A DNA stretch of 64,000 nucleotides from Octopus bimaculoides (lineage: Eukaryota): contig NC_069000.1 in the NCBI RefSeq assembly GCF_001194135.2, forward strand, positions 33,708,032 through 33,772,031. The letters run 5' to 3'. Position numbers and translations under genes: made by a program. The notes below the pieces were generated by a model, which did no database searches, was not told the origin of the DNA, and saw nothing but the letters and a program-made list of their open reading frames with translations. This document shows positions 1 through 64,000 of this stretch, piece by piece. Position 1 is the stretch's first letter, and each line of letters begins with the position of its first letter.

Positions 1-1587
1 ACTGACCTATTGTATATTTCCATTAATATCTCCATATCAGCCCACGTGATAGAGAAAAAATATTAATGATCTTAAAATGCATAGATTGTATAGATACCAA
101 CCAGGAACCTTACCACAAAGCTAAATGCCATGAAATTACGTCAGAAGGTAAGTGTAATATTACTATGTATCAAGTTAACTAATCAAATGGCACCTAACCA
201 GATCGACTGACTAATATGGAAAAAAATGTCAACCATGAACCTCGCCACGAACCAGAACGACTGACTAATATGGGGAAAACAAAAAATCAATTTATGTAAA
301 TAACATCGCCAATTACTTCACTTATCTAATTAGTGTCATTTATACTTGAGTTACCAACCTGATTGACGTTAAAAGAGGTGAATAGGATTTAATAGCATTG
401 CTAACACGGTAGGACACCGCATTGATTTATAAAGCATTTAATATACTTTGTAGTTTATTATGGTGACGTAACTTGACTTATCAGACTTGTCATACATAGT
501 TGCAAGATAATCAAATAGCCATTGCCACGATTCGAACCTACATTGTAGATTTGGTTCTACTATGCATTTACTGTCTAATAAGTGCAGCATGGCTGAGTAG
601 TTAAGAAGGTTGTTTTGTAATCACGGTGTTCTGAATTTGATCCCATTGCAAGGTATCTTATACAAATATCTTTTCTTGTGTCCCCAATTTGATCCAGGTT
701 TTGTAAATGAGACTGGGTCATCCAAAACTGTGTGGAATCCTGTAAGATAAATTATACGTGTAATTCAAAGTCCAGCCTTGTTGCAAAATGTCAAATTTTA
801 ATTCTGCCAGAGGATAATTACATTAAGGATACTTGTATCCCAGGAATACTCCGACATGTATATGGTAATTGAATGAGGGTATTTGATCAAACAAATGAAT
901 AGTCATTGTCAAACCTGATAGATCTAATTATTTTATGGTAATTGAATGAGGATATTTGTCAAATCTGATAAATTCAATTATCTTCTCATCATGCAAGATA
1001 TATCGACGTATTTCTCACAGTCAAATTTATTACAGGGCTCACATTATATTTTAAAGAATGCAACATTAAGAAGGTCGCCCATATTTATAAAACCCTAGAA
1101 TTACACAAACAAATGCAACACCATTTGAAGTACTAGTCCCTTACTTACTGGCTACGTCGCTAAGTGCTTCTAATAAATTCAAATGAAATGAGACCAACTG
1201 AATACATCTTTCTTGTCTGTGCTGTAGCTCCACATCGAGATTTATGAGAATGACGTGGACAAACGGCAGAATAAAGGCTTTACAACCAACACCTGCATGA
1301 CAGTTTCTATCAATTAAGGCTCTGGAAATCCCGAGGGATACCAAAGCCTTACTAAAAGTCACTTACCGTAAGTGCTGCGCAGTGGGACTGAATCGAAACC
1401 AAAGTGGCTAGGAAACAAACTTCATAACCTAAGAGATGGACGAACAGACGGAGAAATGGTCTGATGAAAAACCAAATATAAAATGAATTAAGAGTGTTTA
1501 CGCTACATATTAAAAATACAAACAAGTCAAATCAAAACAATATAAATATTTAGGAAGTAAATATATAACATACACAACAACAGTTAC

Positions 1588-1689
1588 CTTTACCAAATAA
1601 TTTACTCTCTTTACCTCCTGAAACTTATACAGCTTAGAATCAAATTTTTCAAATTCTCTCTCCAATTTCTCTTCACTTTGCTACTTTGC
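1588..1689 (-). pseudogene. Stefin copy D, exon 2 with premature stop (5'-truncated pseudogene)
   Basis: Translates AK*QSEEKLEREFEKFDSKLYKFQEVKRVNYLVK with intact ttccag| and |gtaact sites. TAG at 1681-1683 replaces CAG. Flanking intron sequence (about 940-1990) aligns with A and B. No exon 1 was found between 1690 and 5115; exon 3 would lie left of the window. Confidence 0.82.
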
Positions 1690-1888
1690 CTGGAAGCTAA
1701 TGCTAATATTTATAATAGAATGACAAAGAAAATAGTTACATTGATGATATCATAAAAATGGCACAAATATAATACAACTAGGTTAGCTATGGAACGTTAT
1801 GGCGCTGCTTATTTAGCATCGCTGATTCAATTCTTACTTCTTTCACATCAGACATTTTAATGTTTCTCTCGTTCTCTCGTTTCTGCCA

Positions 1889-1921
<33 letters not shown>

Positions 1922-2169
1922 ATATCTTTAATCATATATCGCTAGGTGTATAAGGAGAAGGAAAGTGTTTATATGAATCATGTTTAATCAACAAATTGTA
2001 AAGTTTCCTTCTCTCCCTCGCTGACTTCTCTCCGGCCCTTTCTCTGTTTGTCTATACCTCTATCTGTTTGTGTATACTTCTGAATGTGTGAGATTGTGCA
2101 TATTTGTATATGTGTATGTCTTTGTGTATATAAATATGTGCGTACGTGCATGTGTGTGTGTGTGTGTGT

Positions 2170-2530
2170 GGCCCCTCAGCGTCGCCAGCTTCTGCAGTAG
2201 TGGTTCGAGAGTCAATACGTACAGAAGCGACGAGAGGGGGAATCCCTGACGGACCGAACGTGCAATGTCGAAGGGTCTTGATAGATGCCCATTGACGCGA
2301 ACTACCGAACGGATGCCTCTGTACAAGGCAGCCATCCAGCCGCGGAAAACGGGACCGAAGCCGGCCGCTATGAGGACAGCCTCCAAGTATTGATGGTCTA
2401 CCCTATCGAAAGCCTTCGATTGATCCACATTGATCAGGGTCCCACCCATGCCAGGTTCCTTAACTACCTTGTCTACGATGTAGCGCATCAGATGGAGGTT
2501 GTCATGGAGAGACAAAAAGACAGCCTCCGT
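2170..2530 (-). mobile_element. L1/Tx1-clade non-LTR retrotransposon RT fragment
   Basis: VDQSKAFDRVDHQYL...VRQGFPLSSLLYVLTLEPLL are non-LTR RT motifs; truncated by a (CA)n tract. Confidence 0.85.
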
Positions 2531-5062
2531 TTTTATTGTTGTTTAACTTGAGAAGAAGCACTTTATATCTAAATTGCCAAAAGACGTTCCGATTGCAAAT
2601 TGTAGTGATTCAGTTGTTTCATAATTTTCTTCTGGAAACCAAGAAGTACTTAGGCTCTGATCGCTACATATCTCTACAGATTCTCCACAGAATTCAGATA
2701 AAATCTACATTACAGTGCCACACACATATCCTGGATGATACAATTACTAATTACTATACATATACAAACTTCCCAGATCACACACACATGTTATCCAGCT
2801 TATTAACAATAACATATTCAACAGATATTTTGTCGTTTCTTCTAATGATGCAACAACTGCCTCCATTCACCGAACTTCTGCAGATATAATTTCAGGTGCA
2901 TCCCACTTATATCTCTCTCCTCTTTCTGTCACCCTAACTATATAGCATTCACCTCCCATATCCTACACTAAATATTTCACCCACTTCTCAGAACTGTAAT
3001 ATCTCTAATTCACTCCCCACTTGAATTTTTCATGCAGACGACTTGGAAATGTTCAAACTAAACATCAACCACACCATTTTGCAAGAGCCTGCGAAGATCA
3101 AGTGCACTACACCTACCTCTGCTTGTTTTACTACATTATAAAAGGTAAAACAGAGAGGTACTCGCATACTTATTACATTTATACCTTTATTATGACTCCT
3201 CCCACCACCTGGAGACATGCAGACGACTTGGAAATGTTCAAACTAAACTAGTCTGCAAGAGCCTGTGAAGATCAAGTGTATTACACCGGTCTCTGTCTCT
3301 TTTTCAAAATTATAAATGAAAAATAGAGACGTATTCGCTTACTTATTACATTTATAATACCTATATTGTGACTCCCTGCCTGGAGACATGCATTTAAGAG
3401 ATGTCGTATAACACGTCAGATTCACGCTTGAAAACTGAACATTGAAATAGGAAAATTTTATAAGAAGATTATCTCCATTAATTAAAGAGTACACTCCGAA
3501 TGGATCAATAAAATAAAGAAATTGTTTCGAAAACTGCATTCACCAAACTTAAATGAAATTAACAGTGTTTCGGGTTTTAATAGGCTAAAACGTGTCTTTC
3601 ACATTTTGCTACATTTTTCTTTGTTAGAAATACAAAATATTTGTATGAAAGGGAGGAGCACGATTGGGGACTGCCATTCTTTAATTCTTGATATGTGTAA
3701 GTTGTCATCACACAGCTATATTATAAATAACTACAATCCATGAATGGTAGCTGAGTATATATAATAGATGTATTGAATGGTATATGCTATGCAAAGTGTT
3801 TTGGTCTGAAATAATTTGCATAATATAAAAATAAAATAAGGGAAGTAAATCAACTAAGGCATTGGCATGAATTCAGGTAAATGACATACATGAAAACATT
3901 TTGTTTTTCAAGTACCTGAAAGGTCGCACTTGGCTGGAAGAAGAAAATAAAAACCTACAGTTAACTATTAGCAACTAACAAAGAAAAATAGGAGACACGT
4001 TTATTTGCAGACAAGGAGACAGTTATAGATCATTGGACGCTTGGTTTATACAGAAATAAATATATTTCCTTCTTTCGTTATGATAACGAAAGGTTATAGC
4101 GATGTAACATGGCAAGATGAAAGATCATGAATAGTGGTAAGATGAGAAGGAAAGTGGTTTGCCAAAGTAACGTTTGTATAGCAATATGAAGATCGCACAG
4201 GAGGTCTGGTGAGACAAAAGACCATGACAAGTAATGTGGCAAAACAATGAGCTGCAGTGGGTGACATTATGCAAAGTATTTGGTGATAGAAAGGGCAACC
4301 AATCATTAAAAACATACTAAAAAACAGAACGTATAATATTTTTTCTTCAGTCACATTTTCCTGGACAAACACATTAGAGTAATGAGGACTCTTTAAACTT
4401 AAGGATTCAAGGCAACCTCACACCTGTCGAAGCCATAATAAAACCTTGTCAGTTTACTCTGTAAAGTCGTTAGTAAACAAGCTGAGGATGTGCTGGTACC
4501 ATGATAAAATGTGCCCTGTAGTCTCTGTATTGTAATTATTAGAAAAAGGTATCTAGTAGTAGAAACCAAGCCCAAATCATTTAGGAGGATAGTATCTCTA
4601 AACATGGACTGATTTAGATTGTGACGACTCATCCAAACCTTGCCAGCATGAAAAGCAAAGATAAAAGAATAATGATTTAAAGACAACGTTTCAAATATAT
4701 TCTAATAGTGGTGTGATTGCAGAGGAATGTCTACAATCATGAATCAAACCAGTGTGTTAGTTTGTGAAGTACATGTCTTGCCCAACGATACTTACCTATA
4801 ATGAGATTTTGTGGCATTCATCATGATTGCAAGTAATGGGTGAGAAATACTGTTACAATCAAGAATCAAAATCAAGAAACAAATTAAGTTTGTGAGTAGC
4901 TTTATTTCATTCTATATTTTGAACCAATAGTCATACACCGATCATCATAAAGAAACTCATCAAGATCTATAAAATGAATTCTTTAGTATTATAGTTTCCT
5001 ATTTATATTTAGACTACCAATATATTCGTTTGATACACTTTTATTAGATTTCTAAAGTATCT

Positions 5063-5068
5063 TTTATT
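5063..5068 (-). promoter_or_regulatory. Polyadenylation signal of stefin A
   Basis: TTTTTGGAATAAA about 50 nt after the stop, positionally conserved in A, B and C. Confidence 0.65.
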
Positions 5069-5115
5069 CCAAAAATGACATTTCTAGACATAAATTACAT
5101 TACAAGATGTTCCAT

Positions 5116-5244
5116 CTAAAAAGGTTCCAAGGGGGAATCAAGCGTCACATGATCTTTTACAGCAACCACTTGCAAGGGTAGAGGGGGAAGATAAGGCAGT
5201 TGATAGATCATTATATGAATACATATTTCTGTTCCAACCTGAAT
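5116..5244 (-). CDS. Stefin A exon 3
   Basis: Acceptor ttttattttacag|ATT; ends CCT TTT TAG followed by ATGGAACATCTTGTAA as in gene C. Confidence 0.87.
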   Translation of the reverse strand: MQVGTEICIHIMIYQLPYLPPLPLQVVAVKDHVTLDSPLEPF

Positions 5245-5485
5245 CTGTAAAATAAAAGTAAACACTTGAAATAATTATCTAAGATNNNNNNNNNNNNNNN
5301 NNNNNNNNNNNNNNNNNNNNNNNNNNNNNNNNNNNNNNNNNNNNNNNNNNNNNNNNNNNNNNNNNNNNNNNNNNNNNNNNNNNNNNNNNNNNNNNNNNNN
5401 NNNNNNNNNNNNNNNNNNNNNNNNNNNNNNNNNNNNNNNNNNNNNNNNNNNNNNNNNNNNNNNNNNNNNNNNNNNNNNNNNNNNN

Positions 5486-5546
<61 letters not shown>

Positions 5547-8055
5547 CGTGTGTGTTCAGTACTTTCCGTATGTGCTATCTATTATGGTCTTGGTCCAACC
5601 AAAGTCTTGTGAGTGGATTTAGCAGACGAAAACTATGTACAGGCACGGCTATGTGGTTTGCTTCAGAACCACCAGTATTTGAGTCCCGACCCATGCATGG
5701 AAATTTGGCGAAATGCTTTCCACTATAACCACAGGATCATGAAGCCACTATAGCCAGAGAATCATTGTAAGTGAGCCTGGTTCATGGAAACTGAAAGAAA
5801 CCTATCGGATGTAGGAGAGTTTTGTGCATGTACGTATGCGTGCGCACATGTTTATGTGCGTGTGTGTGTATGTGCGTGCTTTTGTGTGTGTGTGTTTACA
5901 TACCGGAAATTGCGTGGTACAATTAGTAACCCTCAGTTCATTTCTGTCAAAAAGCATCCTCTGGATTGAAACATGCATGTAAGTATGTATCTTTGTATGT
6001 ATGTACGTATGCATTCCTACATATGTACTATGTATGTGTGTGTATATAATATATATAAGTACATTTAACAAAAATTCTATCAAATGACGTGTGTATAAAC
6101 AAATGTATTGAAACAAATACGGAAACCAATCACAGTTTAATTATCAAGAGCTTCTAAATATACAATGTTTTGGGTGTTCTTTAATTGGTGTATACATGAA
6201 AAGACTTGGGGACTTCTAGCTCGCGAACATCCTACATATAATTTCCCATGAGTGAAGCAAGATTGAGATGTGCTTATTGACATAGCGAAACTAAGTTTCA
6301 CTGAGAAATGGAATCGTTTAAATTCAAGGGGAAGGTCATATGGGATTAACGGGATCCGTGGAATGAAGACATCCTCACCCTTATAGATCCCAGTCATTAT
6401 TGTTGCCTCTAGGACTTGGGGTAGCATTGCTTTCACCACCAGTCTGGTAGCATTGCACAGACAAGGCGACTCCAGATTCCTGAGCAGCATGATTGGGGCC
6501 CCATTTTTATGTGTTAACTTGTGAGGTAGCATCCCAAACTCAGTTGGAAAAACTATACCCTGGTCCTGATCAATGACAGTGTCGAGGAAACTGAAAGACT
6601 GTTCTTGTCCGGGCTACAGCTGCAAGAGATATCAGTGATTTTGTTTACAGCATCATTACGTGGAGCTAAGATGGCTCGCTCACAGAGCCATTAGCTGTTT
6701 GTAAAGTTTTGTGCAATGTTTGGGAGCACATGCATTATGAGATCATTGGCAGTTGGTACCATCTCACCGCAGGCTTTCTGCCCCCCACCCCCACCCCGAA
6801 TTTGGATATTTCTTAATGAAATTTTCTACGATGTTTTATGTCATGCAGATTCCGAATATACAAAATTTAGGGAGAATAAGTGTTTTAGGAGGGGGTGAGG
6901 AGGATTTCCGGAAAATTCACCGGAGACCACTTCAATTCGTCTTAACTTTCAGGAGAATGGATATTTTTTTAATGAAATTGTCTACAAATATACCTCGGAC
7001 TATGCTCACTTTATATTTATAGAATGTAGCATTAAGAAAGTCATCCATATCTATAAACCCTTAAAATTACTCAAACAATTGTAATGCCATTTGCAATGCT
7101 AGTCCTTTAATTACAGGTTACTTTGCTAAGGACTTTTAATGAATTGCAGAAAACTGAGACCAATTGAATCCATCTTCTTTGTTTGTGCTGCAGACCTACA
7201 GTCAGATTTCTGAGAATGGAACTGACAGACTGCAAAATAAATGCTCTATAACCAACACCTACATGACAGGAAGATTTGATGGCTGCCAAAGTCTTGATAG
7301 AAAACAGTTGCCCTAAGTGTTGCCCAGTGGAACTAAACCGAAAGTCAGGTGTTTGGGAAGAAAGCATCTTAACCACAGAGCCGGACGGACAGACAAACGG
7401 AGGAATGGATGGATGAAAAACCAGATGTAAAATGAATGAAGAAAAGACTGTTAAGGCTGCAAAAGTAAAAATTAAAATAAGACAAGTCAACCAAATATAA
7501 ATAATTATGGAATAAATATATAACATACATAACAACAATTACCTTTACCAAATATTGTACTCCATTTACTATCTCGCATCTGTACAGCTTAGTTTCAAAT
7601 TTTTCAAAGTTTCTCTTTACTTTGTCTTCAATTTGCTGCTTTACCTGAAAGCAAATGGTAATATTTACAATTTTATGCTTTCTCATTGATGTATCTATAC
7701 GAACAGGTGACAACGTTTCCCTAAAAGAAATGGAAAAACTTTCAAAATACAAAGACCTGGAAATAGAGGTAACTCGAATGTGGAATCTAAAAACGGAAAC
7801 AATTCCTATCATAGTAGGCGCATTAGGTATGATAAAAAAAATATTGAGACAAATACATAACAAAAACACCAGGACTTACAAATATATACAACATACAGAA
7901 AATTGCACTACTGGACACTGCACACATCCTACGCAAAACACTTTCAATACAGTAACCATAAGAGCACCACAGCAAACCACAGCACATACCCAAGGCGCAC
8001 AGAGCTGCGCTCGGTAGTGAAGTGAAAGCACGTTATAAAAATAAAACTACTGAAC

Positions 8056-8098
<43 letters not shown>

Positions 8099-8910
8099 NN
8101 NNNNNNNNNNNNNNNNNNNNNNNNNNNNNNNNNNNNNNNNNNNNNNNNNNNNNNNNNNNNNNNNNNNNNNNNNNNNNNNNNNNNNNNNNNNNNNNNNNNN
8201 NNNNNNNNNNNNNNNNNNNNNNNNNNNNNNNNNNNNNNNNNNNNNNNNNNNNNNNNNNNNNNNNNNNNNNNNNNNNNNNNNNNNNNNNNNNNNNNNNNNN
8301 NNNNNNNNNNNNNNNNNNNNNNNNNNNNNNNNNNNNNNNNNNNNNNNNNNNNNNNNNNNNNNNNNNNNNNNNNNNNNNNNNNNNNNNNNNNNNNNNNNNN
8401 NNNNNNNNNNNNNNNNNNNNNNNNNNNNNNNNNNNNNNNNNNNNNNNNNNNNNNNNNNNNNNNNNNNNNNNNNNNNNNNNNNNNNNNNNNNNNNNNNNNN
8501 NNNNNNNNNNNNNNNNNNNNNNNNNNNNNNNNNNNNNNNNNNNNNNNNNNNNNNNNNNNNNNNNNNNNNNNNNNNNNNNNNNNNNNNNNNNNNNNNNNNN
8601 NNNNNNNNNNNCCTGGAAATAGAGATAACTCGAATGTGGAATCTAAAAGCAGAAACAATTCCTATCATAGTAGGTGCCTTAGGTATAATAAAAAAATATT
8701 CAGACAAATACATAACAAAAACACCAGGACTTACAAATATATATAACATACAGAAAATTGCACTACTGGGTACTGCACACATCCTACGCAAAACACTTTC
8801 AATACAGTAACCATAAGAGCACCACAGCAAACCACAGCACATACCCAAGGCGCACAGAGCTGCGCTCGGTAGTGAAGTGAAAGCACGTTATAAAAATAAA
8901 ACTACTGAAC

Positions 8911-8956
<46 letters not shown>

Positions 8957-10251
8957 TCTTTTATTGGCCACAAGGGCCGAACACAAAATAAATAGGGACA
9001 ATACAATACAAGGGACAAGTGGGGGTGTTGAACAATGTCTCTATACAGCAAGTAACAAAAAGAAAATAACAAAACAATTTAACAATAAAAATTCCCCAAA
9101 AGGGGGAGTTCTTCACAGGGACAACAGTAGAACCCCACATAACTTGGTTATTCCGACCGCCACGAAAGTTCATTCCCGCAGGCCATCCTTGCCAAATACA
9201 CCCACCTCTCAGCAAACTTACTCGGGCCGGAACTTCTCTTTCTACCCTCACTTTCCTTTTCAAGTAAAACTTGAAAAGTCGATGAGGGCTTGGCCGAAGG
9301 GGTAAGTATCCGTCTTCAAACCTTTCGTCTCGTTTACCATACTTTAGTAGAAAGTGGGTTATACATCTTTAGATTGTATACCTGACTTTCTACTATAAAA
9401 TTGAAGAAATAGACGGAACGCTGAACTCCAGACTAAACAACTCAAACAACATTTATTTAGGTGATAAACATACATATCTTTTAGTTATACATCTTTAGAG
9501 GTGAGAATAACGAGCTGTCAAGTATAAGACCGAAAGATATAGGGACAGCTTTTAAACACACGTCCATGCTCAATCGCTGGCCAGCGAGAAAGAGAATGAA
9601 TTGAGCGGGAGACGCTTGCTTGTTTAATTTTACGCATGCGTAAGACTATGCATGCGCAGGCGTTACTACAATACTATCTCCTTCGCCATATCCACCAGTC
9701 AGAGGAAAATTGCCTTTCCTTCCCGGTCAAAGGAAGGCGGAGAGGCGATAATAGGATCCGTCCTACACGCGATAATAGCTGTTCGACAAAGCTCCACTAG
9801 TCAGTAATACACGGACACTGAACGAGTGCATGCAAGACAGTTTCATCATCCTGCGCACACCTCAGACATTCCCTTCATCAAATTGACATTGCCCCTCCAG
9901 GTGCATAGTATGCCAATGTTAGACGTTAACGTGATCGCAGATCAACGTGAAATGAAGTGTCTTGCTCAAGAATACAACGCATCGTTCAGTCCACAATCTC
10001 ACTAAATCGGAATAAAACAGAAATAAAGAGAACAAAAACACAACAAAATGTTTTCTTTCTTTTAAAAGACGGAGTGGTCATATATGGCCTATCAATGCAA
10101 ACCTAGGAAAATTAAACATGACTATTTACGATGAAATATAATTAATGAAAATAAAATTTTAAAAAGATCTCACCTTGTCGCACATGATTTGAATTTCATC
10201 GGTAGCAACTTTTGGAAGTGTCCATCCACCATGTATTATGTTTTCTACCAT
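5116..10251 (-). CDS. Stefin gene A: divergent type-1 cystatin, join(10174-10251,7543-7644,5116-5244), 102 aa
   Basis: MVENIIHGGWTLPKVATDEIQIMCDK|VKQQIEDKVKRNFEKFETKLYRCEIVNGVQYLVK|IQVGTEICIHIMIYQLPYLPPLPLQVVAVKDHVTLDSPLEPF*. All splice sites are GT-AG, phase 0 and collinear with gene C. QxVxG is replaced by EIVNG. Confidence 0.86.
6130..6620 (-). mobile_element. Helitron helicase (PIF1-like) C-terminal fragment in intron 2 of gene A
   Basis: GAPIMLLRNL...LCNATRLVV...GEDVFIPRIPLIP...KLSFAMSI...FTHGKLYVGCSR matches Helitron Rep-Hel helicase motifs. Confidence 0.85.
7543..7644 (-). CDS. Stefin A exon 2 (EIVNG loop)
   Basis: Acceptor tttgctttcag|GTA, donor AAG|gtaatt; 102 nt; lies inside the provided ORF 7369-7869. 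Confidence 0.9.
7680..8098 (+). mobile_element. Dong/R4-like LINE 3' end with (TAA)n tail
   Basis: FLIDVSI...KLSKYKDLEIEVTRMWNLKTETIPIIVGALG is a restriction-like endonuclease C-terminus; ends in (TAA)n. Confidence 0.8.
8612..8952 (+). mobile_element. Second Dong/R4-like LINE 3' end with (TAA)n tail
   Basis: Near-identical to 7756-8098 but with several substitutions; ends in (TAA)n. Confidence 0.8.
8953..9305 (-). mobile_element. Probable L1/Tx1-like LINE 3' end
   Basis: Minus strand reads ALIDFFKFYLKRKVRVERE and, after a frameshift, PSKFAERW. It has AATAAA just before the (TTA)n tract. Confidence 0.55.
9344..9670 (-). mobile_element. Probable solo LTR in intron 1 of gene A
   Basis: Flanked by a 5-bp direct repeat ATACT (9339-9343 and 9671-9675); imperfect terminal inverted repeat t-tagtag / ttactaca; internal AATAAA on the minus strand. 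Confidence 0.5.
10174..10251 (-). CDS. Stefin A exon 1 (MVENIIHGGWTLPKVATDEIQIMCDK)
   Basis: ATG at 10251; donor AAG|gtgaga; upstream sequence aligns with that of gene C. Confidence 0.87.
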
Positions 10252-12270
10252 GATAAATCAGGAAAAGAGTCAGCAGATTCACTGATTAACAAGGAAGTAG
10301 CCTCAAGCCTGTTAGTGTAGTTCTCTATAAACTAGTGCGCAACGGCAGAGAAAAGTAACAAAAGGAAAAACCTACGGAAGCCGCTACAGGTAGAAATACG
10401 ATATTTTCACCTTCAATGACTTTCCCGGTTCATTTATGATTTATTCTTTTATTCTCTTACTTCCTGCTGTAATTGAACTACGATTGTGCCTTGTCGGGTT
10501 TCGTCGATCAAATGGATCCCATATATATTTTTTCAGCCTAGTACTTAATTTATCAGTTCTTTAACTGAAGCACTGTTTCAGAATGCAAGAAACCAATACA
10601 GGTTGTGAACAGGTGTGGGGAGAAACAAAAAGACAGCAACACATACGCGCATACATAGATTTTAGACAAATGGATAGGTATAGGTATACGAAGGGCTTTC
10701 CATCAGTTTCTGTCTGCCAAATTCACTCACAAGGTATTGATTGACCCAGGGCTATACAAGAAGACACTTGCTCAAAATGTCGCATAATGGGATTGAACTG
10801 GAAACCACTTGGTTGCGAAAGGAACTTCCAATCTTTATTTCACCACCAACCTACCCACCCATTATTGCACTTAATGAACACACCGTATGGTTCAGACCGG
10901 TAATTCCTAGTGATAAAGATTTGAATAAAACATTTTACAAAATTTGACTCTTCGATTCAGTTTACAATTGTATGCATGTGTAATTTATATCTCTTTTACT
11001 CTTTTACTTGTTTCAGTCATTTGACTGCGGCCATGCTGGAGCACCGCCTTTAGTCGAGCAAATCGACCTCGGGACTTTTTCTTTGTAAGCCTAGTACTTA
11101 TTCTATCGGTCTCTTTTTGCCTAACCGCTAAATGACGGGGACATAAACACACCAGCGTCGGTTGTCAAGCAATGCTGGGAGGACAANNNNNNNNNNNNNN
11201 NNNNNNNNNNNNNNNNNNNNNNNNNNNNNNNNNNNNNNNNNNNNNNNNNNNNNNNNNNNNNNNNNNNNNNNNNNNNNNNNNNNNNNNNNNNNNNNNNNNN
11301 NNNNNNNNNNNNNNNNNNNNNNNNNNNNNNNNNNNNNNNNNNNNNNNNNNNNNNNNNNNNNNNNNNNNNNNNNNNNNNNNNNNNNNNNNNNNNNNNNNNN
11401 NNNNNNNNNNNNNNNNNNNNNNNNNNNNNNNNNNNNNNNNNNNNNNNNNNNNNNNNNNNNNNNNNNNNNNNNNNNNNNNNNNNNNNNNNNNNNNNNNNNN
11501 NNNNNNNNNNNNNNNNNNNNNNNNNNNNNNNNNNNNNNNNNNNNNNNNNNNNNNNNNNNNNNNNNNNNNNNNNNNNNNNNNNNNNNNNNNNNNNNNNNNN
11601 NNNNNNNNNNNNNNNNNNNNNNNNNNNNNNNNNNNNNNNNNNNNNNNNNNNNNNNNNNNNNNNNNNNNNNNNNNNNNNNNNNNNNNNNNNNNNNNNNNNN
11701 NNNNNNNNNNNNNNNNNNNNNNNNNNNNNNNNNNNNNNNNNNNNNNNNNNNNNNNNNNNNNNNNNNNNNNNNNNNNNNNNNNNNNNNNNNNNNNNNNNNN
11801 NNNNNNNNNNNNNNNNNNNNNNNNNNNNNNNCAATATGAACCAAAATTAATAAAGTTTAAAATTATAGTATGTAACAATACAAGTCAATACATATTATTT
11901 TAGATTGATACTAACAGAGATACCCGGCGTTGCCCGTGTTACAAGCAATTGAAGAATTAGACTTTTCTGTTATAATTTCTCTAATGAACTGGAATAACTA
12001 TGATTCGATTTTCATCAAAATTGCAGATGAGGGTTCTTTCTCTCTTTACACACCCTAAAAAATTCTAATCATGACACATGCATCCCATACTACTGATCTT
12101 TATGCGCAGATTCCAAAATTCCAGTTTTATGGAACCTGTTAAAAGGATTTTGCTCCTGAAAAATGGAGGTCATGGAGAAGATACATGCCAAGTCACCACA
12201 CAGTGGTACTGAACCCTGGACCATGTGTTTTGGAAGCAAGTTTCTTACCACACAGCCACACCTGCACTTA

Positions 12271-12366
<96 letters not shown>

Positions 12367-13589
12367 GGTGGATATATGTATGCATGTATATATGTATATA
12401 TGTATATATATATATATGTGTGTACATATTACATCTACATCTATATATATACGTCTACACATATACATGTATACATATACATCTANNNNNNNNNNTGACT
12501 GGTAGCACTTGCATGTGCAAGTTGTTTGCAAGACACATATATATGTATGTATATATATATGTAAATTGTAAATCCAAAAAATAACAACAAAACTACAAAG
12601 GATTCCGCGGTACACGTGTTTCAAGCTTTACATGTGTATAATATAATATAATATAACATGATATAATATGTGTATAATTTACAATATTATATTATGTTAT
12701 ATTATATTATATTATGCACATGTAAAGCTTGAAACACGTGTACCGCGGAATCCTTTGTAGTTTTGTTGTTATTTTTGGGATTTACAATTTATTCTTTCAC
12801 CGCAACCACTAGCTGTAATACACAGGTGCTTACAATTGTTAAGTATTACCTCTAAATTTCAATTTACCTACGTATATATATATATGTATGTATGCCTGTA
12901 TATATGTGAGATAATAGTTTCGCTTTAATAGTTTCTGTATTAAAGTGAAACTATTAAAGTGAAAATATCTGACATTACAATAGAGAGATGTTATTGTTTC
13001 ATTTTTGACACGTAATGCTGAAATAGTGGAGGACATATGATAGTGCTCTGGGCTCGCAGGAGGCAAGAAGTTAAAATTTTTGGGGCCTATGACACTACAT
13101 GGACCCTAAGTAAGGCATGTGTAAAATTTGAATGAAATCGGTTGTGTAGTTCTCAAGTTTTAGGGATTCACACAAACAGACGGACAGACAGACAGATAGA
13201 CAGACAGACAAACATTCTCATCTTTACATATATATATATATGAATAACACTTAATCCAATTAAGAATAAATCATAATTACGTTCAATACTTGATTGGCTC
13301 CAAGAATGCAGAAATTACTTGCTAATTTGTTTCTGCCTTCATTTTCTACCCACGTATTTTTTTTTTTTTTTTTTTTTTACAATATTTGTAATTTATTAGT
13401 AAGAACATCACTTCAAGATGAGAATAGCGCTTTCCAAGTGAGCACATATCACTTCGAAATGAGATTTCAAAGCATATTTCACTTTAAACAAAACTTAAAT
13501 TAATTCAACTCTTAAATGAGTCAATAGAAAAGTCTTTTCTGACACTTTTCTCTCCAGAATTTTTATAGGTGTATGAAACATTTGATTTC

Positions 13590-13805
13590 TAAGGTGGCGA
13601 GCTGGCAGAAACGTTAGCACGCCGGGCGAAATGCTTAGCAGTATTTCGTCTGTCTTTACGTTCTAAGTTCAAATTCCGCCGAGGTCGACTTTTCCTTTCA
13701 TCCTTTCGGGGTCGACAAATTAAGTACCAGTTACGTATTGGGGTCGACCTAATCGACTGTCCCCTCCCCCAAAATTTCGGGTCTTGTGCCTAGAGTAGAA
13801 AAAAA
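13590..13805 (+). mobile_element. SINE family 2 (core GAGGTCGACTTTGCCTTTCATCCTTTCGGGGTCG)
   Basis: The same core recurs at about 16500-16650, 41960-42135, 49520-49765, 56375-56510, 60232-60420, 60445-60583 and 61915-62100. Confidence 0.75.
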
Positions 13806-16800
13806 TATATGTACAGTTGTTTTGTATTCACAATATCAAATGAATTGCATATGGAACACATATACATTGCATATTCTCTCTACAATATAAAATAATTAAA
13901 TTTATCAAATTTAGATCCATTTTTATGTAATCCAGTAAATTTTTAAGATGTGCAAACAAAACAAAATGTAAAACGGCTGTTTTTAAGTCACGGGAAAGCA
14001 GTAATGCAATGAACAATTTCACCTGTATTGATTCCTATAGAATTAGATGTGGATGAATGTCTGATGTCTGGCCTCGTTGCCTGGTTAATGAAAACTTACA
14101 ATTAACGAAGTTAGTTCACGTTGTTGACATTACAAAAGATGTTATGATGTTTTGATATTATGATGTTATGATGTTTTGTTACAGCTACCCAGCGCGCGTC
14201 ACCGAAAGCAGAGTTTGTAATCACTCGTCTACGTCTGTTTGTGTGTTTGCAAAATTACTGGAAAACGGCTGAACGAACTTTTACTAAATTCGGCAGAAAT
14301 ATTCATTGGGTGAGTGACTCGAAATAATGAAAATTCGGTTTGATTATCTTCAAACATATATAAGTACATACATGCTTCTTTTAGTTACTAATTAATGATT
14401 GAATACTAAATCAAATTTACAATTATAATTCTTATAATTGATTAACTTTTTAGTTTGAATGACTGTTTAATTGACTAATATAGTAATGGTTTATATCTTG
14501 CATTTAGGTAGTTTGAATCATTATTTAGCATTTCCATCACAGCAACCTGCGTTTTTTGATAGCTACAATGAAAAAAGTTTGCAGATTCACCAGTCACCGA
14601 TTTTTTTTTTTTTTTTTTTTGCATGATCCAACAAACTAATCCTTATTTACAACTTATTTAATATGTTGGCAATCTAACACTGCTTAATGTCCAGCATCAA
14701 GCTGTAAACACACACCACCTTTCTAGCATAAATCTATTTCTATTAATTTATTCTAATAATTATCTCTACAAAGGTCGTTCTCTACAAAGGTAGTGCCCTG
14801 CCATGAGAGTATGTCTCCACGTTTGCTCATTTTCTAATCTTAGTTACAATTCATTTTTTAATTGTTTAGATTAATACTTGTTCTTATTTTAATTCAATCA
14901 TCAAACATGAAAAATATTTCAAAAATTATTTAACCAAAGTATTAAATAAAATGAAAAATTTTTAATCAAATAAAATTATAATTTATTAATTGTCACTATT
15001 TATTAGTTTAATTGCATTTCCTGGTAAAAAGTGGATTACAATTAAAAATACGGACATATGGAGGTTAATATTCTTAAGTTATTAAACCTGAAAAAGTGCA
15101 GGAGAAGTATATTCATACTTGAAATATTGTAGCTATAATTGAAATTTTAAAATATATTTAGATTTTAAAACTAAAATTAATAGCTTTTATTAGCTACTCT
15201 ATAATAAAAAAATTAACTCAATAATTTAAGGCTAAATGTTAGCAAAACATAAAACATTTTTCAATAGCCCCATTAAAACTGTTTTCTCAATTACAAGTTT
15301 TTAAATACCCCCATACCTGTATGGAGTTGGGTTTACTGAGGAATTTACCTCTCCCGACATTTCATACCATAAGGGCTATGCAGCCCCTCACCAAGAAGTA
15401 TCTTTTTATATGGTATACTCCCCACCCCAAGTAAAAATTTAATTAGGAAGAGAATCCCCTTCTCCGGGAAATATCACTGTACCCTCCTCTAAGCCTCAAC
15501 CTACTATAAAGGTATCAACTGAACTTTCCTTTTTTATATTTCCAATTTTCTCCTAGATAAGTGCAGAATGTCTCTAAATATATGAGGAGGTTCTTCGAAC
15601 ATTAGGTTACTACATGTAGGGCTAAATATGTATAACCTACATATGGTAACCTATATGTGTGTGAGTGTGTGTATCTCTATGTGTCGACCTCGACGGAATT
15701 TGAACTCAGAACGTAGAAATAATGGTATCTATATAGCGAAACATAATTGCTGAGTTGTAACAAGAGAGTAGAAAAAAAGGAAGAAAAGAAGGAGGCGTGC
15801 AGAAGGCTGTGCAGAAAGTCTCGACACACTTTCTAACTTCTTTATTTCTNNNNNNNNNNNNNNNNNNNNNNNNNNNNNNNNNNNNNNNNNNNNNNNNNNN
15901 NNNNNNNNNNNNNNNNNNNNNNNNNNNNNNNNNNNNNNNNNNNNNNNNNNNNNNNNNNNNNNNNNNNNNNNNNNNNNNNNNNNNNNNNNNNNNNNNNNNN
16001 NNNNNNNNNNNNNNNNNNNNNNNNNNNNNNNNNNNNNNNNNNNNNNNNNNNNNNNNNNNNNNNNNNNNNNNNNNNNNNNNNNNNNNNNNNNNNNNNNNNN
16101 NNNNNNNNNNNNGAAAAGGGTGTGTTTGTGTGCATGTGTGTGTATGTGTAGTTTGTGTAAATGTGGGGGGGGGGGCGTTTGTGCCTTTGTGTAGATTAAA
16201 AGACTGAAGAGGTAAACAACTGATATAGGCTTCCGAGATTATGACATTTATATACTGAAAAAAGATTGGTGAATTGTTACAATGGAGTAATTCATAAGAA
16301 ATAAGGAAGTATAAATGTGTGCAGAGACTTTTTGCACGCCTTTCTGCACACCTGCATTCTGTTAAGAAATAAAGAAGTGAGAAAATGTGCGGAGACTTTC
16401 TGCACAGCCTTCTGCACGCCTACTTCATTTCTTCCTTTTTTTCTACTCTCTTGTTACAGCTCAGTAATTATGTTTCACTATATACATACCATTATTTCTA
16501 CGTTCTGAGTTCAAATTCCGCCGAGGTCGACGTTTCCTTTCCTCCTTTCGGGGTCCATAAATTAAGTACTAGTTGCGTACTGGGATCCATCTAATCGACT
16601 GGCCCTCAACCCAAAATGTTCGGGCCTTGTGCCTAGAGTAGAAAAGAATATAGAAAGAGTATAATCAAAATCAATACTAGTTGTTTCTCTATTCATACAT
16701 TCATTCTCCCGTTCTTGGATTAGCTCAATAACAACCGCCTACATCCATTTATTGTTAGGCAACTATAACATCACAACTTTTTGTTAATCGTAGTTCAAGT

Positions 16801-16897
16801 TGATGTTTTTAAGGGTGAGTCAAATTGAGCAATCGTTGTATTTCCCTATTACATTACGTCATTCGACTGAATCCTAACAGAACTCCAAACTTTCTCG

Positions 16898-16944
<47 letters not shown>

Positions 16945-17749
16945 TGGGAGAATTTACGAAAAAAACAACAGACGAGGACAGGTGATGTAAACAACAAAAG
17001 GATGTATTAGTTTAACGCTCGGGAATAGAGAAAGTCTTTAACGTTTCGAGCTACACTCTTCAACAGAAAGAAATAAGGCAAAAAACAAGGAGAAAAAAAC
17101 TTTAAATGTCGTGGTCAGCGATCTATCATGGCCATACATACATATATGTATGTATGTATATATATATGTGCGTGTGTGTTTATGTATTTACACATACATA
17201 CATGCGAACATATAAGCCTTCGACAGAAATAAGAAGGCTTTACTATCCGCGTGGGACTCGAACCCACATCTATTTCTTAACGCGACTAAGTGTGTTACTT
17301 TTACACCAGAGAATTAGTCTCCTCGTTTCTGTCAACTTTAAGAACTGTATTAGTTCGTATTTGTTTTTATGTAAACAAACTTTCTATATGCTTTCGGTGC
17401 GAATGGTTTTTTATACGGCGCTGTGTTTCACATTCCTGTAAATAATAATGATGGTATTTTTATATAAGCTTTAAGTCACGTGAACAAAGGGATATGGGTT
17501 CGAGTCCCACGCGGATAAGAAAGCCTTTTTTCTGTCGAGGCCTTATATGCTCCTTTATTATACTATTTTCCTTAGAGATTGCTAGCTATAAGCTTATATA
17601 AAAATACCATTATTATTATATACATGATTGTAAAATACAGTACCGTATAAAAAATAATTCGCACCGAAATACATGCATACATACATGCGTAAACACACAC
17701 ACACACGTGTGTGTGTGTGTGTGTGTAGTACTGTTTCTATTCATCAAAG

Positions 17750-18430
17750 TGAATGGAGCTTTGGTCATGAAGAACTGACGTCATCAGGTGGTATCCAATA
17801 TTCATCGGGTGTTTCGATCCTGAACCGTAACCCCCAACAGTTGGTGGGTCAGTCCATGTTGCCCAAGTCACTGCTCCTCATTTCGTCCTGGTTTTCAGAT
17901 TTACTCTTCTGTCTTGCTCCAAAGCCAACAAGAGGCTCTTTCGACAGCCTCTCCCGTCCTGCGCACTGCCACCCCTCACTTCTTACCTCTCATCCCCATG
18001 CCGACTGAGCAGGGAATCCCCTACAACCAGCCTCGACTGGGAAAAGTCATACCTGCCATCCCTTTCCCCCACAACCTTGCAGAAGGCTCTCATATTTGGC
18101 AGGCTTCCGTTCATGGGCCTCATCACACCTCTCTTCCCACTGGACTGTGAGTTCAAATATGATAATTTTCTTGACCTTTTCGAACTACAGGACCATATCT
18201 GGCCTCAGGGTTGTATGAACAACCTGGGGAAACTGCAATTTCTCCTCTAACTCCATATTCATATCCCATGGTTGAGATCCATGCAGCAAGTTATGTATTG
18301 TTTTTGCTAACCATACTGATCTCTCTCCCTCTTTCACGAACTTAATGGCTGCTGCTGCCTCCCCGCACCCTGGTGATGATGTTTCGTGTACCTGTCCTGC
18401 TGCAGAATGTGAGCAGCACCCAATCATGTA
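17750..18430 (-). mobile_element. HERO/R2-superfamily non-LTR retrotransposon fragment
   Basis: IKFVKEGE...WDMNMELEEKLQFPQVVHTTLRPDMVL resembles the start of the REL endonuclease of HERO-type elements. Confidence 0.6.
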
Positions 18431-18513
18431 TAATCCGTATTTTATTAGTAGAAGAAAAGAAATTTAATTATATATTAATAAATTAATAATTCTTACTTAT
18501 ATATATATATATG

Positions 18514-18557
<44 letters not shown>

Positions 18558-18566
18558 CATATATAC

Positions 18567-18617
<51 letters not shown>

Positions 18618-18654
18618 CATGTATGTAGTATGTATGTATAGATGGATATATGTG

Positions 18655-18890
18655 GTTCCCTGGCGACGGCTGGAGGCGGTGTCGCTGTTGTTGCTGTTGG
18701 TGGTGATGGTGTTGATGTTTGGGTTGGTTTCTGCTGTTGCTCTACTGGAGGTGCCCTCGGTTCTGGTGTCGGTAGTAGGGTCCGATGCACCTCCTTGCAT
18801 TTCGGGCAGTCGACCTTGACATGCTGATCGTTTCCACAATAATAGCACCTCGGTCTCCTGCCTTCTATAGGTAGAGGCGGTCTACTTCAC
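18655..18890 (-). mobile_element. Retroelement ORF1/gag fragment with CCHC zinc knuckle
   Basis: Minus strand reads [20 protein letters not shown] (CX2CX4HX4C), followed by a Pro/Thr-rich linker. Confidence 0.7.
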
Positions 18891-19089
18891 TGTTTGTGGA
18901 AATTATGAGTGCTTGTTAGTATTTTTCGAGTTTTCACATCAATGGCTCAGATCTCAAGTGTTTAATCAAGTAGCCTAAATGTTGGTATGAGTATTGTCAC
19001 CACAAACACATTGTGGGCCACTGTTTTATTGAATGCAGTCAATATGACTATTGACTGTAATTCAGACTCTCACAACTAGAATCCACTAG

Positions 19090-19600
19090 TTGCAACTCTC
19101 CGAAATCATTCTGCCGATCGGCGTTGTCCTGTGGCGTCCTACTGTTACGTGGTGCGTCTTTGTGTTGCAGTGCTTCTCCTCTGTTCACCGACTTTTTAGT
19201 TGGCTTAAACGAAGGAACAGTGAAATTATGTTTTCTGCGGTGGAAAACGGCGGCCGAAACAGTTGTCATGCTTCAGACAGCTTACAAGGACGGTGCCATA
19301 AGCAAATCACAAGTTTACGCGTCGTTTTCACGATGTAGGAATGTTCACTTGTCGCTTGAAGACCAACCACTTTAGGGCGACCATCGACCTTCTGAACGAA
19401 AGAAAGCATTATGAAAATTCATGAACTGATCTTGGAGAACCGTCACCGAACAGTTGACGGACTTCTTAATGTAACTAGTGTGTCCTGGAGCTCCTGCCGA
19501 GGAATTTTGACTGAAGAATTGCGAATGGAAAGAACTGTAGCAAAATTAGTGCCTCGCTTGCTCAGGGAAGATCAAAAGCAGTCACGACTGAAATATTTCA
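19090..19600 (+). mobile_element. Mariner transposase N-terminal relic
   Basis: KTAAETVVMLQTAYKDGAISKSQVY...LED...GRPS...IHELILENRHRTV...AKLVPRLL matches the mariner HTH and WVPxxL region; has stops. Confidence 0.8.
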
Positions 19601-20878
19601 TACACCTATACAAACCCTGAGGAAAAAAAGGCGGATAAAATACGGAAGAAGATCTGAAGTGGAAGAAGATCTGAAATCTCACTTTGAAGTTACATGTGCC
19701 CACTTGGAAAGCGCTATTCTCATGTTGAAGTTGTGTGCTTTCTAATAAATTAAAAATATTGCACTTGTCGCTCATATATAAAGGAATTTACGAGGGTAGA
19801 AAATGAAGGCAGCAAAAATTGGCAAGTGATTTCTTCATTCTTGGAGCCAATCAAGTATTGAGTATAATTGTTAATTATTCTTAATTGCATTAAGTGTTAT
19901 TCATATCAACTTAAAATAATACGTATTGACTTATATTGTTATATACTATAATTTTAAACTTCATTAATTTTGATTCATATTGTATACAATTGAATCAGAC
20001 CATCAAGAAATAATTTTCAACAATTTCTGCTTTGGAGCGTTAACTATTTTATCAGAAAAGAGATAGTGACAGAGAGTAATGTAGTCTGACGAATATTTTT
20101 TTGTTTTTTAGAAAAGACTGAATGGTTACGGTTGGACCGTCTATTGCCATAAGTTTTCTCAATTTGGGCTGACCATGGATTAAACGTATTATCTTTTATA
20201 TTAAAATTTTCGATATAAATTACACTTGCATAAAATTGAAAGTTGAATCGGGGCGGCAAATTATTTTGTAAAGTGTTTTATTCAAACCGTTATGACTGGA
20301 AATTATAGGTCTGAACCATAAGGTATCTTCATTAGGTGCAATAATGGGTGGGATGGGGAAATAAAAAAATAGAAGTTCGTTTCGCAACCAAGTGGTTTCG
20401 GGTTCAGTCTCATTGTGCGACACTTGTATAGCCCCGGGCCTAGCAATGATTTGTGAGAGAATTTGGTAGACAGAAACTGATTAAAGCCCTTCATGTATCT
20501 ATACCTATAAATCTGTCTAAATCTATGTGTGTGTGTGTGTGTTGCTGTCCTTTTGTTTCTCTGCACACTCCTTCACAACTTGTATTCTTAAACTTAGCGC
20601 TTCACTATAAAAGACCGATAGAATAAGTATCGGACTAAGAAAAATATACCTGGGGTTGATTTGATCGACTAAACCCAGCAAGATACAGCTACAGTCCAAT
20701 GAAAGAAGGAAGTAAAAGAATAAAAGAACAAATCATAAATAGACCGGGAAGTCGTTGAAACTGAAAATATCGCATTTCTATTTGTAGTGGCTTCCATAGA
20801 TTTTCTTTTTACTATATATCCTCTGGCGTTGTCCACTGGTTCATATAGATCTGCCGACTCTTTTCTTGATTAATTACG

Positions 20879-20962
20879 ATGGCGAACATAATAATCCCTG
20901 GACTGCCTTTTTGGACTGCTCCGGAACCGGCTACCGATGAGGTTCAACAAATATGCAATGAC
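20879..20962 (+). CDS. Stefin B exon 1
   Basis: ATG at 20879; ATDEVQQICND matches gene A ATDEIQIMCDK; donor GAC|gtgagt. Confidence 0.83.
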
Positions 20963-21374
20963 GTGAGTTTTTTTTTTTTTTAATTCTATTTTCCTTAATT
21001 TCATTTCATTATAATTTGTCTTGTTTAATTTTCGAAAGTTAGCATTGATAGTGCAAATACGACCACTCCGCCTGCTATTATATGAATTGTTTCTGTTTTT
21101 AGGCTCCAGATTTGCCTGAATATTTTTTTTATCATACCTAATGCACCCACTATAATAGGAATTGCTTCTATTTTTAAACTTCAGATTCAAGTTACCTCTA
21201 TTTCCAGATTTTTGTACTTTGAAAGTTTATCTTCGTTATTATTATTTGCCTGAATATTTTTTATCATACCTCAATGTGTCCACTGTGATAGGAATTGTTT
21301 CTGTTTTTAGACTCGACATTCGAGTTACCTCTATTTCCAGATTTTTGTACTTTGAAAGTTTATCTTTGTTGTTG

Positions 21375-21411
<37 letters not shown>

Positions 21412-24400
21412 GTAGTCTTATTTTTATCACGTGCTTTCACTGCACTATGTCGTGTCTGTGAATATATTTCTTCTTAGCCAGGACTGGACAGCCAGAAACA
21501 ATATGATTTATTGTTTCTTCTCCATCTACACATATTCTGCATTTACTTGTATTTCTTTCCATTACGTATTTTTTTTTATGATTTCAGGTGGGGAAGTCTT
21601 TGATCTTGCGCTGCAATTAAAAATCTTTCAGTCTCTGCTTTGAGTCCTGAGATCTCAATTATTGTTGGGATCTTGCTTTGTCCATTTCTTTTCTGTTTAG
21701 TTTAACCCAGTATTTGCCATGAAAGGGTTTTTCTTACCATAGTTTTATCATGATCCGTTGCTGTTCCAGTTTTAGTTTGGATTTCAGTTGTTTTATAGCT
21801 TTTGTTGTTTCTTCTTTTTCCTCATAGTTGTTAGGTACTATGACTTCTTTTTTGTATTTGTCACCTTGCTTAAAGACTGAAAACATTTATTTGTTTTGTT
21901 CGTATTTTGTGGCTATTTGTATTAATTTTCTTTGTTTCTGAAGTAAGTATTTTTGTAGTCCTATGGTGGTTATTTTGTAATAGTCTTCTAGCTGTATAAG
22001 GCCTCTATCGCCTTCGATACGTTGTATATATAGTCTTTCTCGGTTAGATTTTGGGTGGTGCATCCTAAATCCTGTCATTTTTCTTGTTTTCTTCTCTATA
22101 TTGATTACTTCTTTTACAGTCTTGTTAAGAATATTATAGCTGTAACTCATACCCGGAAGGCTAGTGTGTTGCATTGTATCAATTTCATTGATTCCTAAGT
22201 ACTTGCATGTCTGGCTTTATTCAATTATTCAATTTTGTGACGAGAAAGTAGCATTATATAGGCTTCCAAACGTTGCTGTTTCTGATTTTCATTGAGTTCA
22301 TGTGAAACCCACTTGTCCAACTTTTTCACTTTACCGTGTTTGCTTGCTAACACCAAACAACAACACTTTGAGATAGATCTGGTTCGATGATGGCTTTCAG
22401 TTCGTTATTATCCCCCATTCGTTTCTGGTCGACCGCGTTGCTCATTTGTGAGGACATAGTTACCAGAACGAAATTTTGCAAGCCAAAATGAAACTGACTA
22501 CTGTGTTATAACATTAGAGTGAAATACTACACTAATATTTCGAGCTGTCTGTGATGCTGTATTTCCTAGAAAGAACTCATATTTCAAAACTGTACGAATT
22601 TACGACTTATCCATCTCTAAAGAAAAATAGCAAAAACGATTTATAAATACTTTATGAAGTGCAAAATGAGTTAGAATAAAGAAATAGTTGTGTTAGCTTT
22701 CTAACAAAAAATAAAGATTGTCAAAATATAATAATGATGCAAAATGAGCAGCTGTCAAAGTTTACAACATACCTTACTACAAATTTCATACCTGACGACC
22801 TAATATCATAAATCGAAAGGCATAAATATATACATCACTAAAGTGACTAGTCAGCACCAGAATTGCTAGAAAGAAGAGTTAAAACAACTCATAGTTACGG
22901 GAAGCACTTTATCTTAAGGAACTGACAAGAGAGGCAAGCTCGCGCAGCATCCAAGCATACCCAGATCACAGTGATTTCGTCTTTTTATTAATGCTCCTTA
23001 GTGATTCTCCATCTAACACATTGGTTAAACTCAGCTCGCCTTATCTGTATATAGGATTATCGTAGAAATAATACGCTGATTTCCTAAACGTTTAAAGTGA
23101 AAATTATAAATCGTAAGTGTGGTTCATTAGCAATTTTACAACCGAAATGCAGAAATATATACGTCACTAAAATGACAAAAGACACTAGTGAGCCCCAGCA
23201 TCGTTAGAAATAAGACTAAAACAGCTTATAGCCTTGGGAAAAACTTTCTCTCAATGAACTGACAAGGGAGGTAAGCTCACCAGCGCCCATGCTTCCCAGT
23301 GACTCTCACCTTGTGCCTTAGGTTAAACTCAACTTGCCTAGTCAGTATATAAGATTATTGTAGAAATCACACGCTGATTTCCGGATCGTTGTGGTTATCG
23401 TCACTGCAGGTTGGAATCTTTATAAAACTCTTTTAATGTATCATATGGATGTAATTTTGGAGCTGAATCCGTGTTTGTTATTCATTTATTCCGGGCGTTC
23501 AAAATTTGATAATTTTCAAAATTTTCAGTCAGTCAAAAAAGAGCGCGTTCGCTGTCTCTTCCATCATCAAGGGGAGAGGGTCATCGGCATGTCAAAACAA
23601 ACTAGATACAGTAAACAGTAAAAAGTGTTAAAACATACGCGAGCAAATTACATATTTAAAAGCTACGAAGAAACCAACAGGAGTGGCTAGAAATAACAGT
23701 CAAAAAAATTCCTGAAAACAGACAATTATTAGTTTAAAAAATTCAAGAACAAAAGTTTGCAATACATTCTAGGATTTTATAAAATAAATTATCTTTCTAA
23801 TATCTCCTTCTTCACATAAATTCACAAAGAGTCAACAATGGAAGGGTTGAATTCCTTCTGTTATGAAAACAAACAATTATAGAACACGTGGTGGTTACAC
23901 TCCTTGTGCGCATGCGCAGTTTATTTGGTTACTATGGAAACAGAGTTCTTCGCAATCAGCTATGGAGCACATGGTGCTTCTTTGCTTTGGGTACGGTGGA
24001 AACAGCTCCTCGCCACGGTGTATAAAATACTCGCTTCTGCCTGGCTAAAATAACCAAATTTTGCGAATTTCTGATTATGGATTTATAGGATAAAATTAGT
24101 TTCATTTTCATAATTAGTATGCAAAACTTAATCCATATACCAATTTTGAAAACGATTGGAGTAAAATTGTAGACCGTGACGGAAACCACAAAGATCCTGA
24201 TTTCTTGGGTTGTTTATTAACAATTTTACAACTGAAATGCAGAGATATATACGTCACTAGTCAGCACCAGTATGGCTAAAAATAACAGTTAAAACAACTC
24301 GTAGTCGCGAGAAGCACTTTATCTTAATGAACTGACAAGAGAGGCAAGCTCATGCAGCACCTAGACATAGCTAGATCACAATGATTTCGCATTTTTATTA

Positions 24401-27400
24401 AGGCTTCATGGTGGTAAATAAACCACCATTATTATTTGTAATTTTGACTTTTGACTGAAAGGCGAGTTGAGTTTACTCAAGGCGCTAGGTGAGAGTCACT
24501 CAGGAACATTAATAAAATTGCGAAAACACTATGCCTGGACGCTGAGGAAGCTGGCCTCTTTAAGATAAAGTGCTTCTCATTAAGATAAAGTGCTTCTTGT
24601 GGCTATGAGTTGTTTTAACACTTATTTCTAGCAATACTGGTGCTGACTAGTACTCTTAGTCACTTCAGGGACGTAATACGCACGCGCACGCACACACACA
24701 CACACACACACATATTTGTATGTATGTATACATATTGTATATATATCCCCAAATAAGATCATTCTAAATACACTATCCCTCTCATTCAATTGAGAGAAAT
24801 TTATACACACGATACCCGTAGAATAGCCTCATTAGCTCGTAATCAGCAAGTTCATGAAGGAACTTTTACATTGCCACTTAGACCTTGTACCAAAATTTGA
24901 AACTATTCTTATACTGTGAAAGTTATAAATAATATGCCATTTGTTTCAGCCGTAAATCTTTTATATGAGCGAGTAGATTTTAGCTAATCACCTAAACTGT
25001 TCTAATTAACAAGTTTCAATTTTAAAAAAACCTCAAAAGCAAAGAAAAAATATCAACAACGATAAGACTCCTTTCAATCTTAAAATGAGGAGACTTCATA
25101 GTTTCAGTCTTAAATTTTAATAAATATGATTGCTTGAAAAATGTCAGACTATTGAACTGTAAACTGAATAAGAGGATTAAATAAAATAAATAAATCTATG
25201 AATAATTAAATAAATAAAACACAGAAAATAGATTATTCAAATTGGTCTTGTCTGCATCCCCCCCCCCACTTGTTATACATGTCACACTTCTTCCCAAGCA
25301 CACATGTGTCTATTCTGTCATTCAAAAGTCTTCTTTTTCATTCACATCTGTCCTTTTTGTTTCAGGTTATTTAGCATCAATTTCTATATGACGACAACTA
25401 AATCTCCTTACGCAATAAAGATTATTACGTAGACATAACTCCACGCACCTTCTCTTTCCATTTATAATTTATCACTTTCTTGGTTTTATTCTAAAGGGGC
25501 GAATAGTTTCTAATGTGAGGGGATACAGTTCAGAATGGGAAAATATGGCGCAGCTGTTTGTACGCTGACGATTAGGCACGGATGACTGGATATTCACTAT
25601 GGTTTGACAGAGAGTACTTCTTGTCACAGGAAACACACACATACACACACGCACAAACAAACGCTCACATATATATGCGCGTGCGCGTGTGTGTAGAATG
25701 ATTCACATACAGATAGTAATGATGAAAGAGAAAAAAGAAAGAGGAGGTGAGAAGGGAAGAGAGAGAAACTTAAGAATTTATTGATTAAACATTATTCGTA
25801 TAAACATTTTTCCCTCTCCTCATTCACATAGAGAAATATAATTAGACACATAAACCGAGAGAGGGGGGAAATAGAGAGAACGAGAGAAACATTTAAATGT
25901 CTGACATCAAGTAAGTTAGCGTCGAATAAGTGACACCAAATAGGCAGCGCCGTAACGTCCCATAGCTAATACAGTTGTATTATATTTGTACTTTTCTCCT
26001 GACGTTATCAATATAATTATTTTTATTGTTATTTTATTCTAAAACTATAAATATTATCATTGGCTTTGAGAAAAAGCAGGAAATTGAAAACATATTGGGG
26101 AGAAATTCGGAAACATTTGTCGCTCTGCTGCACAGGAGGGAAATTATGTGCGGTTCAACCAATTATGTGGTAAAGGTAACTGTTATGTATCTTTATATAT
26201 TTATTCCATAAATATTTATATTTTATTGATTTGGTTTACTTGTATTTTTTTATTTTTGCAATCTTTTCTTCATTTAACATCTCGTCTTTCATCCATCCAT
26301 TTCTCTGTTCGTCTGTCCGTCCGGCTGCGCTGGTAAAAAGTTTGCTGCCCGACTGCATGGGTTTAGGTTCAGTCCCACAGCGCAGCACTTGGGATAAGGG
26401 TCTTCTACCAAGGATCTAGAACCCACCAGGTCTTCCAAAGACTTAGTAGATGGAAACTGACAAGCAGTTGCTTGTTGTGTAGCATTCATTTTGCTGTTTG
26501 TTCAAATTCATTCTACTGTACAAGTCTGGAAATGCCACAATAATGCAACCAACGATAAAATCGTAAAAGTTCTTCAGAAAATAAGCGGAAATCTTACTAT
26601 TTGGGGAGAAAAATCAATGGATCACATGTCTTTAAACAAAACATCACTGAGGACGAAAATAAGTCAACTAACAATGAAGAGTCAGTATCAATTTACAAAG
26701 ACTAAGTAATGTATTGGAGAAAAAATAACCTTCAGGATGGAGACGGATTCTTCAAATAGCAAAAGAAGTAATAACTTCCCTGATTGAATATATTCAATCA
26801 AATACAAAATGGGACACTTCTGGAAGAAGCAGCTAATGACTAGGAAGTTCGTCTGTTGGAACATGGTAAAAAACAACAAAGCTGACATTTATGAAAAATG
26901 GATGAACATCTAAGTAGATTTTCCTCATAAGTTACAAATAAAAAATATAACTGGAGAACCAGAACAACAACGAAGACTACAGGTGCAAATGTCTTTAATG
27001 AAAATGTATAAGGAAATACAACCTCTTAAATAAAAAGATGAGATTATGAAAACCACTAGGAAAAAATTGATCAACAAATGGAAGAAGAGTGTACCAAAAA
27101 CGCCGAATGTTTGACTTACAAAATATTTTGAAACTTTGGAACGATAAGAAAAATAATTGTGAAATGGTGGAACTCGTGTCCCTCCAATGATGGGCGAGAA
27201 ATGATAATTGGCTCCTACATATTAATGGGGAGTTTAAGAACTCTGGTAGAACAATCATACATAAGCTCAATATATCAAAAGACGAAATTTGACCATATAG
27301 AAAAATCCAGAAAGAATAGGAATGGAAAAGTCACACCAAAAGCCATAACACTAACAATTTATTTCTCCAACAAATTAAATCTCCTGGAACCTGCAAGGAA

Positions 27401-30208
27401 TAATCACGGAACAGGAATCATCTGAATCCTTGAAGGTATATAACTTATGAAATGAAATCCTAGATGAACCCCAAAACATGAAATACAAAATATAAAATTT
27501 TTTAACAGGAAGATTCGTACCAGTTATTACTTTGGACAAATATTTGCTATGAAACATGGGATAGATTCGGTAAATCAATTCAAAATAGGTGAGCAAAAGA
27601 AAATCCTTTTTTAAATTTTTTTTTGTTCATTCGTTTTTCTTGGTATAGTGTTTACAGCCCACAATTCAAGATATTAATTTCCCTAAGCCTCACGCATCCA
27701 CTGGAACAGGTAAGTTGTGACGTGGCAGCACCTAACTGGGAGCTGCCCAGCTTGAGGCGGACGGTAACTGTCCAGTGAGGCTCAGTGGCCTCCCCCTCCA
27801 TCGAAAGTAGCCCCTGGCGCCTTGCTCTTACGTCAATTATGTGCAGGATTAAAACCGGTAGACTACTGGTTTCCGTGTTTTAACACTGCGGTTAGACGGA
27901 CCTGAGCAGTTTTTCCATGGGAGATCGGCAGTCGCCCATGCAACACGTCTTCCCTCTCCACCGCCACCAATGTTACCCAAGGGAAAAGCTGGGAACCAGT
28001 ACGACTTGGCACAATTGGAGCCACAGGAGTTGCCAGAACGAGGTTGTCTACAGTATCGAACTGCTTTGGGGACTCCGGCTCCGGTTTATTTTAGATCCCT
28101 CTGCTGTAGAATTAAGCAGCCATCTAGATATTTTTTCCAGTTTTCTCTTAGATATGCGTAGGATGTTTCTCCAAATATATTTGTAGGTTCTTCAAATATT
28201 ATCTATGTTGACGTATGTAGGAGCGTTCTGGTTCCCATCGCACTCCTTCAAATTTGACGGAACGTTGAATCATCAAAGTGAGGTACAAGTGAAAATCTCC
28301 GAAAATCCACCCTCCCAGGAATGATAAATAATATCACAGAGCTCAGCCTAGAACTTAGACAAACCGGACAATTTCTGACAGTGACGATGAATCACTAGTA
28401 AAGAATAAAAGCAAACTCTGTCCGAAAAAAGGAAAGAGTAAAACCATTGATACTTCCCGTAAATTCATTACGATTAAAGAAGACGGTGTTGTTCTCATGA
28501 ATACAAAATATTACAAAGAAGTGATACTTGAGATCTTGGGAAATGATAACTAGTATTAAAAACATCATACAACAATAAACAATTGACGGTAATGCGAAAT
28601 CTATTCACTTCATTAAATAAATAGCGTAAATGTTTGACACTTAAAGTATTTGATTGAATAAGCATTTTCAGGGGAAAGCTAGTAATTTCTATGTTCTACT
28701 CCAAATTCACAAACATAAAGCTATATGTGACGCTTGTAAAAGCTCTAAATTCAAGAATAGCAAAATATCAGCTCCAAACGATTTGAAGCTCAGATCAAAC
28801 GACTCTTTCGCGATATTACTAAAACTTTGCTGAACGCACATACAGTAATTTATCTGGAGCTACTTATTTAATTATCAAACACGATGAGTCAGAATACAAT
28901 TATACTTTCTTTTGATGTTATTAATCTATACAACAGGGTTACCCATTATTATGAAACCACTACATTAAACATATTGTTTAGATCCATACCCTGTTCATTT
29001 ACCAGACCGCATTGCAAAAGCAATTTATTACGGAATGTTTCAGTCTCGTACTACCAAATAATTACTTCCCATCTGATGATTCAACGTACCGTCAAATTTG
29101 AAGGACAGCGATGGGAACAAAAGTTGCTCCTACATATGCCAACCTAGATAATATTCGAAGAATCTACGAATAAGTTTGGAGACACATTCTGCACATATAT
29201 AACAAAATAACTGGAAAAGATATCTAGATGACTGCTTAATTCCATAACAGAGGGATCTAAATTAACAAATAAAATTTAAGAACTAAACAAATAATATTAA
29301 CGAGAATAATCAGTTTTCGATGGAATTTAATCGGAAAGAATTACCATTTCTATACATTTTAATCATGTATAAAGATAAGTATATGTAGTAAGTATATCAT
29401 GTCATAGTGATTAGTAGAAGGATACGCTTAAGTAGAAACATATTCATTAGAAAGCCATGGATTGCAAACAAGACCTATTCACACCATGAGATCCTACACA
29501 TAGAGAAGGATATATTCTCATCAAGTTAGCAAAGTGATTCACACAATACTGTCAAACATTACAATACATGGTCAAAGATTGGAAGAATTAAAAAAAGAAA
29601 ACTAATGCAAAAAGCTTTGTCATTCAACATTTTTTAAATGGAATAAAAAGGGTGCAATGTTGAGATCCCTATGATTTCAAAAACAAAGAGTAAAACCCAA
29701 AATATTTTTTTAATTGTCTCTATTTTTTAAAAATTATGTCTCTACTTTTTAAGAAATAATGAAATAATGAAATATCTAACCCCTATTCAAGGTCACTTCT
29801 TTCATGTCGTAAAGAGAGAGGATGACATTTGAGAGAGAAAATGATAACAGATTCACTGAATGTACTTAGCAATTTTCGTAGAGTGTATAAACAAATATAT
29901 AGACGCATACACACATGCACACGTACACATACATACACAAAACACAGTTTCCATGAACCAGGTTCACTCACAAGGTTACCCTCGTCTTGGAACTATAGTA
30001 GAAAGCACTTCCTCAAATTTCTATGATGGGGGACCGAACCCAAAACCTGATGGATAGAAAGAAAACATCTTAACCACATAGCCATATCTGTATAGAGTTT
30101 CTGTCTGAAAAATCCACTCACAAGGCTTTGGCTGTCCCAAAGCTATAATATATAAACATACCGACAATGCTACACACACACACGCATGAACACACACCCA
30201 TACACTCA

Positions 30209-30275
<67 letters not shown>

Positions 30276-30509
30276 CCACTTGACTTTTCATTTATAGAAT
30301 TGTAAGCTTTAATATTTAATCTTATATATTTATTTCAAATGTTTAATTTTAATCTCCAGATACTTATTGGAAGTAAAGAATGTGTTCATGCAATGCTTTC
30401 TCGGATGGAAATTGAATTCAAAACTGACTTTACAGTACGAGCAGTAAAAGCCGACATGACGCGTGCTGACGACTTGAATCCTTTTAGTGATGGAAAATTG
30501 TGTAAATAA
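20879..30509 (+). CDS. Stefin gene B: highly divergent type-1 cystatin, join(20879-20962,26071-26175,30360-30509), 112 aa
   Basis: MANIIIPGLPFWTAPEPATDEVQQICND|KKQEIENILGRNSETFVALLHRREIMCGSTNYVVK|ILIGSKECVHAMLSRMEIEFKTDFTVRAVKADMTRADDLNPFSDGKLCK*. The frame is open, with GT-AG phase-0 introns. The exon 2 acceptor is a weak GAG. Flanks and introns align in reverse complement with genes A, C and D. Confidence 0.8.
21062..21460 (-). mobile_element. Duplicated Dong/R4-like LINE 3' fragments with (AAT)n tract in intron 1 of gene B
   Basis: KLSKYKNLEIEVTRM...TETIPITV; same family as 7680-8098. Confidence 0.7.
21700..22370 (-). mobile_element. Dong/R4-like LINE RT C-terminal fragment
   Basis: KKTRKMTGFRMHHPKSNRERLYIQRIEGDRGLIQLE is a post-RT motif typical of R4/Dong elements. 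Confidence 0.7.
23383..24197. mobile_element. Non-autonomous DNA transposon (MITE) with 24-bp TIR and 8-bp TSD
   Basis: Left end GGATCGTTGTGGTTATCGTCACTG versus reverse-complemented right end GGATCTTTGTGGTTTCCGTCACGG (20/24); flanks TGATTTCC / TGATTTCT. Confidence 0.65.
26071..26175 (+). CDS. Stefin B exon 2 (EIMCGS loop)
   Basis: Acceptor ggctttgag|AAA, donor AAG|gtaact; 105 nt, one codon longer than the paralogs. Confidence 0.83.
27680..28085. repeat. GC-rich interspersed-repeat-like segment, unclassified
   Basis: Abrupt GC-rich island in an AT-rich intron with no supported ORF; family not identifiable by eye. Confidence 0.35.
28400..29720 (+). mobile_element. Penelope-like element RT relic in intron 2 of gene B
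   Basis: Frameshifted motifs LSFDVINLY, TAMGTKVAPTYANL, WKRYLDDC and ELPFL. Confidence 0.75.
30360..30509 (+). CDS. Stefin B exon 3
   Basis: Acceptor ttttaatctccag|ATA; collinear with gene A exon 3 for 42 codons, then 7 extra residues to TAA. Confidence 0.83.
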   Translation: MLIGSKECVHAMLSRMEIEFKTDFTVRAVKADMTRADDLNPFSDGKLCK

Positions 30510-30536
30510 ATTCATTTCTAGAAATGTGATTTTTGG

Positions 30537-30542
30537 AATAAA
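30537..30542 (+). promoter_or_regulatory. Polyadenylation signal of stefin B
   Basis: TTTTTGGAATAAA conserved with A and C. Confidence 0.65.
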
Positions 30543-31305
30543 GAATACTTTGTAATTCTAACAAAACTGTAAAATTAATATAATAGTCGAAATATAAATA
30601 GGAAACGGTAACACTAAAGAATACATTTTATAGATCCTGATGATTTGATTTGGGATGATCGATATATGAATATTGCCAGAAAATATAGAACAGAATAAAG
30701 ATACTCACAAACTTAATCTGTTTCTTAATTTTGATTCCTGATTGTAACTACTTTTCACCCATTACTTGCACTCATTATAAGGAAGTGTTGTAGAGCAAGT
30801 TATTTACTTTACAAACTAATCCATCGCCAGGTTTTATTGTTGAATGAAGGCATTTCTCTTCAATCAGACCACTATTATTATATATCTGGACTGTTGTCTT
30901 CTTAGTTGTTATTGCCACCTATGGTCGTTGTCATCATCATTATTGATTTATATCTGGTGTTCATACTGGTATGGTTTGACTGAAACATCACGATTTAAAT
31001 CAATTTATGCTTGATATCCTAGATGCTTTGAGCTTAGTCTCTGCTGCTGGATGCCATTTCCACTAATTACATTACAGAGTCTACAGGGACAATTTTATCA
31101 TACAACAAGCACATGACAAGACTAAAGGGTCCTCTGGGTCCCATTTGCAATCTACTTATTTACCAACGATTTACAGGGTGAAGCGACAAGATGCTATCAT
31201 AGTATCAACAATAGCGGGGTTGCTTTGAACCCCTAAGATCAAAGAGTCCCCGCTACTTTGATGTGTTTGTTTGCTCAGGGCTATGTGACAAAAGAAAAAA
31301 AAATT

Positions 31306-31434
31306 CATTTAAAGCTCCTAATTTCAGGTACTAATTCGGACCATTTAAAGCTCCTAATTTCAGGTACTAATTCGGACCATTTAAAGCTCCTAATTTCAGG
31401 TACTAATTCGGACCGTTTAAAGCTCCTAATTTCA
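31306..31434. repeat. 36-bp minisatellite, about 3.6 copies
   Basis: CATTTAAAGCTCCTAATTTCAGGTACTAATTCGGAC repeated directly with no spacers. Confidence 0.95.
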
Positions 31435-31519
31435 ACAACCTAACTGTCCTATGGCACAATGGGTTAGTGAATATAAGCATTGATTAAGTGTTACATGTTT
31501 TGTGTAATAGTTTAACTAA

Positions 31520-32058
31520 ATAAGTACCGTCATACATCGAGAACAACTAAGAGAAGAATATCGCTGGGATGGACAGTACATACCGACAAAACTATAAAAG
31601 CTAATAAACCGGATATTATTATAAAAGATCATACAAAAAAAGGTGTGGTTATTAATTGACATGAGTATTCCTTGTGATCACAATATAGCGGCGAAAGAAT
31701 TTGACAAGATCGGTAAATATAAAGACTTGCTAATAGAAATTGAAAAAATGTGGCATCTCAAGACGACTACCGTACCAGTGATTGTAGGATCTCTAGGAAT
31801 GATAAAAAAAAGGTACTGAAACCTATTTGAAAACGATACCAGGCTTACTATCCCTACAGGAAGTGCAAAAAATCGTGTTAACTAGAACGACTCATGTACT
31901 GAGAAGAGCATTATCGATGTGAAAACAACATCCATTCATGAATTTATTTATTTATTAATTTTTTAAAATACATGTTTTACCTGTGAATTTGCGTGTGTAA
32001 ACTGGGAATGCATACAATGAGCTTCTCTGCCCTAGGTGTACGGAAAACACTCGGCGAG
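31520..32058 (+). mobile_element. Dong/R4-like LINE 3' end (second subfamily)
   Basis: IKANKPDIII...LIDMSIP...KYKDLLIEIEKMWHLKTTTVPVIVGSLG. Confidence 0.75.
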
Positions 32059-32929
32059 NNNNNNNNNNNNNNNNNNNNNNNNNNNNNNNNNNNNNNNNNN
32101 NNNNNNNNNNNNNNNNNNNNNNNNNNNNNNNNNNNNNNNNNNNNNNNNNNNNNNNNNNNNNNNNNNNNNNNNNNNNNNNNNNNNNNNNNNNNNNNNNNNN
32201 NNNNNNNNNNNNNNNNNNNNNNNNNNNNNNNNNNNNNNNNNNNNNNNNNNNNNNNNNNNNNNNNNNNNNNNNNNNNNNNNNNNNNNNNNNNNNNNNNNNN
32301 NNNNNNNNNNNNNNNNNNNNNNNNNNNNNNNNNNNNNNNNNNNNNNNNNNNNNNNNNNNNNNNNNNNNNNNNNNNNNNNNNNNNNNNNNNNNNNNNNNNN
32401 NNNNNNNNNNNNNNNNNNNNNNNNNNNNNNNNNNNNNNNNNNNNNNNNNNNNNNNNNNNNNNNNNNNNNNNNNNNNNNNNNNNNNNNNNNNNNNNNNNNN
32501 NNNNNNNNNNNNNNNNNNNNNNNNNNNNNNNNNNNNNNNNNNNNNNNNNNNNNNNNNNNNNNNNNNNNNNNCAAAGTACTAGGCTTACAAAAAATAAGTA
32601 TTGATTTCTTAGACTAAAAATACGTTTCATTTATTAGACTAAAACCTTTTAAGGCGGTGCTCCAGCATGACCACAGTCAAATAATTGAAACAAGTACAAG
32701 AATAGATGAATATCAAGAACGAAACAGTGGCAGTCCTTGATTATGCTGCTGGCATTCATAGAAAAGTTTTGCCTTAATAGCAAACAAAATGAAAGAGCAT
32801 AGCGTGGAAGACACATTTTAGCCATTTAAAACCGAAAAAGGTGTTACCTTCGTTTAATTATTGTAAATGTAATTTTCAAAACAATCTTTTATTTCATTGG
32901 TTCATTCTGATTGTACTCTTTAATCAAGG

Positions 32930-33320
32930 GAGACAAGCTTTGTGAAACAATACCAGTGATTGTAGGAGCACTCGGAATAATAATAAAAAATAAAAAAGAA
33001 CTGAAAATGATTTAAGAATGATCCCTGGCTTACCATCCATGCAGGAAGTGCAAAAGATGGTCTTAACTGGTACGTCACACGTATTGAGAAGAGCATTGTC
33101 GCTGTGAATTTTCTTTCCTTTTCCCCTTCATTGTATTTCTTTCTAATTTTCCTTTTTCTCTCTGTCTTCCACTTTCTCTCTATCACATCACTTTGTTAAT
33201 GAACAATCTGGTGTGTTTATTTTAATGGCCTATCAATGTTTACAGTACGTTTCTCTGCCCCAGGTGTCAGGAAGACACTCGGCATGAAATGTAAACAGAA
33301 TTGAAAGAAGATGCTAATGA

Positions 33321-33379
<59 letters not shown>

Positions 33380-33810
33380 TGTGGCGATGGACAAGAAACA
33401 ATAAATCACATTATCTCTGGCTGCCCAGTCCTGGCTAAGAAGGAATATATTCACAGAAACGACAGAGCTGGGACCTATATACACTGGAAGCTATGCCAAC
33501 ACTATGGAATAACAACAGAAAAAAGATGGTATAAACACACGCCAGAAAAGGTCACAGAAAACGNNNNNNNNNNATAATAAAAAAATATTCAAACAAATAC
33601 ATAACGAAAACACTAGGACTTACAAATATATATAACATACAGAAAATTGCACTACTGGGCACTGCACACATCCTACGCAAAACACTTTCAATACAGTAAC
33701 CATAAGAGCATCACAACAAACCACAGCACATACTCAAGGCACACAGAACTGTGATCGGTAGTGAAGTGAAAGCACGTTATAAAAATAAAACTACTGAAGA
33801 ATAATAACAA
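32930..33810 (+). mobile_element. Stacked Dong/R4-like fragments separated by (ATA)n
   Basis: 3' UTR shared with 31930-32058, then (ATA)n, then CGDGQETINHIISGCPVLAKKEYIHRND (CCHC-region motif), then a 3' UTR like 7900-8060. Confidence 0.75.
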
Positions 33811-34399
33811 CAACAGCAACAACAACAATAGCAGCTCCGGTCTAAATAACAGCATGGACGTATTCTAAGGAGTTCTCTCCACAAAAACTTAATCTGATAA
33901 CATCGGTTCAATGAAAGGAAATCTTCGCGATACAACTATGGGAAAAGTCCTGTTAAAGCAAAGGAACTAAAAAACCGGAAAGATCTTTGTTACATACAGT
34001 GTAGTTTCTTTCTTAAGTGCGTCATATCTCAATGTGACATACACAAGACGTCGAAACCAGCACCAAGAACGCTGGAAAAACACACTAATTACACAGTAAC
34101 TACGTAAATTGAATAATTACGTATACATGCAACTGCCCACGCATCCGTGTGCACATGCTAATATTTACAAACAGCATAAATAATGCCGACACGACACACA
34201 CGTACACACAGAGAAAGTAAAAGAAAACTCATGTCACGAGCGACACCGTACAAAGTAAAAACAAAGTGGCTTCCCACAAACGATTATAAAAAAGGAGCAA
34301 ATTAGTCACTCAGTTTAAAACATCCCTAAACAGTTACGCCCGGAAACATAGCTACCAAAAAGAAAAAAGAGCCTACGATATGATAAATATATATGTTCG

Positions 34400-35665
34400 A
34401 AGAAACGGTGTCATCAAAAAGTCAAGCTTGAGCAAACAGACCCGTCTCCTACCGTCACCGTCAATGCTTTAATGGCAAACCAAACCTCATGCCCGATCGG
34501 TCATCGCCCAGGACAAGGACCGCGTTACCCAGTAGGGAACAAGACTGGGGTCAAAACGTCTGCTGCTGGAACAAACTCCCAAAAGAATGAAGTACCAGGT
34601 AACCAGAACCAGGATAACCCTAATCCTAGAGCTGTAGTTTCGCCACCAAAAACACCCCCTAAAGCAAAACGCATAAAATGGACTAGCGAGGATTATAGAA
34701 ATCTGTTGAAAGCTTTCTATACAGGCCAACTAAGCCCATAACAACAACTTCATTGTACAAACATACACTTCATGGAGAAACTTAGCAGGCAACGAAATAC
34801 GCAGATATATAGACGCAAATAAATTCAGTAATGTACACAGAGACATCATTAAGAATAAAAAGTTAACTGACGCTGAAATTAGCCAAATTAGGACACAAAT
34901 ATCCCATGGTAGCAACAATGCAGATAAAATAGGTAAGAGATGCACAAAACCCAGTGTACGAGCAGTACATCTTAACGAGGAAGCTGAAGAAAGAATAACA
35001 AAGAACAGATATGCGGAAAAAGAGAACAAAGTAGACCTGCCTCAAAAGCACCAGGATGGATATGACACAGAATTTGAGGTGAATTATAAAGGGAAGATCA
35101 TAGAAGCAAAAGAAGATATGAGAGAACTCAGTAAGCCTGAGTTTACTGACATCATCAATAGAGAACCGCTACCAAAGCTCTCAAACAGCATGAAAAATAA
35201 CAACATAATCATGATATATAATATTGCTCTTGGACAGATTTTAAGAAATAAGGGAAATGGCCTAATAACCTTAAATAACCTCATTTATTCCACTACTAAA
35301 GTTTAACTGCTCAATTAGGTATCAGGACACCACAGAAAAGAACCAGCCATGCCAATAGACCTCCTAAGTGGAAAATAGCAATACAAAAACAGATCGAATT
35401 TTTTATGTATCAATTCTCGATGGATTTGTTAGAGGAGTAAATGTTGAGATGAAACAAGCTACAATAAATTAAGCAAAAATATAAAATCAAAGATTTTATA
35501 AACTTCCCTGCAACTAAGGAAATAGTGAAAAATAGAATACAACTAAAATCCCAACGGCTCAGAAGTTATGACAATCAAATTTTATCAACAAAACAAGGCA
35601 TTCAAGATGGGTGCAAAGAAATTTTATAGGGAAATTAGCAAAAGCAAGATAGAAGTAAAGGCTCT
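34400..35665 (+). mobile_element. Dong/R4-like LINE ORF N-terminal region, degraded
   Basis: KRIKWTSEDYRNLLKAFY...LNNLIYS...SQRLRSYD...KKFYREISK motifs across frameshifts and stops. Confidence 0.65.
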
Positions 35666-35985
35666 TTCTTTTGCCACACTGCTTGTCATGGTCCCATGTC
35701 TCAGCACACTACCTGTGAAGTCTTCATATTGTAATACAAACAAATAATACATTATTTTGCCTTCAGAAGTCACTTTCCCTCTCGTGTAAACACCGGCCAT
35801 GGTCTTTCATTTTGTCATGCCGCATCACTGTGCTCCTTTATTTTCAAGTGAAAAGCCATGTTGTATAAAAGAAGTGTTTAAAATTCATTTCTGTACAAAG
35901 CAAAAGTCCAACTGGTCGATAACTCTCCGCTCGAATGCAAACAAGTATTAGATTATTTTCTAGGCATGCAAATTGATATTTGTAG

Positions 35986-36418
35986 TGTAGTGGCGCGAAA
36001 TTATAGCCGCCATTGAGGAAGTACTATTCTGCGCATGCGCAAGGGACTTCACCACTGGAAGCCCCTCGCGTGCGTATGCGTAGTAAAACTGGTACTTAAA
36101 CAGAGAGTTTCACTTTCTCAGCAAATTGCGCGACTGACCTTCTACGTGACAACTCCTCGCTCCTCAACGAAGCACTCTTCACCCCGATGCCTTCGATGGT
36201 GATAGCTACTTGCTTCTCTGGCAGGCATCCAATACCAAATTACGACTTAATCAGCGGCTGCTAAGCTGAATGACAGAAATTGTGAAACCAAGCATCATCA
36301 AAATAAAACTTATTTTTATAATGTTGTTAATTGTTCTACTGTTCCTTAACATATATTTATGTTGAAAGGTGATAGAGAGAGACTAAAGTCTCTATGACAA
36401 CTATCTCCGACATTTACA
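35986..36418 (+). mobile_element. Solo LTR (433 bp)
   Basis: Starts TGTA and ends TACA; 4-bp direct repeat GTAG at 35982-35985 and 36419-36422; AATAAA near 36302. Confidence 0.7.
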
Positions 36419-38384
36419 GTAGTTAAATTTTGTTTTTGTTCTTTTCTAATTTGTCTCCTACTTTAGTTGCTAATCACGCTTTGCTACATGCATTTTTTTT
36501 TTCTGTTATTAATATAAACCATTTGTATGAATGCCAGTCGGAGTCTGCTGCACTTTCATTCTTGATATGCGTAAGTTTTCATCACGTCTTTTGCCGAGTG
36601 AGTGCAACATTTCAGTTACTTGAAAAACAAAAAATATTTTCATGTATGTCATTTAGCACACTGCTACTTAAGTAATTTCCGTAAATTAATGTCATTGGCT
36701 TCGTTTACTTACTTCCCTTAATTTATTTTTAAATTGCGTAATTTATTTACTGGCCAAAACACTTAGCAACTTTTGTCTCTGACTAAAAAACTCTGTTGAT
36801 CGATAAAAGAGGCTTGAGCAGACGACATATGCTGGTGATATAACATGTCTATGCTTGTTCTATTGTCTGTGCAGAAAGATTAGATATTTTTTTAATTCTA
36901 AGATTTGTTTCTCGAAGATTTTTTTCCTTAGATTTTTCCTACATGATGGTGTTCCAGCATGACCGCAGCCGCATGGCTGAAACAAATAAAAGGATAAAAC
37001 AATAAAACAATATAAAATTAATTAAGATTTTAAAAATTTTACCATGGTTGTCGTGAAATTATCTCGCCTTTACTTTGAGTCATTGATATGGAAAAGTTCA
37101 ATTAGTTGAGAGTGATTAGCATATAATAAAATTCAATACATCTATTATTTATAGTCTGCTGACAGTCAGAGTTTTCAGTTATTTATAGTATAACTGTATG
37201 ATGAAAACTTACACATATCAAGAATAGAAGTGTGGTAATCTCCAGCCATTCTCCTGACATTCATACAAATGTTTTGTATTGATAACAGAAAAAGAATGCA
37301 TCAAAGCGTGGAAGACATTTTAGCTATTTAAAACCCGAAACACTGTTAACTTCATTTAATTATAGTAAATATAATTTTCAAAATTATTTTTACTTTATTG
37401 GTCCATTTAGATTGTACTTTTTTTTAATCAAGGGAGACAACTTTTTAGAACCATTTCTTTTTGTTGTTTTTTGCTGTGTGTCTTCACTTAGACACCCTCC
37501 ATTACGATGTGTGATGCTCGCGTGTTATACATCTCTTAAATGCATGGCTCCAGGCAGCGACATAATATAGGTGTTTGAGTGAACTATTTGTTGTTACGTG
37601 TTCTCCTATTATCTGCAAATGTAATAAGCAATCGAATAAGCCTCCTTTTCTCCTTTTATAATTTAGGGTTAGGGTGCGCAGGCTCTTACAGACTGGTGTG
37701 GTTCAGGTTTTAGTTTGAACATTTCCAAGTCGCTGTCTGCATAAAAAATTAAATGGGGAATGAATTACAGATATTGCATTTCTGATGAGAAGTGGATGAA
37801 ATATTTAGTGTAGGATATATGGGAGGCGATTGGTACACAACAAAGATGACAGAAAGAGGAGAGAGATACGTGTGGGAAGAATCTGAAATTACGATATATG
37901 TAGAAGAGTGGAGGCTGTTGTTGCATCATTACACGAAATAGCAATTACCCGTTGAGTATGTTATTGCTCATCAGCTGGATGTGTGTGTGTGTGTGTNNNN
38001 NNNNNNNNNNNNNNNNNNNNNNNNNNNNNNNNNNNNNNNNNNNNNNNNNNNNNNNNNNNNNNNNNNNNNNNNNNNNNNNNNNNNNNNNNNNNNNNNNNNN
38101 NNNNNNNNNNNNNNNNNNNNNNNNNNNNNNNNNNNNNNNNNNNNNNNNNNNNNNNNNNNNNNNNNNNNNNNNNNNNNNNNNNNNNNNNNNNNNNNNNNNN
38201 NNNNNNNNNNNNNNNNNNNNNNNNNNNNNNNNNNCCGACGTTCTTTTTTTTATTTTGGGATTTATTGCGTTTTTAAATTTTCGGATCTATTTTTTTCGAG
38301 GGTTCTATTTTTGAATCATTTTGGAATCTATTTTGTTTTCGTTTTTTGTTTTTGTTTTTTTTTCTAGCTAATTTTAGTTAATTT

Positions 38385-38950
38385 TTGTTTTATTTTCAGA
38401 TCATTAAAATGGAATGTCAAGTTAAGAAAAACAAGCATTTTCGACACCTTTTTCTTGCTTTTAATCAAGGTTCTAAGGCCGCAAAAGCTGCTCGTGGCAT
38501 TTGTGCTGTGTATGGAGAGGGTGCCATAGCTGAAAGAATCGCTCATGATTGGTATGCCAAGTTCAAAAATGGAAATTTTGACCTTAAAGACGCACCTCGT
38601 TCTGGCCGTCCAGTTGAGTTCAATGAGGACCGATTTAATCAACTTTTGCACGAAAAATCTCGTCAAACGACAAGGGAACTAGCAGAGAAAATGGAATGCT
38701 TCCATACTGCTATAGAGAAGCATCTTCACTCGATGGGAAAGACTCAGAAGTATGGAGCATGGGTTCTGCATGCTTTAAGTGACAACAGCAAAAATCAACG
38801 AGTCACAATCTCTGCTGGTTTGCTTGCTCGTCACCGCTCAACTCATGGACACAAGCAACGATTTCTTTACCGAATCGTTACTGGCGACAAAGAATGGTGC
38901 CTGTACATCAATATGAAGCGGCGTAAGGAATGGCTTAGCCCCGGTAAACG
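38385..38950 (+). mobile_element. Mariner transposase fragment (HTH plus first catalytic Asp)
   Basis: ARGICAVYGEGAIAER...WYAKFKNGNFDLKDAPRSGRP...WVLHAL...IVTGDKEWCLY; truncated after the first D. Confidence 0.88.
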
Positions 38951-40109
38951 GCGGAGGCTTAGTTGCCAACCCAATATACGTATAACAACAGTATCATCCT
39001 GAATATGTTAGTGGCATGGTAATACAGATCATTTCTGAGCTCTGTAGAGAATCTATAGAGCTATGAATTGATCAGGGCTGAAGTATTTCTCGGTTACTAG
39101 AAGACGCTTTTTCTTAAACAATAAAAACGGTGGCTGTCACTCTTTTGCGTTTTATGGAAGGGAAGCGTTTCATAGTTAAAACAGTCCATTTACTGCCATG
39201 GATTGATTCGAAGACAAGCACCACTGGTCGCGTGTGTGCTCACGCAAACACACACACAAAAAACTGTCCTGCCGATTAGCTATAACATACGCAATAGATA
39301 TTTATTAGTTCTTCTAATGATGCAACAACAGCCTCCACTCCACTGAGTTATCTTCTGCATATGTCATAATCTTAGGCACATTCCACACGTGTCTTTCTCA
39401 TCTTTCTGTCACCCTTACTGTGTGTCAATAATCTCTCATATTCACTCTCGACTTTCATTTTTCATACAAATGACTTGGAAATGTTCAAACTATATATCAA
39501 CTACACGAGGTTGCGAAAGCCTACAAAGATTTTTTTCACTAAGTTATAAAAGATAAAATAAAATAAAAAGGCTTATTTGCTTGCTTATTACATTTGGAGA
39601 TACTAAGAGAACATCTACATTATGATTCCTCGTTTGGAGACATGAATTTAAGAGATGTATAACACGTCAGTATCAAACATCGCAACTGAAGGCGCCGTAA
39701 CTGAAAAGATGACTCACAAAAAAGTTGTCTCCTTGATTAAAAGAAATGTACCGTCAGAATGGACCAGAATATAAAATTATTTGGAAAATTACATTTACAA
39801 TAATCAAATGAAATTAACAGTGTTTCAGGTTTTAAAAGGCTAAATTGCGTTTTCCCCGCTTTGTTGAATTTTTATTATTATAGAAAAGTCTTCAATCATG
39901 GATTAAATCAGACAATGGATAAGTTTGTGAAGTACATGCCTTGCCCTACAATACTTACCTATAGTAAGATTTTGCGGCATTCATCAGAGTGCAAATACTG
40001 GGCTAGAAATGGTTACAGAAACAGATTGAGTTAATGAGAAATGAACAAGATCTAGGCCCACATTTCAATTAGTAACTGTACAAAGATCCTGCTGTACTAG
40101 AGTATTGTC

Positions 40110-40490
40110 CTACCAACAGCAGTTTGAGCAGGAGAAACTGGGAAAATAACTACCAAAGTCGCTCAGATCACCAACAGGAACAGAAACTCTGAAGTCCTGA
40201 GAAGGGCCAGTTTTCACAGTCTGCAGAAGATTGTGGTGAAAAGAAAAGTAAGACATGCAGGTCATATTTCTGATTGCTTGAAGAACAAATACCTTGGTGA
40301 TACCCATTGTATAGCTACACAATGAGTACCACCAGAGAAATGAAGGAAAAGAAGAAGACCCACCTTCAAAGATCTGAAACAACTTAGCATTTCCTGGGAA
40401 GATGCAAGTAGCTATGCTCAAAACTGGTATTAGTGGTGATGTTTTGCTGCTCAATGTACAGAGCAGTTGTATGGAAGGAGCTAAGAGCTA
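40110..40490 (+). mobile_element. Degraded RTE-like LINE 3' fragment
   Basis: Frameshifted AGHI...VPPE...RRPTFKDLKQLSISWEDAS...AAQC resembles RTE C-termini. Confidence 0.45.
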
Positions 40491-40652
40491 CTCCATTCCA
40501 TATTTTGTACCACTATTCACAAATTGATTGTTAGAAATAAAATCATCTAAAACACAATCAAATATGTAATGCAACTCAAAAATGTAACGATGAGAATGTA
40601 ATTGACAAATAATAATCATTTTATACACTTTTGTTAGATTTAAGAACAATGT

Positions 40653-40658
40653 TTTATT
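40653..40658 (-). promoter_or_regulatory. Polyadenylation signal of stefin C
   Basis: TTTTTGGAATAAA conserved with A and B. Confidence 0.65.
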
Positions 40659-40706
40659 CCAAAAATTACATTTTTAGAAATTAAATTATTTTACAAGATG
40701 TTCCAT

Positions 40707-40826
40707 CTAAAAATATTCTATTTCATCAGCAAGTGCCAAGCTTCCTTTTATTGACGTCAATTCCCCAGCATCAAACAATGGTTTGTAAATTCTTGCATGA
40801 ACAAATTCTTCATTTCCAATATGTAT
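40707..40826 (-). CDS. Stefin C exon 3
   Basis: Acceptor ttctattctacag|ATA; ends TTT TAG; 120 nt. Confidence 0.92.
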   Translation of the reverse strand: MHIGNEEFVHARIYKPLFDAGELTSIKGSLALADEIEYF

Positions 40827-42956
40827 CTGTAGAATAGAAATTGAACATTTGAGATAAATATCTAAGATTTATCATTAAAGTTTACAATTCTATAAATTAG
40901 ACAGAGTAGTTAACTCTTTCTTTCTCTCTCTCTCCCCCCCTATGTACACATGCATGTGCATGTGTTTGCGTGTATGATGTCCCCTGAAAAAAGATCAGCT
41001 GAATGCAGTTTACAAAGTCCTTCCTTTTAGACCAGGCAATTGGTTTAACATGTGTAATATGTGAAAAAGTTTGCAAGGCAATTTCAAATCTGAAAACACA
41101 TACAGCAGTTCACAGAGGTCATATCCTACAAAGTGACACAGTGAATTAATTGTCACATATGTCTCGAACCGGGCAGATCTGCAGATGGACTGAATAGTCA
41201 TCTGAGAGGTCGTGGATGGAAAGTCAAAAATTCCATTGACAACAAGGAGGCACAAGAAAGAAACAATCATGTGAAGATGGAGCAATCACCATGTATGGAC
41301 ATATGTATCTACGAGCAAATGCATGCATGTAAGATGAATGAACCAAGGACTGTTAAGACTTCAAAAATTAAATTACAAATAAACAAAGTTAACAAAATGT
41401 AAACAGCTATGGAGTTTTTTTTTTTTAACGGAACAGCCTGCTCGTGAAATTAACGTGCAAGTGGCTCAGCACTCCACAGACATGTGTACCCTTAACGTAG
41501 TTCTCGGGGATATTCAGCGTGACACAATGTGACAAGGCTGACCCTTTGAATTACAGGCACAACAGAAACAGGAAGTAAGAGTGAGAGAAAGTTGTGGTGA
41601 AAGAGTACAGCAGGGTTCGCCACCATCCGCTGCCGGAGCCTCGTGGAGCTTTAGGTGTTTTCGCTCAATAAACACTCACAACGCCTGGTCTGGGAATTGA
41701 AACCGCAATCCTATGACCGCGAGTCCGCTGTCCTAACCACTGGGCCATTGTGCCTCCACAGCTATGGAGTAAATAAAATACAAAGCAACAATTACCTTTA
41801 CAAAATAATTCATTCCAGATACTAGCTGTTGCTTATAATGCAGAGCTTCAAATTTTTCAAATGTTTTATCCAATTTCTCTTCCATTTTCTGCTTTAACTG
41901 GAAACAAATGGTAATATTTATAGATAATACAATTCTTTCTACTATAGAGAAAAGGCATAAAATTTTGTGGGAAGGGTCTGGTCAATTTCATTGATCCCTC
42001 TGCTCAACTGGTACTTATTATACTGGCCCCAAAAGGATGAAAGGCAAAGTTGATTCTGATGGCATTTGAAACTAGAAGAAATTCTGTTTAGTATTTTGTT
42101 CAGCATGCTAATAATTCTGCCAGATTACTACCTTCATAACATTTTATAATATAGGTGAGACTGTGTGGTAAGAAGCCTGCTTTCCAATCATGTGGTTCCA
42201 TGTTCTGTCTCATTGTGTGACACCTTGGGTAAGTGTCTTCTGTTATAGCCTTGGCCGACCAGAGACTTGTTTGTGGATTTGGTGGATAGAAACTGGAAGA
42301 AGCCTGCCATATTCTTTTCTTTCGTTCTTTCATTTGTTTCAGCTATTTGATTGTGGGCATGCCGGCGCACCACCTTAAAGGATGTTTTAGTCAAAGAAAT
42401 CGATCCCAGGACTTACTCTTTGTAAGCCTAGTACTTATTTTATCAGTCTCTTTTGCCAAACTGCTAAGTTACAAGAACATAAACACACCAGCATTGGTTG
42501 TCAAGCAATTGTGAGAGAAACAAACACAGACACAAAGACACACACACATAATTATATACCTACATCTATACGAGTGGGTGGACAAATGAAAGAATGGCAC
42601 TCAAACCAAAGATGAGTGTGTATTCATTTTTCATGCTTCACCAATTACTTCCATACTTGTGATGCATGAATAATTTGACCTCAGACATATAATAGGGTCC
42701 TCATATTATGACATTTTCTTCTTAAATAAAAAAAAATTTAATGTTCGCTATTTATAAACAACTATGATAAATTACTCAAAGAAATATTTACAAAGTTCAC
42801 AAAGTTAGATATTTCACGTAATATAGTTTTTAACATGCCTTTATTTATACGTTTTTTTTCATCCCATCTTTATCTCATTCATTGTTTGCAATGTTCTCGC
42901 TCGCTCGCTCGCTCGCTCGCACGCACGCACGCACGCACGCACGCGCGCGCGCGCGC

Positions 42957-42997
<41 letters not shown>

Positions 42998-45900
42998 CCA
43001 GGTTTCATTTCGTTTTGAGCTCACACACTTCGTTAATTTACATAAAAAACTTTTATTTATTTTCATTTTGCACGCTGCATTCCGCTCTATGTATTGTAGT
43101 CAGTCACAGATGCACACGTGTGTTTTTCTATATATGTTTGTATACATTTATGTATATTATTTACATTATTCCTCATCCCTTAAATATAGAACTGTACATT
43201 TATGTATGTCTGTGTGAGCGGAGGGGTGTGCTGTCTTGTATACGTACATACATATAGTGGCACTCCATCGGTTACGATGACGAGGGTTCCAGTTGATCCG
43301 ATCAACAGAACAGCCTGCTCGTGAAATTAACGTGCAAGTGGCTGAGTACTCCACAGACACGTGTACCCTTAACATAGTTCTTGGGGAGATTCAGTGTGAC
43401 ACAGAGTGTGACAAGGCTGGCCCTTCAAAATACAGGTACAACAGAAACAGGAAGAAAGAGTGAGAGAAAGTTGTTGTGAAAGAGTACAGTAGGGTTGATC
43501 ACCAACCCCTGCCAGAGCCTCACGGAGCTTTAGGTGTTTTCGCTCAATAAATACTCACAACACCTGGTCTGGGAATCAAAACCACAATCCTATGACCGTG
43601 AGTTCGCTGCCCTAACCACTGGGCCATTGCACCTCCAAGTACATACATANNNNNNNNNNCATATTCTTTTATATGAATGCGAAAGAGAGAGTTGAATAAC
43701 TGTAAGCCTACTTTTGGGACACCTTGTATATATTATATATACATTCTTTTATTCTTTTATTTGTTTCTGGCATTTGACTGCGGCCATGCTGGAGCACTGC
43801 CTTTAGTCGAAGAAATCAACCCCAGGACTTATTCTTTGTAAGCCAAGTACTTATTCTTTCAGTCTCTTTTGCTGAACAGCTAATGCGGTACAACGGTGGT
43901 GCAATGGTATCACTAGTTAATCTCTATACATATCCATCATATTCTGTTAAAATGTCTTATTGATGAGTTTGATTTCTTCATCTCCCTGAAGAGAAGATTA
44001 CATTGTTTTACACCATTTTATTCCTTTGGAATAATACCAGTGATATCTTCGAAACATGTGTTGGAAGTAAAATAATTTGAATAAAACCTGTGTTTAACTC
44101 CATTTATTTATTTATGTCTGGAATATTTCAGACAAACACATTTATCAAAATCTGGGACTGAAAAAATGTAGTCATCTGATTTAAAAGGATGAGTAAACTT
44201 TATGTTGTTGACTGCTTCTGTTCTTTGTTTTGTTTTTTGTTGATTCTTTTTTTTTTTTGTAGATATTTAGTAATGAGAACAGATCATGTGAAACCTACTT
44301 TTCTGACTCATTTAAAAGACTTATGGCTAGAAACAAATGGTAATTGTTTATAACACTCCAAAATACAATAATAAAATAAATTGTGATAATTTGATAAGGA
44401 AAACATGAACATGATATAATTACATGACTGTATTAGATGGTATATATGATGCATCTATTTTTTCTTTTTTTAAGTCTCTCAAAACCCTGGGTCCTATATA
44501 AGTTGGATTGAAGAAGGGTATCAAAGTAGTGATTCTGAAATTCCCAAACAGGAGAATGAAGCAATGAGAGCTTTCTCATAGATATTCCTCTATTTGCAAC
44601 AGAAAGACCAAAGATTTGAACAAAAGAGAAAAACTCCACTGAAAATATTGAAATAAAACAGTTGTATTAGAGTCAAAGTAGTTACAGCTTCATCCTCTTT
44701 AGTATGATGGTTGCATGAATAATAAAAGGAAGAAGATTATATGCTGATGTAGGTCAAAAGAACTCAATTATTTCATGTTAATATCATTAGGAGTAACAAA
44801 GCTGCAGTGATCTCACCTCATCAGCTGACAAAGGAATGTTGTATACAAGTTGTATGTAAAATATTCTAAATATAAATATCATCATCATTGTCATTTAACA
44901 CACATCTTCCTTACTGGGATGGGTTGGAGAACTTAACAGGAACGGTTTACATTGGCATGCTTTTTAAAGCTCGNNNNNNNNNNNNNNNNNNNNNNNNNNN
45001 NNNNNNNNNNNNNNNNNNNNNNNNNNNNNNNNNNNNNNNNNNNNNNNNNNNNNNNNNNNNNNNNNNNNNNNNNCTACTATCTCTCTCCCTCTCTTGTTCT
45101 TCATCCTTTCTGTTTTTCTCTCCAATCCTTTCCTTATTCTTCTTCTCTCCCTTTCAATATTTGCCCCAACAGGTCTTCGCAAGCAGAGTTTAGTGCCCAA
45201 TGAAGTAAAGGTACGAATAAGTGGGCTGGCTACACCCCTGGCAGAGGCTACGGATTATGGTCTCACTTGGCTTGCCGGGTCTTCTCCCGCACAGCATATT
45301 TCCAAAGGTCTCGGTCACTAGTCATTGCTTCGGTAAGGCCTAATGTTCGAAGGTCGTGCTTCACCACCTCATCCAAGGTCATCTTGGGTCTACCTCTTCC
45401 AAAGGTCCCCTCAACCGCTAGGATCTGACACTTTTCACACAGCTATCCTCATCCGTTCTCGCCACATGACCATACCAGCACAATTGTCTCTCTTGTACAC
45501 CACAACTGATGCTTCTTAGGTCTAATTTTTCTCTCAAGGTACTTACACTCTGTCGAGTATGCACACTGACATTACACATCCATCGGAGCATACTGGCTTC
45601 ATTTCTTGCAAGTTTACGCATGTCCTCAGCAGTCATGGCCCATGTTTTACTGCCATGTAGCATGGCTGTTCATACACATGCGTCATAGTCTGCCTTTTAC
45701 TCTGAGTGAGAGGCCCTTTGACACCAGCAGAGGTATGAGCTCTCTGAGCTTTGCCCAGGCTATTCTTATCCTAGCAGCTACACTTTCAGCACACCCTCCC
45801 CCACTCCTGACTTGGTCACCTAGGTAACGGAAGCTATCAACTACTTCTAGTTTTTCTCCCTGGAATGTGGCAGAAGTTGTTCTCTTGCACATTTTCAGTG

Positions 45901-48900
45901 TTTATTGCTCCTGAGCATCTGCCACATACAAAAACTATCTTCCTAGTTAGCCTTCTTTTGATATTGCTGCACCTCTTATGTGTCCATAGCTTACACTGGG
46001 TACATCTTATAGAGTTTCTACCTACGCCTTTTCTACAGGCCCTTCAATTCTAATCCTTGCTTCCACACCTGAAACTTCTCTAGTTTTGATAGTGACTCAG
46101 TAATTAGGGCAAGGTCATCAGCATAGAGGTGTTCCCAGAGGCAACCTGTCTTGAATTCCTGTGTTATTGCTTGGAGGACTATGATAAATAGGAGAGGGCT
46201 GAGGACTGAACCTTGGTCGACCCCTACCTCTACCCAGAATTCTTCACTGTACTCATTGCCAACCCTCACCTTACTGACAGCATCCCTGTACATGGCTTCT
46301 ACAGCTGTAGAAACCTTGTGAAATTAGATGGGACCAGTCTTCAGTCAAACCGTCCAACCCATGCCAGCATGGAAAGTGGACATTAATTGATGATGATGAT
46401 GATGATGATGAATGTGATGTGTATGGTTGAGAATAGCTGTATAAAGGAGTGGCAATCACTAAATGTGGAAGGAACAAGTGGAGCTATAGATCTTGGAACA
46501 CATTAGGACAAAGTAATGAAGACTGACCTCTAGATGTTGAAACTCTCAGAGAAGATGATGGGAGACCGAAACGAATGACATTATGCTGTGCTGAAGAAGA
46601 CCTGTCCATCTCCGCAGAATCAAGGCTCTGTCAAGCCCTCCCCCACAGCTCATCTGACACCCATTCTTCCATCAATCTTTTGTTATCCTATTTTCTTCAC
46701 TTCTCCCTACACTGAACTAATATTTTCTGCATCCAACTCATTCCCCATTTCTAATCATCTGTCACATTATTTTCGCTCACTGTTTTTACCTACATGTCCA
46801 CCTTTTCTGCTCTTCTATCTTATTCTGTCTTTTATTCACGTTGTACCAACACCCCACATCTCTCTCTCTCTCTCTCTCTTTCTCCAGGTAGGCAACCCAT
46901 GTATTCATCACTTCAGCAAGACACCTGCTCCTCTCCCTCTATCCTAGTTCCTTATTCCTCCAGTCTGTACTCCATTCAGTTGAGGGACCTTATTTTGAAG
47001 GTACTTGTCAACCCCACCGGTACTGATGCCATGTAAAAAGCACCAAGTACACTCTGATAAATGGTTGGCATTAGGAAGGGTACCCAACTGTAGAAACTAT
47101 CTTATCTATCTAATCTATCTCACCTTATGTGTCTAATCTAATCCATCTAATCTATAATCTATCTTATCTATCTAATTTATCTCATGTATCTAATCTAATC
47201 TATCTTATCTTATCTATCTAATTTATCTCATGCATTTAATCTAACCTATAATCTTACCTATATAATCTATCTAATTTATATCATCTTATGTATCTAATCT
47301 ATTTAATCTATAATCTATCTTATCTATCTCATCTATCTAATCCCTCTAATCTATTTTATCTGTTTATCTTATCTATCTGTTCTATCCTGTCTATCTCATC
47401 CATCTTAGCTAATTATCACTGTCACTTGTTCAAGAAAAAAAATATCGGTTTCGTCCAGTGGTTTTGAAAGAGTGAAAGAGATAGACAGAAATAGAGAGAG
47501 GGAGGGAAAGAGTAAGAGATAGAGAGGGGAGAGCGAGAAAAAAAGTAATGTGAGGGAGAGAGTATAAGAGTATAGCAGTGTCATTCATTTGTTCTACAAT
47601 TATTTCTCCTAATTTTATCAAATGCCTCTCTCTCTCTCTCTCTCTATCCCCTCTCTCTTTCTACTCCCATCCTCTTCTCTCTCTTACACTTTATTCTTTC
47701 TTTTTCTGTCATCCTCTTCTCTCTCTTACACTCTACTCTCTCTCTCTCCTCTACGGAAATATGTGTAATTACTCGAAGTTAAATGGATTTCTTGCTTTAT
47801 AAAACAAAACAATTGGCCATTGCTGAATCGTAGTTACGGGGACGTATACAAACCAACACCGGTTGTCAACCGGTGGGAGGACAGTCACAAATAAATACAT
47901 ATATATATATATACAGGTAATCTTCCAGTTTAGGGAGGTTAAAAAGTAAATAAAAATCCAAGGGAAATAACTTAACGTCTTACTAGTATTTGGAAGATTA
48001 CCACAAGTTGTTGCGCAGCCAGTACTATGATATTCAATCACGTGTGTGATTTATATATAAACAGTTAACTTCAATCACGTGTGTGATTTATTTAGAAACA
48101 GCTAAAAAAAACAAAAAAAAAACACATTTCAGAGTAGTACGGATAATACTAGTAAGACGTTATTTCCCTTGTATTTTTATTTACTTTTTTTACCTCCCTA
48201 CACTGGAAGATTACCTGTATACACACTTAAATATATACCACAGCTTCTTTCAGTTTCTGTTTACCAAATTCACTCACAAGGCTTTGGTCGGCCCGGGGCT
48301 ATAGCAAAAGGTGTCAAGCAGTGGGACTGAACCTGAAACCATGCGGTTGGCAAGTGAGGTTTTTAATATTACATTTATTAAATCAAATACCGTCGACTTA
48401 TGCTTCCTATATTTTCCTAAAAGGATCAAATCCTTCGGAATTTCTATCCTGGAAATAAGAGGGCCGTTTGTTACCTGGTGGTGAATTGGCGGAATCTCTA
48501 ATGCAGTGGTTCCTAACAGTGGTTCCTAACCCCTTTATTTAAATGAGTTTTCCCACGGACCCCTCTTAACATGCTTGTCATTATGTAATATTTATATACA
48601 TGAAATTTTGAATTTAGTTTACGGATCTCCAGTACTACCTCTGCGGACCCCAGGTTGAAAACTATTACCTTAGTGCGTCTGAAAAAAGTCTCGTCGGAAA
48701 AAATGTCCCGGATCTTTATGTTCTGGTTTCAAATCCTACCGAACCCAATTTCACTCGTATTTCATTATACTAACCCCCTCCCGCCAGGGTTGATAAAATG
48801 AAATCTAATGAAAGTTTTTTTGTTATGTGTGTCCACCTAAAACTTAGAAATTATCGAACGGACAGCCACAAAATTACATATATACATTAACTACATCACC

Positions 48901-50091
48901 GAACAGGTACTGGTAAAAAAATTACCAAAATAAGTATGGGGTCGATTAATTCGACCAAACCCTTCAATGAGGTGCCCCAGGATGGTCACAGTTCAATGAA
49001 TGAAACAAGTAAAAGATAAACAATATTTACAAGATTAATCTATCCAAGAAAGTTCGAGGATTAACAACGGACTGCTGACTAAATTACCACAAAATTTCAC
49101 CTTTTGGGGCAGGATCGTATTCTCCTATATCGGAAACATAGAAATCCGAAAAATTTTGGAAAAATATTAATAAAAAAAACATCGGAAATGGGTGGTGTGC
49201 ACGCGCTTTACCTTCGCCAGAACATCGACTGAATATCTTCTATCAGCTACCTTCGAGGTACAGTTGTTACCGCTGTTTTTGTTTAATTTTGATCATACTA
49301 ACGCCATACCCTTTTATCTATTTCTCTATTTTCCCCGAAGAATCTACACACCCGAAAAATCAGAATTTGTAACGAACTAGATAATTTTAAACTCTACACA
49401 GATGCGGACTACAACTTCGATGGTTTTTAAGGTGATCATTGTTTTTTTGTTTTTTTTAAGGTACATATATACCGCTGCGTAGGCGATCTTTAATAACAAT
49501 AACAGGTTAATGGTTTCGAATTCTGGCACATAGGAGGGTGTATGTTGATTATATCGACAACTGTGTCCAACAGGTATTTATTTTATCGACACCGAAAGGA
49601 TGAAAGGCAAAGTCAACCTAGGCGGAATTTGAACCCAGAACGTAAAAAGCCAGAAGAAATGCTGCTAAGTATTTTGTCCGATTCCCTAACGATTCTACGA
49701 ATAAGAATAAGAAATTCTGCTAGGTATTTTGACTCCCTAACGATTCTACGAGCTTGCCACCTTAATAATCCTAATGATAGGTATACAAGCCAACAAACCA
49801 GAAGCCGTTACGTCGTCGCTCAGATTGATAGAAGAGGTAGTCGAATGCTTCTTCTTAATTCAGATTGAAATAGAGAAATAAAAATTTGTTTGTCCTGCAT
49901 ATACAATGTCTGAAGCAATGATAATAAAAAAACGGGGTGGTTACATCTGTTCGATGAAAATTAGGTAAGAAGGGTAATGATTAAATGAAATTATCGAAAA
50001 TATAAAAAAAATAACTCACTTCATCGCATAATCCTTTAACCTCATCATTAATATCTTTTTTCTCAGACAATCCTCCACACATTGTAGACAT
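40707..50091 (-). CDS. CSTB: Stefin gene C: type-1 cystatin (cystatin A/B-like), join(50020-50091,41796-41897,40707-40826), 97 aa
   Basis: Manual splice gives MSTMCGGLSEKKDINDEVKGLCDE|LKQKMEEKLDKTFEKFEALHYKQQLVSGMNYFVK|IHIGNEEFVHARIYKPLFDAGELTSIKGSLALADEIEYF*. It has the N-terminal Gly, the QxVxG motif (QLVSG), a stefin-type C-terminus and no signal peptide. Both introns are GT-AG, phase 0, at the positions known for vertebrate CSTA/CSTB. The symbol means family-level similarity, not demonstrated one-to-one orthology. Confidence 0.92.
41415..41757 (-). mobile_element. tRNA-derived SINE with poly-A tail and TSD in intron 2 of gene C
   Basis: Head GGCCCAGTGG (A box) and GGTTTCAATTCC (B-box-like); TSD ACAGCTATGGAG at 41403-41414 and 41758-41769. 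Confidence 0.85.
41796..41897 (-). CDS. Stefin C exon 2 (contains QLVSG)
   Basis: Acceptor tttgtttccag|TTA, donor AAG|gtaatt; 102 nt; open. Confidence 0.93.
43255..43640 (-). mobile_element. Second copy of the same tRNA-derived SINE
   Basis: Aligns along its length with 41415-41757. Confidence 0.85.
45130..46330 (-). mobile_element. RTE-clade LINE reverse transcriptase (5'-truncated, frameshifted) in intron 1 of gene C
   Basis: VGVDQGSVLSPLLF...LYADDLAL...FRYLGD...RIRIAWAKLREL...LHGSKTWA. Confidence 0.88.
47100..47410. repeat. Degenerate (TCTA/ATCTT) low-complexity tract
   Basis: Seen directly. Confidence 0.85.
50020..50091 (-). CDS. Stefin C exon 1 (MSTMCGGLSEKKDINDEVKGLCDE)
   Basis: ATG at 50091 (second ATG at 50082); donor GAA|gtgagt; 72 nt. 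Confidence 0.9.
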
Positions 50092-50165
50092 CGTGATAAA
50101 TGAGGGAAGAGTCAGCAGATCCACTGGTTAACAATGAAGTGCGCTAAAGCTTGTTTGGGTGGTTG

Positions 50166-50171
50166 TTTATA
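50166..50171 (-). promoter_or_regulatory. Putative TATA box of stefin C
   Basis: TATAAA about 75 nt upstream of the ATG, inside a block conserved with gene A (TATAGA at 10324-10329). Confidence 0.5.
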
Positions 50172-52082
50172 AACTAGTGTGCAACGGTAGAAGTTTTCTA
50201 ATGAGAATGAAATCTATGGAAGCTGCTACACGCAAAAATGCGTTATTTCCAGTTATAACAAATTTCCCGACTCATTTATGATTTATTCTTTTACGTGCTT
50301 CCGTCATTTGACTGCGATCTCGCTTCGAAGGCTTTAGTCGATCGAATCGACCACAGTGCTATTTCCTTTTTATTCTAGTTCTTATTCTATCCGCCTCTTT
50401 TGCTCAACAGCTAATTACAAGATGTAAAACAAGCCAACACAGATTATCAAGTGGCGTGGAGACAAATACAAAAACAAGCGCATACGCACACATGTATACA
50501 TAGAGACATACATATAGATATAGGGGTATACCAACACAAATGTGCACCACCACCCAAACACACAACTTTGTTTCCTCATATCTTTCAGAAAAATGTTTTG
50601 TTTTGTTTTTTGTTTTACGAAATTCTCCATCAATACCTTTCACAGTGTGCAAATTACAATTATTTCAGAATTTAATATGAAAAAAAATAATAATAAAATG
50701 GTTGGTTCACACACATACTTACTGACTGGCACATTACAATTTTCTTTAGAAATTCCAAGTTTCATTTTGCAGATATATGTGATGTGCATTAGTATGTATT
50801 TGTGAGAACCCACCGTTTTTCTTTTCTTTCTTTTCATATTAAATTCTGATATAATCGTAATCTACACCATCTGAAAAATATTTGTAGAAAATTTCATTAA
50901 AACATGGCCATTTTTCTGAAAGTTAGGAGGAAACAAAGCCAACTCGGGTGAAATCTCCGAAAGTCCTCTTCCTNNNNNNNNNNNNNNNNNNNNNNNNNNN
51001 NNNNNNNNNNNNNNNNNNNNNNNNNNNNNNNNNNNNNNNNNNNNNNNNNNNNNNNNNNNNNNNNNNNNNNNNNNNNNNNNNNNNNNNNNNNNNNNNNNNN
51101 NNNNNNNNNNNNNNNNNNNNNNNNNNNNNNNNNNNNNNNNNNNNNNNNNNNNNNNNNNNNNNNNNNNNNNNNNNNNNNNNNNNNNNNNNNNNNNNNNNNN
51201 NNNNNNNNNNNNNNTATATATATATATATATATGTGTGTGTGTATATATATATGTATGTATGAGTGTTTTTGTGTGTGTTTGTCCCCCCACCATCTCTTG
51301 ACAGCCGATGCTGGTATGTTTACGTCCCCGTAACTTAGCGCTTCGGCAAAAAGAGACCGATAGAATAAGTACAAGGGTTATAAAGGAATAAGTCCTGGGG
51401 TCGATTTGCTCGACTAAAGGCGGTGCTCCAGCATGGCCGCAGTCAAATGACTGAAACAAGTAAAGAGTAAGTTATGAGGAAACAGAGTCGGGTGGAGCAC
51501 ACTTGTGTATGTTGATATACGATGGGCTTCCACAGTGTTCATCTGCTAAATCCACTTGCAAGGCATTGGTCGGCCCGTGTAGTGAGATTAAGCCCGAAAT
51601 AAGTTGCGAACCGAACTTCTAACATTATTCCTCACCCAACCCGTTATTACAATCAATGGACAGAGCGTAGTATTCAGGTAACAGTTTCAATAAAATATTT
51701 TACGAAAGAATTTGGTGCTTCAATTCCATTTTTGATTATGTATACATCATTTAACGTCCATAATCAAATTTTATATACACACAAAAACGATGCGCTGAAT
51801 TTTTCATGTGCAGAACTGTAGGTTCACGAATAAATATCATTTGACTTTTTAGAATACTGTAAAATTTGTTAGAAATTACATATATGATATTTCGGACATT
51901 ATTTATGGGATGACGTCATATATTAAGATGATACGAATAAGATTTAATGCAAGTTGAGAGAATTAAAAATTAACATTTGGTACTTGATTGTTTTTGTACG
52001 GAAACATGCAGCACTTGTCAATTTGTCACCGCTTTCATTTTCTCTCCACATAAATTCCTTCCAATGTCATTGAAAAATAGTA

Positions 52083-53437
52083 CAGTAGAACCTCGCAGTA
52101 CGAGTGCACCAATGTACGAGTAATTTGCTGTACGAGCCGAGGCTCGTGCAAACTTTTGTTTTGAAGTACGAGTGGACATCCGCAATACGAGCGAGTTTCA
52201 TACAAGCGACCGTTAGTCAGCGCTCTCCCCACAGGCGCAGCCTCCACTCGCTCAGTTAACGAATTTATCTCGTTGTGACAGCATCCCTGTTGTGTTTTTC
52301 CTAGTGTTATTTTTTCTATTTTGTGCGGAGTTTGGGGGAGTTTTTTGCTTGTTATTATTTTATAATTAGTTGTGTTAGCCATGGGTCCTAAGAAGGTTAG
52401 TGCAAAGGACAGTGCTAAGAAGAAGGAAGAGCTGATTGCGATAGAATTGAAGAAGGAAATCATTGATAAACATGAGAGAGGAGTGGGCGTAGTGGACATA
52501 GCAAGTCAATACGACCGAAACACGTCGACGATTTGCACCATCCTGAATAAAGAGGACGAGATTAAGGCCTTTACAACAGAAAAGGGTGTCCCCAGGCTCT
52601 CTGAAGAGATGGAAAAATTGCACGATGGCAGCTGAGGATTTCGTGCATGAATGCCGTCAGCTCATCGTATCCGTGGGGTACATCGCACAATAGGTATTCA
52701 ACTGTGATGAAACTGGCTTTTTTTTTATTGGAAAAAAATGCCCAAAAGAACCTATATAACTGCAGAGGAGAAGAAAATAGCAGTCCACAAGCCTATGAAA
52801 GACAGGTTAACTCTCACCCTTTGTGCCAAAGCGAATGGAGACTTGAAGATTAAGCTGCTCCTTGTCTACCATTCCGACAACCCACGAGCGTTCAAGTCGC
52901 GCAAAATTCTGAAGGAGATGCTACAAACGTTAAAGCCTGGGTCAACAGGCAATTCTTCGGACCAGCAGTGAAAAAATACCTTCTGAAGAACGATCTTCCT
53001 CTCAGGGCCCTCCTCATCCTCAACAATGCTCCTGCTCACCCTCCTAATTTCGAAGATGATATCCTGAACGAATTTGAATTCATAAAAGTTCTATACCTTT
53101 CGCGCAGCACCACCCCTATCTTGCAGCCCATGAACGAACAGGTGATTTCTAATTTTAAGAAATTGTACACCAAACACCTATTTCATCGGTGCTTTGAATT
53201 CACCGAAAATATAAATCTAACCCTTCGTGAGTTTTGGAAAGAGCACTACAACATTGTTAACTGCCTGAAAATCATCAACATGTCCCGGCAGAGTGTAACG
53301 AGGAGAATTCTGCATGGAGGAAACCGTGGCCTGACTGCCTATCCGAAAGAAACTTCGAGGGGTTTGAGTCTGAGAGGGGTTTGAGTCTGATTTGTAAAAC
53401 GAGCTCAGTCATGGAACGAATTAAACTCGTACTGCGA
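52083..53437 (+). mobile_element. Tigger/pogo DNA transposon relic (CENP-B HTH plus DDE)
   Basis: TA|CAGTAGAACCTCGCAGTACGAG left TIR and partial right TIR CTCGTACTGCGA; MGPKKVS...ELKKEIIDKHERG, FNCDETG, KPMKDRLT, LLILNNAPAHP. Confidence 0.88.
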
Positions 53438-54475
53438 CAACCCACGAGTGTTCAAGTTGCGCAAAATCCTGAAGGAGTCGCTGCAGGTCATGTGGAGGAC
53501 AAACTTTAAAGTATTTGTAATTCATAAGAGAGAATATCACTTCAAAATGAGAACAATACTTTCAAAATGAACACGTATAACTTCAAAATGAGATTCGCGA
53601 TTTCAGATTGCACACTGTTGACATTACAAACGATGTTATGATGTCTTAATGTTATTTTTTCCTACAATTAATTTCACTTTGAAGTTATGTCTCATTTTGA
53701 AATCAATCACCTCACTTTGAAGAGGCAAGGTTTCATGTTGAAGTAGCTTATGCTTACGTATACTGACAGAAGTTGTTGTAAATTGTTTGGTCCCTCTATT
53801 GTATTTTAGCCTCCTTACAAAAGTATTCGATGGATTTGCTATAAATATTAGCATTTTCATGATCCACATGATTTATTTCGTGTAGAACCACGTCATGCAT
53901 GGATTTCCTCTGAATTTGCATATTTAGGCATATACGGTCCAATTACATTAGTACCTAGACAAATACAGGTACATCAAATACCATACAACATAAATTCTTG
54001 ATTTATTAAAATTAACGCTGCCTCTAGAGGATGTATCATAATTACCAAATCGTAATTAAATCCAGACGAGGAGATAATCTCAAGATTCAAGAGTTTCTCC
54101 AAAGTTGACATGTCTTTAAAAAGAAGGACAAAGTTATTGTCTGGTGATTAGAGAAGAGTCGTGGACACGTGTTTCTGGTTCAGTGATTCTAATGTTCTCT
54201 TTTATTTATATTTTTTCCTTTCTAACAACAAAAGACGGATCTTTTTTAAAACGGGGGCCACATTTTTCATTAACGAAACACTTTGAAACTTGGAACACTG
54301 GTAGAATGTGTCATATAAAACATCTTTTTCTCTTAGTCTTCTTTAAAAAAAAAGAAATCCATAAGTTATTCCATGTTAAAGTTGTCGTATTTCTGTAATT
54401 TCAACCAATCACTGACGTCCATTCAGCCGATATACATTAAGTGCCGACTACATAAACAAACGATTCTGAAACAAT

Positions 54476-54531
54476 TAACCCTAACCCTAACCCTAACCCT
54501 AGGGTTAGGGTTAGGGTTAGGGTTAGGGTTA
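54476..54531. repeat. Palindromic telomere-type repeat (TAACCC)4-TA-(GGGTTA)5
   Basis: Seen directly. Confidence 0.95.
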
Positions 54532-55297
54532 AAGCAAATTTAAAATGAAAAAAGCAAATAAAACGAAGGTATGGAGATTAAATACGCTTTACATCGCTTA
54601 ATCAGCCGAAGGNNNNNNNNNNNNNNNNNNNNNNNNNNNNNNNNNNNNNNNNNNNNNNNNNNNNNNNNNNNNNNNNNNNNNNNNNNNNNNNNNNNNNNNN
54701 NNNNNNNNNNNNNNNNNNNNNNNNNNNNNNNNNNNNNNNNNNNNNNNNNNNNNNNNNNNNCTGGTTCAAACCGTATTATCCCGGATACAACGATCTGAAT
54801 AATAAACTATTGTTCATTAATTGCGACTAATAAAAACAAAGAAAAGACTATAATTATATATATATATACTTTTTCAATTCCTGTTTCAGATCATTATCTG
54901 CGGGATATCCGTGTCTCTAGTTATAGGTTTCCATTGGGTCAACCACTACTTTATATAGAGTAAATATCTCAACGGATAACATTCGCAAAGCACCAATTTT
55001 CAGGCTTTTCTCGTCGCTTCCCCCCCCCCACACACACACACACATTCTAGAAAGCTACCCATCGTTGTCTGGGAATTTACGCAATCTTAGGAATTTTTTA
55101 AAAAACTACCCTCATTGTTACTGTCTTTCTTTTTCCAAATGGCGGATGAGAATCATACTAATTCCGTATAAATTATATTATATCAAGCAAATTATTTCAG
55201 CTGTTATAACAGTGTTGATATTCTTAGAGTTTTAGCTGAGGTTCATTAACCCGTTTACCTACTATAAAAGGAATACCATAAATGCATTTATGAAGTG

Positions 55298-55434
55298 CCC
55301 ATACATACATACATACATACATTCATACATACATACATACATTCATACATACATGCACAGACAGACAGACAGGCAGACAGACAGATAGGTAAGTAGGTAG
55401 GTAAGTAGGTAAGTAGGTAGGTAGGTAGGCAGGC

Positions 55435-55523
<89 letters not shown>

Positions 55524-55525
55524 TA
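55298..55525. repeat. Compound tetranucleotide microsatellite (ACAT/AGAC/GTAG/GATA)
   Basis: Seen directly; similar tracts at 57740-57985 and 63000-63062. Confidence 0.9.
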
Positions 55526-57870
55526 GCTGCATACGTACAAACATATGGCTGTTCCGACGTTTGTTTATTTTAACTAATGATTAAAGTAATTCAAAGTGTG
55601 ATAGTTATCTCCCCCTGACAAAATATCTATATGTGGTATTAATGTAATCGTGTAAATGCACAAGAGAAATACATAGGTAAAACATGCCAGCCATATTAGT
55701 TTTCATTAAACTATATTGTTTGGTCATTGTTATAGCAGTGGCCATCCTATTTTCATTGCTCAAAACTCCATACAAAAACAGAGAACAATGTGAAGTATAT
55801 CAGCAGATTGTCATACTGCACCCCATACAAATTAGATTGTACAATATGGTCTTCGTCTCGGTGGAAACACGGTATATCTGGACCAATATATTTTAGGTAC
55901 TTCGTTATTTGTGACATAATTTTGCTCAACCGGTCCTGAGGTTAAACAACAAAAATGAATTGTTTTAATGATAACACGGTGTTGGTTACGTAGGATATGA
56001 CTGCGTTTTATTACAGCAGACTTTCAGCATTGTTCCGTATGATGTCCTACATTTGTCGTATAATTAACAACTCTATCTAACCCCTATAAACGCAATGTTA
56101 AAAGTACACATTTCTAATAAATACAAATATTTAACATGTGTGTCAATGATACAACCTTTGAACCAACAATCATCCGAGGAAACTAGTTACAAGATACAGA
56201 TTTACATAGGCTGGGGAAAAAGGAAAATAAAATAAGTTAATATAATAATCCAAACGAGATGTCTAGATTACATAAGGTGCTTTAAAATGAGGTGTCTAGG
56301 GTACTTTTTTTTTTTTTGAGCCCTAGGACTCATAAGACAGGTTACTTGGTTTCCACGACTCCTGAACGGGACGCCAGCCCGTTGCTAGATTCAAGGCTTG
56401 CAATTTTGAGGGGAAGAGGCAAGTCGATTACATCAAACTTAGTGCTTGAATGGTACTTTATTTTATCGATACCGAAGGAATGAAAGGCCAAATTGACCTC
56501 GGCGAATTTGGATGTAAGAAAGATGGGAAAAGCGTTTGAAGTGTCTGTGTAATTGTCAGGGAAGAAACTAGTTGATGTAGAAATTTGAGGGTCGCAAAAA
56601 AATTCGCTTTCTGCGCCGACACATTATGCTGCGATGACTGTGGGGGAATCAAGAGAAAACTTGTGAGCATTGGAAACACCGTAAGCCGATGATATTGGAG
56701 ACGGGTGAAGTTAAAATAAATATCCTCGACATGGTCGAAGAATTTGTCGGCGGATGGAGATCATCTGGGAAGATCAGAGGTAACAAACGTATTTGGAGGA
56801 GGAGGAGGAGGAGGGGGAGGGGAGGGAGAGTCTTTGAACAGAGTCTCGAGAAGTCTTTGTTTCTGATTTCCTGATGAGAGTAGTGAGTATATCGTGTTCA
56901 GTGGAATGTATGTAAACGCAGACACCGTCTCTCGGAGTAATAGTTGAGTGGGATTCTAGATTAAAGTTAAGAGATCTGCGTCTCGGAGAAGAACAGGATG
57001 TATGGTTTGTATGTTATCAAGAGGAGATGTGTAAGATCCACATATTTATTACAGAAAAGGGTGGGAATTAACCAGCGGGTTTAAGATTTTAGTTCGGTGT
57101 ATATAGGGAACTCTAGACGGTGATAGCTCGCAACAAGCCACGAACCAGGAGCCTGACCCCAGTGTTTGCAATAGAGCGAATTCTGTTTAAAAGTAGCTAA
57201 GGGCCAGAAGGTAGTGTTAAGACGGGTGGCACGGTTTTATTTTAACTGACTGGTAATTGAATTTATATATTTTGAGCAGTGACCTTTACAGATGGATGTC
57301 CTTCCAGTAACTAAGCTCTCAGCAGATCGGAAATGGAGTCATTTTCAAATATGCAAGTTATAATGAATAAAGTTTTGAGCCCCGTCGATGTCTGCAACAT
57401 GGTCTGAAAACATGATAATACAGACACTTCAATTAAAATCACGGCCGGATTATAATGATAAATGCTGCAAACAATACCCTCAACGAGTCTCATTAGCAAA
57501 CGTATCTGAAATAAGATAATTTAGAAAACTTGTATTTCTGTTCTGTTAATCACTACTTCAGTGATAAAGTGTTGGGCTGGTTATCAATTTTATTGCTTTC
57601 AAGTGATTCCCCAGTGTAAGATGACCCTACAATAATTCTATTTTAATCTCTAATCAGAAGAATGAGATAGCATTTTATCTGACAACTGGTGATATTAAAC
57701 CTCCTTATTTTGTTCATATAAGCATTGCTTTATAAATTACAGACAGACATACAGACACACAGACACAGACACACAGACACACAGACACACAGATAGACAG
57801 ACACACAGATAGACAGACACACAAACAGGCAGACAGACACACAAACAAACAGGCAGACAGACAGACATAA

Positions 57871-57903
<33 letters not shown>

Positions 57904-57936
57904 CTGACAGGCAGGCAGACAGAAAAACAGACAGAC

Positions 57937-57987
<51 letters not shown>

Positions 57988-59039
57988 TTGTGGAAGATTC
58001 AGCTGCTATCTTTAACAGGTTGAGCCCCACGTCTGGGTATCTTACTCGGCTCATCTCCATTTTTAATTTTAAGAAAAAGTAGACAACGGAAAAGAAAAAC
58101 AATGGCGGAAAAAAAAAAACAAACGCTTTAATTGTACAATCATTAAAATTGTTTATTCTTCCACAAAACGATATATTCATTTAAGGTCAATGAGATCTGG
58201 AAAAGTTGATCTGTGTTTATCAGTTATTTAAACTGATTCATACTGCAGATGTATAAAATATCGTAACATATAAATGATGGGAGAGAAATTAAACGAGTGA
58301 ATAAGGAATTATCTCCCCTGAACCTGGAAACTCGGGATTATTATAGTTATAGTTATCCGCCATCATTTGACGAGTCCACTTTTGAAAGGTTTCGTTTTTC
58401 ACCAAATAATTTCACTTTTTTGTTAACACTTTTGCTTCAGCTTTACACCAACACACAATCCCTCTACACAGAGATGATATGAACTTCAAAGTAAAATATT
58501 TTTAACGTAAGAAATGCTTAAAAAGGTAAAGGACTCTTCAAAAGGAGACGTATTCAACCAAGTAACGATTTCAAGATTAACGAAGTTGTAGTAGTACAAT
58601 GCCTGAGACTTCATGAGTTATTTACCAGTGCTCACTCATTACGAAAATTATGTTGTAACCTCTTTAAAGAACACTGTCACAGAGTGTTAATAAAATCTCT
58701 TTTAAGATATTATGCTACTCAGTATTCATTCACGAAAAAAACTATATATTTTTCTATTTACTCTAAGGTACAACAACGGTTAGAATGATGAGGTCTAATA
58801 CAACCGAAACTTGTCGAGAGGCTATTTTTTTTTTTATTTGATTTATTTTGATTAATTAAAATATCAACACGTCTCCTGCTCCTATATTTTTTTTTTAAAC
58901 CAGAATTAGTTATTTACAAAATTACTATTCTCGTCATTAAATTTGTAATTTGAATTAAGTAAAAAAATATTTGGTTTACATTACAACTAATTTTTTTATG
59001 GAGCGAGTATCGCTGATGTATTTTTCCTATGCCATTCAT

Positions 59040-59390
59040 CACGTGGCCAAGTGGCTAGATGTTGCACTCACAATCGTCAGATCGTAGGTTCGATTCCTGG
59101 ACCGGGCGGTTTGTTGCGTTCTTGGGCAAAACACTTTATATCACGTTTCTCTAATGCTGTGTGGGGCCCATTATGTCAAAGAATAAACCCAACGTTTCCT
59201 CTGCGTGTCGTAAAAGGTGACTACGAGAGATAGGTTTCTCATTCGGACCTCATAAAACCCTCACCAGCAACGACTGCCCAAATAGAACTAAAGGTCGAAG
59301 GGTTCTCGCCTGAGTGGTGCAAAGGGGTCATTCGCCAGGAGTAGGAAAGCACCAATGAATGGCGGATGCAAAGACGTGCTGTTTCAATGT
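59040..59390 (+). mobile_element. tRNA-derived SINE (third family)
   Basis: A box TGGCCAAGTGG and B box GGTTCGATTCC, then TTGGGCAA core. Confidence 0.65.
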
Positions 59391-61017
59391 TGACTGTTTC
59401 GTAAGATGAATATCGAAGTATCAGGCAAATATCAATGTAGAATGCGAATATATTGATTTAAGCAAATGGTTTTTCTATAACAAATATGATACTTAAATGA
59501 AAGGTTATCATTTCCTGTTTTCTGTGTTTGATTTCTGTTCTGTTTCTTTTCATTGTTATCTATTTTCCAGGGCAGATGTGCATTTGTAAATGACATTTAG
59601 TATTCCATTCTCAATTCCAATATTAATCAATTCGTTGATCAACCAAGTGCTTCCTTTTTGAAGATTTATTATATATTTTATTCCTGCTACATTGCTTGAA
59701 GAGCTGCGAGGTTTTCTGAGATAAAATATCTTCTGTAAATATGAGATCAAAACATTTTCTTCTACTCTTGAAGTTAATTTTCCCCCAGTTAAATACAAAA
59801 TTTGCACCTTTCCCCATCATGGAGTAATTTATATATGTTCATTGTTCACACCTACCAAAACAGTGACGTAAAAATGACAGCTATTTCAGTCAGATATTCG
59901 CAATTAATTACATTTCTCAGCTATATATTTTCTCAATTATATATGTTATCTTAGTTATGCAATACTGATTGTCGCTCAATTTCTTGTCAGTGTGGTCTGT
60001 TTGATCTGTGCTCCCGCAAGAAAATACTTAAATTATGAAGTAAAAGATCGAATGCATTTGCTTTTAATTATTTACTGCATACTTAGAATTATATTAAAGT
60101 TGATGGAAATAATTTGGTTGCAAAAAAATGTGGATGCAGGAATTAGTTCCCTTACATCCAAACAATTATGTAATGTTCTACTGAACACATCGATGGAGAA
60201 ATATCGGTTTCAAATAATATCGGTTTCAAATAAGGCGACGAGCTGACAGAAACGTTAGCACCCCGGGCGAAATGTTTAGCGCTGTTTTGTCTGTCCTTAC
60301 GTTCTGAATTCAAATTCCGCCGAGGTCGACTTTGCCTTTCATCCTTTCGGGGTCGGTAAATTAAGTACCAGTCGCGTACTGGGTCGATCTAATTTGACTG
60401 GTCCCCTACCCAAAAAAATTTTGGCACAATGCCAGCAAGTTCGGGATATTTATTTAATCGACCCCGAAAGGATGAAAGGCAAAGTCGAACTCGGTGGCAT
60501 TTAAACTCAGAACGTAAAGACGGATGAAATGCCGCTAAGCATTTTGTCCGGCGTGCTAACGATTCTTCCAGCTCGCCGCCTTCAGATGGACAATATTACT
60601 GTATCTAAGGATATGTTTATGTACGTTTTACTAGCAGTTGACCTACGCTCAAAAGGTTAGTTCAACAGCCTACTTGTTGTTGTCGTCGTCGTCGTCTCCG
60701 TTTTTGCTGCTGCTGCTGCTGCTGCCGTTGTCGTTATTTAGTCCCAGATCCGACCCGATTCGAGACGCACGTGACCAAAAGCTGTCATCATCATTTTTTA
60801 ACAACGCAATTCAAACCACATTATTCAGTGAGTCCTTTTTTTTTTTAACTGCCGTGTGATTTGAGGGAGATTTGGTTGCTATCTCTAGGATATCTAACGA
60901 CTACCTAGAAGTTCCTTTATTACCGCGGCCTGATATAGTCCAACTTATATATAGGCTAACTTGTTTATAAAGTAAACGCAGTAAAGATGTAATAAGTTGA
61001 TGAATTATAAACAACCG

Positions 61018-61550
61018 TAGGAGTAGTTGTGTGGTAAATAGCTTGCTTACCAACCACATGGTTCCGAGTTCAGTCCCACTGCTTGGCACCTTGGGCAAGT
61101 GACTTCTACTATAGCCTCGGGCCGACCAAAGCCTTGTGAGTGGATTTGGTAGACGGAAACAGAAAGAAGCCCGTCGTATATATNNNNNNNNNNNNNNNNN
61201 NNNNNNNNNNNNNNNNNNNNNNNNNNNNNNNNNNNNNNNNNNNNNNNNNNNNNNNNNNNNNNNNNNNNNNNNNNNNNNNNNNNNNNNNNNNNNNNNNNNN
61301 NNNNNNNNNNNNNNNNNNNNNNNNNNNNNNNNNNNNNNNNNNNNNNNNNNNNNNNNNNNNNNNNNNNNNNNNNNNNNNNNNNNNNNNNNNNNNNNNNNNN
61401 NNNNNNNNNNNNNNNNNNNNNNNNNNNNNNNNNNNNNNNNNNNNNNNNNNNNNNNNNNNNNNNNNNNNNNNNNNNNNNNNNNNNNNNNNNNNNNNNNNNN
61501 NNNNNNNNNNNNNNNNNNNNNNNNNNNNNNNNNNNNNNNNNNNNNNNNNN

Positions 61551-61584
<34 letters not shown>

Positions 61585-61795
61585 TGTGTCTGTGTCCCCC
61601 CCCCACCAACATCGTTTGACAACCGATGCCGGTGTGTTTACGTCCTCGTAACTTAGCGGTTCGGCAAAAGAGACCGATATAATAAGTACTAGGCTTCCAA
61701 AGAATACGTCCTGGGGTCGATTTGCTCGACTAAAGGTGGTGCTCCAGCATGACCATAGTCAAATGACTGAAACAAGTAAAAGAGTAAAAGAGTAA
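61018..61795 (+). mobile_element. SINE family 1 (tRNA-like head, CCTTGGGCAAGT core, internal TA/TG microsatellite, GTAAAAGA tail)
   Basis: Full-length copy with an internal N gap; fragments at about 10990-11187, 42150-42560, 43740-43885, 48225-48360, 51215-51620 and others. Confidence 0.85.
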
Positions 61796-62995
61796 GTGAT
61801 TATATGGCTATTGACAAATTGTAAATAAGGAATTATGAGCACTTACAAGCCCTAAGTGATAAATTATAACCAATAAGTTATAGTACAAGTAATTAATTTT
61901 TTATGCTAAAGACACAAGGCCAGCAATTTTAGGGAGAGGAGCATAGTTGATTACATCAACCTCAGTGCTCAACTGGAGCTTGTTTTTATCGGCCCCGAAA
62001 GAATGAAAGCAAAGTTGACTTCTGTAGAATTTGAACTCACGATCTAAATGCCGCTAAGCAGTTTGTCCGGCATGATATTGATTCTACCAGCTCGCCTTAG
62101 ACAAGTAATTAATAATTGAAATGAATAAGTTACAAAAATGCAAGATTATAAAGGCAAGGTGCAAACACTATGTTATACCATGTTTTCCAGCATACATACA
62201 GTTAGTCGTCACTACCACTCCAAGTCCTGCTACACTTTACATGGAACGTTTGGCCTTTCATAGCCGTCTTGGTGTATAAGTCCACCTATCGATCTATTGG
62301 TTGTACATTTTGGTTTGAAAAATTCGATTTATATGCTGGAAAATGCAGTAATAGCACGTGACCAGTTATAAATGCCAAATTATGAAAAATACATAGTAAT
62401 AGTAATCTTTAGCCAACATCTTACGGGGTTTTAGAAATTGAAAAGTAAACTAAAATGTAACCAGAAGTAATCTCCTTTGTTTATCACACGCCAAAGTAGC
62501 GCCATAACAACTTAGTTATAGACAACAACTGAGAATTTTGACAGTAGATAAGCTGAAACAACAAACTATGACAAACGACAATTGACAAGTTATGACATAT
62601 TAATTGACATATTATAATGACAATTGACAAATTATGTCAACTTAAAATAACAAATAATTTGCTGCAAACGACGAGCTATAGTGGCGATAATTACGTTATT
62701 TAAAACATAACACAAACAATTATTCAATAGTGTATAACATTTATTTGTCTTTCATGAATATATGAAAGGAAACGTGAAGCCCAGTTACATTGACAAAACA
62801 TTACAAAAGAAATTCCATAAAGTAAAAAGTCGACAATGGTCTCTCAATGCTTGTTTAATAATTTCCCGACATCACAGTTAATACAGATTCAAATAAAATG
62901 CTGCTGTTGTTGTGCTTTTTTTAATTTAACCTCACCGTCATCCTTAATTGAATAAACCTAATGATCAAAGGCGTTCCAACAAATTACCTTCTCTT

Positions 62996-63063
<68 letters not shown>

Positions 63064-63646
63064 TAGCAGAAGTAAAAGAGTGGCTTAACGTTTGAGAACT
63101 TCATACTTTGACATTTATCAAAGTTTGATAAGTAACAATGCACGAAACACTCGCACCTTGAATCGCTGTGTTACTTCTGCTAAATATTAATAAAAATATA
63201 CATACACTCATATTCTGAGTTCCATTTTTCCTGTTTTGCATCAACGTACATACATACATACATACATACATGCTGTCCTGACAAAGGGGTGTAATTTGAG
63301 GGTGATTTGCTTGCTATTCCTAGCAGGCTCCTTCACTAGTTCAAGCGAGAGCTGTATTTGTCACTAGTAGTATAATACATATATACAATAACCTCCCTTT
63401 TATCCGACACTCAATACTCAGATTGTCAGAACTCTCAACTCTTTCGACCTCCTCCCCACCTAGAAAAAAAAGAAAATGTCGCGTCAAGAGAATTTGTCCT
63501 AATTTGTGTTAATTAATTAACTGTCATTAAAAGAAAGTTTCTACTATATCTAATATGGATTGTTGCTTTTCAAAGTATAGTACAGTACAATATTTAATTT
63601 TTACTTCATTTACTGTCGCATGTAGTTTATTAGTCTCTTTTTTAAC

Positions 63647-64000
63647 TCTTTTACTCTTTTACTTGTTTCAGTCATTTGACTGCGGCCATGCTGGAGCACC
63701 GCCTTTAGTCGAGCAAATCGACCCCAGGACTTATTATTTGTAAGCCTAGTACTTATTCTATCAGTCTCTTTTGCCGAACCGGTAGGTTATGGGGACATAA
63801 ACACACCAGCATCGTTTGTCAAGCGATGTTGGGGGAACAAACACAGACACACAAACACGCACACATATATATATACATATATATACGACGGGCTTCTTTT
63901 CAGTTTCCGTCTACCAAATCCACTCACAAGGCTTTGGTCGGCCCGAGGCTATAGTAGAAGACACTTGCCCAAGGGGCCACGCAGTGGGACTGAACCCAAA
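63647..64000 (-). mobile_element. SINE family 1 copy running off the window end
   Basis: Reverse complement of the element at 61018-61795. Confidence 0.85.

Follow-up and report, generated by a model that had tools for sequence, protein, structure and literature searches.

Stefins (type-1 cystatins) are small inhibitors of cysteine proteases that act inside the cell and bind papain-like enzymes tightly and reversibly. Human stefin B and stefin A (cystatin B and cystatin A; PDB 1STF, 1DVC and 8GT7) are proteins of about 100 residues that have no signal peptide. The cystatin fold consists of an N-terminal strand and one long helix, around which an antiparallel sheet of four or five strands is wrapped. 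In the classical mechanism of such inhibitors, an N-terminal trunk with a Gly residue, a QxVxG hairpin and a second hairpin together form a wedge that fills the active-site cleft of the peptidase. Mammalian stefin genes have three exons, as do the genes described here, and stefin A forms multigene families in pig and cattle. In the mouse, a stefin cluster on chromosome 16 consists of 10 genes, including Csta, Stfa1, Stfa2, Stfa3 and Stfa2l1, and the variants are highly similar to one another (PMC2759285). Digestion in cephalopods relies largely on cysteine cathepsins (PMC11413930). A literature search found no publication on cephalopod stefins or on the Octopus bimaculoides cluster that is described below.

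The window, i.e. the whole 64,000-nucleotide stretch of O. bimaculoides chromosome CM046620.1 that was analysed, contains three stefin genes, A, B and C, and a dead fragment, D, side by side in the order D(-) A(-) B(+) C(-) (Table 1). The proteins are 102 (A), 112 (B) and 97 (C) amino acids in length. They display 31-43% identity to one another and 24-38% identity to human stefins. Each gene has three exons. The coding exons are bordered by canonical GT..AG sites and are phase 0 throughout, which agrees with the layout proposed in an earlier note made from the sequence. The note had termed the cluster hidden, wrongly, because public databases already contain the exact proteins, under XP_014783689.1 for A, XP_014783688.1 for B and XP_052831023.1 for C. 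RefSeq and UniProt name these identical proteins cystatin-A5 and cystatin-B-like; the name cystatin-A5 derives from the pig stefin A family. Four paralogs had been counted, and four copies are indeed found in the window, but at least one further paralog, E (A0A0L8G6I9), is encoded outside it, and the window copies are not the whole family. A, B and C, which are automatically annotated and uncharacterised, belong to a family that is very well understood, and the array is an ordinary kind of gene-family expansion.

Like the mouse cluster, the octopus array consists of lineage-specific tandem type-1 cystatin genes whose copies are expressed differently. Unlike the mouse cluster, it arose independently, in a mollusc, and its copies are far more diverged than the mouse stefins, two of them being without the canonical Gln of loop 1. 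The 5' UTR/promoter blocks, the intron flanks and the 3' UTRs can be aligned among the copies, and this is counted as evidence of their common origin. The A-B p-distance is 0.23 over the upstream block and 0.39 over the coding sequence. The local array was probably built up by segmental duplication, repeated and partly inverted, of a three-exon unit of roughly 5-10 kb. An Rfam scan of the window gave no matches.

Table 1. Features of the stefin array, with positions in the window.
Feature	Position	Strand	Content	Basis
D, exon-2-like relic	1588..1689	-	in-frame TAG at 1681-1683; QEVKR replaces QxVxG	
A exon 3, coding part + stop	5116..5244	-	loop 2, QLPYLPPLPLQ	RNA loose end before 7543 is its start
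A exon 2	7543..7644	-	34 codons; loop 1, EIVNG	exon-limited RNA depth
A exon 1, coding part	10174..10251	-	MVENIIHGGWTLPKVATDEIQIMCDK	donor GTGAGA; RNA loose end behind exon 2 is its end
A upstream block	10252..10500	-	5' UTR and promoter-proximal DNA	three-way alignment
B block equivalent to A upstream block	about 20630-20878		conserved	three-way alignment
B exon 1, coding part	20879..20962	+	MANIIIPGLPFWTAPEPATDEVQQICND	RNA loose end before exon 2 is its end
B exon 2	26071..26175	+	35 codons; loop 1, EIMCG+S, one residue longer	exon-limited RNA depth
B exon 3, coding part + stop	30360..30509	+	loop 2, SRMEIEFKTDF	3'-end alignment of A, B and C; RNA
C exon 3, coding part + stop	40707..40826	-	loop 2, KPLFDAGE	joint 40826>41796 in RNA
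C exon 2	41796..41897	-	loop 1, canonical QLVSG	joint 40826>41796 in RNA
C exon 1, coding part	50020..50091	-	MSTMCGGLSEKKDINDEVKGLCDE	RNA loose end at 41897 is its end, 3 raw runs
C block equivalent to A upstream block	about 50092-50340		conserved	three-way alignment

At the RNA level, reads and contigs confirm all six splice junctions of A, B and C. The three complete spliced genes read from the sequence, on the minus, plus and minus strands respectively, are therefore borne out by the RNA check that had been suggested. Mapping was done with a microsatellite-free stretch for C and, for A and B, with single-exon stretches that were read through their loose ends; microsatellites occur in introns of the stefin genes. 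Three raw RNA runs, with 87-173 reads each, and one contig contain the joint 40826>41796 of C. RNA over exon 2 of A, which is supported by three contig runs and one raw run, continues on one side into the final 30 nt of exon 1 and on the other into the initial 30 nt of exon 3, and A exon 3 with its UTR is present in more than 10 RNA runs. Over exon 2 of B, raw run X20 gives a depth of about 100-180 on each strand, and contigs come from three runs; the RNA that covers this exon extends into the end of exon 1 and the start of exon 3. The acceptor of B intron 1, GAG, is weaker. A has a minor alternative donor 14 nt downstream of exon 2, which leads to a frameshifted isoform, X2 (P0003/XP_014783690.1).

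The window has 13 N runs, none of which touches any exon. The runs at 5286-5485 (41 nt upstream of exon 3) and 8099-8611 are in A introns, those at 43650-43659 and 44974-45073 are in C intron 1, and all others are intergenic. Since the RNA is continuous across the gaps, the exons of A, B and C are collinear and in frame, with nothing hidden between them. Near-identical segments are found on both sides of the 8099-8611 gap. Depth per strand in one raw run is of the same order for the three genes (about 30 for A, 100-180 for B and 60-120 for C). A and B occur in a nearly identical set of RNA runs, and the set for C is partly different. A is missing from the contigs of four C-containing runs, where the samples are coded and where contigs cannot prove absence of expression. 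The expression pattern of C looks different from that of A and B.

D is a pseudogene, as the earlier note had held. It has a disabling stop codon and is a lone exon, neither an exon 1 nor an exon 3 partner being found within the window, and zero RNA was detected in four runs that express A and B. About 800 nt around D align to the exon 2 region of B. A, B and C have intact reading frames and spliced RNA, and are not pseudogenes by these properties. Paralog E is a 74 amino acid partial model. It falls in the A/B-like branch, with 46% identity to B and 42% to A, and shares RNSETF, ECVHAML and AVK..M.R.D.L.P with B. Its loop 1, CVGGFPG, differs again from those of A, B and C.

The proposed stefin identity is upheld by several lines of comparison. 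C and A match the Pfam Cystatin family PF00031 with 43.9 and 27.0 bits (cut-off 22.2 bits), so that this suggested check detects two of the proteins, but B has no match to PF00031. C also matches solved stefin A/B structures by sequence (E about 1e-16). B aligns to C by BLASTP with an E value of 3e-14 and, judged by this similarity, is homologous to C although it has no Pfam cystatin match. The AlphaFold model of B (pLDDT 76.5) superposes on human stefin B (1stf_I) with TM values of 0.79/0.90 and an rmsd of 1.3 Å, and its top PDB matches are stefin B, stefin A and other type-1 cystatins (TM 0.73-0.79). For A, the secondary structure elements of a single-sequence AlphaFold model come in an order that fits the cystatin fold, but confidence in this model is low (pLDDT 50). 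A profile built from A and B retrieves hundreds of stefins. The profile matches of A and C, the similarity of B to C and the predicted structure of B support the assignment of A, B and C to the type-1 cystatins (stefins; MEROPS I25A).

All three proteins have a single domain of about 100 residues. None displays a signal peptide or an N-terminal hydrophobic stretch, as read from the sequence and not by a predictor, and all are therefore expected to be cytosolic. The N-termini (MVENIIHGGW in A, MANIIIPGLPFW in B and MSTMCGG in C) align with cytosolic stefins from residue 1. At the other end, the C-terminus of B is extended by seven residues relative to A and C because a 1-nt loss destroyed the stop codon common to these two genes.

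The earlier note had maintained that all three contact segments differ among A, B and C. This is confirmed, and its nine peptide motifs are each found at the places and on the strands given for them. The trunk Gly, in a column that is 93% conserved in 112 stefins, is present in A, B and C. Of 127 aligned stefins, 108 have the Gln of QxVxG, 109 the Val and 123 the Gly. C satisfies this motif with QLVSG, but A (EIVNG) and B (EIMCG plus one residue) do not. Glu at the Gln position is found in just five of the 127 sequences, A and B among them. In B, Met also replaces Val and there is one extra residue, and the loop-1 Gly is kept in both A and B. Loop 2 is variable across stefins. With respect to its Leu-Pro/Pro-Trp type contact, A has LP in QLPYLPPLPLQ, C has PL in a loop that is shorter by three residues, and B (SRMEIEFKTDF) has nothing comparable. 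A thus retains the trunk Gly, the xVxG of loop 1 and an LP within loop 2. Outside comparisons of single motifs, 41 columns are conserved across 112 other stefins, and A keeps 35 of these, B 32 and C 36.

With human stefins, then, the octopus proteins share the trunk Gly (A, B and C), the QxVxG motif (C) and the fold (predicted for B, by sequence for C). They differ from human stefins in having ExVxG in A and ExMxG with one added residue in B, and in the rewritten second hairpins of A and B. B differs further by a three-residue insertion in the trunk and by its seven-residue C-terminal tail.

C, with its conserved Gly and QLVSG, is by sequence a canonical stefin and the conserved octopod copy. 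Its orthologs are XP_036366649.1 of O. sinensis (79% protein identity) and GAB1601913.1 of Argonauta hians (56%), both termed cystatin-B-like. Common to the three are a trunk of the form MCGG/LCGG, QQ[LI]V[SA]G and a C-terminal EIEYF. The region around the O. sinensis gene is collinear with that of O. bimaculoides, at 86-93% non-coding identity. C had been regarded as conventional, which its motifs bear out; slow evolution, however, is not found, as dN is 0.106 vs a dS of 0.097 in comparison with the O. sinensis positional ortholog (dN/dS 1.1). An A-like or B-like exon was not found within 10 kb on each side of the O. sinensis gene. The DNA downstream of that gene is mostly repeats, together with a segment that matches the distal upstream region of A/B at 80% identity and looks like a dispersed repeat.

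The stefin family of O. bimaculoides is fast-evolving, C included, with dN/dS of about 0.6-1.1. Pairwise dN/dS between paralogs is 0.63-0.77; for the scaffold alone it is about 1 in both the A-B and the B-C comparison. These values, like the 1.1 of C against its O. sinensis ortholog, fit relaxed constraint as well as they fit a mix of purifying and positive selection. Per site, the non-synonymous difference between A and B amounts to 0.49 for the wedge and 0.31 for the scaffold, compared with 0.22 for the non-coding DNA that flanks the genes. Synonymous divergence between A and B is likewise above that of the flanks, which may point to constraint on the flanks or to unreliable loop alignments. 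In a neutral simulation at the divergence observed (about 0.55 substitutions/site), a copy had only about a 2-3% chance of acquiring no stop codon, which suggests that the A and B reading frames have been kept open by selection for function; the untranscribed copy D, by contrast, has acquired one. Much faster clocks in A and B than in C were also considered; this received weak support when relative rates were tested, the excess being about twofold and significant solely with stefin B as outgroup.

With respect to taxonomic spread, no orthologs of A or B were found in the protein sets of other species by word-indexed searches, which gave O. bimaculoides entries alone. An exhaustive profile search retrieved ordinary stefins of fish, sharks, frogs, bivalves and others, as well as one additional A/B-like protein, it too from O. 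bimaculoides. Exon 2 of A had no match at 80% likeness in the contigs of four runs with other organism labels (species coded).

The reading we favour, with somewhat better than even confidence, is that C is a conventional cytosolic stefin and that A and B are paralogs that preserve the fold but have a rewritten wedge, their inhibition being retargeted or weakened. C would block papain-like (C1A) cysteine peptidases, e.g. cathepsins L, B and H, in the classical manner. A and B would retain the scaffold and carry an altered wedge, with a proline-rich loop 2 in A and an unrelated one in B. The most likely consequence would be a retargeted or weakened inhibition of the octopus's own cysteine cathepsins, in fewer tissues than C. 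The data show the gene structure, the expression, the fold of B, the motif changes, the fast evolution and the open reading frames, from which we infer the inhibitory activity, the altered specificity and the site of action. As cephalopods digest by cysteine cathepsins, co-located inhibitors with different wedges could restrain proteolysis in different tissues. Functional diversification of A, B and C is plausible rather than demonstrated, because pairwise dN/dS near 1 fits relaxed constraint too.

Other explanations need to be weighed. That the paralogs are an artefact of the gapped assembly, with collapsed or duplicated haplotypes or exons misjoined across N runs, has next to no probability. 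The 13 N runs and the near-identical segments beside the 8099-8611 gap would be in its favour, but the copies are too dissimilar in protein (31-43% identity), the gaps lie off the exons and in each gene its own transcripts join its own three exons; the RNA evidence had already ruled this reading out. A more serious alternative, though on balance an unlikely one, is that A and B are redundant duplicates that drift under relaxed constraint on the road taken by D, and that the altered loops represent lost inhibition. The dN/dS values (about 1 in the scaffold), the dead copy next door and the failure to find A/B orthologs in other species' protein sets fit this. So do the missing Pfam score of B, its weak acceptor and its ancestral stop codon lost by a 1-nt deletion, and the frameshifting isoform of A, all of which count against retargeting. 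Against drift are the intact frames of A and B, each with a simulated chance of about 0.02-0.03, and the retention of conserved scaffold positions at nearly the level of C. The stefin fold of B is confidently predicted, A/B RNA levels are similar to or above that of C, and the changes gather in the wedge and are not evenly spread.

Perhaps A and/or B abandoned protease inhibition altogether, and the cystatin fold serves as a scaffold that binds another partner. Cystatin-fold proteins without inhibitory motifs include monellin, cathelin-like domains and CRES-type cystatins. All three contact segments of B are changed, with a longer loop 1, in a fold that is predicted to be retained, and E has yet another loop 1. 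Nevertheless, this is improbable given that the Gly residues of the trunk and of loop 1 persist in both A and B, that A also keeps xVxG and the loop-2 LP, and that neither a candidate partner nor an extra domain is visible in A or B. The earlier note had envisaged a role for the derived copies against proteases of pathogens, parasites or prey, which would be exerted outside the cell. What speaks for it is a general precedent, namely that inhibitor loops evolve fast in host-parasite systems, and the abundance of cathepsins B, H and L in octopus digestive juice (PMC11413930). But A, B and C have no signal peptide and begin to align with cytosolic stefins at residue 1; a secreted anti-prey or anti-pathogen role is thus without support and is very improbable.

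If the favoured reading of a rewritten wedge in A and B is correct, the array would join those of mammals as a second, independent case of stefins with diversifying binding loops. What it offers is a cleaner annotation and a hypothesis that can be tested on a small scale, and no new principle. A stronger proposal, which we regard as unlikely, is that A, B and E constitute a stefin subfamily confined to Octopus, with diversifying selection acting on its wedge. If so, A, B and E would be the molluscan equivalent of the mammalian stefin A arrays, which evolve fast and in which every copy has its own target spectrum. Possible drivers of such selection are the animal's own heavily used digestive cathepsins, or the cysteine proteases of intracellular parasites.

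Three intact stefin (type-1 cystatin) genes, A, B and C, have a common layout of three coding exons, with phase 0 throughout and GT..AG borders placed by translation around the motifs; the acceptor of B intron 1 is a weaker GAG. Exons and RNA junctions agree with the three spliced genes of the earlier note, and its nine quoted motifs (9/9) are at the expected positions and strands. The note regarded the cluster as hidden. An exact-sequence look-up, however, shows that the spliced proteins are already public, and the genes were missed by the 'ORF track' solely because their exons are short. The A-D finding is real and was correctly read from the sequence; its kind is a familiar one, and annotation already exists. 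Nothing on cephalopod stefins or on the A-D cluster was found in the literature.

Features of the stefin cluster and its surroundings
Feature	Position	Strand	Remarks
Gene A	10174-10251 / 7543-7644 / 5116-5244	-	102 aa, three coding exons; XP_014783689.1 / A0A0L8G6R1, 'cystatin-A5 isoform X1'; minor frameshifted isoform XP_014783690.1 (RefSeq isoform X2)
Gene B	20879-20962 / 26071-26175 / 30360-30509	+	112 aa, three coding exons; XP_014783688.1 / A0A0L8G7F8, 'cystatin-A5'
Gene C	50020-50091 / 41796-41897 / 40707-40826	-	97 aa, three coding exons; XP_052831023.1, 'cystatin-B-like'
D	1588-1689	-	exon-2 homologue; tblastn with A, B and C proteins against the window
N runs	5286-5485, 8099-8611		within introns of A
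N runs	43650-43659, 44974-45073		within intron 1 of C
Retrotransposon fragment	2060-2515	-	151-aa ORF, RVT_1 reverse-transcriptase domain (42 bits); between D and A 3' flank
Mariner-type transposon remnant	38385-39002	+	205-aa ORF, Mos1/mariner transposase HTH (55 bits); between B and C
tRNA-Ala(CGC)	17242-17316	-	ARAGORN call; A-B intergenic region
Direct copies	7733-8098, 8613-8953		intron 1 of A
Tandem, 133 bp x2	21110-21370		intron 1 of B
Interspersed repeat	41430-41760		intron 2 of C, adjoining exon 2
Dispersed repeat, ~200-250 bp	10996-11186, 42327-42548, 51215-51464, 61551-61787, 63651-63997

At the RNA level, spliced transcripts are seen for A, B and C. The evidence was drawn from shorter stretches than whole genes, for C from one free of microsatellites. 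The C joint 40826>41796 (GT..AG, minus strand) is covered by 153, 87 and 173 reads in three raw RNA runs and is also found in one 412-nt contig; reads ending at 41897 run on as TTCATCGCATAATCCTTTAACCTCATCATT, the reverse complement of the exon 1 end. RNA depth for A is restricted to 7543-7646, the stretch around exon 2, which is joined to the exon 1 end by contigs of three runs and 44 raw reads, and is continued to the exon 3 start by contigs. Depth for B is likewise restricted to 26067-26175, and the loose ends of its exon 2 are the exon 1 end and the exon 3 start. The window (36% G+C), identical to ~33.71-33.77 Mb of the O. bimaculoides chromosome record CM046620.1 (assembly GCA_001194135.2), has 13 N runs, all outside the exons of A, B and C; those not in introns of A or C are intergenic. 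Because RNA connects the exons on either side of the A and C intron gaps, these exons belong together. An assembly artefact as the source of the paralogs is ruled out by the RNA evidence.

Depth per strand in one raw run (X20) is of the same order for the three genes (A ~30, B ~100-180, C ~60-120). The RNA runs containing the last exons of A and of B form nearly identical lists, with which the list for the C last exon partially overlaps. In four runs positive for C, no contig carries any of A exon 2, though absence from contigs is no proof of silence. In these samples of coded identity, expression of A and B is suggested to be narrower than that of C. A minor alternative donor of A lies 14 nt downstream of exon 2 (7529-7542), with a depth of ~3.5 vs ~30 in one raw RNA run; it shifts the frame and gives a 75-aa product. 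Of the 31-mers of the C last exon (40600-40826), 62% and 76% are found in a 'termite gut metagenome' metatranscriptome and in a run with another organism label, respectively; mislabelled public data or carry-over between samples is the likely cause.

D was correctly taken for a pseudogene: it has an in-frame TAG and zero RNA in four runs where both A and B are expressed. It carries QEVKR at the QxVxG position, and ~800 nt surrounding it can be aligned with the exon-2 region of B. Neither exon 1 nor exon 3 of D was found in the window by tblastn with the three proteins or by alignment.

At the protein level, stefin identity holds by Pfam Cystatin (cut-off 22.2 bits) for C (43.9 bits) and A (27 bits), but B has no score and is recognized by its clear homology to C (BLASTP E 3e-14). 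C matches solved structures of both stefins, A and B, at E ~1e-16. For B, AlphaFold with an alignment of four sequences gave a model (pLDDT 76.5, pTM 0.70) that superimposes on human stefin B of the papain complex (1stf_I; TM 0.79/0.90, rmsd 1.3 A), with other type-1 cystatins as the next matches. When A was modelled from its single sequence, helix and strands came in the expected order, at low confidence (pLDDT 50). Of the sequence features that mark the family, C has the Pfam score, the trunk Gly and QxVxG, and A has these except for the Gln of QxVxG; B has the predicted fold, the homology and the trunk Gly, and lacks the Pfam score and QxVxG.

The three segments of the inhibitory wedge, i.e. 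the N-terminal trunk, loop 1 (the QxVxG hairpin) and loop 2, do differ between the copies as originally described. The trunk is MCGG in C, IIHGGW in A and IIIPGLPFW, with a 3-residue insertion, in B; all three have its Gly, for which conservation across 112 stefins is 93%. Loop 1 is QLVSG in C, EIVNG in A, and EIMCG plus one extra residue in B. In an alignment of 127 stefins, Gln occupies the first position in 108 and Glu in five, among them A and B; Val stands at the third position in 109, and Gly at the fifth in 123. Compared with human stefins, loop 2 of C (KPLFDAGE) lacks three residues; that of A (QLPYLPPLPLQ) retains LP, and that of B is SRMEIEFKTDF. B also ends in a 7-residue tail, SDGKLCK (30486-30509), since loss of 1 nt in a run of T's removed the stop common to A and C (5116-5121 and 40707-40712); the tail codons correspond to 3'UTR sequence in A and C.

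The copies arose by segmental duplication, as upstream blocks, intron flanks and 3'UTRs can be aligned between them. Protein identities are 43% (A-B), 34% (A-C) and 31% (B-C), and pairwise dN/dS values 0.63-0.77. Between A and B, non-synonymous divergence is 0.375 vs 0.216 differences per site in flanking non-coding DNA (Fisher p = 2e-6), and 0.49 in the wedge vs 0.31 in the remaining scaffold (p = 0.008). In the A-C and B-C pairs, non-synonymous sites have diverged as much as non-coding DNA (~0.39). These comparisons are tempered by synonymous divergence that is likewise above the flank value, by possible constraint on the flanks and by uncertainty in aligning the loops. In Tajima's relative-rate test, A and B have ~2x the unique changes of C when stefin B is the outgroup (p = 0.07 and 0.03) and do not differ significantly from C when it is stefin A.

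The reading we regard as somewhat probable is that C would inhibit C1A cysteine peptidases in the cytosol by the standard wedge mechanism, and that A and B would be functional paralogs with the fold kept and the wedge altered; their inhibition of the animal's own cathepsins would probably be retargeted or attenuated, in a narrower set of tissues. The main rival, to which we give a distinctly smaller chance, is that A and B are drifting toward the fate of D. Against drift, a neutral simulation with substitutions only leaves a copy stop-free ~2-3% of the time at the observed divergence, and therefore the reading frames appear to be under selection; A, B and C retain 35, 32 and 36, respectively, of the 41 columns conserved in the family.

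A new, non-inhibitory role, mainly for B, is improbable. The earlier note also raised a role of the derived copies against pathogen, parasite or prey proteases. As a secreted function this is very improbable: sequence inspection reveals no N-terminal hydrophobic signal in A, B or C, and all three align with cytosolic stefins from residue 1. Whether the wedge changes of A and B reflect retargeting is the mildly interesting point.

The positional ortholog of C in O. sinensis is XP_036366649.1, in a collinear region (L001 10001-21518 vs window 40707-50091) with 86-93% non-coding identity. Protein identity is 79% (dN 0.106, dS 0.097), and 21% of residues differ vs 7-14% of neighbouring non-coding DNA. 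C is thus conventional, as first described, in its canonical motifs (QLVSG) but changes at an approximately neutral rate outside them. Argonauta hians has a C-like protein (56% identity). For A and B, all matches in 5.8 billion proteins searched by word index were O. bimaculoides entries, and an exhaustive profile search over 1.84 billion representatives gave ordinary stefins and one further A/B-like protein, A0A0L8G6I9 of O. bimaculoides (74-aa partial model; 46% identity to B, 42% to A; loop 1 CVGGFPG). Its coding sequence is not in the window. The family thus has more members than the four copies of the cluster as first described, and the array continues either beyond the window or at another place in the genome. 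In O. sinensis, no A/B-like exon is found within 10 kb on each side of the C ortholog; the B-C distance in O. bimaculoides is just >10 kb. A-B flank divergence is ~2x the non-coding divergence of the two species, and if rates are equal the A-B duplication would predate their split.

The pig stefin family is a lineage-specific array, and the name 'cystatin-A5' given to A and B is borrowed from it. The closest analogues of the octopus array are such lineage-specific arrays of mammals, e.g. a mouse cluster of ten genes on chromosome 16 (PMC2759285).

Several repeats accompany the genes. That in C intron 2 has an RNA depth of ~1,000-1,800 per strand, compared with 60-120 on stefin exons; its reads come from many genomic copies, as numerous variant letters and internal joints show. 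The 5' part of this repeat looks tRNA-like by eye, GGCCCAGTGGTTAGG...GGTTTCAATTCCC, and neither ARAGORN nor Rfam calls a tRNA there. The ARAGORN tRNA-Ala has no Rfam tRNA match at the gathering threshold and is possibly a tRNA-derived repeat or degenerate gene. The direct copies in A intron 1, ~94% identical and both ending in (AAT)14, flank the N run 8099-8611 and reflect either a genuine tandem duplication within the intron or an artefact of assembly at this gap; the B intron-1 tandem is homologous to them. Three copies of the dispersed repeat adjoin N runs (11187, 51214, 61550), and several assembly gaps thus sit at this element, which inflates the apparent upstream homology among A, B and O. 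sinensis.
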